Positions 1 to 64,000 of a stretch of 64,000 bases of DNA are shown here, one piece after another. The notes under the pieces were generated by a model, which did not search any database, was not told the origin of the DNA, and was given only the letters and a program-made list of their open reading frames with translations. A program made the translations under genes and the position numbers. Numbering within the stretch: the stretch's first letter is position 1; the number at the start of each line of letters is the position of its first letter. Origin of the DNA: Macrostomum lignano (Eukaryota); the NCBI GenBank assembly GCA_002269645.1, contig NIVC01000875.1, positions 248,001 to 312,000 of the forward strand. Direction: 5' to 3'.

Positions 1-147
1 TTCTCTGCTCTCTCCTCAACCTCCTCGTACGTCTCTCCTGTTATCTTCTATCTTTTCTTTTATCCCCTCTCGCCCCTCCTCCCTTTCTAATAGTCTATTC
101 CTTTTCCTTTTCACTCTCATCTGCCCCGCAGCCATAAGCTTGATTCT

Positions 148-476
148 TTATCTGGCCTTTGAGATAAAAATCTGCCGATCCCTGCTTCGGAATCCAGTTT
201 GTGGGACGTAGTACTATCATGGTTGTTATAATTTCTCGTGCTCTTTCTGGCCAATTAGCAGTCCTGAGAGGAATTTGTGTATCTCCATTCTCTAGCTCCA
301 CCACCACAGTCTGCAGCAGTCTAACAACCAAGGAAATACGCATTTCTTAGGAGGTTATTTAAATTTTCAAGTACCTTATTCGTATCTTAATGTTAAAATT
401 TTCATGGTGTAAGCAATTTAGTAGGATTGCATTGTAATCAGTTCATTGTAATCATTAATTTTTCGCTATTTTTACT
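148..476 (-). repeat. Dispersed repeat 'A', inverted copy of 4849-5168
   Basis: Reverse complement aligns by eye with 4849-5168, e.g. aagaaatgcgtatttccttggttgtt and ctgcagactgtggtggtggagct. Both copies abut purine-rich filler. Confidence 0.8.
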
Positions 477-480
477 AGAT

Positions 481-947
481 AGAGATAAGAGAGGGGTGTA
501 AGAAGAGGGGAGAAAGGAGAGATGAGATTGTAGAGATGAGACCAATGAAAGGAGAGATGAGAGAGTAAGGATGAGAGATGAAAAAGGTGAGAGGAGAGTG
601 CAGAGAGACGAGAGAAGATAATAGAGGAGAGAGAGTATAGAAGAGGGAAGAGAAAAGAAGAGAGGAGAAAGGAAAGAGAGGAGTCAGAAGAGGTGAAAGA
701 GAAGAGTACAGAGGAGATAACTGAGAGAACGTATTAGAGAGTAAAGATGATAGATGAGAGAGCAGAGATGAGGGTGAACAGACGAGAGATGGGAGGGTAG
801 AGAGAACAGAGGAGAGATAAGAGAGAAGAGATTACAGAGACTAGAGGAGAGAGGAGAGACAGGGAGAGAGAAGAGGAAATAGGAGAATGAAGAGGGGAGA
901 GAGTAGAGAGGAGAAGAGAGATGGGAGAGGAGAGATGAGAGAGAGAG

Positions 948-1026
<79 letters not shown>

Positions 1027-1782
1027 AGAGAGAAGGAGAGACAGTGAGAGAAAAGATAAAAGAAGAGAAAGGAGAGATAAAAACGCAGACAAGAGAGAAG
1101 AGAGGTGAGGGAGAGACGAGCGACGAGGGGAGAGAGAAGAGATAAAACAAGAAAATAAATGAGAGGAAAGAGAGAGAGGAAAGAGGTGATAGAAGAGACG
1201 AGAGAAGAGGGGAGAGAGGAGAGAGAGAGAGGAAAGAGTAGAGAGGAGAGAGGAGAAAGAGAGGAAAGAGTAGAGAGGAGAGAGGAGAGAGTTAAGAGAA
1301 GAGAGAAAAGAATAGAGAGGAGAAGGAAGAGACGAGAGAAAAGGGGGAGAGAGGAGAGAGAGAAAACGAAAAAGTAGAGAGGAGAGAGGAGAGGAGAGAG
1401 AAATGAAAAGGGAAGAGATGAGATAAGAGATATGAAAGAGAAGAGAGATGAGGGAAGATACGAAAGAAGATAGGAGAGAGGAGAGGAGAGAGAAAACGAA
1501 AGAGTAGAGAGGAGAGAGGAGAGGAGAGAGAAAACGAAAAGTAGAGACGAGACAGGAGAGAGGAGAGGAGAGAGAAAACGAAAAGTAGAGAGGAGACAGG
1601 AGAGAGGAGAGAGGAGAGAAAACGAAAAGTAGAGAGGAGAGAGAGAGGAAAGAGTAGAGAGAAGAGACAAGAGATAAGAGAGATGAAAGAGAAGAGAGAT
1701 GAGGGAAGATATGAGAGAAGAGAGGAGAGAGGAGAGAAGAGAGACGAGGGACGAGAGATAAGAAAGGAAACAAAAAAGACGA
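481..1782. repeat. Purine-rich (AG) low-complexity tract with a perfect (GA)n core at about 950-1022
   Basis: Plus strand is almost all A/G. The Leu/Ser/Pro and Arg/Glu ORFs here are translation artefacts. Confidence 0.9.
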
Positions 1783-2084
1783 TAGAAATTTTAAAGGATC
1801 CAAGGGACATAGGGAGAGTCAGGGAGAGGCCAGAGTTTGCCAATACATGTTTTAGAGTCAGACAGACATTGCCTGACATTCTGTGCAGTACCCCAGCCAA
1901 CAATATCAATGTTTGCCTCAAATCCTAATTTTACACGAATGTGCTCCATTTTATGACTACCTCTATCCTACTAACTATTAACAAGTTTTTGTTTGTGTAT
2001 GACCTTAGATTTCAGAATACATGCAAAAGTAGTTCCAGGGATTAGAATTCCCCGGGTTCAAAATCCGCGGGTTTCAACAGCTTG
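1783..2084 (+). mobile_element. Dispersed repeat 'B': putative DNA-transposon end (hAT-like), copy 1
   Basis: Direct repeat of 6821-7092. Both copies end sharply in gggttcaaaatccgcgggtttcaacagcttg followed by tca. Superfamily is an inference. Confidence 0.5.
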
Positions 2085-2555
2085 TCATTTCCTAAAAAAA
2101 CAAAAAATAGAGCAAATATGCGCTTATGCCACTGGACAGAGAGTAGCAAGTCAAACTAACACATAAAGATAGTGCTGAGTGAACCATCTAGGGTATTTAG
2201 TATCTGTGACTTATACTGCTGAAAAGATCTTGCAACGCTGAGTTCGAGGATATAAATTGTTTGCTTTAAATATAAAGACTAAAAGCACAGCATACAAAAA
2301 ATATTTCCATACTTTTAGCTTTCTGCAAAGATTGTACTCATTTTTACTTCAATGCCCCCAACACCCGGGTTCAATTTCTAACTGCCACTGCGTATTGAAA
2401 AGGGGTCGGTCTCTGTGTACTGGAGGGTTGATTTAAATTGCGCAATCTTTTTTTAACTTTAACTGAGACTGATACTGACTGACTGAGAAATCGGTTGCGC
2501 AATCAATTGATTCAATTGGTTCAATTTTTTATTTGGACACGCAGCTGTGTGTAGC

Positions 2556-2875
2556 TCTAACCCTAACCCTAACCCTAACAATAACCCTAACCAATGAATC
2601 CTGATATTTTATTCTTTTTGACTGAGAAAATTTCGATTGAGTCCAGTTTTAAAGAGAGAATTTCGATGGTTTTCAGTTTCACGGAGAGGATTTCTGCTTC
2701 GCGGAGAGGATTTGTGTTTCGCGGAGTTAAATTTATGATTGATTTCTGTTTTATGGAGACGATTTTGATGGATTTAAGTTTCAAGGAGAGGATTTCGAAG
2801 GAGTCCAGTTTCACGGAGAGGATTTCGGTGGTTTTCAGTTGCACGGACAGGATTTTTCTGCTTCGCGGAGAGGAT
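2556..2875. repeat. Interstitial (CCCTAA)n-like repeats followed by a degenerate tandem array (gagaggatttcg...gtttcacg)
   Basis: ctctaaccctaaccctaaccctaacaataaccctaacc at 2556-2592, then repeated ggagaggattt motifs to about 2875. Confidence 0.7.
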
Positions 2876-2885
2876 CTTTATGGAT

Positions 2886-3960
2886 TTGGCATCTTCAATC
2901 AGTCAGAGAAGAGAGTAAAGAGAAGAATGAAAAGAGAAGAAAGATGAGATGAGATGATAGAAAACAGAGTAGAAATGAGACGAGAGATTAGACATGACAG
3001 ATGGGAGAGAAGAGGGGAGTAAGGCGGGAACGAAGGAGAGAGAAGAGAAGAGGAGAGAGGAGACGAGAGGGGAGATATGAGATAGCAGAGGGAGACAAGA
3101 GAGATGATAGGAGAGAGAATAGAGATGAGGGATAAAAGCGTACAGAGGTAATAGAAAAGAGGGGAGAGTAGAGGAGAAAGAAGGAGTGAGATCAGGGATG
3201 AGAGATGAGAGAGGAGGGGAGAGAGAAAAGAGGAGAAAAGAGGGGAGAAATGAGACAGGAGAGAGTAGAGACGAAAGACCAGGGAGAAGATATAAATAAG
3301 GTAGTATAGATGAGAGGAGAGAGAGAGGAGAGAGAGAAGCGAGAGGAGAAGAGAGAGAGGAGAGAGGAAAGAGATGAAAGATCAGAGATAAGAGAGTTAA
3401 GAGAAGGAAAGTAGTGAGGAGAGGAGAGATGAGAGATGCGATGAGAAAAGAGATGAGTGAGAACATAAGAGAGAAGAGATTAGAGATTAGAGAAGAGAGG
3501 GGAGAAGATGAAAAGAGAAAGGAGAGGAGAGAAGAGAGAATGGAGAGGATAGAAAAGAGAGAAGAGAAGAGACAGGGGATAGTGGTAAGGAGGAAAGAAA
3601 GATGGGAGACAAGAAAGTAGAGTGTGAGAGCGTATATGAGATATGAGAAATGAGAAGCAGATAGGAGAGAAAAGAGAAGAGAGAGAGGGTTAAGAGAGAC
3701 GATAGATAAGTAAGGAGAGATGACATATGAGAGAGGAGAGAAGAGGGAGAGATAAGAGAAAAGAGAGGAGACAGGAGACAGAAGTGAAGAGGAGAGATAT
3801 GAGAGAAGAGAGGAGACAAGAGACAGGAGAGGGTACAAACGAAAGACGAGGGAGAAGAGATAAATAAGGGAGTAGGGGTAGAGATGAGATGAGAGAGAGG
3901 AGAGAGAAGAGAGTCACGATAATAGCGAATAGAAGAGAGAGGAGATATGAGAGACGTGAG
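2886..3960. repeat. Purine-rich low-complexity tract
   Basis: A/G-dominated plus strand. Confidence 0.9.
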
Positions 3961-4848
3961 AGTCTTTGAGCTATGGTCTTTCAAAGATTTTGTAAAGAAT
4001 TTGGAGACGATTTGGAAGATGGGATTCAAGACATGGAATTTCAGTTGATGGATATTTCAAGGAATGGAATTCCGGTGATGGGAGTTCTTCCCCTTTCTCC
4101 TCCGAAGGAGGAGTTCCACTCGTTAAATTTCCTAAATTTGAGTCTTCCCACCTAAAAGTACAAAAAACTGCTCAAAATGCGCGATTTTTTCACTAAATCC
4201 TCCATAGCGCCGCTCCACTTTTACCGATCCTCTTCAAATTTAACACAGATAATCTTAAACTATTTTGGCACAATCATGTAAAATTTCGAGTCTCAAAGTT
4301 AATCCTGAGCGGTGCTGTGCACTTTTAAAGTTAGGCTGTTTTTTTCAGCGTAGCAACCACCCCAACCTCCGCCCGCCTGCCTCTCTTTCCCGATACCGAT
4401 CTGGGCCCAGATGTGTAAAAGGGTTTCAAAATTGACTAACTTTCAGCTGCCATAAGTTTGCTCCACGTGAAGCGATTGACTTTAAACTTGACACAATTCT
4501 TCATTGACTCATTCTCTATCTAAATGTAAAGTTTCAACTCTGTAACTCAACCGAAAAAGAAACTGTAAGCATGTGAAGTTTGTCTGCTTTTTCTGTTGTT
4601 TGTGCCACTCACTCATTTCCCCAGAGCCAGACGAAGGGTCAGGCGATAGGGCTCAATGTACATAGCGAATGTACAGTGTTTTGGAATAACTTTTTAATAG
4701 CCTTCTCTGCACCCCCGCGAGTGGAGAGGCGTAGAGAGGAGAGACAGTTTAGCGAGAGATTCAAACCACTGTCCTCTGTATAGACAAGTCTGCAGCAGTT
4801 TAACAGTGGATGGCAAATCAAAAGTCAAGACAAAGTGGGATGGTTTGT

Positions 4849-5168
4849 AAAAATAGCGAAAAATTAATGAATAACTGATTACAATGCAATCCTACTAAAT
4901 TAGTTAGTTACAGTATGAAGCTTTTAACATTAAGATTCGCATAAGGTAACTTTAACATTTAAATGGCTCCTAAGAAATGCGTATTTCCTTGGTTGTTAAA
5001 CTGCTGCAGACTGTGGTGGTGGAGCTGGAGATATACAAATTCCTCTCAGGGCTGCTAATTGGCCAGAAAGATGACGTGATTAAAGCATGAGAAATATAAC
5101 AACAATGATAGTACTACATCCCACAAACTGGCTTTTGAAGACAGATTTTAATCTCTAAGGCCAGATAA
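4849..5168 (+). repeat. Dispersed repeat 'A', forward copy, with exon-like segments
   Basis: Homologous to the reverse complement of 148-476. Reads EMRISLVVKLLQTVVVELE, but the product is unidentified. Confidence 0.7.
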
Positions 5169-5169
5169 A

Positions 5170-5552
5170 TAATCCAGCTCATGGCTGCGGGTTAGATGAG
5201 AGTGAAAAGGAAAAGGAAGACTATTAGAAAGGGAGGAGGGGCGAGAGGGGGGTAAGAGAAAAGATGGAAGATAACAGGAGAGACGAGGGGGTTGAGGAGA
5301 GAACAGAATATGGGACGAAGAAGCGAGAGGAGGGGAGAGAGAAGGGAGAGGAAATAGTAGAGGTGAGAAGATGGAGAGAGAAGAGGGGAGAGATGAGACA
5401 GAAGATCGATTAGAGAGGAGAGTAGAGAAGAGTGAGAAGGGATGAGAGAACAGAGAGGTAGATGAGAGAGGATCGAGAGGAGAGATTAGAAAGGATAGAG
5501 AAGAGAGGAGATAAGAAGGGGGAGAGAGGAGTGAGAAGAGGAGATAAGAGAT

Positions 5553-5632
<80 letters not shown>

Positions 5633-6820
5633 GGGGAGTGGGAAGATGAGATAAGAGAGAGAGTTGAGAGGAGAAAGGAGAGATGATAGAGTTAAGGGAA
5701 AAGGAGGAGAGAGGAAAGAGATGAGAGAGATGAAAGAAAAGATGATCAAGAGAATAGAGATGAGAGATGAAGGAAGAGAAAGCAGAGTGCAGAGAGACGA
5801 GAGAATAGAATAGAGGGGAGAGAGTATAGAAGAGGGAAGAGAAGAGAGGAGTAAGGAAAGAGAAGAGTACACAGTAAAGAGGAGAGTAGAGTTGACAGAA
5901 GAGAGACCGGAATGAGAGATCGAAGATGAGAGTGAGAGAGAAGAGAGAAGACAAGAGAGGGAGAGAGTATAGAAGAGAAGAGACGAGAAGAAAGAAGAAA
6001 GGATCGAGTCCTCCTGAGTCAAAAAGGGGAAAGAGAGGAGTACAAGGGGAGAGAGGTGAGAGAACATATGAGAGTAAAGATGACAAATGAGAGAGGGGAG
6101 ATGAGAGAGCAGAAACGAGAGTGAACAGACGAGAGATGGGAGAGTAGAGGGAAAAGAGGAGAGATAAGAAATAAGAGATGAAAGGTGGAGACAAAGGAGA
6201 GATGAGAAGGGAGTGAGGAGAGAGGAGGGGAAGGGGAGAGAATCGAGAGGACAGGGGAAATTGGTGAAAAGGACGAGAGAGGAGAGGAAAGAGGGGAGAG
6301 ATTAGAGAGAAGAGAGATAGGACAGGAGAGAGCAGAGAGATGAGAGGAGAGAGAGGGGGGAAGAGGAGAGAGAGCATGAGAGAGAAATGAGAAAAGATAA
6401 GAGAAGATAAAAGAAGAGAAATGCAAGATAAAAGAGCAAAGACGAGAGAGAAGGGAGGTGAGGGAAGAGACGATAGAAGACATGAGAGGAGAGAGTGGAC
6501 AGAGGAGAGGAGAGAGTTAAGAGAAGAGAGGAAAAAGGAGAGAGTAGAGATAAGGAAAGTGTTGAGAGAGGGTAGAGTAAGGAGTGAGAAAAGAGGTGAG
6601 GGAAGAGAGAGCAGAGAGCAGAGGGAAGAGAGAGTAGAGAGCAGAGAGAAATGAGAAGAGGAAAAGAGGAGAAAGGAGATATGAGAGACCAGAGACCAGA
6701 GAGAAGAGAGGAGAGAAGAGAGAAAAGAATAGAGGGGAGAGGGAAGAGACGAGAGAGGAGACGAGAGAGGAGAGGGAAGAGACGAGAGAAGAGACGAGAG
6801 AAGATAGGAAACAGAAAAGA
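5170..6820. repeat. Purine-rich low-complexity tract with (GA)n at about 5553-5628
   Basis: A/G-dominated plus strand. Confidence 0.9.
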
Positions 6821-7092
6821 AGATGGAAATTTCAAAGGATGCAAAGGACATAGGGAGAAGCAGAGGTAGAGGCCAGAGTTTGCCTGACATTCTGCGCAGC
6901 ACTCTAGCCAACAATATCAATGCTTGCTTCAAATCCTAATTTTACATGAATGTACACTATTTTATGTTTAACTCTATCCTAACTATTAACAAGTTATTGT
7001 TTGAGTTTGACCTCAGATTTTAGAATACATGCAAAAATAGTTGCAGGGAATGGAGTTCCCCGGGTTCAAAATCCGCGGGTTTCAACAGCTTG
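6821..7092 (+). mobile_element. Repeat 'B' copy 2; its end interrupts intron 4 of ankyrin gene 1
   Basis: Homology with the paralogous intron (37149 onward) starts exactly at tcaatgataaatc (7093), right after cagcttg. Confidence 0.6.
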
Positions 7093-7144
7093 TCAATGAT
7101 AAATCAAAATCAGAGAGACATTCTCAGTCGCCATGGAAACTCAC

Positions 7145-8999
7145 CCACGCAGCAGCTCAGCCAGTTCGCTCTTTCCATTCTGTGTGGCGAAATCCAGCGC
7201 AGTCCTGCCGTCTCTGTCCTTCAGGCTCCAATCCGCCCCTGAGTCCAGCAGAACCCGACCGACTGCGGCGGCGGTGGCGAGGGGCGCAGTGAAGACTGCC
7301 TCCATGAGGGGCGTGAATTCAGCCGGACCTCTGGCATTCGAGGAGGCTCCGGCAGCCAGCAGAGCGGAGGCTATTGCAGAATTGCCAGCCTCGGCTGCAA
7401 GGTACAGGCAACTGACAGTCCATGTATTTGCACAGGTGGGGTCACCCAGCTGCACCAGCTGCTCCCACAGAGCCTCATCACCGCACGAGCTGTTCTGAGC
7501 TGCCCACATCAACGCGGTGCGACCGAATTCGTCAGGCAGGTCGCAGATGCCGCGGGTCGCCGCTCGCCGCAGCCCCGCCGAGTCGCCCGCCTCGGCCAGC
7601 CGCTGCAGCTCCTGTCGATCCGCCTCCTCCTGCAAAGACGAGCGGAAAATTTGAGCACAGCTGCTCAGCTGCAGCCGCATCGGCACCGCAGATGCCGCTC
7701 ACCTGGGCTGTCAGGCCGGAAATCTCGCCGAGTGCATCTACGACCAGCCGCATCTCCCTGCAACAGCAAAAATGAGCAGCCAATTTGCAGTTTTCTCAAA
7801 TCAGACAATTACCATGGCCAAAATAAAATTATCTTGTACAATTAAATCTCTTTGATCTGCTTCAATTTTTGTACTAAATTCAGTAGACAGAAATTCCTAG
7901 TTATCTGAGCTGCTCGCAGATGGAGTTTCCAAGAGGACTGCAGCAGCTCTGCAACAATCAGCATTAGCGAGAGCGCATCCGACTTCTTACACGCAGCTCA
8001 TTTTCCATTGCTGCAGCATGAGTTTCCTTCCATCTCACAATGTCTCACAAAGCACTCACACACAGCTTCCCAGTTCTCCATCTGCAGCTCAACCCACACA
8101 CTCACTGCCTCCGAGGCCCTACAGCTTCCATTCTCAACTGAGATCAAGCGTGCACCCCATTGGCTGGGAGGCAGTCAGCCAATCACAGCTGTCGCCCATC
8201 AAGCAGTCAGACAGAGACAAGCTCAGCTGACTGGCTCTGATTGGCTGGCCTGAGACTGCAGCTCTGGCCACCCTAGCCGAATGCTGCAAAACTTGATGGA
8301 CACAGCAGCGAACTGCTCACTCACCGCTCGATGTAGCTGGCCAGCTCTGAGTGGCCGCTGAGCCTCGCCAGGTCCGACGCCGTCCGACCCCCGAGATCCT
8401 TCAGTCCGAACAGCCGAGTCCTCTTCGAGTTTCCGTGCCTTCTGCACTCATTGAACCTGAACTGCCTGAGCAGGTGCAGCAGGTGCTTGGCGCATTTCCA
8501 GCTTCCAGTCCGCGCCGCCTCCATCAGCGGAGTGGCGCCGTTGTCGTTCCGCAGCCACTTCGCATCGAACGACAGCAGCGTCAGCAGCCGCAGGTGGTCC
8601 CGCCGGGCTGCCAGGTGCGCAGCCGTGTCGCCGTTCGCGTCAGCCGCCTTGGGGTTCGCGCCCAGCTCTAATAAGTACAAGATGCACTTTTCAGTCTGCA
8701 CGGGAGTCTCAGGAGCGTCGGCCGCCAGCATGAGGACGGTCCGACGAGCTGTATCAGCGCTGGTGACCAGCTGGCGCGTTGCCAGCCGCCGCACCTGGCT
8801 GAAGTCGCTTGCGATAACGTGATGTGCGAGAGACTGGAGATCGGCTGGTGATTCTCCGATGCTTGCCCGGTCATTGGGGTCCGGCTGAGTGACTTCCTGC
8901 AACTGCAATTGAGCCTACAAATATTCTGTGTCTCAGTTTTCTAACTTCAACTTTTCTTACTATTTCGTCAATTGATGGTGGTCTTTGTCGCTCTGCCAT
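7145..8999 (-). CDS. Ankyrin-repeat gene copy 1 (two ANK blocks); effector exons absent from window
   Basis: Exons 8999-8961 (MAERQRPPSIDEI), 8914-8325, 7757-7703 and 7629-7145. All GT-AG and in frame. ANK motifs include GDTAAHLAA, GATPLMEAA, GRTALMWAA and GRTALDFA. Ends at a phase-2 donor (CGT GG|gtgagt). Confidence 0.8.
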
Positions 9000-10339
9000 G
9001 GCTGCAAGCTCAGTCCGTCAGTCGCAGGTGTCTCAGCTCAGCCCGAGAGTCCGGCAGGGCAGCGGCCGCCTCTGCAGATTTTATTGGCCCTGGAGCAGCT
9101 GCAGCGAATTCCTTCTCACCCTGCCTGCTCAGATTGCGGCTGCTTTTGCTGGCTTGTGCGGCCGCCTCTGCCCAGCTTTCTGCCTCTCCCATTGGCTCTG
9201 AGGGAACAGCAGTACTGCTGCAATGTCAGTGCGTGCCTACTTGAAGCAGTCAGTGTGCGACTGCGGATTTTCTTGCAGAATTGGTGCAATTAAAATGCCA
9301 TACTTGAGTAATGATTAAATTGTTGGCAAACCCCATTTATCCATCGGGAATTTTGAACTAGAAAATACTTTGTTGCGCTGAAGCAGATCAGTGCAAACAC
9401 AAACAGCTTGAGCACTCTATTATTCATAAAGTGTTTTGCTCAGACTCAACTACAAGACTCGGAGTGCTACTCAACAGGAGTCAGTACGTGCTTTCGCAAG
9501 CTCACAGCTGTTACTCAAGCTCAAATTTTCTCACTTACAAAAAGTGCTGCAAGTCGCAACTGCACTGGCTGGAAACTTCACGAGTTCCAAAATCTGATAT
9601 CTCAGGGCTGTTGCTTGGTGAGGGTGTGAAAGCTGCTGTGGGGCAGATTTGCTGACATAAAGATTGTCAGGGCTGCTCTGGAAAGATGTCTGGGAAGAGT
9701 GGAAACTGAAAAGCTCAGAGAAGGAAGGCTGAAAATAGTCTTTGAAGAGGCATTGACATAAACATAAACATGCATGCACACAAAGAACTATAAACGTAAT
9801 AAGCATAAATATAAAGATGCATATACCAGAATAAAGGTCCTCGAAATTATTTAGAATATCCGATCGCAACTTAAATAGAATTTCAATTTATTTTTCTGTA
9901 AAAGCGAGGGAAAATCAACAATGTACTTTTATGAAATATCTGGAACCGCTAAGTTTTTGGGTTCCTCAGTTTCTGGGGGAGAGCAGCTGAGGCTGCGACT
10001 GCGCGACTCGACTTGCTGCCGAAAATCTCGAAAGCTGGCCGAATTGCAGACGGATCTACTTTGCCAAATGAAGTTGGTATTCTTGCACTGAATTAGCCGA
10101 ATTGAGGGATTTCGAGCGGAAATTCCATATATATTGCTTCAAGCAGCCACTGTTACCACAACAACCAATTCGCAGATAAGAAAGCGAACAATTTCTGGCT
10201 CTGAGCAGTCGACCTGTTAAGTTCAGTAAATTCACAACTGAGAAGCTTGTTTTGCTTCTCCTGGATAGAAATTTCAGCGACATTCCTGTAAAGCAACTTT
10301 TTGATAGGTTGGAACATCACCATGACCCCCTGCTGTTCG

Positions 10340-10880
10340 CATTTCCTATGCTGACTGCACTCAGATCAACAATAGGGAAGGCAATTCAGTAGGGAATGTC
10401 CTGGACATAGGCATGTGCTCTCCCAATCTAGTACATTTCGTTAGTGAGATGCTGGTCGGTAAAGACAGTGAGCACCACCTTCGGATAATCAATAAGGTAT
10501 TTTAGACTCCAACTCCAAGTTGGCTCCCGAATAAACCTCCTAAGAGTTTCTGGAACACCTAGCTACTGGGAAGCCTTTTGGTTTGTCCTCAAGGATAATC
10601 TAGAAAATGGCAGCATTATACGCTCCCGTATTTTCCCCTGATGGCCATTGATAAAGCCATTGATAAACTTACTGAGAAAATGCAGGGAACAATTACCGAA
10701 GTTGTCCCAGATCGTGAAACCACGGAGCCACTGCCTTCGGATATTATCTGTAAAATCAAAAATAGAAGAAAACTCAGCAAAGTTTATAAAAAAATCAGGA
10801 TTGATGATTTTAGAGTTCTGACTAAACAACTCAGGTGCTTCATTCAGGATGCAGGGTTGTGAAAAATTGAAGAATTATGT
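10340..10880 (+). pseudogene. Degraded retroelement fragments: LTR-type RT-like piece and non-LTR ORF2-like piece
   Basis: MLVGKDSEHHLRIINKVF resembles the post-YxDD helix of Gypsy RT. AIDKAIDKLTEKM...LPSDIICKIKNRRKL resembles the EN-RT linker of LINE ORF2. Stops are present. Confidence 0.35.
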
Positions 10881-10890
10881 AAAAAGTCAC

Positions 10891-11082
10891 TGTTGTACTC
10901 TGCCCCCCTTTCTCGGCACGTTGATTTTAACTCCTGTGTACATTGCATCATAGATGTACACTTACTCTAGAGCAATCGATTACAGAGCTTTGAGCTCAAA
11001 TATATAATAGCACCCCACGCCCAAGTCGGGGCCGTAAGCTTTTGGTTCATCTAAACTTCTGTCTCTCGCGTCAGTCACTACA
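10891..11082 (+). repeat. 5' LTR (192 bp)
   Basis: Matches 30498-30689 with no difference seen by eye. TG...CA ends. Confidence 0.95.
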
Positions 11083-11083
11083 C

Positions 11084-11095
11084 TGGCGTCGCAAG
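11084..11095 (+). promoter_or_regulatory. Primer-binding site
   Basis: TGGCGTCGCAAG, 1 nt after the LTR, complementary to a tRNA 3'-CCA end. The tRNA species was not identified. Confidence 0.75.
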
Positions 11096-11102
11096 CTAAG
11101 CT

Positions 11103-14100
11103 ATGTCTACTGAAAACAGTGGCCAGACACGCAACGTTGTTCAACTGCAACTGCCTCCACCTGAGCCATTTAACGTCAACCAAGAAGCACACGTACTGTC
11201 ATCACGGTGGGAAGATTGGTCGTCGCGCTTTCTGTGCTTCATCCACGCCTCCGGAGTCAAGGATCCGGCCCAGCAGAGACAAGTCCTGCTCTACACAGGC
11301 GGGAGGGAGCTGGCTGAGCTATACAAACAGCTGACCAACAGCGGAAACACCGTCGAAGAACTCATCAAGGCTTTCAAGGACCACTTCACAGGCCGCAGGT
11401 GCGTGGTGTTCTCAAGATACGAGTTCCGAAACTGCACGCAGCAACCAGGCCAGAGCATCGACGCATGGGTCAATCAGCTATACAAGGCCGTGGAAAGCTG
11501 CGACTTCGACAATTTGCGCGACTACCTCATCCGCGACCAGATTGTCGCCGGATGCAACACCGAGCAACTCAGAGGACGGCTACTGCAGACCGCCAACATC
11601 AACTTGCAGGATGCACTGCAGCTGTGCCGAGCCTTCGAAGCCGCTAGCTACCAGTCAGCGGCCATGGAGTCACGCCGCGACGAGACAGTCAACTCAATGA
11701 GGCGCACCAGAGGTGAGCAACAGAACGGACCATCGTACAAGCCTGGCAGCAAGTCCAAGTGCTACCGATGCGGAAAAACCGGGCACCGTAGCTGCGACGC
11801 GGCCAAAGGCAAAACATGCAACATCTGTAAAAAGGTGGGCCACCTGGCGAAGGCCTGTATGTCTAAGGGCAACTCCAGAGACCGCGTGCACACCATTGGC
11901 GGTCAGCATCAACACCCGGAAGAATCCAGCAAGTCACCAAGCGACGAAGGGGAGGTCTTCTGCCTGACTGCGAACAAGCTGCCGCTGATGAGCATCTCTA
12001 TCAACGGTAAGCGGGTCGAGGCGCTCATCGATAGTGGCGCCAGCTGCAATGTCATCGACCAGGCGACTTTTCAAGATCTCAAAACAGCCAAAACGCCACT
12101 GCTTCGATCAGTACGGCAGCTGTACCCGTTCGGCTCGAAGACACCACTGGCGACCGCCGGCAGAGCTGAGCTCCTTGTCAAAATCAGCGGTCTCGAGGAA
12201 GTAGTGGACTTCACAGTAGTGCAAGACCCGGGCGTCACCATTCTCGAAAGGGCAACGGGCGAGAAGTTCAGAGTACTACGAGTGGGTCCGGCGCCGGAAA
12301 CTCGCATCAACAGCATCGGGAGTGCCGACAAGGCAAAGGCAATGGAGTCCTCGAGTCCGGAGGCCAACTCAGCTAACCTTCCAGCAAACCTCCAGCTTGA
12401 TAACATTCTCAAAAAGCACCGGGAGCTCTTCCAAGGAGTTGGCTGCGTCAAGGACGTCGAAGTGAGCATCCGACTCAAGGACAACGCTATCCCAGTGTGC
12501 CACCCGCCTAGCCGAGTGCCAATCCACCTACGAGACGCAGCCATCAAAGAGCTCGACGCCCAGCTCAGCGAAGGCATCATCGAGCGAGTATCTGAGCCTT
12601 CCGAATGGGTCGCTAGAATGGTAGTGGTACCAAAAAGCACTCCGAACCAGGTGCGAATCACCCAAGACCTTCGAGACCTCAATCAATACGTAGTGCCGGA
12701 GAAGCAGCCGATTCCGACCTTTGAAGAGGTCACAGACGAAATGGACGGTTCACACTTCTTCTCGGAGCTAGACATCAATAAAGCCTTTCACCAAATCAAG
12801 GTCGAACAGGAGTCACGCAAGTTTCTGACCTTCTCGACACCACTGGGCTTAATGAGGCTCACGCGCCTCTGTATGGGTTTCACGTCGGCTTCAGAAATTC
12901 TACAGCGTGTGATGTCTACAGTACTCAGCGGCCTGCCAGGAGTGAGATGGGTGCACGACGACATCATTGTGTATGCCCGGGACATCCAGGAGCACAACAG
13001 TCGCCTAGCCAGCTGCCTTCAGCGTCTTCAGGGACACGGCCTGACTCTCAACCCGTCCAAGTGCAAATTTGCGGTGCCGGAGGTCAACTTCCTGGCCATG
13101 CGACTGTCAGCAAAAGGGATCCAGCCAGCTGAAGCCAAGGTGTCGGCGATCAAAAGCTTCAAAGAGCCAACGAGCGCCTCGGAAGTCCGCTCCTTCCTCG
13201 GTCTGGTTACGTTTGTCAGTCGCTTCATGCCAGGCCTGGCGGACATGACGAAGCCGTTGCGGGACCTGACCAAGAAGAGTGCAAGCTGGCAGTGGGGCGA
13301 GCAGCAGGCCAAGGCTTTTCAAGAAGTCCGAGATCGCATCGCAGTCGACAGCACACTGGTCTTCTTCGACAAGCACCGGCACACCGAACTCGTTGTCGAC
13401 GCCAGCCCCATCGGACTCGGCGCCATTCTTTGCCAGATTCAGTCCGACGGCTCATCCAAGCCGGTTGCATTCGCAAGCAGAGCCCTATCGGCAGTCGAGT
13501 CGAGGTACTCACAGACGGAACGGGAGGCTCTCGCAATCAAGTTCGGCTGCCTGAAATTTCGACACTATCTCAGCGGCGCCGCCAACTTTACTGTCGTCAC
13601 CGACCACAAGCCGCTGACCTTCATGCTCAAGCCCGGCTCGCGCCCACCTCCACGCATCGAGCGCATGGCGCTCAGCATCCAGGACATGCAGTTCAGCGTC
13701 ATCTATCGGCCAGGCCCGTTCAACCCGAGCGACATCCTCAGCCGGCAGCCAGAGCCCGCTCCGACATCGATCAACATCGGCGAGATCCTGGACACAAACT
13801 TCATCGGCAGCATCGCGCAAGCGGCGACGCCGAGAGGCCTGTCCCTGCAGCAAGTCCGGGAAGCCACGGCCCGTGATGCCATTCTATCGACTGTGCTGTC
13901 ATCATTGAGAACAGGCAATTGGGATCTGCGGGACGACAGCATCCGACGACTGCACGCCGCCAGGCACGAGTTGACCGAGGCTTCTGGTGTTCTGCTGCGA
14001 GACCAAAGATTGGTAATCCCAAAAGCCCAGCGGCCCGTTGTCCTGCAGCTGGCTCATCAAGGACATCAAGGCGAGACCAAAGCACTACGCCGACGCGACA

Positions 14101-14138
14101 AGATCAGCCGCAGAGCATCGCATCCAAGCTGGCGATAA
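11103..14138 (+). CDS. Gag-Pol polyprotein (Zn knuckles, protease, RT, RNase H); integrase core deleted
   Basis: Two Cys/His knuckles (CYRCGKTGH; CNICKKVGHLAKAC), protease LIDSGAS, RT VHDDII, RNase H VDASPIGLG/YSQTEREAL/TDHKPL, and integrase start AHQGHQG followed by loss of similarity. Confidence 0.9.
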   Translation: MSTENSGQTRNVVQLQLPPPEPFNVNQEAHVLSSRWEDWSSRFLCFIHASGVKDPAQQRQVLLYTGGRELAELYKQLTNSGNTVEELIKAFKDHFTGRRCVVFSRYEFRNCTQQPGQSIDAWVNQLYKAVESCDFDNLRDYLIRDQIVAGCNTEQLRGRLLQTANINLQDALQLCRAFEAASYQSAAMESRRDETVNSMRRTRGEQQNGPSYKPGSKSKCYRCGKTGHRSCDAAKGKTCNICKKVGHLAKACMSKGNSRDRVHTIGGQHQHPEESSKSPSDEGEVFCLTANKLPLMSISINGKRVEALIDSGASCNVIDQATFQDLKTAKTPLLRSVRQLYPFGSKTPLATAGRAELLVKISGLEEVVDFTVVQDPGVTILERATGEKFRVLRVGPAPETRINSIGSADKAKAMESSSPEANSANLPANLQLDNILKKHRELFQGVGCVKDVEVSIRLKDNAIPVCHPPSRVPIHLRDAAIKELDAQLSEGIIERVSEPSEWVARMVVVPKSTPNQVRITQDLRDLNQYVVPEKQPIPTFEEVTDEMDGSHFFSELDINKAFHQIKVEQESRKFLTFSTPLGLMRLTRLCMGFTSASEILQRVMSTVLSGLPGVRWVHDDIIVYARDIQEHNSRLASCLQRLQGHGLTLNPSKCKFAVPEVNFLAMRLSAKGIQPAEAKVSAIKSFKEPTSASEVRSFLGLVTFVSRFMPGLADMTKPLRDLTKKSASWQWGEQQAKAFQEVRDRIAVDSTLVFFDKHRHTELVVDASPIGLGAILCQIQSDGSSKPVAFASRALSAVESRYSQTEREALAIKFGCLKFRHYLSGAANFTVVTDHKPLTFMLKPGSRPPPRIERMALSIQDMQFSVIYRPGPFNPSDILSRQPEPAPTSINIGEILDTNFIGSIAQAATPRGLSLQQVREATARDAILSTVLSSLRTGNWDLRDDSIRRLHAARHELTEASGVLLRDQRLVIPKAQRPVVLQLAHQGHQGETKALRRRDKISRRASHPSWR

Positions 14139-14238
14139 AGTCCTCCGCAGAAAAATCCAGCCATCGAAAACGGACACGCCATTTGAAATTCAGCCTTGGA
14201 CAGTCACGGAGGTCAAAGGCGATTCTGTCATCCTGGAG
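14082..14238 (+). pseudogene. Gypsy integrase C-terminal domain, left part (continues at 30160)
   Basis: KHYADA...IQAGDKVLRRKIQPSKTDTPFEIQPWTVTEVKGDSVILES is typical of the Gypsy integrase C-terminus and is in a different frame from pol. Confidence 0.75.
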
Positions 14239-15135
14239 AGTAGAAGGCATGAGGGGGGGCTTTTGGGACAAAATTTTTCACATCCTCCATAATCCCATTA
14301 AATCCATCCATATTATCCCCGACAGAATCAGAAAAAAGGGGGGTCGCACTCGCTCACAAAACGTCCTCCATAATCCCATTAAATCCATCCATATTATCCC
14401 TGACAGAATCATGAAAAAGGGGAGGGGCCGCACTTGCTCCGAAAACTTCGAACATAATCCCATTAAATCCATCCATATTATCCCTGACAGAATCAGAGCA
14501 GGTGTCAACTGATACCTGTTATGCTCACTGTGGACACCTGTTATGCTCACTGACACTGACATCATCCACCGACATCCACCCATAACATTTCTAAAACAAT
14601 CAGAAAATAATCTGCATTCTTCTTCCCACATTCAATCCGCAACGTGCTACCAGATCCCTAAGACTTTAAATCATCAGCGCAGGGTCCTCACCCTTTAAAA
14701 AAATTAAATTCTCAATAAAAATGTTTCCAGTTGTCTCTCCAGGTTCTTATTAAAAAACGCACGAGCCTAATTACAAGAGTAAGTACCGATGCAAACTTGA
14801 ATGCAGCGAATACATGAGAAAATATTGGCCCAACGTTGATATCAATGTCCCTAATATTAATCTAGCTCTCCAAAGACATTGGTTTCATAAGTATGGAGTA
14901 ACCTATGTAAAAGATTATGAGAGCTACTATAACTTTGCAGAAATCATTAGGCAATTGTGATTTCTTACATTCTCTCAATGATTAACGTCAATACAAACTC
15001 TTCACCGTTGAAATCAACACCCATCCCATCTTCAGTCTCAAACTGTAGCACAATCTCGTGAATCTCCTTATTACTCAATACAACTCTTTTCACTGGATTT
15101 GGTTTCTCTACCACCATCTGTCCTCCAGCAACAGA
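14239..15135 (+). repeat. Left terminal inverted repeat (about 0.9 kb)
   Basis: Reverse complement of 29258-30153, with a handful of substitutions and small indels seen by eye. Confidence 0.95.
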
Positions 15136-16451
15136 AGAAATCGAAAAGCAAACACAAAAGCTTACTAAAAACATACTGAGTTCATTTATTCACAAGTATA
15201 TTTACATAAAACAAAGGAAAGGAAAGGAGGAAAGAGCAGATCTGAAGGCTGCGTACGGCTGTTCAGTCCAAGGACTGGGGGAGTCGCCACACACCCCCAA
15301 TTACCCCAGCTAATGCTGGTCCGCGACGTGCAAGCTTAGTTGCAAGGCTTGAAATGAATAAGGTAGAGAAAGAACAATATATTGTAGATCCTCACACAAT
15401 CCAAAATCGATATTCTTCGGATCCAGAATAATATTGATTTTCCTCCCAGTCATTTTGTGAACAGCACTTTCCTGTATTGTCAGGAATTGGCACGAGTTTA
15501 AAAAAAATCCTGGAGATCCAGGAAAGTGTTTAGAAGACTACTATGAGTAGCTTACATTGATAAAATCCTGGAAAAAATCCAGTAAAAGACTTTCCTGTAT
15601 TGTCAGGAATTCCTGTATTGTCAGGAATTGGCACGAGTTTAAAAAATCCAGAAAAAAATCCTGGAGATCCAGGAAAGTGTTTCGAAGACTACTATGAGTA
15701 GCTTACATTGATAAAATCCTGGAAAAAATGGTTGATAACTAAAAAGTGAATCTTCATCAGCAACAAATGATCGGCGAAGTTCGTCAAACACCATTTCGGT
15801 TCTCATGGCATAGTTGCGAACCTGGGTCTCCTCGGCCGCTCTGGAACGAATTCGCTGGTTCTCAACTTTTTCATTGAATAAATTGTGGAGAACTTCTTGA
15901 ATTCTCTCTGATGCCAGTTCGTTGGCATCTAATCCTTCAACAAGGCGACCATGGAGATTTTCTAGGTCGGTCCAGTAGAACGTAATTTTTTGTGAACTAA
16001 AAACAAAGATTTAATCAAAATAAGAGATGTTTCAATTCTTACCACAGGATTATCAGGAAGTAAAAAAATGAATAAACTTACAACATAATGAAATCAGCAG
16101 CCACAACAGTGCAGTATCGTGCGTGACGAAGAATGTGTGCCGGCGAAATAAGCTGAATTTTCTTGCTTGCTTTAACTAGCTTCCGAGCGATCGATTCCCT
16201 CCACCCGCTTGAAGTCCCCATATGTCTAATCTCCTAAGCATTTCTTTGGTTGATTGGGGTTGCCAAAGCGGAAAGGAAAGCATGCGTGGAACTTGTACAT
16301 TCGCAAAATCGATTAGAGGGCTACGCCCCCCCACCTCAGCAAATAGCAGTTACCCCACCCTTTTCAAAATGCAGCTGTCGCGTTTGGCCAGGGTTGAGAA
16401 TAATAGTTAAACCCTTCCCGACTCAAGCGCCCCTCTCTACCCCCAGCTCTT

Positions 16452-16922
16452 TCAGCAGTCTTCCCAATTCATTGTTAGGAGCGCACAAAAAAACTCTGCT
16501 CCTGAGCCTCCGCCCTCTCTCCTCGTGCACCAGCCCTCTCTCCCTGTGCACCCGCCCTCGCCTTCAACCCCCAACCCCAACTTTGTTTTACCAAAAATAA
16601 CAGCTTTAACTAGCTTCCGAGCAATCGACTCACGAAATCCGCTTGAAGCCCCTATATTGTCTAGTCTCTTAAGCATTTCTTTGTCCCAACGATTCTTCTC
16701 CTCAGGAAAATCTCTATATTTAACGTCGTGCCACATGCACACAGAGTCTAGCTCGTTCACAGGCTCATGCCCAGGATTTGGATTATCGTTTGTATCTAAC
16801 TGAATTTCAAGTGGATTCAAAGGCCCGCAATATTTGTATCCGGGAATTGTCCAGCCTTTGTTTGGATGAGGAAGCTTTTGTATCAGTCCATGTGAATCTA
16901 ACTTACCACCAGAGCGTTGCAT
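16452..16922 (-). CDS. Parvovirus-type phospholipase A2 (adintovirus PLA2X-like)
   Basis: PGYKYCGP Ca-loop-like motif, P-x-N-x-LD-x2-C-x2-HD-x2-Y catalytic motif, and C-terminal KLGLG. ATG at 16922. Confidence 0.8.
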   Translation of the reverse strand: MQRSGGKLDSHGLIQKLPHPNKGWTIPGYKYCGPLNPLEIQLDTNDNPNPGHEPVNELDSVCMWHDVKYRDFPEEKNRWDKEMLKRLDNIGASSGFRESIARKLVKAVIFGKTKLGLGVEGEGGCTGREGWCTRREGGGSGAEFFCALLTMNWEDC

Positions 16923-16951
16923 TATTTTATTTTAAATTTTTTTTAAAAAAA

Positions 16952-17947
16952 ATGACAGATCAGAAACTTAAAAAACTCTACTACAGCGACAAAGGATTCT
17001 TTGTAGGAAAAAATGCAGTCACCAAACTCACAGAACTAAGTAAGGAACCAAAAGCTAAAGTAGAAAAGTGGCTCTCTAAGCAAGCAGTCTACCAAGTCTA
17101 TTTCCCACCAGTAAAATTTGAAAGGCCCCATTTCAGTATTAATAAACCTAATGAGGCGCACCAAGCAGATCTTCTGTTTCTCCCCAATGACTCAGGCTAC
17201 AAGTATGCTCTCACAATTATAGACGTTGCTTCCAGATATAAGGAAGCTCGCCCACTCAAGACGAAGAAGTCAGAAGCAGTTGCAACCGCACTCCAGGATA
17301 TTTATAAAAACTCTCCGCTCACATACCCCCAAATCTTTATGACCGACCCTGGTAAAGAATTCATGGGTGCAGTGAAATCACTTCTACATAAGTATGACGC
17401 AAAAATTCGCTATGGCAGAACTGAGCTCCACAGAGACCAGGCTTTTGTGGAAAGATTCAATCTAACTCTAGCCAAGAGGCTATTCACTAAGCAGACAGCT
17501 GAAGAGCTGAAACTAAAAAGTGGTCAGTACTATACCAAGTGGACAGACCGGCTCCCCACTGTTATAGAGCAACTGAACAATGAAGTCACGCGCATGACTG
17601 GATTGAAACCATCCCATGCAATTAAACAAGACACTGTCGAACTTAAGTCATCTCATAGAACAGACACCTCGAACTACCCTAAGCTTCCAAGAGTTGAATC
17701 ACCATACATACTGACAAACTCTGAGTTTCTACGCTTTTTATATCTACCTGGAGAGCTAGAGAAAGACACTAAAAGAAGAGCTACAGATCCATACTTCAGC
17801 CTTGATGTACATAAAATAGACAGACATTTTACCTCCGACTCCGGTGACTATTACTTTTTATCTCAAGCCTTTAACCCTAAATCCCCCACGCGGTCATTCA
17901 CTAGAGCTGAACTCCTCGTGATACCAGCTGACACGGAAATTAATTAA
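16952..17947 (+). CDS. Retroviral-like (rve, DDE) integrase of the Polinton, intact
   Basis: HQADLLFL, IDVASRYK, TDPGKEF and FVERFN motifs. ATG at 16952 after an A-run; the ORF track starts too far upstream. Confidence 0.9.
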   Translation: MTDQKLKKLYYSDKGFFVGKNAVTKLTELSKEPKAKVEKWLSKQAVYQVYFPPVKFERPHFSINKPNEAHQADLLFLPNDSGYKYALTIIDVASRYKEARPLKTKKSEAVATALQDIYKNSPLTYPQIFMTDPGKEFMGAVKSLLHKYDAKIRYGRTELHRDQAFVERFNLTLAKRLFTKQTAEELKLKSGQYYTKWTDRLPTVIEQLNNEVTRMTGLKPSHAIKQDTVELKSSHRTDTSNYPKLPRVESPYILTNSEFLRFLYLPGELEKDTKRRATDPYFSLDVHKIDRHFTSDSGDYYFLSQAFNPKSPTRSFTRAELLVIPADTEIN

Positions 17948-17963
17948 AATATTGAAATAAAAA

Positions 17964-18419
17964 ATGACAAAGATTGAAACCAGAACCATCAATATATTCA
18001 ATAAAATCATTGAATCAAAGAAACCAGGTCTTATATCAATTAAAGGTATCAAAGTAAAAATCGATCCCAGGCAGCAAATAGTTCAATGTAATGAACAAAG
18101 ACACATCATCACAGATGAAAAGTCAGGAGGAATCCTACCATTAGCAGCTCTTATCCCAATCATTGCAGGCGCTGTAAGTGCCGCAGGTGGTGTAGCTGGA
18201 GGTGTAGCAACTGCTGTTAAAGCTGGGAATGATAGAGCCCACCAGCTTGAACTGCAAAAGATTGCAAGAGACAAAGGTATAACAATTAAGGCAGGAGATG
18301 GTTGCCCTGATTTTGATGATTGTGATGATTGTGAGCATGAAAATTCTGTAAGCAAGTCTGACATTGTCAAAGCCATCATGACACTGCACAATGCTGGGTT
18401 TACAATAATGAGGATGTGA
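17964..18419 (+). CDS. Small virion protein with an adenovirus protein X-like hydrophobic peptide
   Basis: KSGG^ILPLAALIPIIAGAVSAAGGVAGGVATAV resembles the adenovirus pX C-terminus (GGILPLLIPLIAAAIGA), recalled from memory. Confidence 0.6.
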   Translation: MTKIETRTINIFNKIIESKKPGLISIKGIKVKIDPRQQIVQCNEQRHIITDEKSGGILPLAALIPIIAGAVSAAGGVAGGVATAVKAGNDRAHQLELQKIARDKGITIKAGDGCPDFDDCDDCEHENSVSKSDIVKAIMTLHNAGFTIMRM

Positions 18420-18541
18420 TGAGGTTTAAAACCCCACTTTATCCAGCTTCATAAACCAACGCTACTTATAGGATGTAGAAGCAGTTCAACTTTTCTATCA
18501 GGGTGGTCACCCTAAAATTTTTTTAATATTTTAGAGAAAAA

Positions 18542-21500
18542 ATGCCAAAAGCCAATCCAGCAAAAGATTCGGTCAAAAAATATTTTTCAAAGGGCGTCTC
18601 ATTTCAAGACAAAAGTAATTTACTAAGAGAAGCATGTAAACAAAAGTTTAACACCGACCCTGGTCACCTGGGAAGCTATGAAAAACAGTTGGAAATCATC
18701 AATCAATTAGAATCCAACCAGTATGCGCCTATAAAAAATCCTGCAAAGGAACACCAAGAGAGGAGTCGCAACTTAGTTAACAAATACGAAACTCTCACTG
18801 GTGAAAAAGCAAAGTACCCACAAAATAAGCAGGAACAAGAGAAATTAGAGCAATTAATCCATTTAAAAGAGTCGGAGCTTGCCACTGAAGAGATTAATTT
18901 TGCACAGAGGAAGTTTACAGAACATTACATAGAGTACACAATCCCAATTAGGGATACCACCGCAAACATTTACGACTATAAAGACAGCATCCAATCAGTT
19001 GTTGATCACACACTCAAAACACGCAAGACCTTTAAACTACAGATATCATTCAATATTGCGTTTTATATGCCTGCAAAACCCACAGAGCATCTCGAGTATT
19101 ACATGAAAACAAAGGCAAAGCCATTCACCCCAACAGACACACTGGATCCTTTCCTTCAAGATGTCACTAAGAAAATTGAAGCGTTTACATCCAGAGGTTC
19201 CGGATGGGTCGTGGGACGGATTCAAAGAGCGACTGTCATGGTCATGAAATATGACCCACTTAAAGCCTCCTCTTATATAGAGCTCCCACACAAGCTAGCC
19301 AGCAAAAAAGCTTGCATAAATGTTAAAAATAAAGACAATTGCTGTGCTCTATGGGCAGTACTTTCTGCACTTCTTCATGATAGTGTCCCTCACCACCCCG
19401 AAAGAACCTCAAATTATCAAAATTATTTCAACTACTATCTCATCAAATGCGAAAAGAAGGGAATCAGGTTTGACAAAGGAGGCTTGGCGATCTCTCAGAT
19501 CCCAAAGCTAGAAGAAGTGTTTAATAATAAAATTAGAATCACAGTCTTTGAGTGGAGTGAGAAAACTGAGAAAGTTCAACCGGTCAGATGTAGCAAAGAC
19601 GTTTTAGATCCTGAAGGGAAAAGGTGGACTGAAGTGAATCTTCTAGTGATTGGTAATTTACTAGAGGAGGCTCACTATGTTTGGATTAAAGATCTTTCAA
19701 GACTCATTCACAAGCAATTGAATAATCATCACGATGCTGTTGCCATCTGCCGCTTGTGCCTTAAGCATTACAGTGGACCTGAACGCTTTGAAAAACTAAC
19801 AGAGCATGAATTATCATGCGAGGATCACCCAACAAACTGCTCTCTTCCTTCAGCTGAAGAGAAGTATCTCCGGTTTAAGAACTATCACAAGATGGAGAAG
19901 CTCCCATTTGTTGTATATGCTGATTTCGAATGCTCAATCATGCCAGAAACTCAAAAACAAACTCAAAAACCAACTCAAACTCAAAAACAAACTCAAACTC
20001 AAAAACATGTCCCCAATTCAGTAGCATATGCCTTTATTAATACAAAAGGACTTGTTGAGTATAATTATTTCTTTGGAGAGCAGTGTGTGGAGCAGTTTAT
20101 TGCCAGAATGTTAGAGTTGCAAAAAGTGATTAGCACCCTTCAACCTGTTCCAATAATGATGACTGAGGAGGATGAAAGCAATTTCCTATCAGCAACTCAT
20201 TGCCACATCTGCAGGAAACATTTAACTTGCACTAATATTAAAAACCCCACCGTTAGGGACCACTGCCACTTTACTGGGAAATTTAGAGGTGCAGCGCATA
20301 ACACCTGTAATCTAAAGCTAAAATCGAACATTCATGATCTAACGATATTTTGTCACAACGCAAAGAACTATGACATGCATTTAATAGTTGAAAAAATCGG
20401 CATGATTCCAGACATACACCTTGATTGCATCGCAGAGAACAAGGAGAAGTTTAAGTGTGTTGATATTAAACAGGATAATTCGGGTAAAGGTAAAATAAGA
20501 CTGAAGGATTCATATCAATTTCTAGCTGCCAGTCTAGACGAACTAAGCAAGAATCTAAAAGATGAACAATGTACATATACAAAGATGTTTGCAAGTAAAA
20601 TTAACAACACTGATGAATCATTTAAACTCCTGAGAACCAAAGGCTTCTACCCCTATGAAAATATTACTGGGTATCACGTATTTGAAGAAGGTTTACCACC
20701 ACAGGAGAAGTTCTTTTCAAAGCTAACAGACTCTGGAATCTCTGACAAAGACTATGAGCACGCGAAGCATGTCTATAATTACTTTAATTGTCAAAACTTC
20801 TTCCAGTATCACCTGCTTTACCTCTACACAGATGTGTTTCTGCTGGCCGATGTGTTTGAAACCTTCAGATACACCTGGTACACAGCATATGGCCTCGATC
20901 CAGCACATTATGTGTCTCTGCCTGCCACTAGCTGGGAATCTTTGCTTAAAATGAAATGGGATCAAGATCCAGATTGGTACATTGAACTTCTTACAGACAT
21001 TGACATGTACAATTTTGTCGAATCGTCAAAGCGAGGGGGATCTCAATTTGCGTTAACAGGTATGCAAAAGCAAACAATCCCTACATTGAATCTTACAATA
21101 AGGAGCAGCCCTCAAACTACATTACTTACTTGGACGCTAATAATCTCTACGGGTGGGCGATGAGTCAAGATCTTCCAGTTAGAGATTTTCGATGGCTACC
21201 CTCATCAGAATTAAATGGGACTTTTCATTGGCTGCCATTTATGAGGTTGATGTTTACATTCCACCAGAGCTTCACGACTATTTCTCTGACTTTCCACCCT
21301 TCCCAGAGAACATCAAGTGCCCGAAAATAATCGAAACTCCCAATGGAACTTGGCACCTGTCAGGAACAGAAAAAGAACATACAGAGAAACTAACACAGAA
21401 TCTAAACAACAAGACACGTTACAAAATCCATTACAAACTGCTTCAGTATTTTATCTCACTTGGTTGCAGGGTCACCAAAGTTCACAGGGCTCTTACATTT

Positions 21501-22394
21501 ACAGAGGAAGCGTGGATGAAACCCTACATTGATAAGAATACCCAGTTTAGGACCAAAGCAACCAACGACTTTGACAAGAACCTCTTTAAGTTGCCAACAA
21601 CTCTGTCTATGGCAAGACTCTTGAGAATGAGCGGAAAAGAACAAACCTGAAACTTGTTACCTCATCAGAGCCTGCTGTTATTCAGGCAAATATGTCAAAG
21701 CCAACATTCAAAGAACTCCATATCTTTAATAGCTACTTAGGTGTGATCATATTTTACAAAACCAAGGTGACGCTGCGCAAGCCGATCTATACAGGTGTCA
21801 CTGTTCTCGACGAATCAAAACGTCTGATGTACCAGTTCTTCTATGGCATGAAGCAGCAGTACAAGGATAAAATGAAACTCTTGTACACTGACACAGACAG
21901 TTTTATTATGGACATTCAAACAGAAGACATTTATCAGGACATGCTGCAGCAAAAAGATTTGTTTGACTTGTCTGAGTATGATGAATCTTTCAGGACACAG
22001 AATGGCGATCAAGTGTTTGACGACTAACAAGAAAGTGATTGGGAAAATGAAGGACGAGATTGCTGGTGACATAATCACTGAATTCATTGGGTTGAGAGCA
22101 AAGTCCTATTTTGTAAAATGTGAGTCGTCAGACCCAATTAAAAAATCAAAGGGAATTCCGAAACGTGTGGTTAGGAAGGAACTTAATGAAGCTGAATACA
22201 GAGACGCCTTGAATTGTAACAAAAAGACATCACATGAGTTCTCAAAGCTACAATCTAAAAACCATATTATTCACACAATTCAGCAAAAGAAGATTGGACT
22301 GTCAGGTGCAGATAACAAGAGATTCATTTTTGATGACAATATTAACAGTCTACCGTTCGGGCACTGGAGATTAGGTTTAGGAGGTTGGCTTTAG
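18542..22394 (+). CDS. Protein-primed DNA polymerase B with vOTU-like, C2H2 and endonuclease VII-like domains; four frameshifts
   Basis: GSGW, NKDNCCALW/AHYVWIK, exonuclease YADFE and HNAKNYD, RDHCHFTGKFRGAAHNTCN, TKGFYPY, DANNLYGWAM, reconstructed KLANNSVYGKT, and YTDTDS. Frameshifts near 21040, 21220, 21590 and 22022. Confidence 0.9.
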
Positions 22395-22482
22395 GAGGTG
22401 AAGGTTAGATTCGGGCACTGGAGATTAGGAGATTAGGAGATTAGGTTTAGGTTTAAGAGAAAGTTTATTAAAACTCATAAAA

Positions 22483-22882
22483 ATGACGACAAATAACTTT
22501 CTTGAAGATTTGGCTAACGAACTGGAAATCCCAAACTTTAGAGGAATATTTATGAGGGACACTCTGCCTGATTTTCCTCTAAGAAAGGAATGCGGCATCA
22601 TGAACTTTGACACCACCGATAAGCCAGGATCTCATTGGGTTTGCTGGGTGATTGATCCCGATCGCAAGCACAAGTGTTATTACTTCGATAGCTATGGGAC
22701 GGCAGTACCAGAAGAGCTAAGAAATTATATGAAGGGAAAAATAATAAAAAAATTATCGCTCAGACTTTATTCTCCAAGGTCTTAGCAGTGATATTTGCGG
22801 TGAGCTGTGCATGACTGTTTTGTATGCAATGACCAAAACACGAAAGACCTACAAGGAAATTATTCTTGGCTGTGTTTCATAG
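22483..22882 (+). CDS. Adenain-type cysteine maturation protease; one frameshift
   Basis: GSHWVC and YFDSYG, then in a shifted frame after the A-run at about 22745, QGLSSDICGELC to TAG at 22882. Confidence 0.85.
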
Positions 22883-22886
22883 GGGT

Positions 22887-23627
22887 TCATTGTGCATTTC
22901 TCGTCGTCCTTCTTACCGAATTTCTTGCCGACTTTCTTTCCGCATAATGTTGAAAAACTTTCTCGAGTTCATTTTTCAGCTGACTCATGTCATCAGTACC
23001 GACCATGTTCAAGTTCATTCGAATTGATTGTTCATAAAGATCCTGAATGGTTTTGAACTCATCCTCTGAAATGAACTTATCCTCGATTGCCCTTGAAATG
23101 TACCCTATGATTGAAGTGTGCACCCCTTTCTCTTTTACTTGCTTCTCCTGTAGCTGCTTTAGTTTTTTTCGCCTGTTTCGCGCTACTGCTCCAGTAATTG
23201 CTGAAATAAGTCCACATGCAGCACCTACTGAACCAAGTGGAATTGCGATTGGGGCTGTGATGGCTGGCAACACTGAGACAGCTGCAGCAGACCCAGTTAG
23301 AACAGACACAGATCCTAGAATCATATTGCTGTAGTCGAAAAATTTACAGTGGCTGTCATAGCGCTTAATTTTCTTTGTGTTGTGGAAAATATTTTTTTCA
23401 AGATCATCGCGCATTTTTTGAATCTCCACCAATCGAAACTGCTGAGAATTACAAGAAATGACAGGGTAGAGTTTTTGTTGCTCATATTGGGGTGCATTCA
23501 GATTCGGTGCATTCAGGCTTGGTGCCAGGTTTTGTGTGTTCGAATTCGGTGCCATTGAGTTTGGTGCTGTCGGTATTTTAGGTTCAACGTATTGAGACTG
23601 ATCGTATAGAGAATTTTGTTGGGCCAT
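22887..23627 (-). CDS. Polinton accessory protein with a predicted two-helix hydrophobic hairpin
   Basis: Intact 246-aa ORF. FRLVEI...LE coiled coil, hydrophobic ILGSVSVLTGSAAAVSVLPAITAPIAIPLGSVGAACGLISAI, basic RNRRKK, and ISRAIEDKFISEDEF. Confidence 0.6.
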   Translation of the reverse strand: MAQQNSLYDQSQYVEPKIPTAPNSMAPNSNTQNLAPSLNAPNLNAPQYEQQKLYPVISCNSQQFRLVEIQKMRDDLEKNIFHNTKKIKRYDSHCKFFDYSNMILGSVSVLTGSAAAVSVLPAITAPIAIPLGSVGAACGLISAITGAVARNRRKKLKQLQEKQVKEKGVHTSIIGYISRAIEDKFISEDEFKTIQDLYEQSIRMNLNMVGTDDMSQLKNELEKVFQHYAERKSARNSVRRTTRNAQ

Positions 23628-23720
23628 TTTTTTCTCTAGAAAAAAATAAAAAAAATTATAAAACTATCCGGTTGAAAGATCTGTTTTCTTTTTGATAATT
23701 CCATCTGCACCGCCGGTTGT

Positions 23721-24530
23721 CTAGGCGGCTCTCGTGACGCCGGAGGATCGCGAGTCCAGCAGGCAGCGGCTGGGCGGCTGACGTTTGAGAGCGTGCCGGA
23801 TTACTCCGGCGGGGTCCAGAGCTCCTTCTACTCGATCTGTAGACATGACCGGACGAGCAGTAGATTCTGCTTCATCAATAGCAATATCACGAAGATTGAG
23901 TGTTCTCTCCAGACGATTAAGCCTCCTTATTATTTTACCCCAAGAGCTATACATTCCGTTTAGATAGCTACTGTGTGATACATCGTTTCTCTCTAATGCA
24001 TCAAGTCTTTCTTTAATTCTATCATGCAACGCTGTTGACTGGTTCATGAACTCTTCTAAATTATTGACTTTAACTGTGTTGGTTGCGACGTTTTCTTTAA
24101 TTCTATCATGTAATGCTGTTGACTGGTTCATGAACTCTTCTAAATTATTCACTTTAGCTATGTTTGTGAAAACTCCTCCTTCAAGAATACGCATCCGTCT
24201 ATCAATGGAATTTCCCAGAAGATTAACTGATGATCTCAAGCCGTTGATTAGCGAGACTATCGAAGTTATTTCTGACCTTAGTTCATTAGTTGCGTTTAAC
24301 AACGGCACATAAAGCTTATCACTTTCAAACTTCTGCCTAGCTACTTTAAGCCTGAGATCTTCCATGTTTATTTGCAACTGGTGCATGGAGCGCTCTAATT
24401 GTTTCAGTCTGTTTTTATTCAGTTTGATCTCTGGGATCTCTTCATCAGTGTTAATGTAGCGCTTATCAAGGAAGGAAGTTGTGAGAGTGCTGTTGCCTGT
24501 AGTTGACTCACCTGCAAAATTAATAGACAT
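23721..24530 (-). CDS. Coiled-coil protein with an internal duplication (fibre/spike candidate)
   Basis: Intact 269-aa ORF with a heptad pattern. KVNNLEEFMNQSTALHDRIKE occurs twice. Confidence 0.5.
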   Translation of the reverse strand: MSINFAGESTTGNSTLTTSFLDKRYINTDEEIPEIKLNKNRLKQLERSMHQLQINMEDLRLKVARQKFESDKLYVPLLNATNELRSEITSIVSLINGLRSSVNLLGNSIDRRMRILEGGVFTNIAKVNNLEEFMNQSTALHDRIKENVATNTVKVNNLEEFMNQSTALHDRIKERLDALERNDVSHSSYLNGMYSSWGKIIRRLNRLERTLNLRDIAIDEAESTARPVMSTDRVEGALDPAGVIRHALKRQPPSRCLLDSRSSGVTRAA

Positions 24531-24546
24531 TTTTTTAAATAAAAAA

Positions 24547-25345
24547 TTAAAGTAAAATTCTTTTCTCCTTATTAATCATGACAAACTGATAGGGTTGGTT
24601 CCACTTTTCATAGCATATGTTAACAAATTCCTCCTGTGATATTGTTCTGTTAGAGTTCTTAGCTGGATATGTAATGTGAGCTGGGGCAATGACCTCATTA
24701 TAAAATCGTTTCAGTCGATCCTGTGGTATGGTTGGGAAAAGGAGAATCAAATTACAGTTACCTCTAATTGTTTTATTTGGCAGTTCAAACCAGTTTTGGG
24801 CAATGTAAATAACATTGCAGTTATTGTGTCTACCCGGGTGAAATAATTTTCTATCTGTTTCTGGGGACCGGTCATGCAGTCATCAAAGACAATCAGGTGC
24901 TTTCTCCCCTTTTCTAGTTCATCAGGTTGAGGTAAGAGTTTAGTTTTAGGATCTATCTGTGGATCTCCATAAGTGAAAACTTTAATGTTTTGCCATTTTT
25001 CATTGTCTGGGATGTGCTTTGCGTATTCAGTGCTACAACTTCCGGGTTGCTGTTGAGGTCTTTTTGATGTCTAAAACATTGAATAATATCTTCCTTGTTG
25101 AGTTTGTTCTGTAGGCCCGCTACTAGCATTTTATACTCATCTTGATACAGAGTGGGTGAATAGATATGTAGTGTGTCATAATCGAGGAATCCAGGTCTGA
25201 GGAGCATGTTAAAAACTCTGAAGGTTTTCCCTGACCCAGATGAGCCAACAACAATGCATCGGAAGTGCCCTGGAATTATCTCGTTGTGAGCAAATTTTAT
25301 CTGATTGCGTGTCCAGTGGGGATGAAAGTCGTTTGTGAAGTCCAT
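24547..25345 (-). CDS. A32/FtsK-like packaging ATPase; two 1-nt frameshifts
   Basis: Walker A GSSGSGKT, Walker B HLIVFDD (about 24870-24900), and reconstructed FTRGRHNNCNVIYIAQ. Confidence 0.9.
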
Positions 25346-25560
25346 TTTTTATGTAAAAAACTTTTTCTTTTTAAACTTGTGTATTTAAGACGCGTGTGTC
25401 TCTTTGCGGGATGTGTATGTGTGTGTCTCTTTACGGGATGTGTGTGTCTTTTTTTCGGGTTGTGTGTGTCTTTTTTTCGGGTTGTGTCTTTTTTTTGACT
25501 AGTCCTACATCCGACTAGTCCTACACCCTCACACCTCTTTTATCGTCAGGGTGCACCAAA

Positions 25561-27168
25561 TTAGTCAAATTTAAAACCGCCTCCTTTCTTATATTCAGCT
25601 CTCATCTTTGCGTAGATGGCTGGATCGACACTATCTGCACTCGGTGCAAGGGGTTGAATATCTGGTATTGATTTCCGGGTTTCATTAACCGTATCTTTAA
25701 TCTTCTTGGCTGCTGTGGCTACACTGCCAGCCGCTTCGGCAACGTTCTTGATGTTCTCTTTGTTCTCTCCAATGACCTTAAAAATCTTGGCCCCCTGAGT
25801 GATCAAATCGGCAAGACCGTTCCCAGAGCGTTCTTTTCTTGGATAGTGGCCTGCAGGGAAAAGTCCAGATCCGCGTTTAATGAGATTAAGTTCCTCTTTG
25901 TCATAGTATTTGTCAATGTCTTTTTCGAAAATAATTGGCATCTTTTTAAATAGAAATTTATTTTTGTTAAACCGTGAAAGCAAAAGTTCTCTTGCTCTTT
26001 TATCGATATATTTTCTCTCAAGCATTTTGTCTAGGATATGAACGAACTCTTTTCTATTCTCATCTTTCATTCCAGTCTTTGCCGCTCCTAGAAGAACAGC
26101 TAACCGCTTGTAGAATTCAGGCATGCCTTTTCCGGAAGAGCTTGGCGGTGATTCGAATGATTGGTCAGAGTAGGAACTGTCATGTGGCGCTTGTCTTTGT
26201 TGAGGTGTGAATACTCTGTCATTGATTCGCTTCATTCGTTCTGGGGAGAACTGTTCTAATTGTCGCCAAGTATCAGGGTTTGTATCTTTGTACTGGGAAA
26301 TCTCATTTGGCCCTGCTTTTTCAAGCGCTTCTAGTACTTGTTCGGGTGTGATTTGTTGCTGTGGCGGTGGAGGTTGTTGTGGTTGTGGTTGTGTTTGTGG
26401 TTGCTGCTGTTGTGGTTGTTGTAGTTGTTGTTGTAGTTGTTGTTTTGGTTGCTGCTGTTGTGGCTGTGGTTGTTGTGGTTGTTGTCTTATGACCTCTTCT
26501 TGATCCGGTAAACCAAACCATTGTTTAAAGTATTTGTATTTTCTAAACCTGTTCAAGTCAATCCTGTTTTCATGTAAAACTTTCAAAACACCGTTGTTCT
26601 TGAGAATGTCTATGTCCCTCTCTAAAGCGAAGGTAACCAGATCTCTATAATTCTTTAATTGCTTCTCGGATATTTTTTCCTGATTTTTAGTCATGTAGTC
26701 GAGTAAACTTTGAGTGAAGGGGATTCGTTTAGTTTCTGCGCCTTTATTGATTGAAATAGTTTGCTTCGTCACTTCAATGTTGTAATCCGCCGGTTCCCCG
26801 GTAATATTTTTTCGCCAGGCGCTAATTCCAAATATATATTTTCCTTCATCCGTTACGGGGCCAAAAAAGTTATCCGTCACTTTCATCTGCACTGGTTGTC
26901 CTGGTTGCTGAGCCTGTGGTTGTCCCGGTGAAGATGGGATTTTACCCAATGTGTTTTGCAACTGGCTCTCTTGAATATCATCAATTGTTTCCTTCACAGT
27001 GTCGATGTTTTTCTTCGCTTCTGTGTATCCAGGTTTGTGAAATTCGGTGGCTGCTTGGACAAATTCATTGTAAGATTGTTGTTCTTTGTTGATTAGTCCG
27101 GTAACTCGTTTCTCTGCTTGCGCCAGCTTTTCTAGTTCAGAGATATGATATGAACTTTTCCGCTTCAT
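25561..27168 (-). CDS. PZ-like core Polinton protein with a Gln/Pro linker
   Basis: Intact 535-aa ORF. RLAVLLGAAKTG...EFVHILDKMLERKYI resembles the conserved PZ ('GasderminX') helix motif as recalled. Several GxG-hydrophobic sites. Confidence 0.55.
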   Translation of the reverse strand: MKRKSSYHISELEKLAQAEKRVTGLINKEQQSYNEFVQAATEFHKPGYTEAKKNIDTVKETIDDIQESQLQNTLGKIPSSPGQPQAQQPGQPVQMKVTDNFFGPVTDEGKYIFGISAWRKNITGEPADYNIEVTKQTISINKGAETKRIPFTQSLLDYMTKNQEKISEKQLKNYRDLVTFALERDIDILKNNGVLKVLHENRIDLNRFRKYKYFKQWFGLPDQEEVIRQQPQQPQPQQQQPKQQLQQQLQQPQQQQPQTQPQPQQPPPPQQQITPEQVLEALEKAGPNEISQYKDTNPDTWRQLEQFSPERMKRINDRVFTPQQRQAPHDSSYSDQSFESPPSSSGKGMPEFYKRLAVLLGAAKTGMKDENRKEFVHILDKMLERKYIDKRARELLLSRFNKNKFLFKKMPIIFEKDIDKYYDKEELNLIKRGSGLFPAGHYPRKERSGNGLADLITQGAKIFKVIGENKENIKNVAEAAGSVATAAKKIKDTVNETRKSIPDIQPLAPSADSVDPAIYAKMRAEYKKGGGFKFD

Positions 27169-27198
27169 TTCTTATTTTATTTTATTTTTAGTTAAAAA

Positions 27199-28542
27199 AT
27201 GAACGACCCACTGACACCAGTTTTCTACAAAATTAACAAGCCTATTTTGAGTGATGATAGCACAATCAAAGCGACACAAGTTAGAGTTCCGAGTCACTAG
27301 AACCAGAATGAAACTAATTTGGGTCCGGGTCAAACACTGACTTTTACATACAATGGATGTTCGTCTCTGGTTAGTGTGCACAGTCTTAAGAGCGGCTTCC
27401 ATATGACATTTCAATTCAAGACAAAGGGTGGTGCTAACATTGTTATGTTAGGTATTATGTTATGTTATTATGTTATGTTATGTTATTATGTTAGGGTCGT
27501 GCTAACATTGACAAGCATGATGCGGATGTGGCTCTGATCAGTAACTTTTGGGCGTACATGTTCAAGGAGTTTAGTGTATCGAATGGGAGCACTGAGTTGG
27601 AGCGAATCGCCAACTTTGGAATTGTCTATGACGCTCATTGTTTGATCGAGAATCCTGATTTTATTCAGTTGGGAAGTGGTGCAGGTTTTATTGCAGATGA
27701 AAAAGAAGGAGACATCAATGACAGTGGCTATAAAAAGAGGAAGAAGAGATACAACTATGCATTGCAAGGTGCTGATGATGCTGCTAAAAACCCGCTGTAT
27801 CGGTCTGTTGATGTATTTGTACCACTGAGATTCATGAGTGGATTCTGTAATACATTTAATCGACTGACTAGTAACTTTAGCTACACCTTTAGGATGACTA
27901 GAGATGATCGCAGTAGAGTGTTGTGGACTGGGGCGGATCACACAAGGATGGAGGTGAAGCTAACCGGAATCGAGCTGTATTTGGAAGTCATTGAGCCAAA
28001 GACTGCACTAAAAGCGGATTATCTTAAGGCAATAGAGAAGGACATTGATGTTGCATACACGGCCTACATGTGTTGAGATGAGCGAAACGAAACTAGAACA
28101 AACATCTGCATTAAAGAGGGATCATGCAGCAATCCAAGGTATATCATTATTAACATGAGAAACCCAAATAGCATTATACAGTACGCTACATGCATGGAGA
28201 CGTGCGGTCCATTCAGCATGAAATCAGTGATAATCTTTACCCTGCACTGCCACAAAATGGAGATTTCAGTCAGAACAAGATTAGCAAATTTTACAGCGAG
28301 TTGGTCGACTTGGCTGTGAAAGAGAACAATGGAATTGCTATCACTGCTCTTCAATATGGAACTCTATATCCAATGTGGGCTCTGATGTGTCTGCCAGACA
28401 AATGCCTACTGATAACAGCCCTGTGAATATCGTGACTAACATTGAGAGGACTACCGCAACACCCGTGGACCTGTACATTATCTATGCATTTGAGAGGAAG
28501 GTGAAGCTTAACATGATCAACAATTCATCCAGTAAAGTTTAA
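27199..28542 (+). pseudogene. Major capsid protein (double jelly-roll), disrupted
   Basis: ATG at 27199, TAG at 27298, 68-bp insertion at 27443-27510, TGA at about 28074 and further frameshifts. The reading ALISNFWAYMFKEFSV...VFVPLRFMSGFCNTF...F-x-M-x-R is MCP-like, and the gene lies directly upstream of the penton. Confidence 0.75.
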
Positions 28543-28555
28543 ATATTTTTTTTAT

Positions 28556-29428
28556 GTGAAAAAACTGGAAGCGATTGCTGAAAGACTAAACAACATTGTT
28601 TCACACTCTAAGGAGAGCATTCCTATTACAATAACTGGGCGAATTAATGACTCAAACGGGATGTTTGTTGAAAAATTAGAGCAGGCGATTCGCCTGGATC
28701 CAGGCGCTAATTACCATGTCTATCTTAACGACTTCACTGGTTGGTCAAACGTTCCCAATGTGATGGCAGCAAATAATAAGTTTTATTACAAATGGAAAGG
28801 TGCAGCAGCAGACCCTGTGGTATTCCATGTGAGCACGCAGAGTGTGGATACCTACAATAACTTTCTAGAAAATGTCTTTACTAAGAGAGGCCATTTTGAG
28901 ACACCTGATGCGAGTAAGCCAGATAAAAAATTGTTCCCTGTCAAACTAACCTATGATCTCACTGTAATGAGAGTGGTCATGCAAGTTCACAAAGATGCGG
29001 AGGTTGAGTTTAAAGATGACACTTGGTATAGGGAACTGGGATTCGAGAAGAAAGTTTATAAGGCAGAATCCGCGGCGCGGACTGCCACTCAAGCATCGGG
29101 GACTGTTAGAATGGTCCGGGAAAGTGTAAGCGGTTTGTTCTTAGCACCCAATATTGCAGACATTGTAAAGGGTTTGAATATTCTAATCAGAAACAATCTC
29201 AGTCTTGATTGGGTATTTAAGGGAAAGCGAACGAATATTTTGTACAACATCTCCAACTCTGTTGCTGGAGGACAGATGGTGGTAGAGAAACCAAATCCAG
29301 TGAAAAGAGTTGTATTGAGTAATAAGGAGATTCACGAGATTGTGCTACAGTTTGAGACTGAAGATGGGATGGGCGTTGATTTCAACGGTGAAGAGTTTGT
29401 ATTGACGTTAATCATTGAGAGAATGTGA
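28556..29428 (+). CDS. Minor capsid (penton) protein; start codon unclear
   Basis: AIRLDP...YHVYLNDFTGWSNVPNV...NNKF and IVLQFETEDG...VDFNGEEFVLTLII are penton-like. The nearest ATG (28554) is followed by TGA. Confidence 0.75.
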   Translation: MKKLEAIAERLNNIVSHSKESIPITITGRINDSNGMFVEKLEQAIRLDPGANYHVYLNDFTGWSNVPNVMAANNKFYYKWKGAAADPVVFHVSTQSVDTYNNFLENVFTKRGHFETPDASKPDKKLFPVKLTYDLTVMRVVMQVHKDAEVEFKDDTWYRELGFEKKVYKAESAARTATQASGTVRMVRESVSGLFLAPNIADIVKGLNILIRNNLSLDWVFKGKRTNILYNISNSVAGGQMVVEKPNPVKRVVLSNKEIHEIVLQFETEDGMGVDFNGEEFVLTLIIERM

Positions 29429-30153
29429 GAAATCACAATTGCCTAATGATTTCTGCAAAGTTATAGTAGCTGTCATAATCTTTTACATAGGTTACTCCAT
29501 ACTTATGAAACCAATGTCTTTGGAGAGCTAGATTAATATTAGGGACATTGATATCAACGTTGGGCCAATATTTTCTCATGTATTCGCTGCATTCAAGTTT
29601 GCATCGGTACTTACTCTTGTAATTAGGCTCGTGCGTTTTTTAATAAGAACCTGGAGAGACAACTGGAAACATTTTTATTGAGAATTTAATTTTTTTAAAG
29701 GGTGAGGACCCTGCGCTGATGATTTAAAGTCTTAGGGATGTGGTAGCACGTTGCGGATTGAATGTGGGGAGAAGAATGCAGATTATTTTCTGATTGTTTT
29801 AGAAATGTTATGGGTGGATGTCGGTGGATGATGTCAGTGTCAGTGAGCATAACAGGTGTCCACAGTGAGCATAACAGGTATCAGTTGACACCTGCTCTGA
29901 TTCTGTCAGGGATAATATGGATGGATTTAATGGGATTATGTTCGAAGTTTTCGGAGCAAGTGCGGCCCCTCCCCTTTTTCATGATTCTGTCAGGGATAAT
30001 ATGGATGGATTTAATGGGATTATGGAGGACGTTTTGTGAGCGAGTGCGACCCCCCTTTTTTTCTGATTCTGTCGGGGATAATATGGATGGATTTATTGGG
30101 ATTATGGAGGATGTGAAAAATTTTGTCCCAAAAGCCCCCTCATGCCTTCTACT
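29258..30153 (-). repeat. Right terminal inverted repeat
   Basis: Reverse complement of 14239-15135. Confidence 0.95.
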
Positions 30154-30159
30154 CTGGAG

Positions 30160-30384
30160 AGCACGGGCGGCAGCAACTGCATGCGCCACGCAAGCGACGT
30201 TAAGCGACTGCCAGAGCGGCCAACAGGAGACGGACCAGACGAGACCGGCGGTCCAGAAGGCGACCCGACGGCCGCTTCGGCACCCGCGGTGCCGCCGGCC
30301 GCAGCCGGTGCGGGGGAGCTGCCAATCGCGAACCGTCCGCATCCAAGAAGCTGCAAACTACCGCATCCCAATTATAGGACCTGA
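30160..30384 (+). pseudogene. Remainder of the Gypsy integrase C-terminus
   Basis: Removing the Polinton and one TSD restores the frame ...DSVILE-STGGSNCMRHASDVKRLP. Confidence 0.75.
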
Positions 30385-30483
30385 TTTTTTTCGTGCAAAA
30401 CTGACGAACCTATAAACCTCTTTTTGCTTTTTTTGCGCATGACATTCATTTTTTTTAAATCCGATTTTAATCCGTTAATCTCC

Positions 30484-30497
30484 GCGAAGGGGAAAGA
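30484..30497 (+). promoter_or_regulatory. Polypurine tract
   Basis: gcgaaggggaaaga immediately before the 3' LTR. Confidence 0.8.
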
Positions 30498-30689
30498 TGT
30501 TGTACTCTGCCCCCCTTTCTCGGCACGTTGATTTTAACTCCTGTGTACATTGCATCATAGATGTACACTTACTCTAGAGCAATCGATTACAGAGCTTTGA
30601 GCTCAAATATATAATAGCACCCCACGCCCAAGTCGGGGCCGTAAGCTTTTGGTTCATCTAAACTTCTGTCTCTCGCGTCAGTCACTACA
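30498..30689 (+). repeat. 3' LTR (192 bp)
   Basis: Matches the 5' LTR. Confidence 0.95.
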
Positions 30690-30827
30690 GTCACTAAAAC
30701 CAGTTGTAGAAATGAATCCAACAGATATCAGAAAGATGACGGCCAGTCCCTCAAACCCATCTCCTTCTCCACCCTCAGTTACAAGGGAACCTCAGCTGAG
30801 ACTGAAGAGGAGTCTGCATACCTGTTT

Positions 30828-31240
30828 CACCAATCCAGCACAATCACCAATCCAGCCCATTCACCAATCCAGCCCATTCACCAATCCAGCCCATTCACCA
30901 ATCCAGCCCATTCACCAATCCAGCCCATTCACCAATCCAGCCCATATGCCAGCCAATGCAGTGAGAATTAGCGCATTCGTGTGTCAGCAGCAGTGACTAC
31001 TCAGTGTCCCCATGCAAATCGTGAGCTTTGATGTGTCAGCAGCAGTGACTACTCAGTGTCCCCATGCAAATCGTGATGAGCTGTGATGTGTCAGCAGCAC
31101 TGACTACTCAGTGTAGCTTTGATGTGTCAGCAGCACTGACTACTCAGTGTCCCCATGCAAATCGTGAGCTGTGATGTGTCAGCAGCAGTGACTACTCAGT
31201 GTCCCCATGCAAATCGTGTGCTGTGATGTGTCAGTAGTAT
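30828..31240. repeat. Two minisatellites: 17-bp (ccagcccattcaccaat) and a ~50-bp unit (gtgtcagcagcagtgactactcagtgtccccatgcaaatcgtg)
   Basis: Direct tandem copies visible. Confidence 0.85.
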
Positions 31241-31709
31241 TAACGGTCGTGATTTTCTAACCATTAGAAAATTTTAATTCTGGCAATGGTCTGTGCACCA
31301 GAAACTAAATCATGTCGAATTGAACCCTGCAGCTTGCCATCTGAGCCATGCTGCACAGCATGCATGTCGCCACCCAGAGTCAAACAGCTTCATCAGTTTC
31401 GCACTCAGATTCCGATCAGACCAGATCTGCAGAGGCTGATGATGCAGCAACGCTACAAGGCAGACCGCAGCGGCCCACCGGAAAAGCGAGTGGCGGTGCA
31501 GCTGCCTGAAGCACCTGAGAGGCTGCACAGGATGCAGAAGCAGAGTTGATGATGTTTATGGTTCGCCCAGAGCCAGCTATGTAATCACAGTTCAGCTTAG
31601 CCATTGCTTCGGCATTAAAAAACTGTAAACAGTTGCCATGGCTTATCTGACTGCATCTCTTACTGGCACAAGAGTTGTCCAACCTGCACTTTGCTGCAAT
31701 TCAGTCGTG

Positions 31710-32776
31710 GCTGCAGCTGATTAACTTTATGCCTGCAGCTTTGAGCTGAGGGTTCAGACCGAATGGCTGCAGCTGATTAACTTTATGCCTGCAGCTTTGA
31801 GCTGAGGGTTCAGACCGAATGGATGCAGCTGATTAACTTTATGCCTGCAGCTTTGAGCTGAGGGTTCAGACCGAATGGCTGCAGCTGATTAACTTTATGC
31901 CTGCAGCTTTGAACTGAGAGTTCAGACCGAATGGCTGCAGCTGATTAACTTTATGCCTGCAGCTTTGAGCTGAGGGTTCAGACCGAATGGATGCAGCTGA
32001 TTAACTTTATGCCTGCAGCTTTGAGCTGAGAGTTCAGACCGAATGGATGCAGCTGATTAACTTTATGCCTGCAGCTTTGAGCTGAGGGTTCAGACCGAAT
32101 GGCTGCAGCTGATTAACTTTATGCCTGCAGCTTTGAGCTGAGGGTTCAGACCGAATGGATGCAGCTGATTAACTTTATGCCTGCAGCTTTGAGCTGAGAG
32201 TTCAGACCGAATGGCTGCAGCTGATTAACTTTATGCCTGCAGCTTTGAGCTGAGGGTTCAGACCGAATGGATGCAGCTGATTAACTTTATGCCTGCAGCT
32301 TTGAGCTGAGGGTTCAGACCGAATGGCTGCAGCTGATTAACTTTATGCCTGCAGCTTTGAACTGAGAGTTCAGACCGAATGGCTGCAGCTGATTAACTTT
32401 ATGCCTGCAGCTTTGAGCTGAGAGTTCAGACCGAATGGCTGCAGCTGATTAACTTTATGCCTGCAGCTTTGAGCTGAGAGTTCAGACCGAATGGATGCAG
32501 CTGATTAACTTTATGCCTGCAGCTTTGAGCTGAGGGTTCAGACCGAATGGCTGCAGCTGATTAACTTTATGCCTGCAGCTTTGAGCTGAGGGTTCAGACC
32601 GAATGGATGCAGCTGATTAACTTTATGCCTGCAGCTTTGAGCTGAGAGTTCAGACCGAATGGCTGCAGCTGATTAACTTTATGCCTGCAGCTTTGAACTG
32701 AGAGTTCAGACCGAATGGATGCAGCTGATTTACTTTATGCCTGCAGCTTTGAGCTGAGAGTTCAGACCGAATGGAT
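31710..32776. repeat. 56-bp tandem array, about 19 copies
   Basis: Unit gctgcagctgattaactttatgcctgcagctttgagctgagggttcagaccgaatg; period 56 measured between 31711 and 31767. Confidence 0.95.
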
Positions 32777-33145
32777 GCAACAGGACTGGGCTAGGGGATG
32801 GAGCTCCAGCTCCAGGAGACCAGCGTCTGCTCTCCATCATGCAGTCTCGCACACCGAAATTCGAATTCTATATTTCTTGGGAGATTTCTGTAATTCCCAG
32901 CGTCTCTTCTGCATCGGTCCGCAACTTTGAGTCCTGTAGCTGCGTGACTGAGAGCAAACCCCAGGTAAGTGTTGAAAATAATGAGTGCTTTTTTTCAGAA
33001 TATCTGAATTGTATTTTTTTATTGTTGCTCAGTGAGCTCAGTGAGATGGCATCAGCAGGAACTGGAGTATCTGAGTAAATAAACAGTCCAACACATACAT
33101 TGCTGCTCAGTGAGCTCAGTGAGATGGCATATCTGTCTGCCAGCC

Positions 33146-36100
33146 TCAGTTCTGGCCAGTCGCGCCCTTTTGCAGCCTCCTCCAGCGCCGCTTGGCCAGT
33201 CTCGGGTCCAAAGAGATTTTGTAGGCGAGCTGAGCGACTGTCTGAGCAACACAAAGGTAGGTGGCCCTTTTCGTTTTGTCCTCCACCGGGTTCTGCATCA
33301 TGTCGCGGTTCACTCGGGTCATGATGTTCAGCAGGTCGTCCTCCCTATAGTGCCGCTCGATCATCCGGCACAGGGTTTGCACGAACTTGGACCCGGTCTC
33401 AGGAAACCTGTAGGAGACCTGGTTCTCTGTGGTGGCGTAGCACAGCAGGAAGTCGGCTTTGGACGGAGAGAAGGCCGGCAGGGGCTTCGGGACTTGCGGC
33501 TCGTTGAACTTCGTACTGCTGTCGTTTAGGGGTGCATCGTGATGCTGACCGCGGCAGGCCTGGATGAAAAATATCTTCGGCTTGCGGGCCAGACTCGGGC
33601 AGCAGCTCGACTGGAGGGAGGGAGAGTAGCGCTGAGAGTGGCGCTGGGAGCGAAGCTGAGAGTGGCGCTGAGAGTGGCGCTGAAAGTGGCGCTGAAAGTG
33701 GCGTTGAGAGTGGCGCTGAGAGTGACGCTGGGAGTGGCGCTGGGAGTGGCGTTGAGAGTGGCGCTGAGAGTGGCACTGAGAGTGACGCTGGGAGTGGCGC
33801 TGAGAGCGAACCTGAGAGTAGCGCTGAGAGTGGCGCTGGGAGCGAAGCTGAGAGTGGCGCTGAGAGTGGCGCTGAAAGTGGCGCTGAAAGTGGCGTTGAA
33901 AGTGGCGCTGAAAGTGGCGTTGAGAGTGGCGCTGAGAGTGGCGCTGAAAGTGGCGCTGAAAGTGGCGTTGAGAGTGGCGCTGAGAGTGACGCTGGGGGTG
34001 GCGCTGGGAGTGGCGCTGAGAGTGGCGCTGGGAGTGGCGCTGAGAGTGGCGCTGAGAGTGGCGCTGGGAGTGGCGCTGAGAGTGGCGCTGAGAATGGCGT
34101 TGAGAGTAGAAATGAAAGTAGAGCGGAAAGTGGCGCTGAAAGTAGCGGAAAAATATTTACAACTTCTGCACCCACCTGAAATATTTTGGTGACATCAGGA
34201 ATTTTGCACAGCCTTCCGTCGGAGCCGTACACGCCGTCCGGGCTGCCGTGAGCCATGAGAAAGCAGACGAAGCAGCCGTGCCGCTCCAGCTGGTCTGAGC
34301 GCTGCAGCTGCCTCAGGCATTGGAGAATTCCATCGGCTGTGAGGTCCTCCTCCAACGTCACGGTGAATCGCAGCTTTCCGAACACTTCCTTCACTCGCTC
34401 CACATCCCACTGTGAGCCTTCGCGATTCTCCAAGAGGCTGCTAGCTGAGTACTTGTACTTGTTGATGTTGATGATGAGGCAGAAGCCTTGCGGGTCCGTC
34501 ACTTGGTAGAAATCTTCATCAAGTCTGAAATGCCGCCAGAGTTTTTGCTGTGCTGTAGCTGTGTGTGCTGTAGCTGTGTGTGCTGTAGCTGTGTGTGCTG
34601 TAGTTGTGTGTGCTGTAGCTGTGTGTGCTGTAGCTGTGTGTGCTGTAGCTGTGCGTGCTGTAGTTGTGTGTGCTGTAGCTGTATGTGCTGTAGATGTGTG
34701 TGCTGTAGCTGTGTCTGCTGTAGTTGTGTGTGCTGTAGCTGTGTGTGCTGTAGTTGTGTGTGCTGTAGCTGTGTGTGCTGTAGCTGTGTGTGCTGTAGCT
34801 GTGTGTGCTGTAGTTGTGTGTGCTGTAGCTGTATGTGCTGTAGATGTGTGTGCTGTAGCTGTGTCTGCTGTAGCTGTGTGTGCTGTAGCTGTGTGTGCTG
34901 TAGTTGTGTGTGCTGTAGCTGTGTGTGCTGTAGCTGTGTGTGCTGTAGCTGTGTCTGCTGTAGTTGTGTGTGCTGTAGCTGTGTGTGCTGTAGCTGTGTC
35001 TGCTGTAGTTGCGTGTGCTGTAGCTGTGTGTGCTGTAGCTGTGTGTGCTGTAGTTGTGTGTGCTGTAGATGTGTGTGCTGTAGCTGTGTGTGCTGTAGCT
35101 GTGTCTGCTGTAGTTGTGTGTGCTGTAGCTGTGTGTGCTGTAGCTGTGTCTGCTGTAGTTGTGTGTGCTGTAGCTGTGTGTGCTGTAGCTGTGTGTGCTG
35201 TAGCTGTGTCTGCTGTAGCTGTGTGTGCTGTAGCTGTGTATGCTGTAGCTGTGTGTGCTGTAGCTGTATGTGCTGTAGCTGTGTGTGCTGTAGCTGTGTC
35301 TGCTGTAGTTGTGTGTGCTGTAGCTGTGTGTGCTGTAGCTGTGTGTGCTGTAGCTGTGTGTGCTGTAGCTGTATGTGCTGTAGCTGTGTGTGCTGTAGCT
35401 GTGTGTGCTGTAGCTGTGTGTGCTGTAGCTTTGTGTGCTGTAGCTGTGTGTGCTGTAGCTTTGTGTGCTGTAGCTGTGTGTGCTGTAGCTGTGTGTGCTG
35501 TAGCTGTGTGTGCTGTAGTTGTGTGTGCTGTAGATGTGTGTGCTGTAGCTGTGTGTGCTGTAGTTGTGTGTGCTGTAGCTGTGTGTGCTGTAGCTGTGTG
35601 CTGTAGCTGTGTGTGCTGTGCTGTGTGTGCTGTAGCTGTGTGCTGTAACTGTGTGTGCTGTAGCTGTGTGTGCTGTAGCTGTGTGTGATGTTGCTGTGTG
35701 TGATATTGCTGTGTGTGTGTAGCTGTGTGTGATGTTGCTGTGTGTGCTGTAGCTGTGTGTGCTGTAGCTGTGTGTGCTGTAGCTGTGTGTGCTGTAGCTG
35801 TGTGTGACGTTGCTGTGTGCGATGTTGCTGTGTGTGCTGTAGCTGTGTGTGACGTTGCTGTGTGCGATGTTGCTGTGTGTGCTGTAGCGGTGTGCTGTAG
35901 CTGTGTGTGCTGTAGCTGTGTGCTGTAGCTGTGAGTGATGTAGCTGTGTGCTGTAGCTGTGTGTGCTGTAGCTGTGTGTGCTGTAGCTGTGTGTGCTGTA
36001 GCTGTGTGTGATGTTGCTGTGTCTGCTGTAGCTGTGTGTGATGTAGCTGTGTGCTGTAGCTGTGTGCTGTAGCTGTGTGTGCTGTAGCTGTATGTGCTGT

Positions 36101-37816
36101 AGCTGTGTGTGCTGTAGCTGTGTGTGCTGTAGCTGTGTGTGATGTTGCTGTGTGTGCTGTAGCGGTGTGTGATGTAGCTGTGTGCTGTAGCTGTGTGTGA
36201 TGTTGCTGTGTGTGCTGTAGCTGTGTGTGCTGCAGGTGTGTGTGATGTTGCTGTGTGTGCTGTAGCTGTGTGTGCTGTAGCTGTGTGTGCTGTAGCTGTA
36301 TGTGCTGTAGCTGTATGTGCTGTAGCTGTGTGTGCTGTAGCTGTGTGTGCTGTAGCTGTGTGAGATGTTGCTGTCTGTGCTGTAGCTGTGTGTGCTGTAG
36401 CTGTGTGTGCTGTAGCTGTGTGAGATGTTGCTGTCTGTGCTGTAGCTGTGTGTGCTGTAGCTGTGTGTGCTGTAGCTGTGTGAGATGTTGCTGTGTGTGC
36501 TGTAGCTGTGTGTGCTGTAGCTGTGTGTGCTGTAGCTGTGTGTGCTGTAGCTGTGTGCGATGTTGCTGTGTGTGCTGTAGCGGTGTGCTGTAGCTGTGTG
36601 TGCTGTAGCTGTGTGCTGTAGCTGTGAGTGATGTAGCTGTGTGATGTTGCTGTGTGTACTGTAGCTGTGTGTGCTGTAGCTGTATGTGCTGTAGCTGTGT
36701 GCTGTAGCTGTGTGCTGTAGCTGTGTGTGTTGTAGAGAACTCACAGATGGTCATTGGAGTAGCTCCCTCCTTCATATCTGAAATATGTAGAGCATAATGT
36801 TTTTAGAATTTATAAAAATATTTTCTTTTAAGTTAAAATTGTTTCATAAATACTAAAACACGCAAATAGATAAAACAAATATTTTTTACTAATACTGCTT
36901 GTATTTTTCATTCTGTTTCGTTCTGATATTTCTGGCTCAGCAAAATGCTTGCTGTTGTCTCACAGCTCGCAGGCAGCTGAACATTAATATTCAACTGGAA
37001 TCTGCAGTCAAACTGCACTGCAAACTCCCTCAAAGCAGCTCAGTCAGTGTCTGCTGCCCATTTAAACTACAGAAATGTAAAAATGCCCACTCAGAGCAAC
37101 TGCAGTCAGCTGCTCAATATTCAATCATAAATTACAGCATATTGTTTATCAATGATAAATCAAAATCAGAGAGACATTCTCAGTCGCCATGGAAACTCAC
37201 CCACGCAGCAGCTCAGCCAGTTCGCTCTTTCCATTCTGTGTGGCCAAATCCAGCGCAGTCCTGCCGCTTCTGGTCTTCAGGCTCCAATCCGCCCCTGAGT
37301 CCAGCAGAACCCGACCGACTGCGGCGGCGGTGGCGAGGGGCGCAGTGAAGACTGCCTCCATGAGGGGCGTGAATTCACACAAATCCGTAGCATTGGCGGA
37401 GGCTCCGGCAGCCAGCAGAGCGGAGGCTGAGGCAGAATTGCCAGCAACGGCTGCACGGTGCAGGCAACTGTCAGCCAACATATTATTCGCACAGGTGGGG
37501 TCACCCAGCTGCACCAGCTGCTCCCACAGAGCCTCATCACCGCACGAGCTGTTCCGAGCTGCCCACATCAACGCGGTGTAACCAAATTCGTCAGGCAGGT
37601 CGCAGATGCCGCGGGTCGCCGCTCGCCGCAGCCCCGCCGAGTCGCCCGCCTCGGCCAGCCGCTGCAGCTCCTGTCGATCCGCCTCCTCCTGCAAAGGCGA
37701 GCGGGAAATTTGAGCACAGCTGCTCAGCTGCAGCCGCATCGGCACCTCAGATGCCGCTCACCTGGGCTGTCAGACCGGAAATCTCGCCGAGTGCATCTAC
37801 GACCAGCCGCATCTCC
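33146..37816 (-). CDS. Ankyrin-caspase fusion gene (ankyrin family copy 2)
   Basis: Exons 37816-37762, 37688-37201 (ANK), 36777-36745 (mini-exon), 34524-34176 (FCLIIN...LMAHG) and 33610-33146 (KPKIFFIQACRG...ADFLLCYAT...GSKFVQTLC). All GT-AG, with phases 0, 2, 2 and 0 giving one frame. First in-frame ATG is at 37812. Confidence 0.85.
33620..34140. repeat. 12-bp minisatellite (gagtggcgctga) in the caspase intron between the His and Cys exons
   Basis: Tandem copies between the donor at 34175 and the acceptor at 33611. Confidence 0.9.
34552..36733. repeat. 15-bp satellite (TGTAGCTGTGTGTGC)n, intronic
   Basis: About 2.2-kb array; the same family occurs at 43371-43819. Confidence 0.95.
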
Positions 37817-38439
37817 CTGCAACAGCAAAAATGAGCAGCCAATTTGCAGTTTTCTCAAATCAGACAATTACCATGGCCAAAATAAAATTATCTTGTACGA
37901 TTAAATCTCTTTGATCTGCTTCAATTTTCGTACTAAATTCAGTAGACAGAAATTCCTAGTTATCTGAGCTGCTCGCAGATGGAGTTTCCAAGAGGCTGGC
38001 AACTGGCAGCGCCTTCACTTGACCTCTCCAGGCACTTCTGGTGAGATGCCGCCGCCCGTCACGTGACCCGCTGGGCGCGCTCTGAGCTCAGGTGACTGGG
38101 AGCAGCTCGGCTACCCTCAGGGGCCGAAGAGCTGATGGGTCCGGACTCGATCCCGGACCTTCGGGCCTGAGCCAATCCGTCAGTGCGATGGGACTGGGAG
38201 TTCACTGCGTTTGTTCCGGTTGATTAGTGATGTCGTTGCTTTTATGGCACTGGACTTCAAACTCCTGCATCTGCAAATCCAGTTGCCAAAAAAGTGGCTA
38301 GTAGCAAAGAGGTTGGTTAGAGTCTCACTGCATTTCTTAAACTAGTTGGGCAGCTAACCTGTACTGAATGCTGTGGCCCAAGCAATGCCTAGGAATTCAG
38401 TAACGAATGCTCGCCAGGGAGCTGCGTCTGTCCCAGGCA

Positions 38440-40552
38440 CAATATTGATTTTGCAGGCACAGTATTGATTATGCAGGCACAGTATTGATTATGCAGGCAC
38501 AGTATTGATTTCTGAAACTGGATGGGAGCAATGGCTCTCGTATTTCTTCTGTGAATTTCTGTTTTGAAGTCGTGTGAATCTAAGTGCCTCTCCCGGAGTG
38601 CCTCTCCCTGAGTGCCTCTCCCTGAGTGCCTCTCCCGGAGTGCCTCTCCCCAAGTGCCTCTCCCTGAGTGCCTCTCCCTGAGTGCCTTTCCCTGAGTGCC
38701 TCTCCCGGAGTGCCTCTCCTACGGCGTGATTACAAGCATTCAACAAGCATTGCATTTCACATAGATCGAATCAGACAACTTATCCAACTATGCGATCAAA
38801 ACTTAAGCGACATCTTCATAGGGCAAGAGATTTGTTCCGAAAGCCAGTTTAAAACACAAGGCTATGACATTGATAAATACCCATTCGGGCGCTTACGTCT
38901 CGTGAATGTTTTGTGCTAGGCTGCATTGACACCGAAAAGCGATGCCGATCTCTGGTTCTACTTGATCAGGTGGGCCCGGTATTGCATTTCTTCCCCAACT
39001 GAGCCACGCAACCCAGCTTTTGACCTCCGACTGAATTTGGCTGGACAGGTGTTGCCCACATGAGGACTTGTCCCAGGGTTGCTCACATGAGGACTTGTCC
39101 CAGGGTTGCTCACATGAGGACTTGTCCCAGGGTTGCTCACATGAGGACTTGTCTCAGGGTTGCTCACATGAGGACTTGTTTCAGTGTTGCCCACATGAGG
39201 ACTTGTCCCAGGGTTGCTCACATGAGGACTTGTCCCAGGGTTGCTAACATGAGGACTTGTCTCAGGATTGCTCACATGAGGACTTGTCCGAGGGTTGCTC
39301 ACATGAGGACTTGTCCCAGGGTAGCTCACATGAGAACTTGTCCCAGGGTTGCTCACATGAGGACTTGTCCCAGGGTTGCTCACATGAGGACTTGTCCCAG
39401 GGTTGCTCACATGAGGACTTGTCTCAGGATTGCTCACATGAGGACTTGTCCGAGGGTTGCTCACATGAGGACTTGACCTGCCTGTGACCAATTTCTTCTG
39501 CAGCTGCAGCAGGCAAAGTTGCCCGTGCCGTGTGCGGTCTGCAGCCTGAAAAAACCCGGCTTGTCACAAGTCCAATTCGGTTTAGACTTCATTGCCGAGC
39601 ATCTCTCTCGAGCTTCTCTTCGAGACCTCGGACCTGAATTTTGGAACTGAGGACGGACTGACCCAGTCTTTCGACACTACCTCGAGCTCACATTCCAAAG
39701 TCAGTCAAGCCATCTGGGTAAAGGCCTGGTGTTGTGTGGTCCGCTGAGAAGGGTCCTCTAATCTCTGCAGCTGCCTCTACTCTCTCTGCAGCTGCCTCTA
39801 CTCTCTCTGCAGCTGCTTCTACTCTCTCTGCAGCTGCCTCTACTCTCTCTGCAGCCGCCTCTACTCTCTCTGCAGCTGCATCTACTCTCTCTGCAGCTGC
39901 CTCTACTCTCTCTGCAGCCGCCTCTACTCTCTCTGCAGCTGCATCTACTCTCTCTGCAGCTGCCTCTACTCTCTCTGCAGCCGCCTCTACTCTCTCTGCA
40001 GCCGCCTCTACTCTCTCTGCAGCTGCCTCTACTCTCTCTGCAGCTGCATCTACTCTCTCTGCAGCTGCATCTACTCTCTCTGCAGCCGCCTCTACTCTCT
40101 CTGCAGCCGCCTCTACTCTCTCTGCAGCCGCCTCTACTCTCTCTGCAGCTGCATCTACTCTCTCTGCAGCTGCATCTACTCTCTCTGCAGCCGCCTCTAC
40201 TCTCTCTGCAGCTGCATCTACTCTCTCTGCAGCTGCATCTACTCTCTCTGCAGCCGCCTCTACTCTCTCTGCAGCTGCATCTACTCTCTCTGCAGCTGCA
40301 TCTACTCTCTCTGCAGCCGCCTCTACTCTCTCTGCAGCTGCATCTACTCTCTCTGCAGCCGCCTCTACTCTCTCTGCAGCCGCCTCTACTCTCTCTGCAG
40401 CTGCATCTACTCTCTCTGCAGCTGCATCTACTCTCTCTGCAGCTGCATCTACTCTCTCTGCAGCCGCCTCTACTCTCTCTGCAGCCGCCTCTACTCTCTC
40501 TGCAGCTGCATCTACTCTCTCTGCAGCTGCCTCTACTCTCTCTGCAGCTGCT
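38440..40552. repeat. Minisatellite cluster: 20-bp (38440-38510), 14-bp (38585-38715), 27-bp (39058-39475) and 21-bp (39760-40552)
   Basis: Units gcaggcacagtattgattat; gagtgcctctccct; cacatgaggacttgtcccagggttgct; ctctactctctctgcagctgc. Confidence 0.9.
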
Positions 40553-41049
40553 GTTTCAGCATCTCACTCTCTTCCACCGCCCCAATTTCATTTAACACTT
40601 TATCAGCAGTTGAGTTAAACAAACACGGCAACCACTCAGTGCTGAGAGTCGGGCAGTTCCGGTATGCTAGAGAGTCGCAAATGAGTATATTTGAGTAATT
40701 CCTCACAAAGCTCACAAAATAGCGACAGCAGCTAATGGCTAACAGCAAAGAAATTGAGTGAAGCAAAGCATTTGAGCAGTTAAACTGCTTGAGGATAGAG
40801 GAGATCAGTTAACGCCTGCGGTGCAGATAAACAAGTTGAGCTTAAATGAGAAACGTCAATTGGTGCATCTGGAACTCAGTCACAGGGGAATTGATGCAGT
40901 ATGCAAGTTTTAGCACTGCAAAGAGTCACGTAAAAAATTCAGGAAAATGGAAAAAAAAAGCACAAAACAACTTTAAATAGTGCTTTACTTACGTGCATCG
41001 TGCATAAAATATCTAAAATCTTTACAAACATATTCAGAAGTATCTCGGC

Positions 41050-44000
41050 TTAGCGCTGCGAGTCAGACTTTTTCACCAGGAACTCGTGCTTCAGCAGCTC
41101 CTGTGCGGATCTTCTTCTCCTGCGGTCCTTGGCGGTGCAGCGGCTGTAGAAATCCCTCAGTTCCGCAGACCGGCCGTCCGGCAGGGCGGGGGCGCCCTTC
41201 CTGTCAAGATGCTGGGCCATTTCCCAGAAGCTTTTGACTCTGGTGAATGGTTTGTTACCGGAGGCCATCTGGAAGACCGAGCAGCCGAACGCCCAGATGT
41301 CCGACTCTCTGCTGCACTGAAAGCATTCAGAGGTGCCGATTCCGAGCAGCTCTGGCGCCATGAAGTTCAAAGTGCCTTTCAATGCCTCCGGGAATGATGA
41401 GTGGCGACGGACTATCTGCTCCAGCTTGATTGACAGGCCGAAGTCGATCAGCTTGATTCGCGTGTTGTCAGCACAAACAATTATGTTGGAGCAGTTGATG
41501 TCTCTGTGGATCACGGGCGGCTGCGGCTGTGCAGGTAGAGCAGCGCGCGGCAGATCTGCGAGCGGTCGGTCAGTGAGCAGCATCATTCATGGGAACATGG
41601 AACAGGAGCATCAAGGATGCACAATGCTCACCTGCTCGCTGAAGTCTCGAATCGTCAGCTCGTACAGTGGCCTGTTGTCGATAAACCTCTCCAAGCTTCG
41701 GCCGTCCAGCAGCTCCATGAACACAACGACTGTGGCGGGCTCCGGCTGAGCGATGTGCAAGAACCTGACGATGTTGGGATGCCGCAGTCGGCACAGGTTT
41801 TTCTCGCTCTTGACAGCTCTGTGGATCTCTGTGCTCACAGAGGTTTGGTCATCACCGAGCTGCACAGGCAGTCTGAGAGTCTTGGCAGCGCACCTGATGT
41901 CTCTGTCAGTGACAACTTCCTGAATGTCACCAAAGAATCCTCTTGCAACGAACCGAGTGGAGTCCCAACTCTCCCTGAAAACGGGGCTGTTAGGAAAAGT
42001 GGAAAGCGAGTCAGGATGCGTTAAGCCGCTGATCAGAATTTTGGCATCGCCTGACAGACAGGCTAAAATGAGGAGATGCGCGGGAGTCACAGCAGTTGAA
42101 GGAATTGATTGGATTTCATTCCAGTAAAACTCAGCTCTCACAGATTCACGGCAAATTGCTCGCACTGTTTTTAAGTCTGATCAGGGCTTCTGCTTCATCG
42201 AAGGGAATTGAGCACAATATTTCTCCGAGCTTCAAGCTGGCGCCTCAATGATCAGTGCTCAAAGTATGCGGTGCAACTTTAGCGTGAGCACATGGTGAGG
42301 CCGCTTGACTACTGATGAAAAGTGCAACATTGGTCTCACCTCTGCATCAGCATCATATCGCACAGGTATCTAAGTCTAGCCGAATTACTGTACATTTGTA
42401 CCTGACGATGAGGAACTCGTGCCCCATCAGCTCCAGTGCGGACTTTCTGCTTTTTCGGTCCATGGCGGTGCAGCGGCTGTAGAAGTCCTGCAGCTCCGCA
42501 GAGCAGCCCGTCAGCAGGGCGGGGGCACCGCCGCTTCTCAGCTTCTCGGGCAGCGTCTGGGGCATTTTGTGCTCAGCGAAGGGCCGCCTGCCCGAGGCCA
42601 TCTGGAAGACCGAGCAGCCGAACGCCCAGATGTCCGACTCTCTGCTGTACCGCGGGCTGTCCGACTCTTCCGGTGCCAGCAGCTCCGGAGCCAAGAAGTT
42701 AAGAGTGCCTTCGGGGGTGGCTTTGGAGGCTGAGATGTGGCTGACTGACTGCTCCAGCTTGACTGACAGGCCGAAGTCGATCAGCTTGATTCGCGTGTTG
42801 TCGGCACAAACAATTATGTTCGAGCAGTTGATGTCTCTGTGGATCACGGGCGGCTGCCGGCTGTGCAGGTAGATCAGCGCGCGGCAGATCTGCGAGCGGT
42901 CGGTCAGTGAGCAGTCATCATTTATGAGAACATGGAACAGGAGCATCAAGGATGCACAATGCTCACCTGCTCGCTGAAGTCTCGAATCGTCAGCTCGTAC
43001 AGTGGCCTGTTGTCGATAAACCTCTCCAAGCTTCGGCCGTCCAGCAGCTCCATGAACACAACGACTGTGACGGGCTCCGGCTGAGCGATGTGCAAGAACC
43101 TGACGATGTTGGGATGCCGCAGTCGGCACAGGTTTTTCTCGCTCTCGACAGCTCTGTGGATCTCTGTTCTCACAGAGGGCAGCTCATCAACAAGCTGCAC
43201 AGGAAGTTTAAGAGTCTTGGCAGCGCACGTGACGCCCGTGTCAGTTCGAACTTCGTGGACTTCGCCGAAGCCACCGCGACCGATGAGGCGAACGGCGTCC
43301 CAGCGCTCCCGGAACGGGGGGCCTTCGGGACTGAGAGGATGCGAAGTGAAGCAATGAGGGATAATTTGCATGCTGTAGCTGTGTGTGCTGTAGCTGTGTG
43401 CTGTAGCTGTGTGTTGTAGCTGTGTGTGCTGTAGCTGTGTGTTGTAGCTGTGTGTGCTGTAGCTGTGTGCGCTGTAGCTGTGTGCTGTAGCTGTGTGATG
43501 TAGCTGTGTGTGCTGTAGCTGTGTGTGCTTTAGCTATGTGCTGTAGCTGTGTGTTGTAGCTGTGTGTGCTGTAGCTGTGTGCTGTAGCTGTGTACTGTAG
43601 CTGTGTGCTGTAGCTGTGTGTGATGTAGCTGTGTGTGCTGTAGCTGTGTGCTGTAGCTGTGTGTGATGTAGCTGTGTGTGCTGTAGCTGTGTGCTGTAGC
43701 TGTGTGTGATGTAGCTTTGTGTGCTGTAGCTGTGTGCTGTAGCTGTGTGTGCTGTAGCTGTGTGCTGTAGCTGTGTGCTGTAGCTGTGTGCTGTAGCTGT
43801 GTGCTGTAGCTGTGTGCTGAAGGAACTCACGGCAGTGCCATAGGCTCATCGAAGTAGATCTTGTCGTCGTACCTAAATGGGCAGTGCAAAGTCTTAAGTC
43901 AGGAAATTCAGATAGGAGTCCATCCATGCTCTGTGCTTCATTATATAGTTTTTATTGTTTTTTATTAAAATAACTATTCCTAATAATTTTGAGCTCAAAT

Positions 44001-45998
44001 GCCACACCACAATGCTTCTTGCTGGTGTCTCACAGCTCGCAGGCAGCTGAACATTAACATTTAACTTGCAATCTGCAGTCAAACTGCACTGCAAACTCCA
44101 TTTAAACTACAAAACTCATTCAATATTCAATCATAAATTACAGCATATTGTTTATCAATGATAAATCAAAGTGAGAGTGACATTCTCAGTCGCCATGGAA
44201 ACTCACCCACGCAGCAGCTCAGCCAGTTCGCTCCTTCCCTTTTGTGTAGCCAAATCCAGCGCAGTCCTGCCGTTTCTGTCCTTCAGGCTCCAATCCGCCC
44301 CTGAGTTCAGCAGAACCTGACCGACTGCGGCGGCGGTGGCGGGGTGCGCAAAGGCCGCCCCCATGAGGGCCGTGAATTTCCAGTGACCCCTGGCATTGGT
44401 GGAGGCTCCGGCAGCCAGCAGAGCGGAGGCTGCGGAAGAATTGCCAGCCAAGGCTGCATGGTGCAGGCAACTGTCAGCACATTTATCCGCACAGGTGGGG
44501 TCACCCAGCTGCACCAGCTGCTCCCACAGAGCCTCATCACCGCACGAGCTGCTTTGAGCTGCCCACATCAACGCGGTGCGACCCTCATCGTCAGGCAGGT
44601 CGCAGCTGCCGCAGGTCGCCGCTCGCCGCAGCCCCGCCGAGTCGCCCGCCTTGGCCAGCCGCTGCAGCTCCTGTCGATCCGCCTCCTCCTGCAAAGGCGA
44701 GCGGGAAATTTGAGCACAGCTGCTCAGCTGCAGCCGCATCGGCACCGCAGATGCCGCTCACCTGGGCTGTCAGGCCGGAGATATAGCCGTGTGCATCCAC
44801 AACCAGCCGCATCTCCCTGCAACAGCAACAATGAGCAGCGATGTCGCAGTTGTCTCAAACACGACAATTACGATTGCTAAAATAAAGTTTAAGAAGTTGC
44901 AGGACAAAATTTTTTCTCTTATCGATCACATGGATGCCTACCTGCCTACCCACCTACCGACAAACCATTTTTAGTATATGAATTCTTAATTATCTGAGCT
45001 GCCCACAGACAGTTTCGAAGAGGACTGCAGCAGCTCTGCAACAATCAGCATTGGCGAGAGCGCATCCGACTTCTCACACGCAGCTCATTTTCAATTTCTG
45101 CAGCATGAGTTTCCTTCCATCTCACAATGTCTCACAAAGCACTCACGCACAGCCTCCCAGTTCTCCATCTGCAGCTCAACCCACACACTCTCACTGCAAT
45201 ACGAGGCCCTACAGCTTCTGCGCAACAGCAACTGAGATCAACCGCCACCCCATTAGCTGGGAGGCATGGACACAGAAGCGAACTGCTCACTCACCGCTCG
45301 ATGTAGCTGGCCAGCTCTGAGTGGCCGCTGAGCTTCGCCAGGTCCGACGCCGTCCGACCCTCGGAATTCTTCAGTTCGAGCAGCCTCTTCGAGTTTCCAT
45401 GCTCCAGACACTTAATGAAACTTTTCTGCCTGAGCAGGTGCAGCAGGTGCTTGGCGCATTTCCAGCTTCCAGTCTGCGCCGCCTCCATCAGCGGAGTGGC
45501 GCCGTTGTCGTTCCGCAGCCACTTCGCATCGAACGAAAGCAGCGTCAGCAGCCGCAGGTGGTCCCGCCGGGCTGCCAGGTGCGCAGCCGTGTCGCCGTTC
45601 GCGTCAGTCGCCTTGGGGTTCGCGCCCAGCTCAAATAAGTACAAGATGCACTTTTCAGTGTGCACGGGAGTTTCAGAAGCGTCGGCCACCAGCATGAGGA
45701 CGGTCCGACGAGCTTCATCAGCGCTGGTGACCAGCTGGCGCGTTGCCAGCCGCCGCACCTGGCCGAAGTCACCTCGGCTGACAAGCTGGTCGAGAGTCTG
45801 GAGATTCGAACATGTGAGTGAGTTGCTGCAACTACAACTGAGGCACACGCGCTGCACACGAGGAAGTAAGTACAAAGAAAAAATATTTTATTTAATTTAC
45901 TGCTTTAACACACAGAAACAAATATAATACTTTAATCAAAATTAAACAGTAATTTAATAAGGTACCTTATCCTGTTCCTTAGAGGCTTCACTGCCCAT
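41050..45998 (-). CDS. Ankyrin-ankyrin-tandem Ser/Thr kinase gene (ankyrin family copy 3); 1-nt frameshift in kinase 2
   Basis: Exons 45998-45966 (MGSEASKEQDK), 45851-45295, 44816-44762, 44688-44207, 43872-43831, 43330-42967, 42889-42402, 41986-41632 and 41555-41050. Kinase motifs IGRGGFGEV, AAK, HRDINCSN, DFG, APE and SDIWAFG resemble MAP3K/STE11. A missing base near 41525 shifts kinase 2. Confidence 0.8.
43371..43819. repeat. Satellite (TGTAGCTGTGTG[TG]C)n, intronic
   Basis: Same family as 34552-36733 and in the equivalent intron. Confidence 0.95.
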
Positions 45999-46329
45999 TA
46001 TGCGCACCCCGACCAGCTTCTTCTCAAGTCAGCCTGAAAAGAAAACTGCATGAGCAGCCGCTTCAGCACAGGATATTTTATATCGTTCTGAGAAGACAGT
46101 GCCTGAGATATGCACTGCTCGTGCCTGATTGGCTCAATGCGAGCCGGGTGCTTCGATCTCGAATTCTCTTACGTACGGAATGCATACTACTTATGGTAGT
46201 AGCGGTTGGAGTGCAGACTTGCAGATTCGAGTGGGCAGTGAAAAATGGCACAGCTGAGAGAGGAGAGGAGTGGTTTGATTAGAAATAAAATCGACAGTGG
46301 TAGATGGAATATGCGGAGAAAATATGCAG

Positions 46330-47790
46330 ATATAATGTCCAGATAGAATATCCAGATAGAGCATCCAGATAGAATATCCAGATAGAGCATCCAGATAGAA
46401 CATCCAGATAGAACATCCAGATAGAACATCCAGATAGAAAATCTAGATAGAACATCCAGATACAATATCCAGATAGAACATCCAGATACAATATCCAGAT
46501 AGAACACCCAGATAGATCATCCAGATACAATATCCAGATAGAGCATCCAGATTGTTGTGTCCCGAGACGGACCAGCCGGCTTTGTCTCGCGCTCTATACG
46601 AGCAGGGAGACTCAGCACTCAGTCCTGCTGCTTGCGAACCCGCTGTCGCACTAACGCGCAGGCAGTAGGCTGGCAACCAGGGTCGCAGCAAACGCATAGG
46701 CCCTGGTGACAAGATCCTAAGCACTGAACCCCAAAAGAAATAAGACAGGTGACACTTACAGTTGCGCAGTTTCGGCACTCGTGCGCTCTGGACGTTCCGG
46801 TAGTAAGTTCGTGTTATATTAGGCGCTATATTGGGCTTGGAATAGCAGGAGTTGAGAGGGTAGCGAGCAGAAGCGAATCGGAAAGGGGAGAGACAATTCT
46901 CACGGGAGACAGGAGGGCGGCGCGCACGCCAATAAATAAAAGACAGCTCCAAATGGGGTGGGTGAAAGCTGCTGGGTAAGAGAAACGGCGGGGTGGGGCA
47001 GAGAGAGCGAGTGGGGATTGGCTGCAGCCACGCAGAACGCAAATGGGGGTAGGAAACAAGAGTTGCAGATTACAGAGGCAGCCAATGAGAGGGCGCGAGG
47101 AGAGAGGTCTAACCATAATCAGGGGTCCGAAATCACAGACAATGACTGGGTAAATAAATAAACTTCACTAATAAATTAATCAATAAAATAGGTTTAGTGC
47201 AGTGGCACCAAATACAGTAAAGTACATATAAAAGTAGTTGACAATAAGTTGCGAGCATGGAAGGGGTAGGGAGGGTTGGCAGAGGGAGAGAGAGAGCTAC
47301 AGTACGGGCCAGTACATTGAATCACAACAAGATAGAACATCCAGATACAATATCCAGATAGAACATCCAGATAGAACATCCAGATAGAGCATCCAGATAA
47401 AATATCCAGATAGAACATCCAGATAGAGCATCCAGATACAATATATCCAGATAGAACATCCAGATAGAGCATCCAGATAGAACATCCAGATAGAGCATCC
47501 AGATACAATATCCAGATAGAACATCCAGATAGAACATCCAGATCCAATATCCAGATAGAACATCCAGATAGAGCATCCAGATACAATATATCCAGATAGA
47601 ACATCCAGATAGAGCATCCAGATAGAACATCCAGATAGAGCATCCAGATAAAATATCCAGATAGAACGTCCAGATAGAGCATCCAGATACAATATCCAGA
47701 TAGAACATCCAGATAGAACATCCAGATCCAATATCCAGATAGAACATCCAGATAGAGCATCCAGATACAATATCCAGATAGTGCAGATAG
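46330..47790. repeat. ~13-bp satellite (atccagatagaac/gc) split by a solo LTR
   Basis: Arrays at 46330-46552 and 47330-47790. Confidence 0.9.
46553..47329. mobile_element. Solo LTR (777 bp)
   Basis: TGTTGTG...CACAACA termini and a 4-bp TSD AGAT (46549-46552 and 47330-47333). No internal coding sequence. Confidence 0.75.
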
Positions 47791-48632
47791 ATTATTCAGA
47801 TAGAATACACGGGTGCAGTGCCAGTGGAGGCTCGAAGCCCAGCCCACTGTTACTATTAGTACATGTACTATATAGCTTGTGGTCTCCGGGCATTAGAATG
47901 CTCCAGGTAGAGAAATTGCCTACTTTGGCGTTGGGACACGCAATTTCGGCCTGGTGCAGTGTGGTGCTGGGGCACTCACAAAACACAATTCTATGTAAGT
48001 ACAGGTGGCAATGTTATAATAGTTGTGTCTAATGATGATGGCTGATATATATGCTACAGAACAGGCGTGAGACGCGCGCTGGCTTTTACCGATACGGGTA
48101 TGGTAGTAGTCCTGGCAATTCCAAAAGGATACCACAGAAAAGGCGGCGCTTACCGGTTGGCCGCAAAATTTCGTCCTTTTATTTCTGTTGAATCTTTTCG
48201 GGTCTCTTATCTCTTATATCTCTTATCTCGGAAAAATTTCTTATGGTCTCTTTGGAGAAAGTCTCACTAGTTCTCTTAATTTCACTGGTTTCAATGGTTC
48301 GCTTGATTTCCAGTCAAAATCGGGCGACGACAAAAGGGTGAGAAAAGAAAGATAGATGATGGCACAGCTAATCAGCTTCATCTAGATACGGAGCTGTAGG
48401 AATATGATTGTTACAGTGTGGCTATAGTTGATTGTTTGATGCAAAATCAGTGCAGCGATGGTCCAGTCTTGGCACATTACTTGTACTAAACTACGAAAAC
48501 GGCAATGCCCACAAGCAGCACTGTGAATTAAAACTTTTTACAATTTTTCTGCATTAAAAAACAGACACATAAAATGAGTATAAATCTGCAGAACTGCACA
48601 AGTTCCACTCCGGCAACCGCACCTAGGCGACA

Positions 48633-48833
48633 ATGGACAGCGCCACAGCGCCAGCTTACAAAACGGTCGCGAATGCCAGAAGTCTGATCCAGTGCACCGG
48701 CCTGTGCGACCAGTCTGATTGTCAGGCTGTCATCTACTCCAAGGACCTGGGCCTCTGCCATCTGCTGGATTTCCCCACTCCGCCTGCCACTCTGGCCTCC
48801 GATGTTGCTGGCAAGTTTTTCATCCGCAGCTAA
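48633..48833 (+). CDS. PAN/apple-like cysteine motif fragment
   Basis: CTGLCDQSDCQAVIYSKDLGLCHL fits the C-x3-C...C-x3-Y...C-x-L pattern. An in-frame stop lies just upstream and no other exons were identified. Confidence 0.35.
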   Translation: MDSATAPAYKTVANARSLIQCTGLCDQSDCQAVIYSKDLGLCHLLDFPTPPATLASDVAGKFFIRS

Positions 48834-48919
48834 GCTAAAATTTCAGCATTCGTCTTTTAACTAGATGTTTGTTGTTGATTTTCATAGAGTCAAGCTGTGC
48901 TACTCGCGCCTTGGGCCAA

Positions 48920-49265
48920 CACCCATGAACACCCATGAACACCCATGAACACCCATGAACACCCATGAACACCCATGAACACCAATGAACACCAATGAAC
49001 ACCCATGAACACCAATGAACACCCATGAACACCCATGAACACCCATGAACACCCATGAACACCCATGAACACCCATGAACACCCATGAACACCCATGAAC
49101 ACCCATGAACACCCATGAACACCAATGAACACCAATGAACACCCATGAACACCCATGAACACCCATGAACACCCATGAACACCCATGAACACCCATAAAC
49201 ACCCATGAACACCCATGAACACCCATAAACACCCATGAACACCCATGAACACCAATGAACACCCA
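48920..49265. repeat. 10-bp satellite (ACACCCATGA)n
   Basis: Direct tandem copies. Confidence 0.95.
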
Positions 49266-51487
49266 TCAGGGCCAACCCCCAAGGCACAGAGACTGTACAT
49301 GCCTTAACTTATATTCATACAATGTAACACGAGCAATGAAAATCAATCGCTTTAAATTTTTTTAGCATAAACGGCTGAAGGTTGTTAGGTTTTTTCAATT
49401 CCTCTTTTTTACGGTAAAAAATTAAGAGTAGGCGTTTTATTTTACCTAATTCCTTCTGCTATTCCTACTTACTGATACCTAATCAATATTGTACATGAAT
49501 TTATGTACATGTTGTGAGATCCTCCAGAGCGACGCCTACAGCTGAACCCTGTTACCCTGTTGGGAAGCTGCGACCCCCAGATCTGGGTCAGAGCTCCCGT
49601 CCCGTGTCCCAGGGAGAAGCAGAAAAACGACAGAGCAGAACTCAGAGCTTCCACGCAAAAGCCGATACAGTTCGCACTTGCTATGGTAGACACGTAGGTT
49701 TTTTTGAAATAGCCAACGATAGGACCAAGAGAACGCAGGTGCGCGGCTGCCTACTAGACAGCAAATTCATTATATTTATTATCTGACCTACGAGTACATG
49801 AATATACTTTTAGAACAAATGTACGTTACGGTAGGGGAGGTGGTGCGAGGTGGCGTGACTGGCGTACGCATTGATTATTGATTGGAGGGGTGGGGCAGAC
49901 TGGAAGGGTTGGGGCGGGGCAGGAGGGCGAAAAAAGAACACGATTGCACAACATACATGTGGCATCGAGTTCAAGATCTGTCAGATCAGATTCGATGTAC
50001 GCAACCAGTAGAATGAGAGAATCAATTTGAGAGTTTCATTACCGTAATCGCGCTCGTAAATCACAATGCATCAGCAAAATATATTCGAAAGTTTTCAGTT
50101 TTTCAGCTCTCCTACTGCGTGAAGGTAAAACTATAATATACTATTGAAATTCAAGTCAATGGAATCTACCAATATTCCCTCTCAGCATCCTTCCCCCAGC
50201 CCCATCATTCCCCCAGCATCATTCCCCTCGGCATCCCTTCCCCTTCAGCAGTATTCCTATCTGTCCATTGCAGTACTTGACATCATTCTTCCTCAGTGCC
50301 GCTCAGAATCATCTAACGCAAAAATAGTCCCGCTACTTTTTTCACATGTGAGCTCGCAAAACTATTGCGATGAGTCGAGTATGCTAATAGAGATTAGTGT
50401 CAATTCTGACTCACAAACTGCCGGATAACTTGCAGCTCATTACAGAATGCAAAATTGTTATTAAACTCTGCGAAGCGATGCACAAACAGCTTGTAGAAGT
50501 ACAAAAAAATTAAACTTAGCCCCTATCGCAAGTTAATTGCACAATGGGGGTATTAAGGCTGTCTGGGCATGGGCTTCTTGGAAACGCGCGGGAGGAGAAA
50601 CAGTTACAGCTACCTTCCTCTTGGGTTAAGCCTCTCCCCATGCATCTCTGTATATGTATATGTCCCTCACTAATTTGCTCAGCCCTCGCGAGATAATACC
50701 AGCAACATAACAAAATAGCTGCGGTTCGAGAGTTTTTTACTCTATTTTAAGAAATTCTTTAGAGAAGCATGAGTCTTGGAAAATACAAAGCTGATGTTCA
50801 AAGTTATTCAATTATGTCTTTGATCCCCCAACTGTTTTTTTATCAACAAGAACCAGCATTAGGTTCTTTTAGAGTAGTCTACTTCAAGTACTCACATTTC
50901 CCTAGCGAATCACTATCACATCATTTTTAAAACAATTCGACACTGCAAAAAGTATGTCTAGTGGATCTTGTCCCTGGCTCAATTCGATCAGCAAAGCTTA
51001 TAACAATTGAACTAGTCTATCTGTATGCGTATTCTGTATCAAGGAAGTCTTTAGTTTTTTGAGTTAACACTTATAAAATTTTGTTGTAACTCTTAAAATA
51101 ACAACAATTAAAAAATAGAATTTGTTAATATATTTATTGCAGATTTAAAATGCTACTATGCCCTTGATTTTCACAGAAAGAGCTCCAGCTCCAACTCCAC
51201 TGCTTCTGAACTCACTATCGAGCACCAGTCCTTTCAGTCATATTTCTGTGCTTCTTATTGATTAGTGACGTAGCTAATTATAGTTACATATACGATAAAT
51301 AATTATAATTAGTGTAAAATTGCGCTTATCTTGTCTTCTTAATTAGAAAGAACTTATTTACCATTTGGCTAGGTCTTATATAGTTATACTTCAAAATTCG
51401 AGGCATCCATATCTTAACGCTAAACCAAAACCAACTTTAAGAATAGTGAAAAAATTCTAGATACTTCTTGCAATCAATACCACAACA

Positions 51488-54400
51488 ATGGCTCAATCGG
51501 TTCCAATTAATCAACTGTCTATTCCCCAATTACGAGAGGTTCTAGAAAAGATTGATGAGGTAAGTTATTATGTAGCATAGGCCTAGTAGTTAATGGCACC
51601 TAGTTTGTCTAAGGCTGCTGGCCTGCTGTAATAGGCATATGTAGTATTATGCAATAAAATCTGTTTTAAGAGTCAATTGGTTATTGCAAATAGCACTTGT
51701 TATATGATTACTAAAAAATAATAATATAGCATCATACTCATAAATAATATTAAATTAATCAAAATAACTTCTTTTGTAAAAAAACAAGTATGTAACTTTC
51801 TGCTTATTTTTTTCTATAAAAGAGGTCATTTGTAAAATCATTGCTTTTCTATAGTTTTTGTTTGCAATAGGCTAATATTACTAATAATAAATATATTAAC
51901 TTTAATTTTAACTTTAGTAATACTTTGAGAACAAAGAAGTTAAAGTTACCTAGGCTAGGGGGTCCAGTAAGCCCAATTAAAAGAACAAAAACGTGAAAAA
52001 ATGAATAAAAACAAGTTTTATTTTTTGCTTAAAAAACAATGAAATTATGGATACAATGAAATGAATCGATAAAAAATTAAAGTAGAAAAAATTCTTCATT
52101 TAAAAAGTGTAAGCATAAACTACCCATAGTCTGGAAGGTGGCCTTTATACCGGAATTTTCTGGCATATTTTTGGTCTCGCTGACAATCTTGCATACACTT
52201 GGCATATATAATTTTCAACTTCAACATGAAGTGTACATAGTTGGCATATAATAAATAGCCAAGTTCAAGGCTAATGTAATCGTGTAGTTAAATATCAACC
52301 AATGTGAAAGAGCCTGCTATCTTTAAAAAAATCGGAAACTAAACTAGAAAATAATAACATAAAATTACAAAAAAGTTCAAATTAAAACAAAGAAAATCAG
52401 TTTTTAGCAAAAAACTACTGTTTTACAGTTGAGTAAAAGTTTGAATTCCTAAAAAATATATGTTCTTTGTAAAAATGATGTATAAAAAATTTTAGTCTTG
52501 GTGTAAAATATTTTTTATTTTATGTTGGTATAAAATTGAAAAAAACATTAATTTTCATTCTGGCATATGCCTGCCATGTGTAAGCACTGGAATTGTGCTT
52601 ACATCGAAGCGAAAAAACAACGGCCTCCTCTCGTCTCGACCGGTTCTATCCAGCCAGACCAGCTCTACACTAAAGGGCAGATAACAAAGCTGAGGTTCGA
52701 AGGCCAAGCCAGCAGCCTGCGAACGCGTGACACAGTAGACTCGCAGCAATGCTTGGGGGGGGGGTGATATGGTTGCCTAACAACGGGACAGAGAAAAATG
52801 CTCGAGCGATAACCCTGCCCCGCTCAAACTATGCATTGCTCTTCATTTTGTCAACTAAACCAGTTTGCTTGCTTGACTATAAAATACACTGTCTTGAATA
52901 ATTTGTGGCACAGAGAGAGATTCGGAGATGTGAGCCTCACACTCATAATAAGGCCCTTGGAGGCCAGTGTGTTAGAAATTCTTTCTGACTTGTGAGCAGA
53001 AGGTAACAGGAATAAAAACTGTTATACCATGATCTGGTCTTTGGTATACTACAAAATGGTAAAGTATAGTACTAAAACTTATATGCTTTTAAAATTATCA
53101 CTTTTTTGAAAAAATATGTATCTAACTAAAATGTTTAAAAATGCATAAACAAAAAACATTTAGTAAAACAATGTTATTGTATTCTGATAGAATAGTAAAA
53201 ATGCATTTTTATGTTTGTGTTTTAAAAAAAAGTTTTTTTCATAATAAAAATTGTACCTTAAATTGATGCCTTGCATTGCTGGCATCAATTTTTCAATGCA
53301 TAATTTATTGTAGATTGTTTTATAGGCATTCATTTTTACTTTCCCCTCCCTAGTTTTTCTGCATTCTTGTTTGAGCATGCCCTCCCCCTAGCATCATATG
53401 TATTGATATTGCTACCAGATTGGGAGCACAAAGTGTGCACCTAAAATGAAGAAAATGAATATAAAAGTGAACCAGACACAATTCAAAAGCACAATAAACG
53501 CTTTATGGCAAAGTAATAAATTGTTAAAAGATATAATATGCTAACATAAAATTCAATATTGTTGCATAGACATAAAAAGATAAAAATAAAAACTTTTTAT
53601 CTATTAAAAGTTTATTTATATTAAAAGAAAAATATCTTTTTCCTTTTCTTTCATATAATCTATTCTTTATTTCTTTATTTACTTTTGTTATTTGTTTTTC
53701 TCTTAAAAATGTTCATTATAATTTTCCAACAATTTTTTTCAATTATATATATTAACAGATCAAAGTCCTTATGGGAAAAAATGCTTCAAAAGTCAAAGAA
53801 ATTGTTGCAATAAAATGGTCATAACTTTTTTATTCCTGGACCAATTTTTATGAACTTAATGCTTTTGAAAACCTCTCAAAAAGATCCATACAATAGAATG
53901 CAAATATTTCTGGGGTTTTTTTCAAATTAAAAAATCTCATTGGACCCCCATGTGAACATAAAAAATTGGAATTTTGCCCTTTTCTACAAAAAAATAGATT
54001 GCATAAAATTGTTGGCATTGCTGGCATTGTTGTTTATTGTTGGCATTGCTTTTCCATCTTTTTAGCTGATATAAAAAGGTTGTCTAAAGCAATTTACAAT
54101 ACAACTAAAATTACAAGCTGAAAGGTAACAAATAACAAGTAAAAACTTATGTGTAAAATACTACTGAAGTATATATAACATAAGAACTAACCTAAATATT
54201 TATTTGAAACTTAAAAGCTGATTAATTATAGTAAAATAAAAATAGGAAGGTTGTTTCAATAGCACTAGAAGGCATACATAGCAGAAAGTTACAAAATATT
54301 GGGAAAGAATTGAATCAAGGTGATGATGCTTGAATATGAAATCAATATAATTAATAATTTTTATTTTTTATAAAGTTTATTAAACAAGAATTTGCTCACA

Positions 54401-55402
54401 TTTGCTCATATTGCATATAATGTAGTAGGCCCCTAATCATTATCAACAAAGATATTATTTAGGTAGCTCATATCTAGGGAACTTACAATATATGTAATAT
54501 TGTAACTTCTTATTAGACTTAATTATATGTTTGTTCCTTCTTTATATCTTTGGTCTCATTGATATTGTCATTAACATTAATGATAAATTTGTTGTTTATT
54601 CAAAAAATAATTAGCATAAATTTATTAATCAATTAGTACAAAAAATCTTAATGGTAGTCCATTAACAACAATGCAAAATTTTAATGCTTATAATAGACTG
54701 GTGTTCAACATTGCACTAAATAGAAATTTGTTAAAATGTTCTTTTTGTAATAATATTGTTACATTTTTCTCATTTTCTCATTGATAGACTGACACTCAAG
54801 GCTAAGCCTAAGTGAATTAGGGACCTCAATAAGGATTTTATGACTTGTCAATATGCATATAAGCAGCAATTCTTAATTAAAAAAGTAACCTTTTAGAAAT
54901 GAATAATTTTGCATTTTAGGCCTGAGACAAACTTTTTTAGCCAATGTTTCTCAATAAACTAACCATTGTAACCACGTTTAATCAAACACAGGAGATGGAA
55001 TTTCTCACTAGTAGTCTGCAAAATCTCAAGACAGTACAGCAGAAATTCATGGACTCTAAAGAGGCTGTGGAACGATTAACTCCCGATCGGGCCAACTCTG
55101 AGACTCTGGTGCCAATGACCAGCACCCTGTATGTGCTGGGCCGGCTGTGTCCGCCTGACAAGGTCACGGTGGACATTGGCACAGGCTACTACGCCGATAT
55201 GACACCAACTCAAGCGGCTGATTTCTTTCAGCGCAAAGCCGAATTTCTGGCTAAAGAGATTGAGAAAGTTCAGCCGGGTTTGCAGGAGAAGTATGCCACG
55301 AAACAGGTGGTGACGGAGGTGCTTCAGGCCAAGGTTAAAGTGGCCGTGTCCAGCCAACAGGCCAGCACTGCTCAGGCTCAGGCGGGTGGCAACCAGCCCT
55401 GA
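51488..55402 (+). CDS. PFDN5: Prefoldin subunit 5 (alpha type), two exons
   Basis: Exon 51488-51559 (MAQSVPINQLSIPQLREVLEKIDE|gtaag) plus exon 54992-55402 (EMEFLTSSLQNLK...LVPMTSTLYVLG...VTVDIGTGYY...FFQRK). Phase-0 intron of about 3.4 kb. Confidence 0.9.
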
Positions 55403-55829
55403 GCCGCTTGTGAATTGATTGATTGATTGATTGTTAAAAATAAAACCAACATCTAGACCCAGCGTTTGCTTGTGTGCTTGTAGGTTCGATTTTTTTATTT
55501 TGTGTATTTGTGTGACACATTTCTTATTATATTAATTAGTTTTTGTCTACAATTTTTTCCATTTATATCTTCAAGAAAACAAAGTAACTGAGTAACTGGG
55601 CGTGCGACAGCTGTATGGCCTGTAGAGACACTGAATGCTAATAAAATACAATTCTCCTGTTAATTAAATGTTTGTTTAATCAATGATTTCACTGATGTTA
55701 ACATTTTTTTTTATTTCTTTACGTTTTTCAATTGATTCTTAAGGCTGATAAGTAAGGTTTACAGAATTTTTTAAACCAAACACTTCACTGAACTTATCCC
55801 TGGGGTATTTTATAAGACTTTAATTTATG

Positions 55830-56040
55830 AAGATTGTAGTTGGTGAAGATTCTAAATTATTAAGATTGTAGTTAGTGAAGATTCTAATTTATTAAGATTG
55901 TAGTTGGTGAAGATTCTGATTTATTAAGATTGTAGTTGGTGAAGATTCTAATTTATTAAGATTGTAGTTGGTGAAAATTATGATTTATGAAGATTGTAGA
56001 TGGTGAAGATTCTGATTTATAAAAATTGTAGTTGGTAAGG
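55830..56040. repeat. 32-bp minisatellite (ttaagattgtagttggtgaagattctaattta)
   Basis: About 6 direct copies. Confidence 0.85.
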
Positions 56041-56240
56041 TTCGTAAACTCTAGTACCTCACATGTGGACATAGTTGGCCATTTTCACATTTTCACGCCT
56101 GTTTTCAAATATTTTGTTCGAGATCAAATTTATATTCTTTTCTTGCTATTCATTAGTAGGTAATCTGCTATCAAGGGAAGGTTCTTAGCTTTAGGTGGGG
56201 TTTCCACGGCTCAGTTACAAATGCTGATGATTTCTTAAGC

Positions 56241-56889
56241 CAGGGGTAGGTGAACTCCATCCCTCGGGCCACATGCGGCCTGCCAAGCCTCTATACGGCC
56301 CTCGGGTCCTTTCAAACTTCACAATAGTGATATAGCCCGCTCAAGGCTTGTCTCTTCTCAGCGCTCTCAGCCTTCTCTCCCCCTTTCTTCCTTATCTCAT
56401 CTCTCCTCCCCTCCTCTCCTCTCCTCTCCCTTCTCTCCTCTCCCCCCCTCTCTCCTCTTCTCTACTCTCACTTCTCTTCTCTCCTCTCCCTTCTCTCCTT
56501 TCCCCTCTCTCCTCTTCTCTACCCTCACTTCTCTCCTCTCCTCTCCTCTCCCTTCTCCTCTCTCTCCTCTCCTTTCTCTCCTCTCTCCTCTCCTCTCCTC
56601 TTCTCCCCGCTCTCCTCTCTTCCCTCTCTCCTCTTCCTTCTCCCCTCTCTCCTCTCCCTTCTCCTCTCTCTCCTCTCCTTTCTCTCCTCTCTCCTCTCCT
56701 CTCCTCTCCTCTTCTCCCCGCTCTCCTCTCTTCCCTCTCTCCTCTTCCTTCTCTCCTCTCACTTTTTCCGCTCCCTACTCTCTATTCTTTCCTCTCTTCC
56801 CTATCTCCTCTTCTATTTCCCTTCCTCTGGCCCGCAGTCATGCGCTAGATTCTTCATCTGGCTCTTTAGGTAAAAACTTGCCAACTCTG
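56241..56889. mobile_element. hAT-like MITE with CT-rich interior
   Basis: Left end CAGGGGTAGG...CGGGCCACATGCGGCC and right end TGGCTCTT...TTGCCAACTCTG. Degenerate 8-bp TSD tcttaagc/tcttgggc (6 of 8 match). Confidence 0.65.
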
Positions 56890-57050
56890 TCTTGGGCTAA
56901 GCGGCTTAATAGCAAAAGCAACGAATGCTACTACAAGGTTTTGACGTGTAGAATTTATTAGAAAAGGTTAGTTCCTTCATTTGCTTGCAAGACTGATGTA
57001 CTTTTATATTGCAATCCCCCCTTACAACTCAAGCGCATTCGCAGTCTGTC

Positions 57051-57500
57051 ATGCCTGAGATTGTTGAAGCCGCTGGGCTGCTGGTGTTCTCTCGGACAGG
57101 CAGCGAGCCCCTCTACCTCATGCTGCACTCGTCGCGCACCCAGGACCGCTGGACGCCGCCCAAGGGTCACCTGGAGGCTGGGGAGACCCTGCTGGACTGT
57201 GCAATGCGAGAGACGCGCGAAGAGAGCGGCCTGACCCGGCTGAAACTGCTGGATCAGTTCGCCGCTACAAAGATCTGCTACAACAGCCGGAGGCATCTGG
57301 AGCGATTGAAGAGTTGCACCTTCTGGCTGGCTGAAGTCGCTGACGAGGCCGAAGCTGCCGCGGTCCGGCTGTCGCACGAGCATCGCGACTTTCGCTGGTG
57401 CCAGCTAGCGGAAGCCACCCAGCTGGCTCGCGATGGCTTTCCAGAGATGCTGCCGCTGTTGGAGCAAGCGCACAACTACATAGTTTGCGGCGGGGCCTGA
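57051..57500 (+). CDS. NUDT2: Bis(5'-nucleosyl)-tetraphosphatase (Ap4A hydrolase), NUDIX family
   Basis: WTPPKGH plus the NUDIX box GHLEAGETLLDCAMRETREESGL, KSCTFWLAEV and LSHEHRDFRW. ATG at 57051. Confidence 0.85.
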   Translation: MPEIVEAAGLLVFSRTGSEPLYLMLHSSRTQDRWTPPKGHLEAGETLLDCAMRETREESGLTRLKLLDQFAATKICYNSRRHLERLKSCTFWLAEVADEAEAAAVRLSHEHRDFRWCQLAEATQLARDGFPEMLPLLEQAHNYIVCGGA

Positions 57501-58139
57501 GTCTGGGGGATGAGCACGGATGAGCTCTTATCGTTAGTCAGTGTGCAGTCTCTGCGCCTGGGGGGGTTGGCTGTGGAAAATCCATAGATTATCGACTTTA
57601 ATAAAATTGACAGTATAGCAGTAGTTTTTTATGCCTAACATTATCTAATTATTGATTGTCATTTTTTATGTAATAATTAAATTTATTGCCCGTCAATTAT
57701 GCAATTTAAATAGCGAGTATAGAATCAACTGCAGCCCTGGATTCAGTAGTACTGCAGTTAGTAGTATTTATTGCGTTTTTCCCTCGCCCTTATCCTGCGC
57801 CTGTCCCGTCTTTCGCCTTTCGCAAAGTGTTATTTTTTAGTTCTCTCTGCACTATAAAATTTTCATTAAATTAATCAATATTTATGCTTGTAAAATTTCT
57901 AGTAATAAATCCTAGCACTGGAGCTATGCATCTGCTAACTAGACCGCAGCTTTTATTTTCCCAAATTAAAATGCATGCGAAACTTTTGGACACCGACTTT
58001 TCAAGTTGTAAATATTTCGCACTTAATAAATATATATTACTTTAGTTCAATTGATCTTTAGATACAAGTCCTTTAAATAATAAAAATTGAATATTTTGAA
58101 CTGATTTCTGAGTAATTTTTGCTTTTAATCCAAGTCAGC

Positions 58140-58530
58140 TGCAATGTCCACATGCCCTAACAATCAACTTCAACCCCTGCCCCAATGTACATACATGTAC
58201 GCCCTGGCAATCAGCTTCAACCCCTGCCCCAATGTACACACGCCCTGACAATCGGCTTCAACCCCTGCCCCAATGTACACACGCCCTGACAATCGGCTTC
58301 AACCCCTGCCCCAATGTACACACACTGACAATCGGCTTCAACCCCTGCCCCAATGTAAACACGCCCAGGAAATCAGCTTCAACCCCTGCCCCAATGTACA
58401 CACGCCCAGGAAATCAGCTTCAACCCCTGCCCCAATGTACACACGCCCTGGCAATCAGCTTCAACCCCTGCCCCAATGTACACACGCCCAGGAAATCAGC
58501 TTTAACACCTGCCCCAATGTACATTTACCA
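58140..58530. repeat. 39-bp minisatellite (aatcagcttcaacccctgccccaatgtacacacgccctg)
   Basis: About 9 direct copies. Confidence 0.9.
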
Positions 58531-60472
58531 TGTATGGTGAATGTACCATAAATTAAATTTCGCTTAAAAATGCACTCTAATACTGAAAGCATTTTTCTAT
58601 GATGACTTCTGCGTTCGGATCTTTCACGAATCCAATTGTCTATGGTGAAGTGATTAATAAAAAATTAAAATTACTAAACTCTAAACTTTGTTCTGAAAGT
58701 ATCTCACAGATAATTTGATAAAAACTGAATTTATCGCTTCACTTTCAGCATTCTTTTTTATAAACTTTTTATATAGCCACATTGTATTTATGACCTCTTC
58801 AATCAGAAAGTTTACTGCCATGACAAGCTGCATTGACAAGGGTGAGTAGAAAGCCGCGTTCACCCTGGTCTCGGGCTTTTATTTTCACTATAATTTTCAT
58901 TGACACCCAGATACTCAGTTGCTGGGCTAGCCTCCCAGATCCTCAATCCAGACTACTCCAGACTCTGTTTACCTGGACTGAATTTCAGTATATTTAAACA
59001 CGCCCTACGCATACCTGTGCGCGCATACGCTCTTAGAAAACAAATCTTTAATCAGCCGTAAATGGCGCACCTGCCTGTGATGCTCCTGAGTCTTGTGGAG
59101 TATATTTGCATAAACATGCACTATTCAACCTGTGCGGTAAAGGTTCGTAATCAGGTGGAAAATGCCAGACTGAAGTTATTTGCTAATTGACTCAGCTGGT
59201 ATTCCTTTTTGCGGGTGGCCTCGTTGCTAAATAAAGTACATATAAAGTGCAATGTTTGCTGTAGTGCTGACTTTAGGGGTTAATGTTTTTTTAAAATGTA
59301 CTATTAGTTCATTTTAGGGCTAAAGGTAATACTCGTAAGAGAGCAAACCAGCTAGATCAGCAAAAAATACACTTAGACAAATTCGTAACACGACACAGCT
59401 GTTTGTTGGCTCATGTATTACACAGTTGTGCCCGACAGCCCTCAGTAAAGATGCTATTCATCGTTTTCATATTACAGTCCAAGACTCGAACTGTGAACTC
59501 AAAACTTCGGGCCAGAAATGCAGCAGCAACAACAGCAGCAGCAGGCTAAATTGCAGACGAAGAAACTCCAGCAGCAGCTCGGACGACAGCGACCGTCAGT
59601 GCATGCTGATTGAGCCGCAGCACAGCAAGAGTTCGTTTGCGGCCGAGGCTGCAGCAAACAGCGTCGTATTCTGCGAAATTCAGAGCTGCGCAACTCGGAG
59701 CAGCCACTCGGCCGACAGCTGCTTGTCAACATTGTCGGGCACTTGCGGCGAAGTTCTTCCCAACCTGTGAGTTGCACGGCTTCATTCATGTTTAACCCGT
59801 TTCTAATGCGTCTGTTGCGACTAAAATACAAAGGTCTGATTGTCGTGGAATTCATGTCCTGGTGGCGGTGACCAAACCCCAGTTACACCTAAGTTAGTAA
59901 GCTTGTGTCAGCGTATGTATGTGTGTGAAGAAACCTAGAGTCTAGAGTACTATAGAGTAGAGTGAGAGTCTTGCTCACTTGCTCAAGTGATGAGCGGAAG
60001 CCGGACGAAAGTATCTGCAGCGGCTAGAGGCCGCTTCAACTCGAAACTAAATCGATGTTAGATTTTTCTAACAGCCGAACTCAAATCCAATCTTCTTCAG
60101 TTCGCCGTTTCCTCGGTTTCCACAAAACTCGAATTTCAACCATCGGCCCGAGGTTGCCTGGTGTTCGCGTGATCGAATCTATGAGGACTTGGAAAATGCC
60201 GGGCACAACTCCGGGTACCAGTGGGAACAGGCTGTGCAGAGTCGGCCAAGTCAACAGCAATATTGGCAACCGTTGCAGCAATCAAATAAGCGGAAGCAGC
60301 CGCAGAAGAACCAACGACCCAGCGTTGCCGCTGACAGCTTTGTGAGTTTCATTTGAACTGTTGTTGGCTCTTTAACGGCCAGGTAAAAACGTAAAACGTA
60401 GAAACGTAACGTCTCTGCGTCAACGAAATTTGACAGCTGCAATTCAACTGCCAAAATATTGACTGACCAACT

Positions 60473-60502
60473 CCCTAACCTAAACCCTAACCCTAATCCT
60501 AA
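60473..60502. repeat. Interstitial telomere-like CCCTAA repeats
   Basis: ccctaacctaaaccctaaccctaatcctaa. Confidence 0.7.
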
Positions 60503-60764
60503 AGATGCAGAAGGGTCCCAGTGTCGAATGGCCAACTGAAGGCATCTATTCACCTGCTCGCGCCCGCAACACCACCGTGCACCGCAACAAATGGGCGTCA
60601 CGGCTTGACGATAGCGTCTTGCTTGACGATGTCACCCCGCCACCAAAACGGGCGCAGCGCAAGAAGAGGCCGCAGTCTCCAGCGGCGTGAGTTCCTTCTG
60701 GTTGCATGTGAAATCTCGAGCGTTGGGCGTGTGGTTTGGCTTCCATTGAAAGTTAAAGGAAACC

Positions 60765-62440
60765 GCCTCCCGAAGTGTCAGTTGCTGGACCAGCCTCCCG
60801 GAGTGTCAGTTGCTGGGCCAGCCTCCCGAAGTGTCAGTTGCTGGACCAGCCTCCCGAAGTGTCAGCTGCTGGACCAGCCTCCCGAAGTGTCAGCTGCTGG
60901 ACCAGCCTCCCAGAGTGTCATTTTCTGAACCAGCCTTCCAGAGTGTCATTTTCTGAACCAGCCTCCCAGAGTGTCAGTTGCTGGACCAGCCTCCCAGAGT
61001 GTCATTTTCTGAACCAGCCTCCCAGAGTGTCATTTTCTGAACCAGCCTCCCAGAGTGTCATTTTCTGAACCAGCCTTCCAGAGTGTCATTTTCTGAACCA
61101 GCCTTCCAGAGTGTCATTTTCTGAACCAGCCTCCCAGAGTGTCATTTTCTGAACCAGCCTTCCAGAGTGTCAGTTGCTGGACCAGCCTCCCAGAGTGTCA
61201 GTTTCTGGACCAGCCTCCCAGAGTGTCAGTTGCTGGATCAGCCTCCCAGAGTGTCATTTTCTGAACCAGCCTTCCAGAGTGTCAGTTTCTGAACCAGCCT
61301 CCCAGAGTGTCATTTTCTGAACCAGCCTTCCAGAGTGTCATTTTCTGAACCAGCCTTCCAGAGTGTCAGTTGCTGGACCAGCCTCCCAGAGTGTCAGTTT
61401 CTGGACCAGCCTCCCAGAGTGTCAGTTGCTGGATCAGCCTCCCAGAGTGTCATTTTCTGAACCAGCCTTCCAGAGTGTCATTTTCTGAACCAGCCTCCCA
61501 GAGTGTCATTTTCTGAACCAGCCTTCCAGAGTGTCAGTTGCTGGACCAGCCTCCCAGAGTGTCAGTTGCTGGACCAGCCTTTCAGAGTGTCAGTTGCTGG
61601 ACCAGCCTTCCAGAGTGTCATTTTCTGAACCAGCCTTCCAGAGTGTCATTTTCTGAACCAGCCTTCCAGAGTGTCATTTTCTGAACCAGCCTTCCAGAGT
61701 GTCATTTTCTGAACCAGCCTCCCAGAGTGTCATTTTCTGAACCAGCCTTCCAGAGTGTCAGTTGCTGGACCAGCCTCCCAGAGTGTCAGTTTTTGGACCA
61801 GCCTCCCAGAGTGTCAGTTGCTGGATCAGCCTCCCAGAGTGTCATTTTCTGAACCAGCCTTCCAGAGTGTCAGTTTCTGAACCAGCCTCCCAGAGTGTCA
61901 TTTTCTGAACCAGCCTTCCAGAGTGTCAGTTGCTGGACCAGCCTCCCAGAGTGTCAGTTGCTGGACCAGCCTTTCAGAGTGTCAGTTTCTGGACCAGCCT
62001 CCCAAAGTGTCAGTTGCTGAACCAGCCTCCCAGAGTGTCAGTTGCTGGACCAGCCTCCCAGAGTGTCAGTTGCTGGACCAGCCTTTCAGAGTGTCAGTTT
62101 CTGGACCAGCCTCCCAGAGTGTCAGTTTCTGGACCAGCCTCCCAGAGTGTCAGTTGCTGGACCAGCCTCCCAGAGTGTCAGTTGCTGGACCAGCCTTTCA
62201 GAGTGTCAGTTTCTGGACCAGCCTCCCAGAGTGTCAGTTGCTGGACCAGTCTTTCAGAGTGTCAGTTTCTGGACCAGCCTCCCAAAGTGTCAGTTTCTGG
62301 ACCAGCCTTTCAGAGTGTCAGTTTCTGGACCAGCCTCCCAGAGTGTCAGTTTCTGGACGAGCCTCCCAGAGTGTCAGTTGCTGGGACAGCCCGCCTCCCA
62401 GATCCTCAGTTGCTGGGCCAGCCTCCCAGATCCCCAGTTG
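60765..62440. repeat. 28-bp satellite (cagcctcccagagtgtcagttgctggac and variants)
   Basis: About 1.7-kb array with two main variants (gttgctggac and ttttctgaac). Confidence 0.95.
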
Positions 62441-62493
62441 CTTGGTTGATGAATATTCTCAGCAGCTTAGTTGATTTTCTTGTGCTGCTTTTA

Positions 62494-62984
62494 GCAAATC
62501 AGTACAGCAGCAAAGACTGAAGCAGCAACAACAACAACCGCAGCTGCAGCAGAGGCAGCTACAGCAACAGCAACCGCAGCAGCAGCAGAGGCAGCAGCAA
62601 CAGAAGCCGTTGCAGCAGCAGAAGCAGCAGCAGAAGCAGCAGCTGAAGCGGCAGCAACAGCAGCAGCCGCAGACCCCACGCTGTGCCCGCTGCCCATCAA
62701 AGCCGCGCCCCTGTCCGATGCAACGACAGCGGCTGCTGAAGAAGCGCCAGAAGAAGCGAAAGCAACGGCAGCATCGCGACGCCGAAGGCTGCGTGCCCGG
62801 CGAGGTCTCCTGCGGCGACTGTCAGCCGCCTCGCATCCAGCTGTGCCCCGCTAAGCAGGGCCGAGAGAGGTTCTCTCGCGTGAAGCTGCAAACTCAACCG
62901 GGCCGCTTCATCACTCGCCAGGTGCTCTTCTTTGATGGCGACTATCTGTACAGACCTGCTCAGCCCGAGTGCCCCTGCTACTGA
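62494..62984 (+). CDS. Probable terminal exon of an unidentified gene: polyGln tract then Cys/basic region
   Basis: Acceptor-like gcttttag, then an open frame SVQQQRLKQQ...CARCP...GEVSCGDC...FFDGDYLYRPAQPECPCY*. A possible upstream exon lies at about 59480-59765 (donor cct|gtgagt). Confidence 0.5.
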
Positions 62985-63309
62985 CAAAGTAAATATTATT
63001 TTTACTTCATTGATGATAACTAACAATGACTTTTGGTGAACTGCTTCTGATGGGTCTGCTGCTTTCAATAAGCAGTCACCTCCATATATTTTTTGCATTG
63101 CCGATCTGATAAGAAATTCTTCTGCTTTTCAATTATCTGAAGCATTTTTAAACGCATTTTAAGTTTTGAATTTTTTATGCTAATTTTATTTTAAACGTTG
63201 CGTCCTAAAAATATAAAGCCACAAGATTTCTGAAAGCGCCGTCTCACCCTTTATTTACCTTTGAGGGCTCTTTGGCCTTGACTTCTTTCAGCTTCTGTCC
63301 ATTGTAAGA

Positions 63310-63870
63310 TCCCCATCACTCCCCTTCTCTCCTCCACCACTTCCACCACTCCACATCACTCCCCATCACTCTAAATCACTCTCCATCATCCCATCACTCC
63401 CCATCACTCCATATCACTCCCCATCACTCTAAATCACTTCCCATCACTCCATATCACTCTCCATCACCCCCATCACTCCCTTTCTCTCCTCCATCACTCC
63501 ACATCACTTCCCATCACTCCATATCACTCTCCATCACCCCCATCACTCCCTTTCTCTCCTCCATCACTCCACATCACTTCCCATCACTCTATATCACTCT
63601 CCATCACCCCCATCACTCCCTTTCTCTCCTCCATCACTCCACATCACTTCCCATCACTCTATATCACTCTCCATCACCCCCATCACTCCCTTTCTCTCCT
63701 CCATCACTCTACATCACTTCCCATCTCTCCCCATCACTCTACATCACTCCCCATCACTCCCCATCAGTCTCCATCTCTCTAAACTACTCCCCACCACTCT
63801 AAATCACTTTAAATTAGTCCCTATCACTCCCCTATCACTCTAAATCACTCCAATCACTCCCTACACTTAC
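63310..63870. repeat. ~10-bp satellite (catcactccc)
   Basis: Degenerate tandem copies. Confidence 0.85.
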
Positions 63871-64000
63871 CCTCTCTTCCTCTCTCCCCTCTCTCTCCGT
63901 CTCTCAATTAATATTTTGATCCTACAGTATAATTTTCCGACGCAGGTTCCCTGTCGCCTGACATTTCCTGCCAGCAGAAACAGCAGCAGTGATTTATGGC

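Follow-up and report, generated by a model that had tools for sequence, protein, structure and literature searches.

A 15,915-bp Polinton lies at 14239–30153 within a Gypsy retrotransposon of Macrostomum lignano, and it probably arrived there by ordinary, nearly sequence-blind integration, not by seeking transposons. The nesting in the window (the whole 64,000-bp stretch of DNA analysed here, whose coordinates are used throughout) is likely an ordinary one. The two elements, with their target-site duplications (TSDs), long terminal repeats (LTRs) and terminal inverted repeats (TIRs), are arranged as follows.

10886–10890 (left) and 30690–30694 (right), + strand: Gypsy TSD GTCAC, a perfect duplication
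10891–11082, + strand: Gypsy 5′ LTR, 192 bp, identical to the 3′ LTR
11103–14138, + strand: Gypsy gag-pol frame, with CCHC, protease, RT, RNase H and the start of the integrase zinc finger; ends out of frame past the deletion
14080–14094, + strand: junction of a 683-bp deletion, between imperfect 15-bp direct repeats
14233–14238 (left) and 30154–30159 (right), + strand: Polinton TSD CTGGAG
14239 and 30153: Polinton ends, AGTAG and CTACT
14239–15135, + strand: Polinton left TIR, with 84-bp subterminal repeats
29258–30153, − strand: Polinton right TIR
30160–30497, + strand: Gypsy remainder, comprising the integrase C-terminal tail, 3′ UTR and purine tract
30498–30689, + strand: Gypsy 3′ LTR, 192/192 identical to the 5′ LTR

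A sequence-only reading had proposed a Polinton inside Gypsy with both TSDs preserved and a readable order of events, Gypsy first and then Polinton; both points are borne out by the TSDs, the empty allele and the gene set. The empty allele, CTGGAG AGCA(C/T)GGG, which that reading had suggested looking for, is present on 17 other contigs, and the filled allele is found solely at the window locus; the search for other loci with the same composite, also suggested there, returned none in the genome. For Gypsy, paralogous empty sites at C754, C28 and C27 continue directly into the right flank. The Polinton TIRs (897/896 bp) differ by 6 substitutions and 2 gaps and are 99.0% alike. An 8-bp reading of the Polinton TSD was rejected, since it would leave the ends asymmetric.

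The retrotransposon has the hallmarks of Ty3/Gypsy: direct LTRs with TG...CA termini, a PBS-like TGG at 11084, a purine tract (PPT) preceding the 3′ LTR and a TSD within the 4–6 bp range. Its gag-pol frame matches PF00098, PF13650, PF00078 and PF17917 in Pfam, is 98% identical to residues 1–998 of an uninterrupted copy and, with its stop at 14138, falls 100 bp short of the Polinton. Projected onto the uninterrupted copy, whose Pol has 1355 residues, the insertion lies near residue 1271, C-terminal to the integrase core, which agrees with the earlier placement in the integrase C-terminal coding region; what had been missed is that the rve core of this same copy is deleted. The 683-bp deletion removed Pol residues ~999–1220, including the rve core (1057–1131). 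It affects the window copy alone, and its junction word has no second occurrence in the genome. The Polinton had also been placed between an LTR promoter and a poly(A) signal, which holds as geometry only: the LTR contains no AATAAA, and 11 same-strand AATAAA words lie inside the Polinton. The layout presumably resembles that of the Mag clade. The nearest named Gypsy proteins are from M. lignano (54–66% identity), and the single gag-pol frame with the order PR-RT-RH-INT (present in the uninterrupted copy L069), the short LTRs and the 5-bp TSD are like those of the Ty3/Gypsy (Mdg4) elements described in this species; unlike these, the window LTR has no heat-shock element and the window copy no integrase core (PMC12801592).

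The junctions are read from the assembly alone, and the composite, the deletion or the broken reading frames described below could be assembly artefacts, an explanation that we find scarcely credible. It would fit with the duplicated loci and the one-base differences in homopolymer runs that the assembly contains, with the mismatched TIRs of many Polintons, and with the public contigs of runs X1, X3, X7 and X8, none of which, among the matches listed, spans the Polinton's left junction or the 683-bp deletion. A mis-join, however, does not produce a flawless 6-bp repeat of a word found just once in each of 17 other copies; the TIRs of the window Polinton are each other's closest match; and collapsed contigs reveal presence, not absence. 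Among the collapsed contigs over 10700–29250 (runs X1, X3, X5 and X7), one from run X7 bridges the Gypsy left-flank junction. Over 14040–14280 (runs X1, X3, X7 and X8), contigs among the matches listed read through the empty site and through an integrase without the deletion; at best, this hints at polymorphism of the Polinton at the locus.

The genes recognized in the Polinton are the following.

16452–16922, − strand: parvovirus-type PLA2, uninterrupted (PF08398, E 1e-13)
16952–17947, + strand: rve integrase, open frame of 331 aa (PF00665, E 9e-11, the sole family matched)
17964–18419, + strand: pX-like core protein gene (PF05829, E 1e-6)
18542–22394, + strand: protein-primed DNA polymerase B (PolB), five pieces as assembled (PF03175, E 7e-8, above cut-off; full-length relatives align over all five by tblastn)
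22483–22785, + strand: adenain-like protease, frame ends early (PF00770, E 0.003, under the curated cut-off)
24547–25345, − strand: packaging ATPase, three overlapping frames (PF04665, E 5e-4 on the first piece; Walker A visible)
27199–28539, + strand: double jelly-roll major capsid (MCP) gene, four pieces (via relatives with PF21738; Atlas lead)
28661–29428, + strand: penton (minor capsid), open frame of 255 aa, from its predicted fold; 3′ end within the right TIR

The ATPase and protease matches are both below the curated cut-off, with only pieces scored, and their positions and motifs fit. For the MCP, relatives at 70% and 50% identity have PF21738, as do 8/8 relatives tested. The predicted model of the minor capsid protein (pLDDT 72) points to a penton, the top solved match being the mavirus penton 6g41 (Z 9.7, rmsd 8.2, 213 aligned). 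The earlier description of the Polinton as complete stands for its ends and gene set and fails for its reading frames, those of PolB, MCP, ATPase and protease not being open as assembled. These broken frames, and these only, may reflect assembly error rather than mutation; the window copy and a second copy at C110 show mixed one-base differences, 4/11 of them in runs of ≥3. No group I intron was matched by Rfam in either copy, and GGNCC shows no marked loss from the Polinton (24 observed, 27.7 expected).

With protein-primed PolB, rve integrase, MCP, penton, packaging ATPase and cysteine protease, a size and TIRs within the Polinton/Maverick range of 13–25 kb and 100–1500 bp (PMC10748475), and a TSD, CTGGAG, within the usual 5–8 bp (usually 6), the element belongs with the known Polintons/adintoviruses. 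It shares with the Polintons/Mavericks (class Polintoviricetes), Alpha-type animal adintoviruses, the PF03175-type PolB, rve integrase, adenain-like protease, packaging ATPase, double jelly-roll MCP, penton, parvovirus-like PLA2 and pX-like gene, as well as its 15.9 kb, TIRs, 6-bp TSD and AG...CT ends (PMC8502044). In gene content it has the Alpha adintovirus combination of PolB and a PLA2-bearing virion module. Unlike Alpha adintoviruses with a PLA2X fusion (PMC8502044), however, it carries PLA2 (−) and the pX-like gene (+) separately, on opposite strands.

Copies of this Polinton were collected by their TIRs and their insertion sites classified, as the sequence-only reading had advised. The genome holds 504 exact termini, and the family amounts to at least 250 insertions, with ~250–390 sites in all, which places it at the top of the vertebrate range (median 8, maximum 287; PMC8097293). 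After one chance match and three duplicate rows were excluded from the 33 rows of the paired-site table, 29/29 distinct paired sites have a 6-bp TSD, every one a different sequence. A weak flanking motif was found (A/T at −9 in 112/137 ends, C at −8 in 46/137), and GGNCC is not enriched near the junctions. The 'AG after TSD' rule apparent at both Gypsy sites was discarded, occurring at only 18/137 ends against 9.5 expected.

We then compared 106 other sites (107 with the one in the window) with 320 control points, which represent 80 regions and hence are not 320 independent points. The idea that the Polinton integrase targets transposons, especially Gypsy, as safe havens fares badly here, and we consider it highly unlikely. 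Transposon-coding frames are struck no more often than in controls (3/106 vs 12/320, P=1.0), host-gene-like frames are struck at the control rate (4/106 vs 10/320), and only 1/106 sites lies in the window's Gypsy family, so that most insertions do not fall in one kind of element. Gypsy Pol similarity within ~200 bp is somewhat more frequent (5/106 vs 6/320; odds ratio 2.6, P=0.15, upper 95% bound 11%). Dispersed repeats, detected only where they also occur in 480 kb of control DNA, are about twofold in excess at junctions (~15/106 vs 18/320, P=0.01; P=0.025 among non-tandem positions), but ~85% of sites have no such match. Strong transposon targeting is already contradicted. Minisatellites are rarer at junctions (~11/106 vs 77/320, P=0.002). 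Polinton placement is not uniform, a pattern that either selection or insertion bias may have produced.

One observation in favour of safe havens is a second, independent Polinton, lodged in a different young member of this small Gypsy family (C110; TSD AGGCCA, LTRs 195/195 identical). With ~91 kb of family sequence, 0.03–0.05 such insertions are expected, a chance of ~3–5%. The two insertions, however, hit the element at points ~1.6 kb from each other, their TSDs are unrelated, and the Polintons are only 85–97% alike. Several other repeat families likewise contain two Polintons near each other. Nesting is common in the Gypsy family, since other things interrupt it at five or more further loci (C670, C810/C109, C211/C4283, C2129 and C916). 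The C110 Polinton has TIRs just 84.5% alike inside identical LTRs, and TIR divergence is therefore unusable for dating these Polintons.

The surroundings of the locus bear on another explanation. Host gene frames flank the composite.

7141–8914, − strand: host ankyrin-repeat frames, a unit of an ankyrin/kinase array (Pfam Ank, Pkinase)
37197–37739, 41050–43371 and 44203–45695: further ankyrin/kinase array units in the window flank

This flanking repeat was at one stage considered a histone cluster, which was rejected in favour of ankyrin/kinase. The array has 154 candidate copies in the genome. The integrase might be steered to a chromatin state common to expanded or fast-evolving host arrays (ankyrin/kinase, Mab-21-domain) and young retroelements, which we regard as unlikely, though less so than transposon targeting. 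At least six Polintons have one of 36 ankyrin units within 25 kb, against 0.4–0.7 expected, a clustering that was seen post hoc and among the matches listed, which cover 40/154 array candidates; the six are at different positions and hence independent. Two further Polintons sit in paralogous Mab-21-domain frames, 91% alike, and the second Gypsy-family insertion and the avoidance of minisatellites would fit as well. Against this reading stand the counts at closer range: at least two Polintons against 0.2–0.3 expected within 10 kb of the ankyrin marker, among the matches listed, and array sequence within 1.5 kb at just 2/106 sampled sites against 8/320 control pieces (in 2/80 regions). Moreover, the integrase has no chromodomain match in Pfam, and the same pattern is expected if selection is relaxed in redundant arrays.

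Nearly sequence-blind integration, the reading that we prefer, goes with the following history. First, a young Gypsy copy inserted between ankyrin/kinase array genes, as its TSD and the paralogous empty sites show. Second, a Polinton family member integrated into the integrase tail of this Gypsy, as its TSD and the 17 empty alleles demonstrate. Before or after that, the Gypsy lost its integrase core through a deletion between short repeats, presumably by a template switch or microhomology repair. The 6-bp staggered cut would be made by the Polinton's own rve integrase; outward from the TSD, the statistics show a weak preference for A/T at the third base and C at the second. Copies may survive more readily where DNA is redundant, as in repeats and multi-copy gene arrays, and this would account for the mild Polinton excess there. 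The composite itself would be a dead end as a retro-unit.

Nested pairs of DNA-virus-like elements and retrotransposons have precedents. Ngaro retrotransposons lie inside EMALEs of Cafeteria, some Ngaro types clearly preferring the virus (91%), and related mavirus-type elements show no sequence-specific integration, with 18/29 sites near repeats (PMC8547959); retrotransposons also lie inside cryptophyte PLVs (PMC12220804). In those pairs the retrotransposon is the guest, whereas in the window the roles are reversed and no comparable preference was found. As in nested plant LTR retrotransposons, both TSDs are readable and site sequence preference is weak; unlike there, the guest is a Polinton and no region of the host element is favoured, the two insertions being 1.6 kb apart (PMC6911290). 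Literature searches, which covered subscription journals thinly, found no Polintons nested in or targeting retrotransposons and no comparable controlled survey of animal Polinton landing sites. A search on Polintons in Macrostomum found nothing on the window nesting; the supplements of PMC12801592 and PMC8502044 may list both families.

The 107-site survey provides a small, controlled look at where animal Polintons land. Two Polintons in Gypsy copies with identical LTRs show that this Polinton family has been inserting very recently, and such copies offer an aid to dating. Steering to a chromatin state of host arrays and young retroelements, should it prove true, would give animal Polintons their first demonstrated integration-site preference and make this family a recurrent mutator of fast-evolving host arrays. 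If the array clustering is insertion bias, this genome would be a workable system in which to ask how Polinton integrases select their sites.

The composite in the window is a real, clean and recent nesting, and both of its elements, a Gypsy LTR retrotransposon and a virus-like Polinton, are of known kinds.

Features of the composite (window coordinates)
10891-30689, outer Gypsy: two 192-bp LTRs, identical at 192/192 positions, TG...CA ends
Either side of the Gypsy: TSD GTCAC
11103-14138, Gypsy gag-pol frame: CCHC, protease, RT and RNase H domains
14239 (AGTAG) to 30153 (CTACT), Polinton: 15,915 bp, TSD CTGGAG at either side

The order of events, which the sequence-only reading had held to be readable, is Gypsy first and Polinton second, an order that both TSDs, the empty alleles and the paralogous flanks show directly in the sequence. 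The predicted empty Gypsy allele is present on 17 other contigs, and the host-flank paralogs at C754, C28 and C27 continue uninterrupted through the Gypsy site. The filled form, sought at other loci as well, was found in the window only, with no second copy. One contig from a public sequencing run (X7) reads from the left flank into the Gypsy and matches the assembly throughout. Among the listed collapsed contigs of four runs, none crosses the Polinton's left junction or the deletion described below, which does not prove that such reads are absent; the evidence for the composite is the assembly together with the perfect TSD. The Gypsy landing site (10563-10890) is a decayed frame with no Pfam match, also found at paralogous arrays, and we take it to resemble a LINE ORF2 linker.

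The Polinton had been placed in the C-terminal coding region of the integrase. It does sit in the former tail (about residue 1271); however, the integrase core is lost, and the frame stops 100 bp before the Polinton. Uninterrupted copies of this Gypsy family measure 4517-4561 bp, and one of them holds a 1355-residue frame (integrase zinc finger at 972-1026, rve core at 1057-1131), to which the window Gypsy aligns over residues 1-998 and then from 1212 on. A pair of imperfect 15-bp direct repeats bounds the missing 683 bp. The sequence word that spans this deletion occurs once in the genome (assembly size 764 Mb), and all other Gypsy copies covering that place are without the deletion. The family tallies to about 25 assembly entries and about 91 kb, several entries being duplicates with identical TSD. 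Duplicated loci would fit the hidden tetraploidy of Macrostomum lignano described in PMC5704211. The closest named relatives of the Gypsy proteins are from this same flatworm (54-66% identity). Its LTR elements, as PMC12801592 describes them, are chiefly Ty3/Mdg4, some with heat-shock elements; unlike those, the window LTR yielded none when searched. Other guests of the family include a 338-bp element with inverted ends (L066:872-1209) and a 5.8-kb TG...CA element (L073:1295-7089), an apparent solo LTR of which occupies the same site at a duplicate locus (L072).

The Polinton, called complete from sequence alone, has both ends and the core gene set; the PolB, MCP, ATPase and protease frames are broken as assembled, by either mutation or assembly error.

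Gene content of the window Polinton
PLA2 (PF08398): open frame
rve integrase (PF00665): open frame, no chromodomain match
pX-like (PF05829): open frame
PolB (PF03175): five pieces as assembled
Protease (PF00770, weak): frame ends early
ATPase (PF04665, weak): three pieces as assembled
Major capsid protein (MCP), identified via relatives at 70% and 50% identity: four pieces as assembled
Penton: open frame, assigned by fold, with the mavirus penton as best match (Z 9.7, rmsd 8.2, 213 aligned)
25561-27168 (-): Gln/Pro-rich protein, 535 aa, no credible Pfam match
23721-24530 (-): coiled-coil-like protein with an 84-bp repeat, no credible Pfam match
22887-23627 (-): protein with a hydrophobic Gly/Ala-rich middle, no credible Pfam match

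PF21738 was present in 8/8 of the MCP relatives scanned (32 found). The genes make up the Polinton core set, and PolB and PLA2 are of the Alpha type of adintoviruses; unlike those described in PMC8502044, PLA2 and pX are separate here, not fused. The TIRs (897 and 896 bp) differ by six substitutions and two gaps. The last 57 penton codons fall inside the TIR (29258-29428), so that the left TIR (14965-15135) repeats the end of that gene in reverse. GGNCC sites number 24 against 27.7 expected, and no Rfam match was obtained in this Polinton or in the C110 element considered below.

The insertion was also remarked to place the virus-like element between an LTR promoter and a poly(A) signal. Most Polinton core genes do lie on the Gypsy sense strand, the first of them 5.9 kb from the LTR; AATAAA is absent from the LTR and occurs 11 times on that strand within the Polinton. 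Mobility of a 20-kb retro-unit without an integrase core would be unlikely.

Four exact end patterns recovered 504 Polinton termini genome-wide (136 + 117 + 141 + 110), corresponding to about 250-390 insertions, which is high beside the vertebrate Mavericks of PMC8097293 (median 8, maximum 287). Among paired ends (L008-L227), many Polintons whose TSDs are perfect show TIRs that match at only 80-93% or differ greatly in length, which suggests either mosaic elements, formed when copies recombine, or a mixed assembly. Divergence between TIRs cannot serve as a clock in this family. Short internally deleted derivatives with both ends (0.6-3.8 kb) were seen at C124:22982-23697, C289:58541-59180, C32, C87, C105, C544 and C827, those on C124 and C289 with one common TSD. 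Polinton ends also lie within or beside another Polinton at L128 (C273) and L210 (C217).

Does the Polinton choose transposons? A second, independent one (18,917 bp, TSD AGGCCA) sits at a different position, behind RT, in another young member of the window's Gypsy family (C110:827058-850547; Gypsy TSD ATAAG, LTRs identical). It is 85-97% like the window Polinton over most aligned parts, and its TIRs are only 84.5% alike although the host LTRs are identical. With a chance of 3-5% for one more Polinton in 91 kb of family sequence, this second hit counts against a plain, untargeted reading. The family is interrupted by unrelated sequence at five other loci, and other repeat families have two Polintons each, including paralogous Mab-21-domain frames, 91% alike. 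In the latter, two independent Polintons (L011 on C1377; L141/L142 on C45/C46) occupy gene positions about 760 bp from each other; cGAS-like receptors belong to Mab-21.

A wider survey drew on 150 loci (30 + 120 from end-pattern matches), biased toward long contigs; 139 distinct ends, minus 2 near-duplicates, gave 137 ends and 107 sites, or 106 without the window site, as used in all comparisons. As controls, 80 stretches of 6 kb, located some 45-70 kb from the sites on the same contigs, were read at 4 points each. Junction frames were scanned for 42/50 (the remaining 8 come from three sites known as Gypsy) and control frames for 133/133. The idea that Polinton integrase seeks other TEs as safe havens finds no support here: open junction frames with a transposon domain occur at 3/106 sites (two Gypsy, one Copia) versus 12/320 controls, and those with a host-gene-like domain at 4/106 versus 10/320. 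Sequence similar to Gypsy Pol lay no more than about 200 bp from 5/106 sites versus 6/320 controls (P=0.15). Strong targeting of transposons is excluded. Tandem repeats are rarer at junctions (about 11/106 versus 77/320, P=0.002) and dispersed repeats, as detectable in control DNA only, commoner (about 15/106 versus 18/320, P=0.01). This twofold excess in dispersed repeats remains, and it would equally result if insertions into unique DNA were selected against. Two sites lie inside other Polintons. The TSDs are 6 bp long and unrelated to each other; the positions flanking them favour A/T at -9 (112/137 ends) and C at -8 (46/137 ends).

Nesting of this general sort has precedents. LTR elements commonly nest in one another (PMC6911290), and virophages and Polinton-like viruses with retrotransposons inside them are described (PMC8547959, PMC12220804), some Ngaro types showing a real preference for virophage hosts (PMC8547959). 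According to the same source, the virophages showed no sequence-specific integration: 18/29 of their sites lay close to repeats, and 15 lay in genes. Our literature search, of incomplete coverage, returned no work on how Polintons choose their sites in animals.

The window Gypsy is itself inserted in a tandem array of ankyrin/kinase genes, a kind of which the genome has 154 candidate units; the window also holds intronless host-like frames for a prefoldin subunit (PF02996, 54944-55402) and a NUDIX protein (PF00293, 57051-57500).

Ankyrin/kinase arrays
Window 7141-8914 and 37197-46300: array around the composite
C28:350-388 kb, C754:195-235 kb and C1414:8-48 kb: paralogous arrays

These paralogous arrays bear their own Polintons, at differing positions. 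For 36 of the listed units, spread over 16 contigs (omitting the unit in the window and three whose contigs were incompletely listed), a post hoc count found 6 Polintons within 25 kb versus 0.4-0.7 expected, and 2 within 10 kb versus 0.2-0.3; in the unbiased sample, only 2/106 survey sites touch an array. Such clustering is expected both if selection is relaxed in redundant arrays and if there is a preference at the level of chromatin; we regard a true insertion bias toward multi-copy host gene arrays as rather improbable. Nevertheless, the clustering of Polintons near such arrays is a lead worth following.

Follow-up and report, generated by a model that had tools for sequence, protein, structure and literature searches.

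The death-fold domains CARD, DED and DD are common to caspases (caspase-2, -8 and -9) and kinases (RIPK1, RIPK2 and the IRAKs), which use shared platforms and are activated by proximity. Ankyrin-kinases are also known in animals, with the ankyrin (ANK) repeats N-terminal in ILK and TNNI3K and the kinase N-terminal in RIPK4/ANKK1 and DAPK1.

Caspases with an ANK prodomain are on record from flatworms and one annelid, and Macrostomum lignano has a published caspase with a kinase prodomain; the platyhelminth ANK caspases form a monophyletic clade that is sister to the DED caspases (PMC11463336). The 2024 study (Genome Biol Evol, PMC11463336) reports ANK caspases from parasitic members of the phylum only; they were also described by Lee et al. 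(2014, Trends Parasitol). The paper on the M. lignano kinase-prodomain caspase makes no mention of its ankyrin repeats or of kinase-only and caspase-only relatives (PMC11463336). An initial annotation of the locus analyzed here knew of no description of its arrangement in animals, which these publications contradict, and ANK-prodomain caspases as such are already known in flatworms (2014, 2024). What is new is that one fast-evolving ankyrin chassis is common to a kinase and a caspase family, with a minisatellite-filled swap point, together with the phase-2 symmetry of the modules and the high dN/dS of the second ankyrin block.

The locus (positions 33146–45998) lies in a 64,000-nt stretch of M. 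lignano DNA (GCA_002269645.1 NIVC01000875.1:248001-312000), referred to below as the window. The ankyrin, caspase and kinase pieces found there are parts of spliced minus-strand genes, namely a caspase gene (gene B) and a neighbouring kinase gene (gene C), and the close relatives of both are all M. lignano proteins. It is probable that the cluster belongs to a Macrostomum-specific multigene family, in which an ankyrin chassis is combined with a caspase-8-like or a kinase effector, the chassis serving as a protein-binding prodomain and the effector being activated by proximity. The gene structure is the demonstrated part of this reading, while the origin of the swap and the protein mechanism are proposals.

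Gene Structure and Splicing

Gene C is whole, running from the ATG at 45998 to a stop in a spliced frame of 689 codons. The start MGS… was also found in M. lignano proteins P0011 and P0029. The features of gene C are as follows (a slash marks the exon end).
45966–45998, minus strand: exon 1, ATG 45998; MGSEASKEQDK, a MGxxxS myristoylation-like start; donor AAG/gtacc, phase 0
45295–45851, minus strand: exon 2, ANK1 (~4 repeats, conserved core); ends ATC GAG CG/gtgagt, phase 2
44762–44816, minus strand: 55-nt exon EMRLVVDAHGYISGLTAQ, phase 2 in and phase 0 out, the next intron being 73 nt long; peptide also present in M. lignano proteins
44207–44688, minus strand: ANK2 (~4 repeats with hypervariable binding positions); ends CGT GG/gtgagt, phase 2
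43831–43872, minus strand: mini-exon YDDKIYFDEPMALP, 42 nt, phase 2-2; matches YDGKIYFDEPLALP of P0015
43371–43819, minus strand: minisatellite CACACAGCTACAG, period 13–15, filling the intron that leads from the mini-exon to the kinase exon
42402–43330, minus strand: kinase 1 (K1) cassette, exons 43330–42967 and 42889–42402, 852 nt, phase 2-2; donor GTC AG/gtacaa
41050–41974, minus strand: kinase 2 (K2) cassette, exons 41974–41632 and 41555–41050; G-loop AxGxxG; in frame with the K1 donor

Gene B contains 462 open codons in five exons, up to the stop at 33146, and retains all catalytic residues and splice sites. Its features are given below.
37762–37816, minus strand: 55-nt exon EMRLVVDALGEISGLTAQ, in-frame ATG 37812; the first family exon present
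37201–37688, minus strand: ANK2; ends CGT GG/gtgagt, phase 2
36745–36777, minus strand: mini-exon YEGGSYSNDHL, 33 nt, phase 2-2; degenerate family motif
34549–36735, minus strand: minisatellite as in gene C, ~148 copies, filling the intron that leads from the mini-exon to the caspase exon
34176–34524, minus strand: caspase exon 1 (part of p20), LDEDFYQVTDPQGFCLIINI…, with the REGSQWD arginine and the MAHG histidine
33146–33610, minus strand: caspase exon 2, with QACRG, the inter-subunit linker, p10 and the stop (33146–33148)

In the intron ahead of caspase exon 2 (33611–34175), a 12-nt minisatellite was observed.

The same donor ends the ankyrin exons of both genes, at 37201 and 44207, as had been annotated. 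The next exons are the AG/GT-flanked mini-exons (36777–36745 in B, 43872–43831 in C), which are in phase 2 at both ends; the caspase exon then begins at 34524 and the kinase exon at 43330, both with a single leading nucleotide and without a start codon. This part of the initial annotation was recovered at the same positions. All junctions are canonical GT-AG and both spliced frames remain open. Module boundaries are in every case in phase 2, so that these phase-2 symmetric modules can be duplicated, dropped or exchanged with the frame kept intact.

The gene models of M. lignano BOX15 were derived from RNA-seq data by StringTie/TACO (PMC5730564). The junction peptide ELLRG/YDGKIYFxEPLALP/PEGPPFxERWD was found in P0014, P0015 and P0020, and ELLRG/YEGKVYFNEPLALP/…/LEGDFYPVTDPQGYCLIIN in P0001. 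Since these RNA-seq-derived models contain the same junction peptides, the splice pattern is supported by transcripts in the BOX15 genome and is not due to chance, and the joining by splicing of ORFs that appear unrelated, proposed in the initial annotation, is confirmed. The exon structure is the same at loci L001 and L002 and in a divergent ANK-kinase-caspase gene at L003. The pattern is real, and for the window copies themselves it constitutes predicted splicing.

It could be argued that the joined genes are an artefact of hand-splicing and that the three kinds of ORF (ankyrin, caspase, kinase) belong to separate genes, their junctions being in frame by coincidence, given that standalone caspase and ANK-only models occur in M. 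lignano (P0025, P0007) and that an in-frame TGA overlaps the ANK2 donor (37197 in B, 44203 in C). However, several independent RNA-seq-derived models carry the same junction peptides, the exon phases are kept in three M. lignano loci, and the effector exons have a single leading nucleotide in place of a start codon. The artefact explanation is largely refuted and hardly credible.

Effector Domains

The spliced protein of gene B matched the Pfam family Peptidase_C14 (8e-52). The motifs MAHG, QACRG, REGSQWD and SYRFPETGS are all in the spliced frame, and the catalytic His, the catalytic Cys and the S1 Arg are intact; p20, p10 and the Arg/Gln/Arg of the S1 pocket, which characterize an active caspase, are present. 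The domain is closest to caspase-8 (2e-40), and its nearest solved structures and database relatives are DED caspases of the caspase-8/-10 type. The ankyrin repeats lie N-terminal to the caspase in one polypeptide, and three M. lignano proteins from RNA-seq-derived models (P0001, P0004 and P0009) share this architecture and junction.

The Pkinase Pfam family was matched by the spliced protein of gene C (2e-47). In K1 the motifs GxGxxG (GRGGFG), CAAK, EIHRAVESE, HRD (HRDINCSN), DFG and APE are complete, including the VAIK Lys and the αC Glu expected of a eukaryotic protein kinase. K1 is therefore predicted to be a catalytically competent Ser/Thr kinase of STE/MAP3K-like type; the nearest solved structures are WNK1, ASK1 and MEKK2 (~1e-25). 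If the K1 donor is left unspliced, a stop is reached at 42353.

The initial annotation had regarded the kinase as tandem. The K1–K2 splice (42402 to 41974) is indeed in frame, the same junction is present in M. lignano P0121 and P0122, and tandem kinase domains were found in some family members (P0121, P0122 and P0123). However, as assembled, the second exon of K2 contains a 1-nt deletion near 41523, which leads to a frameshift and a stop. Restoring the base opens the frame as far as the end typical of the family, …KKSDSQR*, with a dN/dS of ~0.5–0.7, which suggests that this single lesion is very recent or an assembly error.

The Gene Family and the Swap Point

Chassis identity between members is 74–90%, and across the whole Macrostomum family the same phase-2 junction leads to a caspase or a kinase. 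The family catalogue comprises 18 chassis with a kinase, 10 with a caspase and 26 ANK-only entries, counted as representatives of 90%-identity clusters. Among the M. lignano models of the family, many contain ankyrin repeats alone or are shifted in frame (e.g., P0018, P0223). A second, unrelated type of ANK chassis is likewise paired with both effectors (P0139 vs. P0135, E = 9e-66). No third effector class was found in the family catalogue, and the several classes that would have supported the annotated system thus come down to two. The idea of one chassis with interchangeable effectors stands at the level of the family; in the window it is weakened by the 5′-truncation of gene B and by the frameshift in K2.

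In all subfamily copies examined (the window, L001 and L002), the intron that separates the mini-exon from the effector is filled by one and the same minisatellite. It comes within 55 nt of the effector acceptor in the window copies, and likewise at L001 and in the three chassis copies of L002. In the window, 29 matches to it were found against 0 expected, all confined to these two introns. It would be the most likely recombination substrate for effector exchange. The minisatellite is absent at the divergent paralogue L003, so it is not required for the architecture.

Completeness of the Window Copies

A further chassis copy, paralogue A, is located in the window.
7145–8999, minus strand: paralogue A, consisting of exon 1 (8999–8961, MAERQRPPSIDEI), ANK1 (8914–8325), the 55-nt exon (7757–7703) and ANK2 (7629–7145)

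Its homology ends ~55 nt past the donor, and no effector is visible downstream, where CT-rich low-complexity sequence extends to the window edge. Gene B carries the second ANK block only. Homology with paralogue A is lost at 37998, within the intron upstream of its 55-nt exon, and no copy of exon 1 or ANK1 was found between 38000 and 41000. Lacking exon 1 and ANK1, gene B may be unexpressed or may need another 5′ end.

These observations allow a reading in which the family is real and the window copies are birth-and-death debris, i.e., decaying partial duplicates that arose by repeat-driven duplication and include no working gene pair: B would be truncated at the 5′ end and have no promoter, K2 would be a kinase copy with a frameshift, and in A repeats would have cut off the chassis. 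The break at 37998, the stop caused by the deletion in K2, the early loss of homology in A, the abundance of minisatellites in the region and the frequency of ANK-only or frame-shifted models (P0018, P0223) all agree with it. On the other hand, gene C is whole, gene B is open over five exons with intact catalytic residues and splice sites, and K2, open after a one-base repair, has a dN/dS that suggests either a lesion of very recent date or an error in the assembly. We regard decay of the window copies as possible, though rather doubtful.

Genes C and B are located head-to-tail on the same strand, and they could also form one complex, co-transcribed unit with kinase and caspase as alternative or combined 3′ cassettes. 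Three routes can be proposed, namely spliced-leader (SL) trans-splicing at the 37816 acceptor with the ATG at 37812, a cis-splice from the K1 donor 42402 to 37816 giving ANK-kinase-ANK-caspase, and a cis-splice from the gene C mini-exon (43831) to 34524 giving the full chassis with the caspase. Every proposed donor/acceptor pair is in phase 2 with open frames, and M. lignano P0002 begins at the Met corresponding to the 55-nt exon. Trans-splicing affects 38.8% of the genes of this species, and ~7% of its transcriptional units contain more than one cistron (PMC5730564). Three gene copies in M. lignano encode an ANK-kinase-caspase protein (P0228). Nevertheless, 3.2 kb of minisatellites separate the K2 stop from 37816, the order kinase-ANK2-caspase occurs in no model among the matches found, kinase and caspase of P0228 are joined via a linker exon, and the ANK repeats of P0133 are C-terminal. 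A single transcription unit is unlikely, and two neighbouring genes of one multigene family remain the preferred reading.

Sequence Evolution

The dN/dS ratio of ANK2 was 1.03–4.5 in 15 of 15 pairs of six sequences (the pairs are non-independent), with nominal p < 0.05 in 7 of the 15. The values were 0.57–1.36 for ANK1 and 0.41–0.68 for the kinase. Twelve of the 25 hypervariable ANK2 columns fall on the 20 canonical binding positions, defined as positions 2, 3, 5, 13 and 14 of each repeat (p = 7e-7). In the youngest pair, A and B, the ANK2 exon differs by 6.6% and the introns by 2.4%, the exon diverging faster. Synonymous differences are also elevated at the variable ANK2 codons, and patchy gene conversion could therefore contribute. 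The suggestion of the initial annotation that the ankyrin part is a sensor gains some support from the ANK2 ratios and from the location of the variable columns.

Proposed Mechanism

In the multigene-family reading, a full member consists of an N-terminal chassis of eight repeats (conserved ANK1, the 55-nt linker exon and hypervariable ANK2), followed by the mini-exon and one type of effector. This is a protease domain resembling caspase-8 in some members and, in others, a single or double Ser/Thr kinase domain of STE/MAP3K-like type. The ANK caspase is an initiator-type caspase with ankyrin repeats in place of the DED prodomain. Docking or assembly may take place on ANK1, as a constant surface, and recognition on the rapidly diversifying surface of ANK2, so that the chassis would gather caspase or kinase molecules on a partner. 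The caspase would then be activated by induced proximity, as are DED/CARD caspases, and the kinase paralogue would give a phosphorylation output from the same recognition event.

Alternatively, the ankyrin domain could be an intramolecular inhibitor, folded back onto the active site of the effector to which it is joined, with activation by release or by cleavage of the linker. Designed ankyrin repeat proteins do inhibit caspases (cited in PMC11463336), and a short conserved linker exon lies exactly between chassis and effector, often with I/V-Y-F-D/E, a possible caspase site. However, the Asp of this motif is not conserved (D, Y, E, N or K among members), and ANK2 blocks up to 81–89% identical are found on two structurally unrelated effectors, with which a surface tuned to one active site is hard to reconcile; a single-sequence AF2 model was uninformative (pLDDT 42). 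Autoinhibition is accordingly improbable, and a proximity-activated chassis is favoured over it.

As to function, it is a guess that the family takes part in defence, stress or regulated cell death. The genes might form a germline-encoded recognition repertoire, in which ANK2 would bind diverse foreign or altered-self ligands and lead directly to caspase death or kinase output, without an NTPase switch or a death-fold adaptor, and in which recombination within the dedicated minisatellite intron would generate new specificities and new combinations of effectors. We consider this quite unlikely; if true, it would add a new type of receptor to those of innate immunity or allorecognition in animals.

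Comparison with Known Systems

Like the platyhelminth ANK caspases, the ANK-caspase of the window has an N-terminal ankyrin prodomain, p20 and p10, is nearest to DED caspases (caspase-8) and belongs to a flatworm. However, the window genes are from a free-living Macrostomum and the reported clade is parasitic only; moreover, the Macrostomum ankyrin module also serves a kinase family, ANK2 is hypervariable and the junction consists of a mini-exon followed by a minisatellite intron. No neodermatan sequence was found among the 20 named of the 150 best exhaustive-search matches. The M. lignano ANK-kinase-caspase (P0228, L003) has a related chassis (ANK1, a 36-nt exon, ANK2 and the mini-exon) and the same kinase and caspase families, with both acceptors in phase 2. 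Unlike the window genes, which have one effector type each, it includes both in one polypeptide, is without the minisatellite and is much more divergent in sequence.

The animal ankyrin-kinases also combine ankyrin and kinase in one polypeptide, and ILK and TNNI3K have the domain order of the window genes. There is, however, no apparent orthology, as the window kinase is only ~1e-25 to WNK, ASK1 and MEKK, and the Macrostomum family is a lineage-specific expansion, often with tandem kinases and with caspase-bearing twins.

Fungal NLR/HET proteins and plant NLR-integrated-domain and tandem-kinase proteins, with which the locus had been compared in the initial annotation, share combinatorial domains, multigene expansion, fast-evolving repeats and, in some cases, tandem kinases. 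In contrast to them, the Macrostomum genes are without NACHT/NB-ARC, their repeats are N-terminal and only two effector classes occur. By Pfam, the spliced B and C proteins contain Ank, Peptidase_C14 and Pkinase only, with no NACHT/NB-ARC or TIR and no match to a death-fold domain (CARD, DED, DD, PYD), and an NTPase domain is listed for none of the M. lignano family members. The NLR/HET analogy is thus limited to modularity.

The whole N-terminus matches generic ankyrin and DARPin structures only. In vertebrate death-fold signalling, too, one adaptor-type N-terminal domain is placed on a caspase or a kinase. The Macrostomum adaptor differs in being a hypervariable ankyrin solenoid, whereas death folds are six-helix, homotypic and conserved. 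By analogy, the death-fold logic of vertebrate signalling appears to be the closest functional counterpart of this family in animals.

Gene Models and Splicing

The window contains three paralogues: A, with no visible effector, B, with a caspase, and C, with a kinase. In complete members, the N-terminal ankyrin part (hereafter, the chassis) comprises a first ankyrin block (ANK1), a 55-nt exon and a second block (ANK2).

Features of the paralogues in the window
45998, minus strand: start ATG of gene C
45998–45966, minus strand: gene C exon 1
45851–45295, minus strand: gene C ANK1 exon
44816–44762, minus strand: gene C 55-nt exon
44688–44207, minus strand: gene C ANK2 exon
43872–43831, minus strand: gene C mini-exon, 42 nt
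43330–42967 and 42889–42402, minus strand: gene C kinase 1 (K1) exons
37816–37762, minus strand: gene B 55-nt exon
37688–37201, minus strand: gene B ANK2 exon
36777–36745, minus strand: gene B mini-exon, 33 nt
34524–34176 and 33610–33146, minus strand: gene B caspase exons
8999–7145, minus strand: paralogue A, 5' end complete

GT-AG was found at every junction of genes B and C, and the spliced frames are open over 462 codons in gene B and 689 codons in gene C, if K1 is not spliced onward. A Pfam search with the spliced proteins revealed Peptidase_C14 (8e-52), Pkinase (2e-47) and Ank domains. The catalytic motifs of the gene B caspase are kept (MAHG, QACRG and the S1-pocket arginines), and the GxGxxG, AAK, HRD, DFG and APE motifs of K1 are intact. 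Modeling of the gene B protein using AlphaFold2 without an alignment led to an unusable model (pLDDT 42).

The initial annotation had joined the ankyrin, caspase and kinase pieces by splicing, and the open GT-AG frames together with identical junction peptides in M. lignano proteins bear this out. Its splice phases were also reproduced: the ANK2 exons of genes B and C both end in CGT GG/gtgagt (phase 2; the slash marks the junction), both mini-exons are in phase 2 at entry and exit, and the caspase and kinase exons each start with one leading nucleotide. The gene C junction was found in the M. lignano proteins P0014, P0015 and P0020 as …ELAELLRG/YDGKIYFxEPLALP/PEGPPFxERWD…, and its gene B counterpart in P0001 reads …ELLRG/YEGKVYFNEPLALP/(38-aa linker)/LEGDFYPVTDPQGYCLIIN…. 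In P0002, LDGDFYPV comes directly after ELLRG; in-frame skipping of the mini-exon is therefore possible. Since the BOX15 models of M. lignano come from a genome-guided RNA-seq assembly with StringTie/TACO (PMC5730564), these junctions are transcript-supported there. When P0001 and P0014 were mapped on their loci, L001 and L002, respectively, their exons followed in the same order, and the 42-nt mini-exon was again separate. The window and the paralogous M. lignano loci share 88–94% DNA identity, introns included. The annotated P0014 gene takes its exons from two successive chassis copies of L002, an ANK-kinase locus, where the 5' part of the ANK1 exon region (…CTCAATTGCAGTTGCAGGAACTCAC…, 10089–10486) forms a tandem repeat of its own (54-nt period, ~7.5 copies).

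The gene C protein starts with MGSEASK (45998–45966, minus strand), which fits the MGxxxS N-myristoylation consensus, and the Cys-rich stretch RVCLSCSCS after it (45851–45790, minus strand) could be palmitoylated. P0004, P0011 and P0029 also begin with MGS…, and other family members with MA(Q/E)R…, which points to alternative first exons of two types and to membrane anchoring as a possibility.

The Family and Its Effectors

The M. lignano matches were catalogued as 90%-identity cluster representatives from two overlapping annotations. The chassis was found with a kinase (18 representatives), with a caspase (10) and alone (26), the last group being mostly short models that end at the mini-exon. 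Several different effector classes had been named as support for the proposed system; the M. lignano representatives hold two only, caspase and kinase, with no third class on the chassis among 55 of them. A second, unrelated ankyrin chassis (70-residue double repeat) occurs with a caspase in P0139 and with the same kinase family in P0135 (E = 9e-66 between the two). Kinase and caspase are combined in P0228 (BOX15_Mlig018903), a divergent relative of the first chassis with three gene copies, whose gene has a separate phase 2-2 mini-exon and phase-2 acceptors for both kinase and caspase.

M. lignano also encodes LRAT (PF04970)-caspase and Ras/Roc-caspase fusions and other ANK-caspases (P0038/P0145/P0148, P0237 and P0290/P0291), none of which is mentioned in a 2024 survey (PMC11463336). 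In addition, a kinase-kinase-pseudocaspase-ANK protein was found (P0133), the caspase-like domain of which is without the catalytic His and Cys.

All close protein relatives of these paralogues are from M. lignano, a free-living flatworm, and an exhaustive search of 1.84 billion representatives gave the same result for all close chassis matches that could be named. The combination of ANK and caspase was also found in a predicted jellyfish protein (Pfam-checked) and in predicted proteins of two gastropods, judged by match coordinates and source names. The gene B caspase domain is nearest to caspase-8 (2e-40), and DED caspases are its closest relatives in the database when Macrostomum is set aside. 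For the STE/MAP3K/WNK-like kinase, no clear orthologue emerged.

Incomplete Copies

Homology of paralogue A is lost ~55 nt past the ANK2 donor, and no effector, mini-exon or junction minisatellite was found in its downstream region (1–7144), only AG/CT-rich low complexity. This strand-skewed AG-rich tract (CT-rich on the gene strand) covers ~7 kb from paralogue A to the window edge (1–7000); in its first 4 kb, the GC skew reaches about +0.5 and the AT skew +0.3 to +0.4, and the skew is down to about +0.26 to +0.37 by 6–8 kb.

Gene B is without exon 1 and ANK1. Its 95% homology to A ends at 37998, inside an intron, upstream of which only tandem arrays were found, and neither blastn nor tblastn detected its ANK1 or exon 1 in 38000–41000. 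The region from the end of gene C to the start of gene B (38583–40551) consists mostly of three unrelated minisatellites (14-nt unit, 10 copies; 27-nt unit, 16 copies; 21-nt unit, 38 copies), which give long spurious ORFs on both strands. An in-frame ATG lies inside the 55-nt exon of gene B, and P0002 begins there; SL trans-splicing was reported for 38.8% of M. lignano genes (PMC5730564); and the donors of K1 (42402) and of the gene C mini-exon (43831) are phase-compatible with the gene B acceptors. Thus, gene B has candidate expression routes. Among the matches, no read-through protein had the order kinase-ANK2-caspase that the layout of genes C and B would give; the kinase-plus-caspase proteins P0228 and P0133 have other orders.

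The kinase region of gene C is a tandem duplication with 86% identity. The K1 donor GTC AG/gtacaa meets the acceptor of the second kinase cassette (K2) at 41974 in frame (…HEFLIV-R-ESWDSTRFVARGFFGDIQEV…), and the same junction is present in P0122, with two kinase domains, and P0121, with three. This agrees with the tandem kinase proposed in the initial annotation; against it, K2 as assembled carries a frameshift and stop, its second exon being without one G at about 41523 (agccgCagcc versus agccgGCagcc). Once the G is put back, K2 reads through to KKSDSQR*, the end typical of the family, and dN/dS is about 0.5–0.7, so the lesion is recent or an assembly error. A pseudokinase reading of K2 was dropped: its loop is AxGxxG, Lys, HRD and DFG are intact, and it is not clearly dead.

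Module Phases and Junction Minisatellite

Three modules are phase-2 symmetric: the 55-nt exon with ANK2 (543 or 537 nt), the mini-exon (33 or 42 nt) and the K1 cassette (852 nt). The duplication, loss or exchange of each would therefore keep the frame. In the window, one minisatellite, CACACAGCTACAG, with a period of 13–15, makes up nearly all of the intron that separates the mini-exon from the effector.

Junction minisatellite in the window
34549–36735: before the caspase
43371–43819: before the kinase

The array stops 24–40 nt short of the effector acceptor and is absent elsewhere in the 64 kb (29 matches versus 0 expected). The same array directly follows the mini-exon of an M. lignano ANK-caspase (L001, 14293–14637) and each of the three chassis copies of L002; after one of the L002 arrays, the next chassis copy begins at once. 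Its presence at the junctions in the window, L001 and L002 suggests that effectors were exchanged and chassis copies duplicated through recombination in the array. The divergent P0228 gene is without it, so the junction minisatellite is a subfamily feature.

Other repeats lie in and near the caspase gene. The intron between its His and Cys exons holds a 12-nt minisatellite, GAGAGTGGCGCT, in 44 copies (33622–34147); this array is open in one frame and accounts for the 367-aa 'SAPLSAPL' entry in the mechanical ORF list. Just downstream of the gene, a regular 56-nt tandem array was found (31708–32779; 19 copies, 97% identity).

Evolutionary Rates of the Ankyrin Blocks

Rates were estimated by the Nei–Gojobori method for three window and three M. 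lignano copies.

dN/dS by region
ANK2 exon: 1.03–4.5, 15/15 pairs
ANK1: 0.57–1.36, core almost invariant
Kinase exons: 0.41–0.68

Nominal p < 0.05 was obtained in 7 of the 15 ANK2 pairs, which are non-independent. Twelve of the 25 ANK2 columns with at least three residues fall on the 20 positions 2, 3, 5, 13 and 14 of four repeats (p = 7e-7), which Binz and colleagues reportedly randomised in 2003 in designed ankyrin binders. In the youngest pair, A and B, the ANK2 exon differs by 6.6% versus 2.4% for the flanking introns. The variable ANK2 codons show elevated synonymous change as well; micro-conversion may therefore add to the signal, which suggests, but does not prove, diversifying selection on a predicted binding face.

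Other Features of the Window

Introns, numerous minisatellites and a degraded integrase/PolB element mark the window as eukaryotic, and the introns and minisatellites ruled out a bacterial-style ORF reading. A large DNA transposon remnant, possibly Maverick/Polinton-like, was located at 16724–25000. It contains an rve integrase ORF (16724–17944, Pfam 1e-10), coiled-coil ORFs on the minus strand and frameshifted ORFs at 21004–22391 with family-B DNA polymerase-like motifs seen by eye (YGWAMS…, LYTDTDSF); these polymerase-like pieces had no Pfam match. Two ordinary housekeeping-type ORFs, one for a prefoldin subunit (9e-23) and one for a NUDIX hydrolase (2e-18), follow downstream of the cluster on the plus strand (54941–55399 and 56997–57497).

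Comparison with Known Systems

Caspases with an ankyrin prodomain have been recorded from Schistosoma (Lee et al. 2014), and a 2024 lophotrochozoan analysis restricted ANK caspases to parasitic flatworms, apart from one annelid; for M. lignano it listed one kinase-prodomain caspase, and it gave no other unusual flatworm prodomain (PMC11463336). The impression in the initial annotation that such an arrangement had not been described in animals is thus wrong. ANK caspases have been reported as a parasitic-flatworm oddity whose activator is not known. Their presence in free-living Macrostomum contradicts the published distribution, and the published kinase-prodomain caspase is shown here to belong to a chassis family of far greater size. 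No description of the chassis shared with kinases, the junction minisatellite or the fast-evolving ANK2 was found in literature searches on ankyrin together with Macrostomum or caspases. The caspase half is of a known kind; the chassis-sharing family, gene architecture and evolutionary signature are new.

M. lignano, which is free-living, amenable to experiments and has established RNAi, holds the ANK-caspase architecture in abundance, and the question of ANK-caspase activation becomes testable. Transgenesis of M. lignano has also been reported (PMC5730564). The same ankyrin module serves a kinase family, and its predicted binding face evolves unusually fast. The phase-2 modules and junction minisatellite would account for how effectors were exchanged. 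The family also offers a clear case from nature of exons being shuffled between a death protease and a kinase.

The observation of an ANK caspase and kinase family is confirmed, and its initial interpretation is partly supported. Neither NTPase nor death-fold domains were found in the spliced proteins (Pfam) or the N-terminus, so the proposed likeness to NLRs is limited to modularity. The mini-exon (43831–43872), between chassis and effector, often encodes IYFD/E or VYFD/E in M. lignano peptides, like an initiator-caspase cleavage motif; a cleavage site (IYFD/E) was set aside, as the Asp position varies between members (D, Y, E, N or K).

In the simplest reading, gene B encodes an initiator-type caspase with an ankyrin solenoid as prodomain, which would be activated by induced proximity once a partner is bound by the ankyrin domain; in the kinase twin, recognition of this kind would lead to phosphorylation instead. 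The family may be linked to immunity or cell death; an immune sensor is a minority possibility. Should the ankyrin face recognise non-self, the family would represent a new class of receptor; otherwise, it still corrects the published ANK-caspase distribution. In vertebrates, CARD, DED and DD domains are common to caspases and kinases, and the chassis parallels this logic, one N-terminal module being shared by caspases and kinases.
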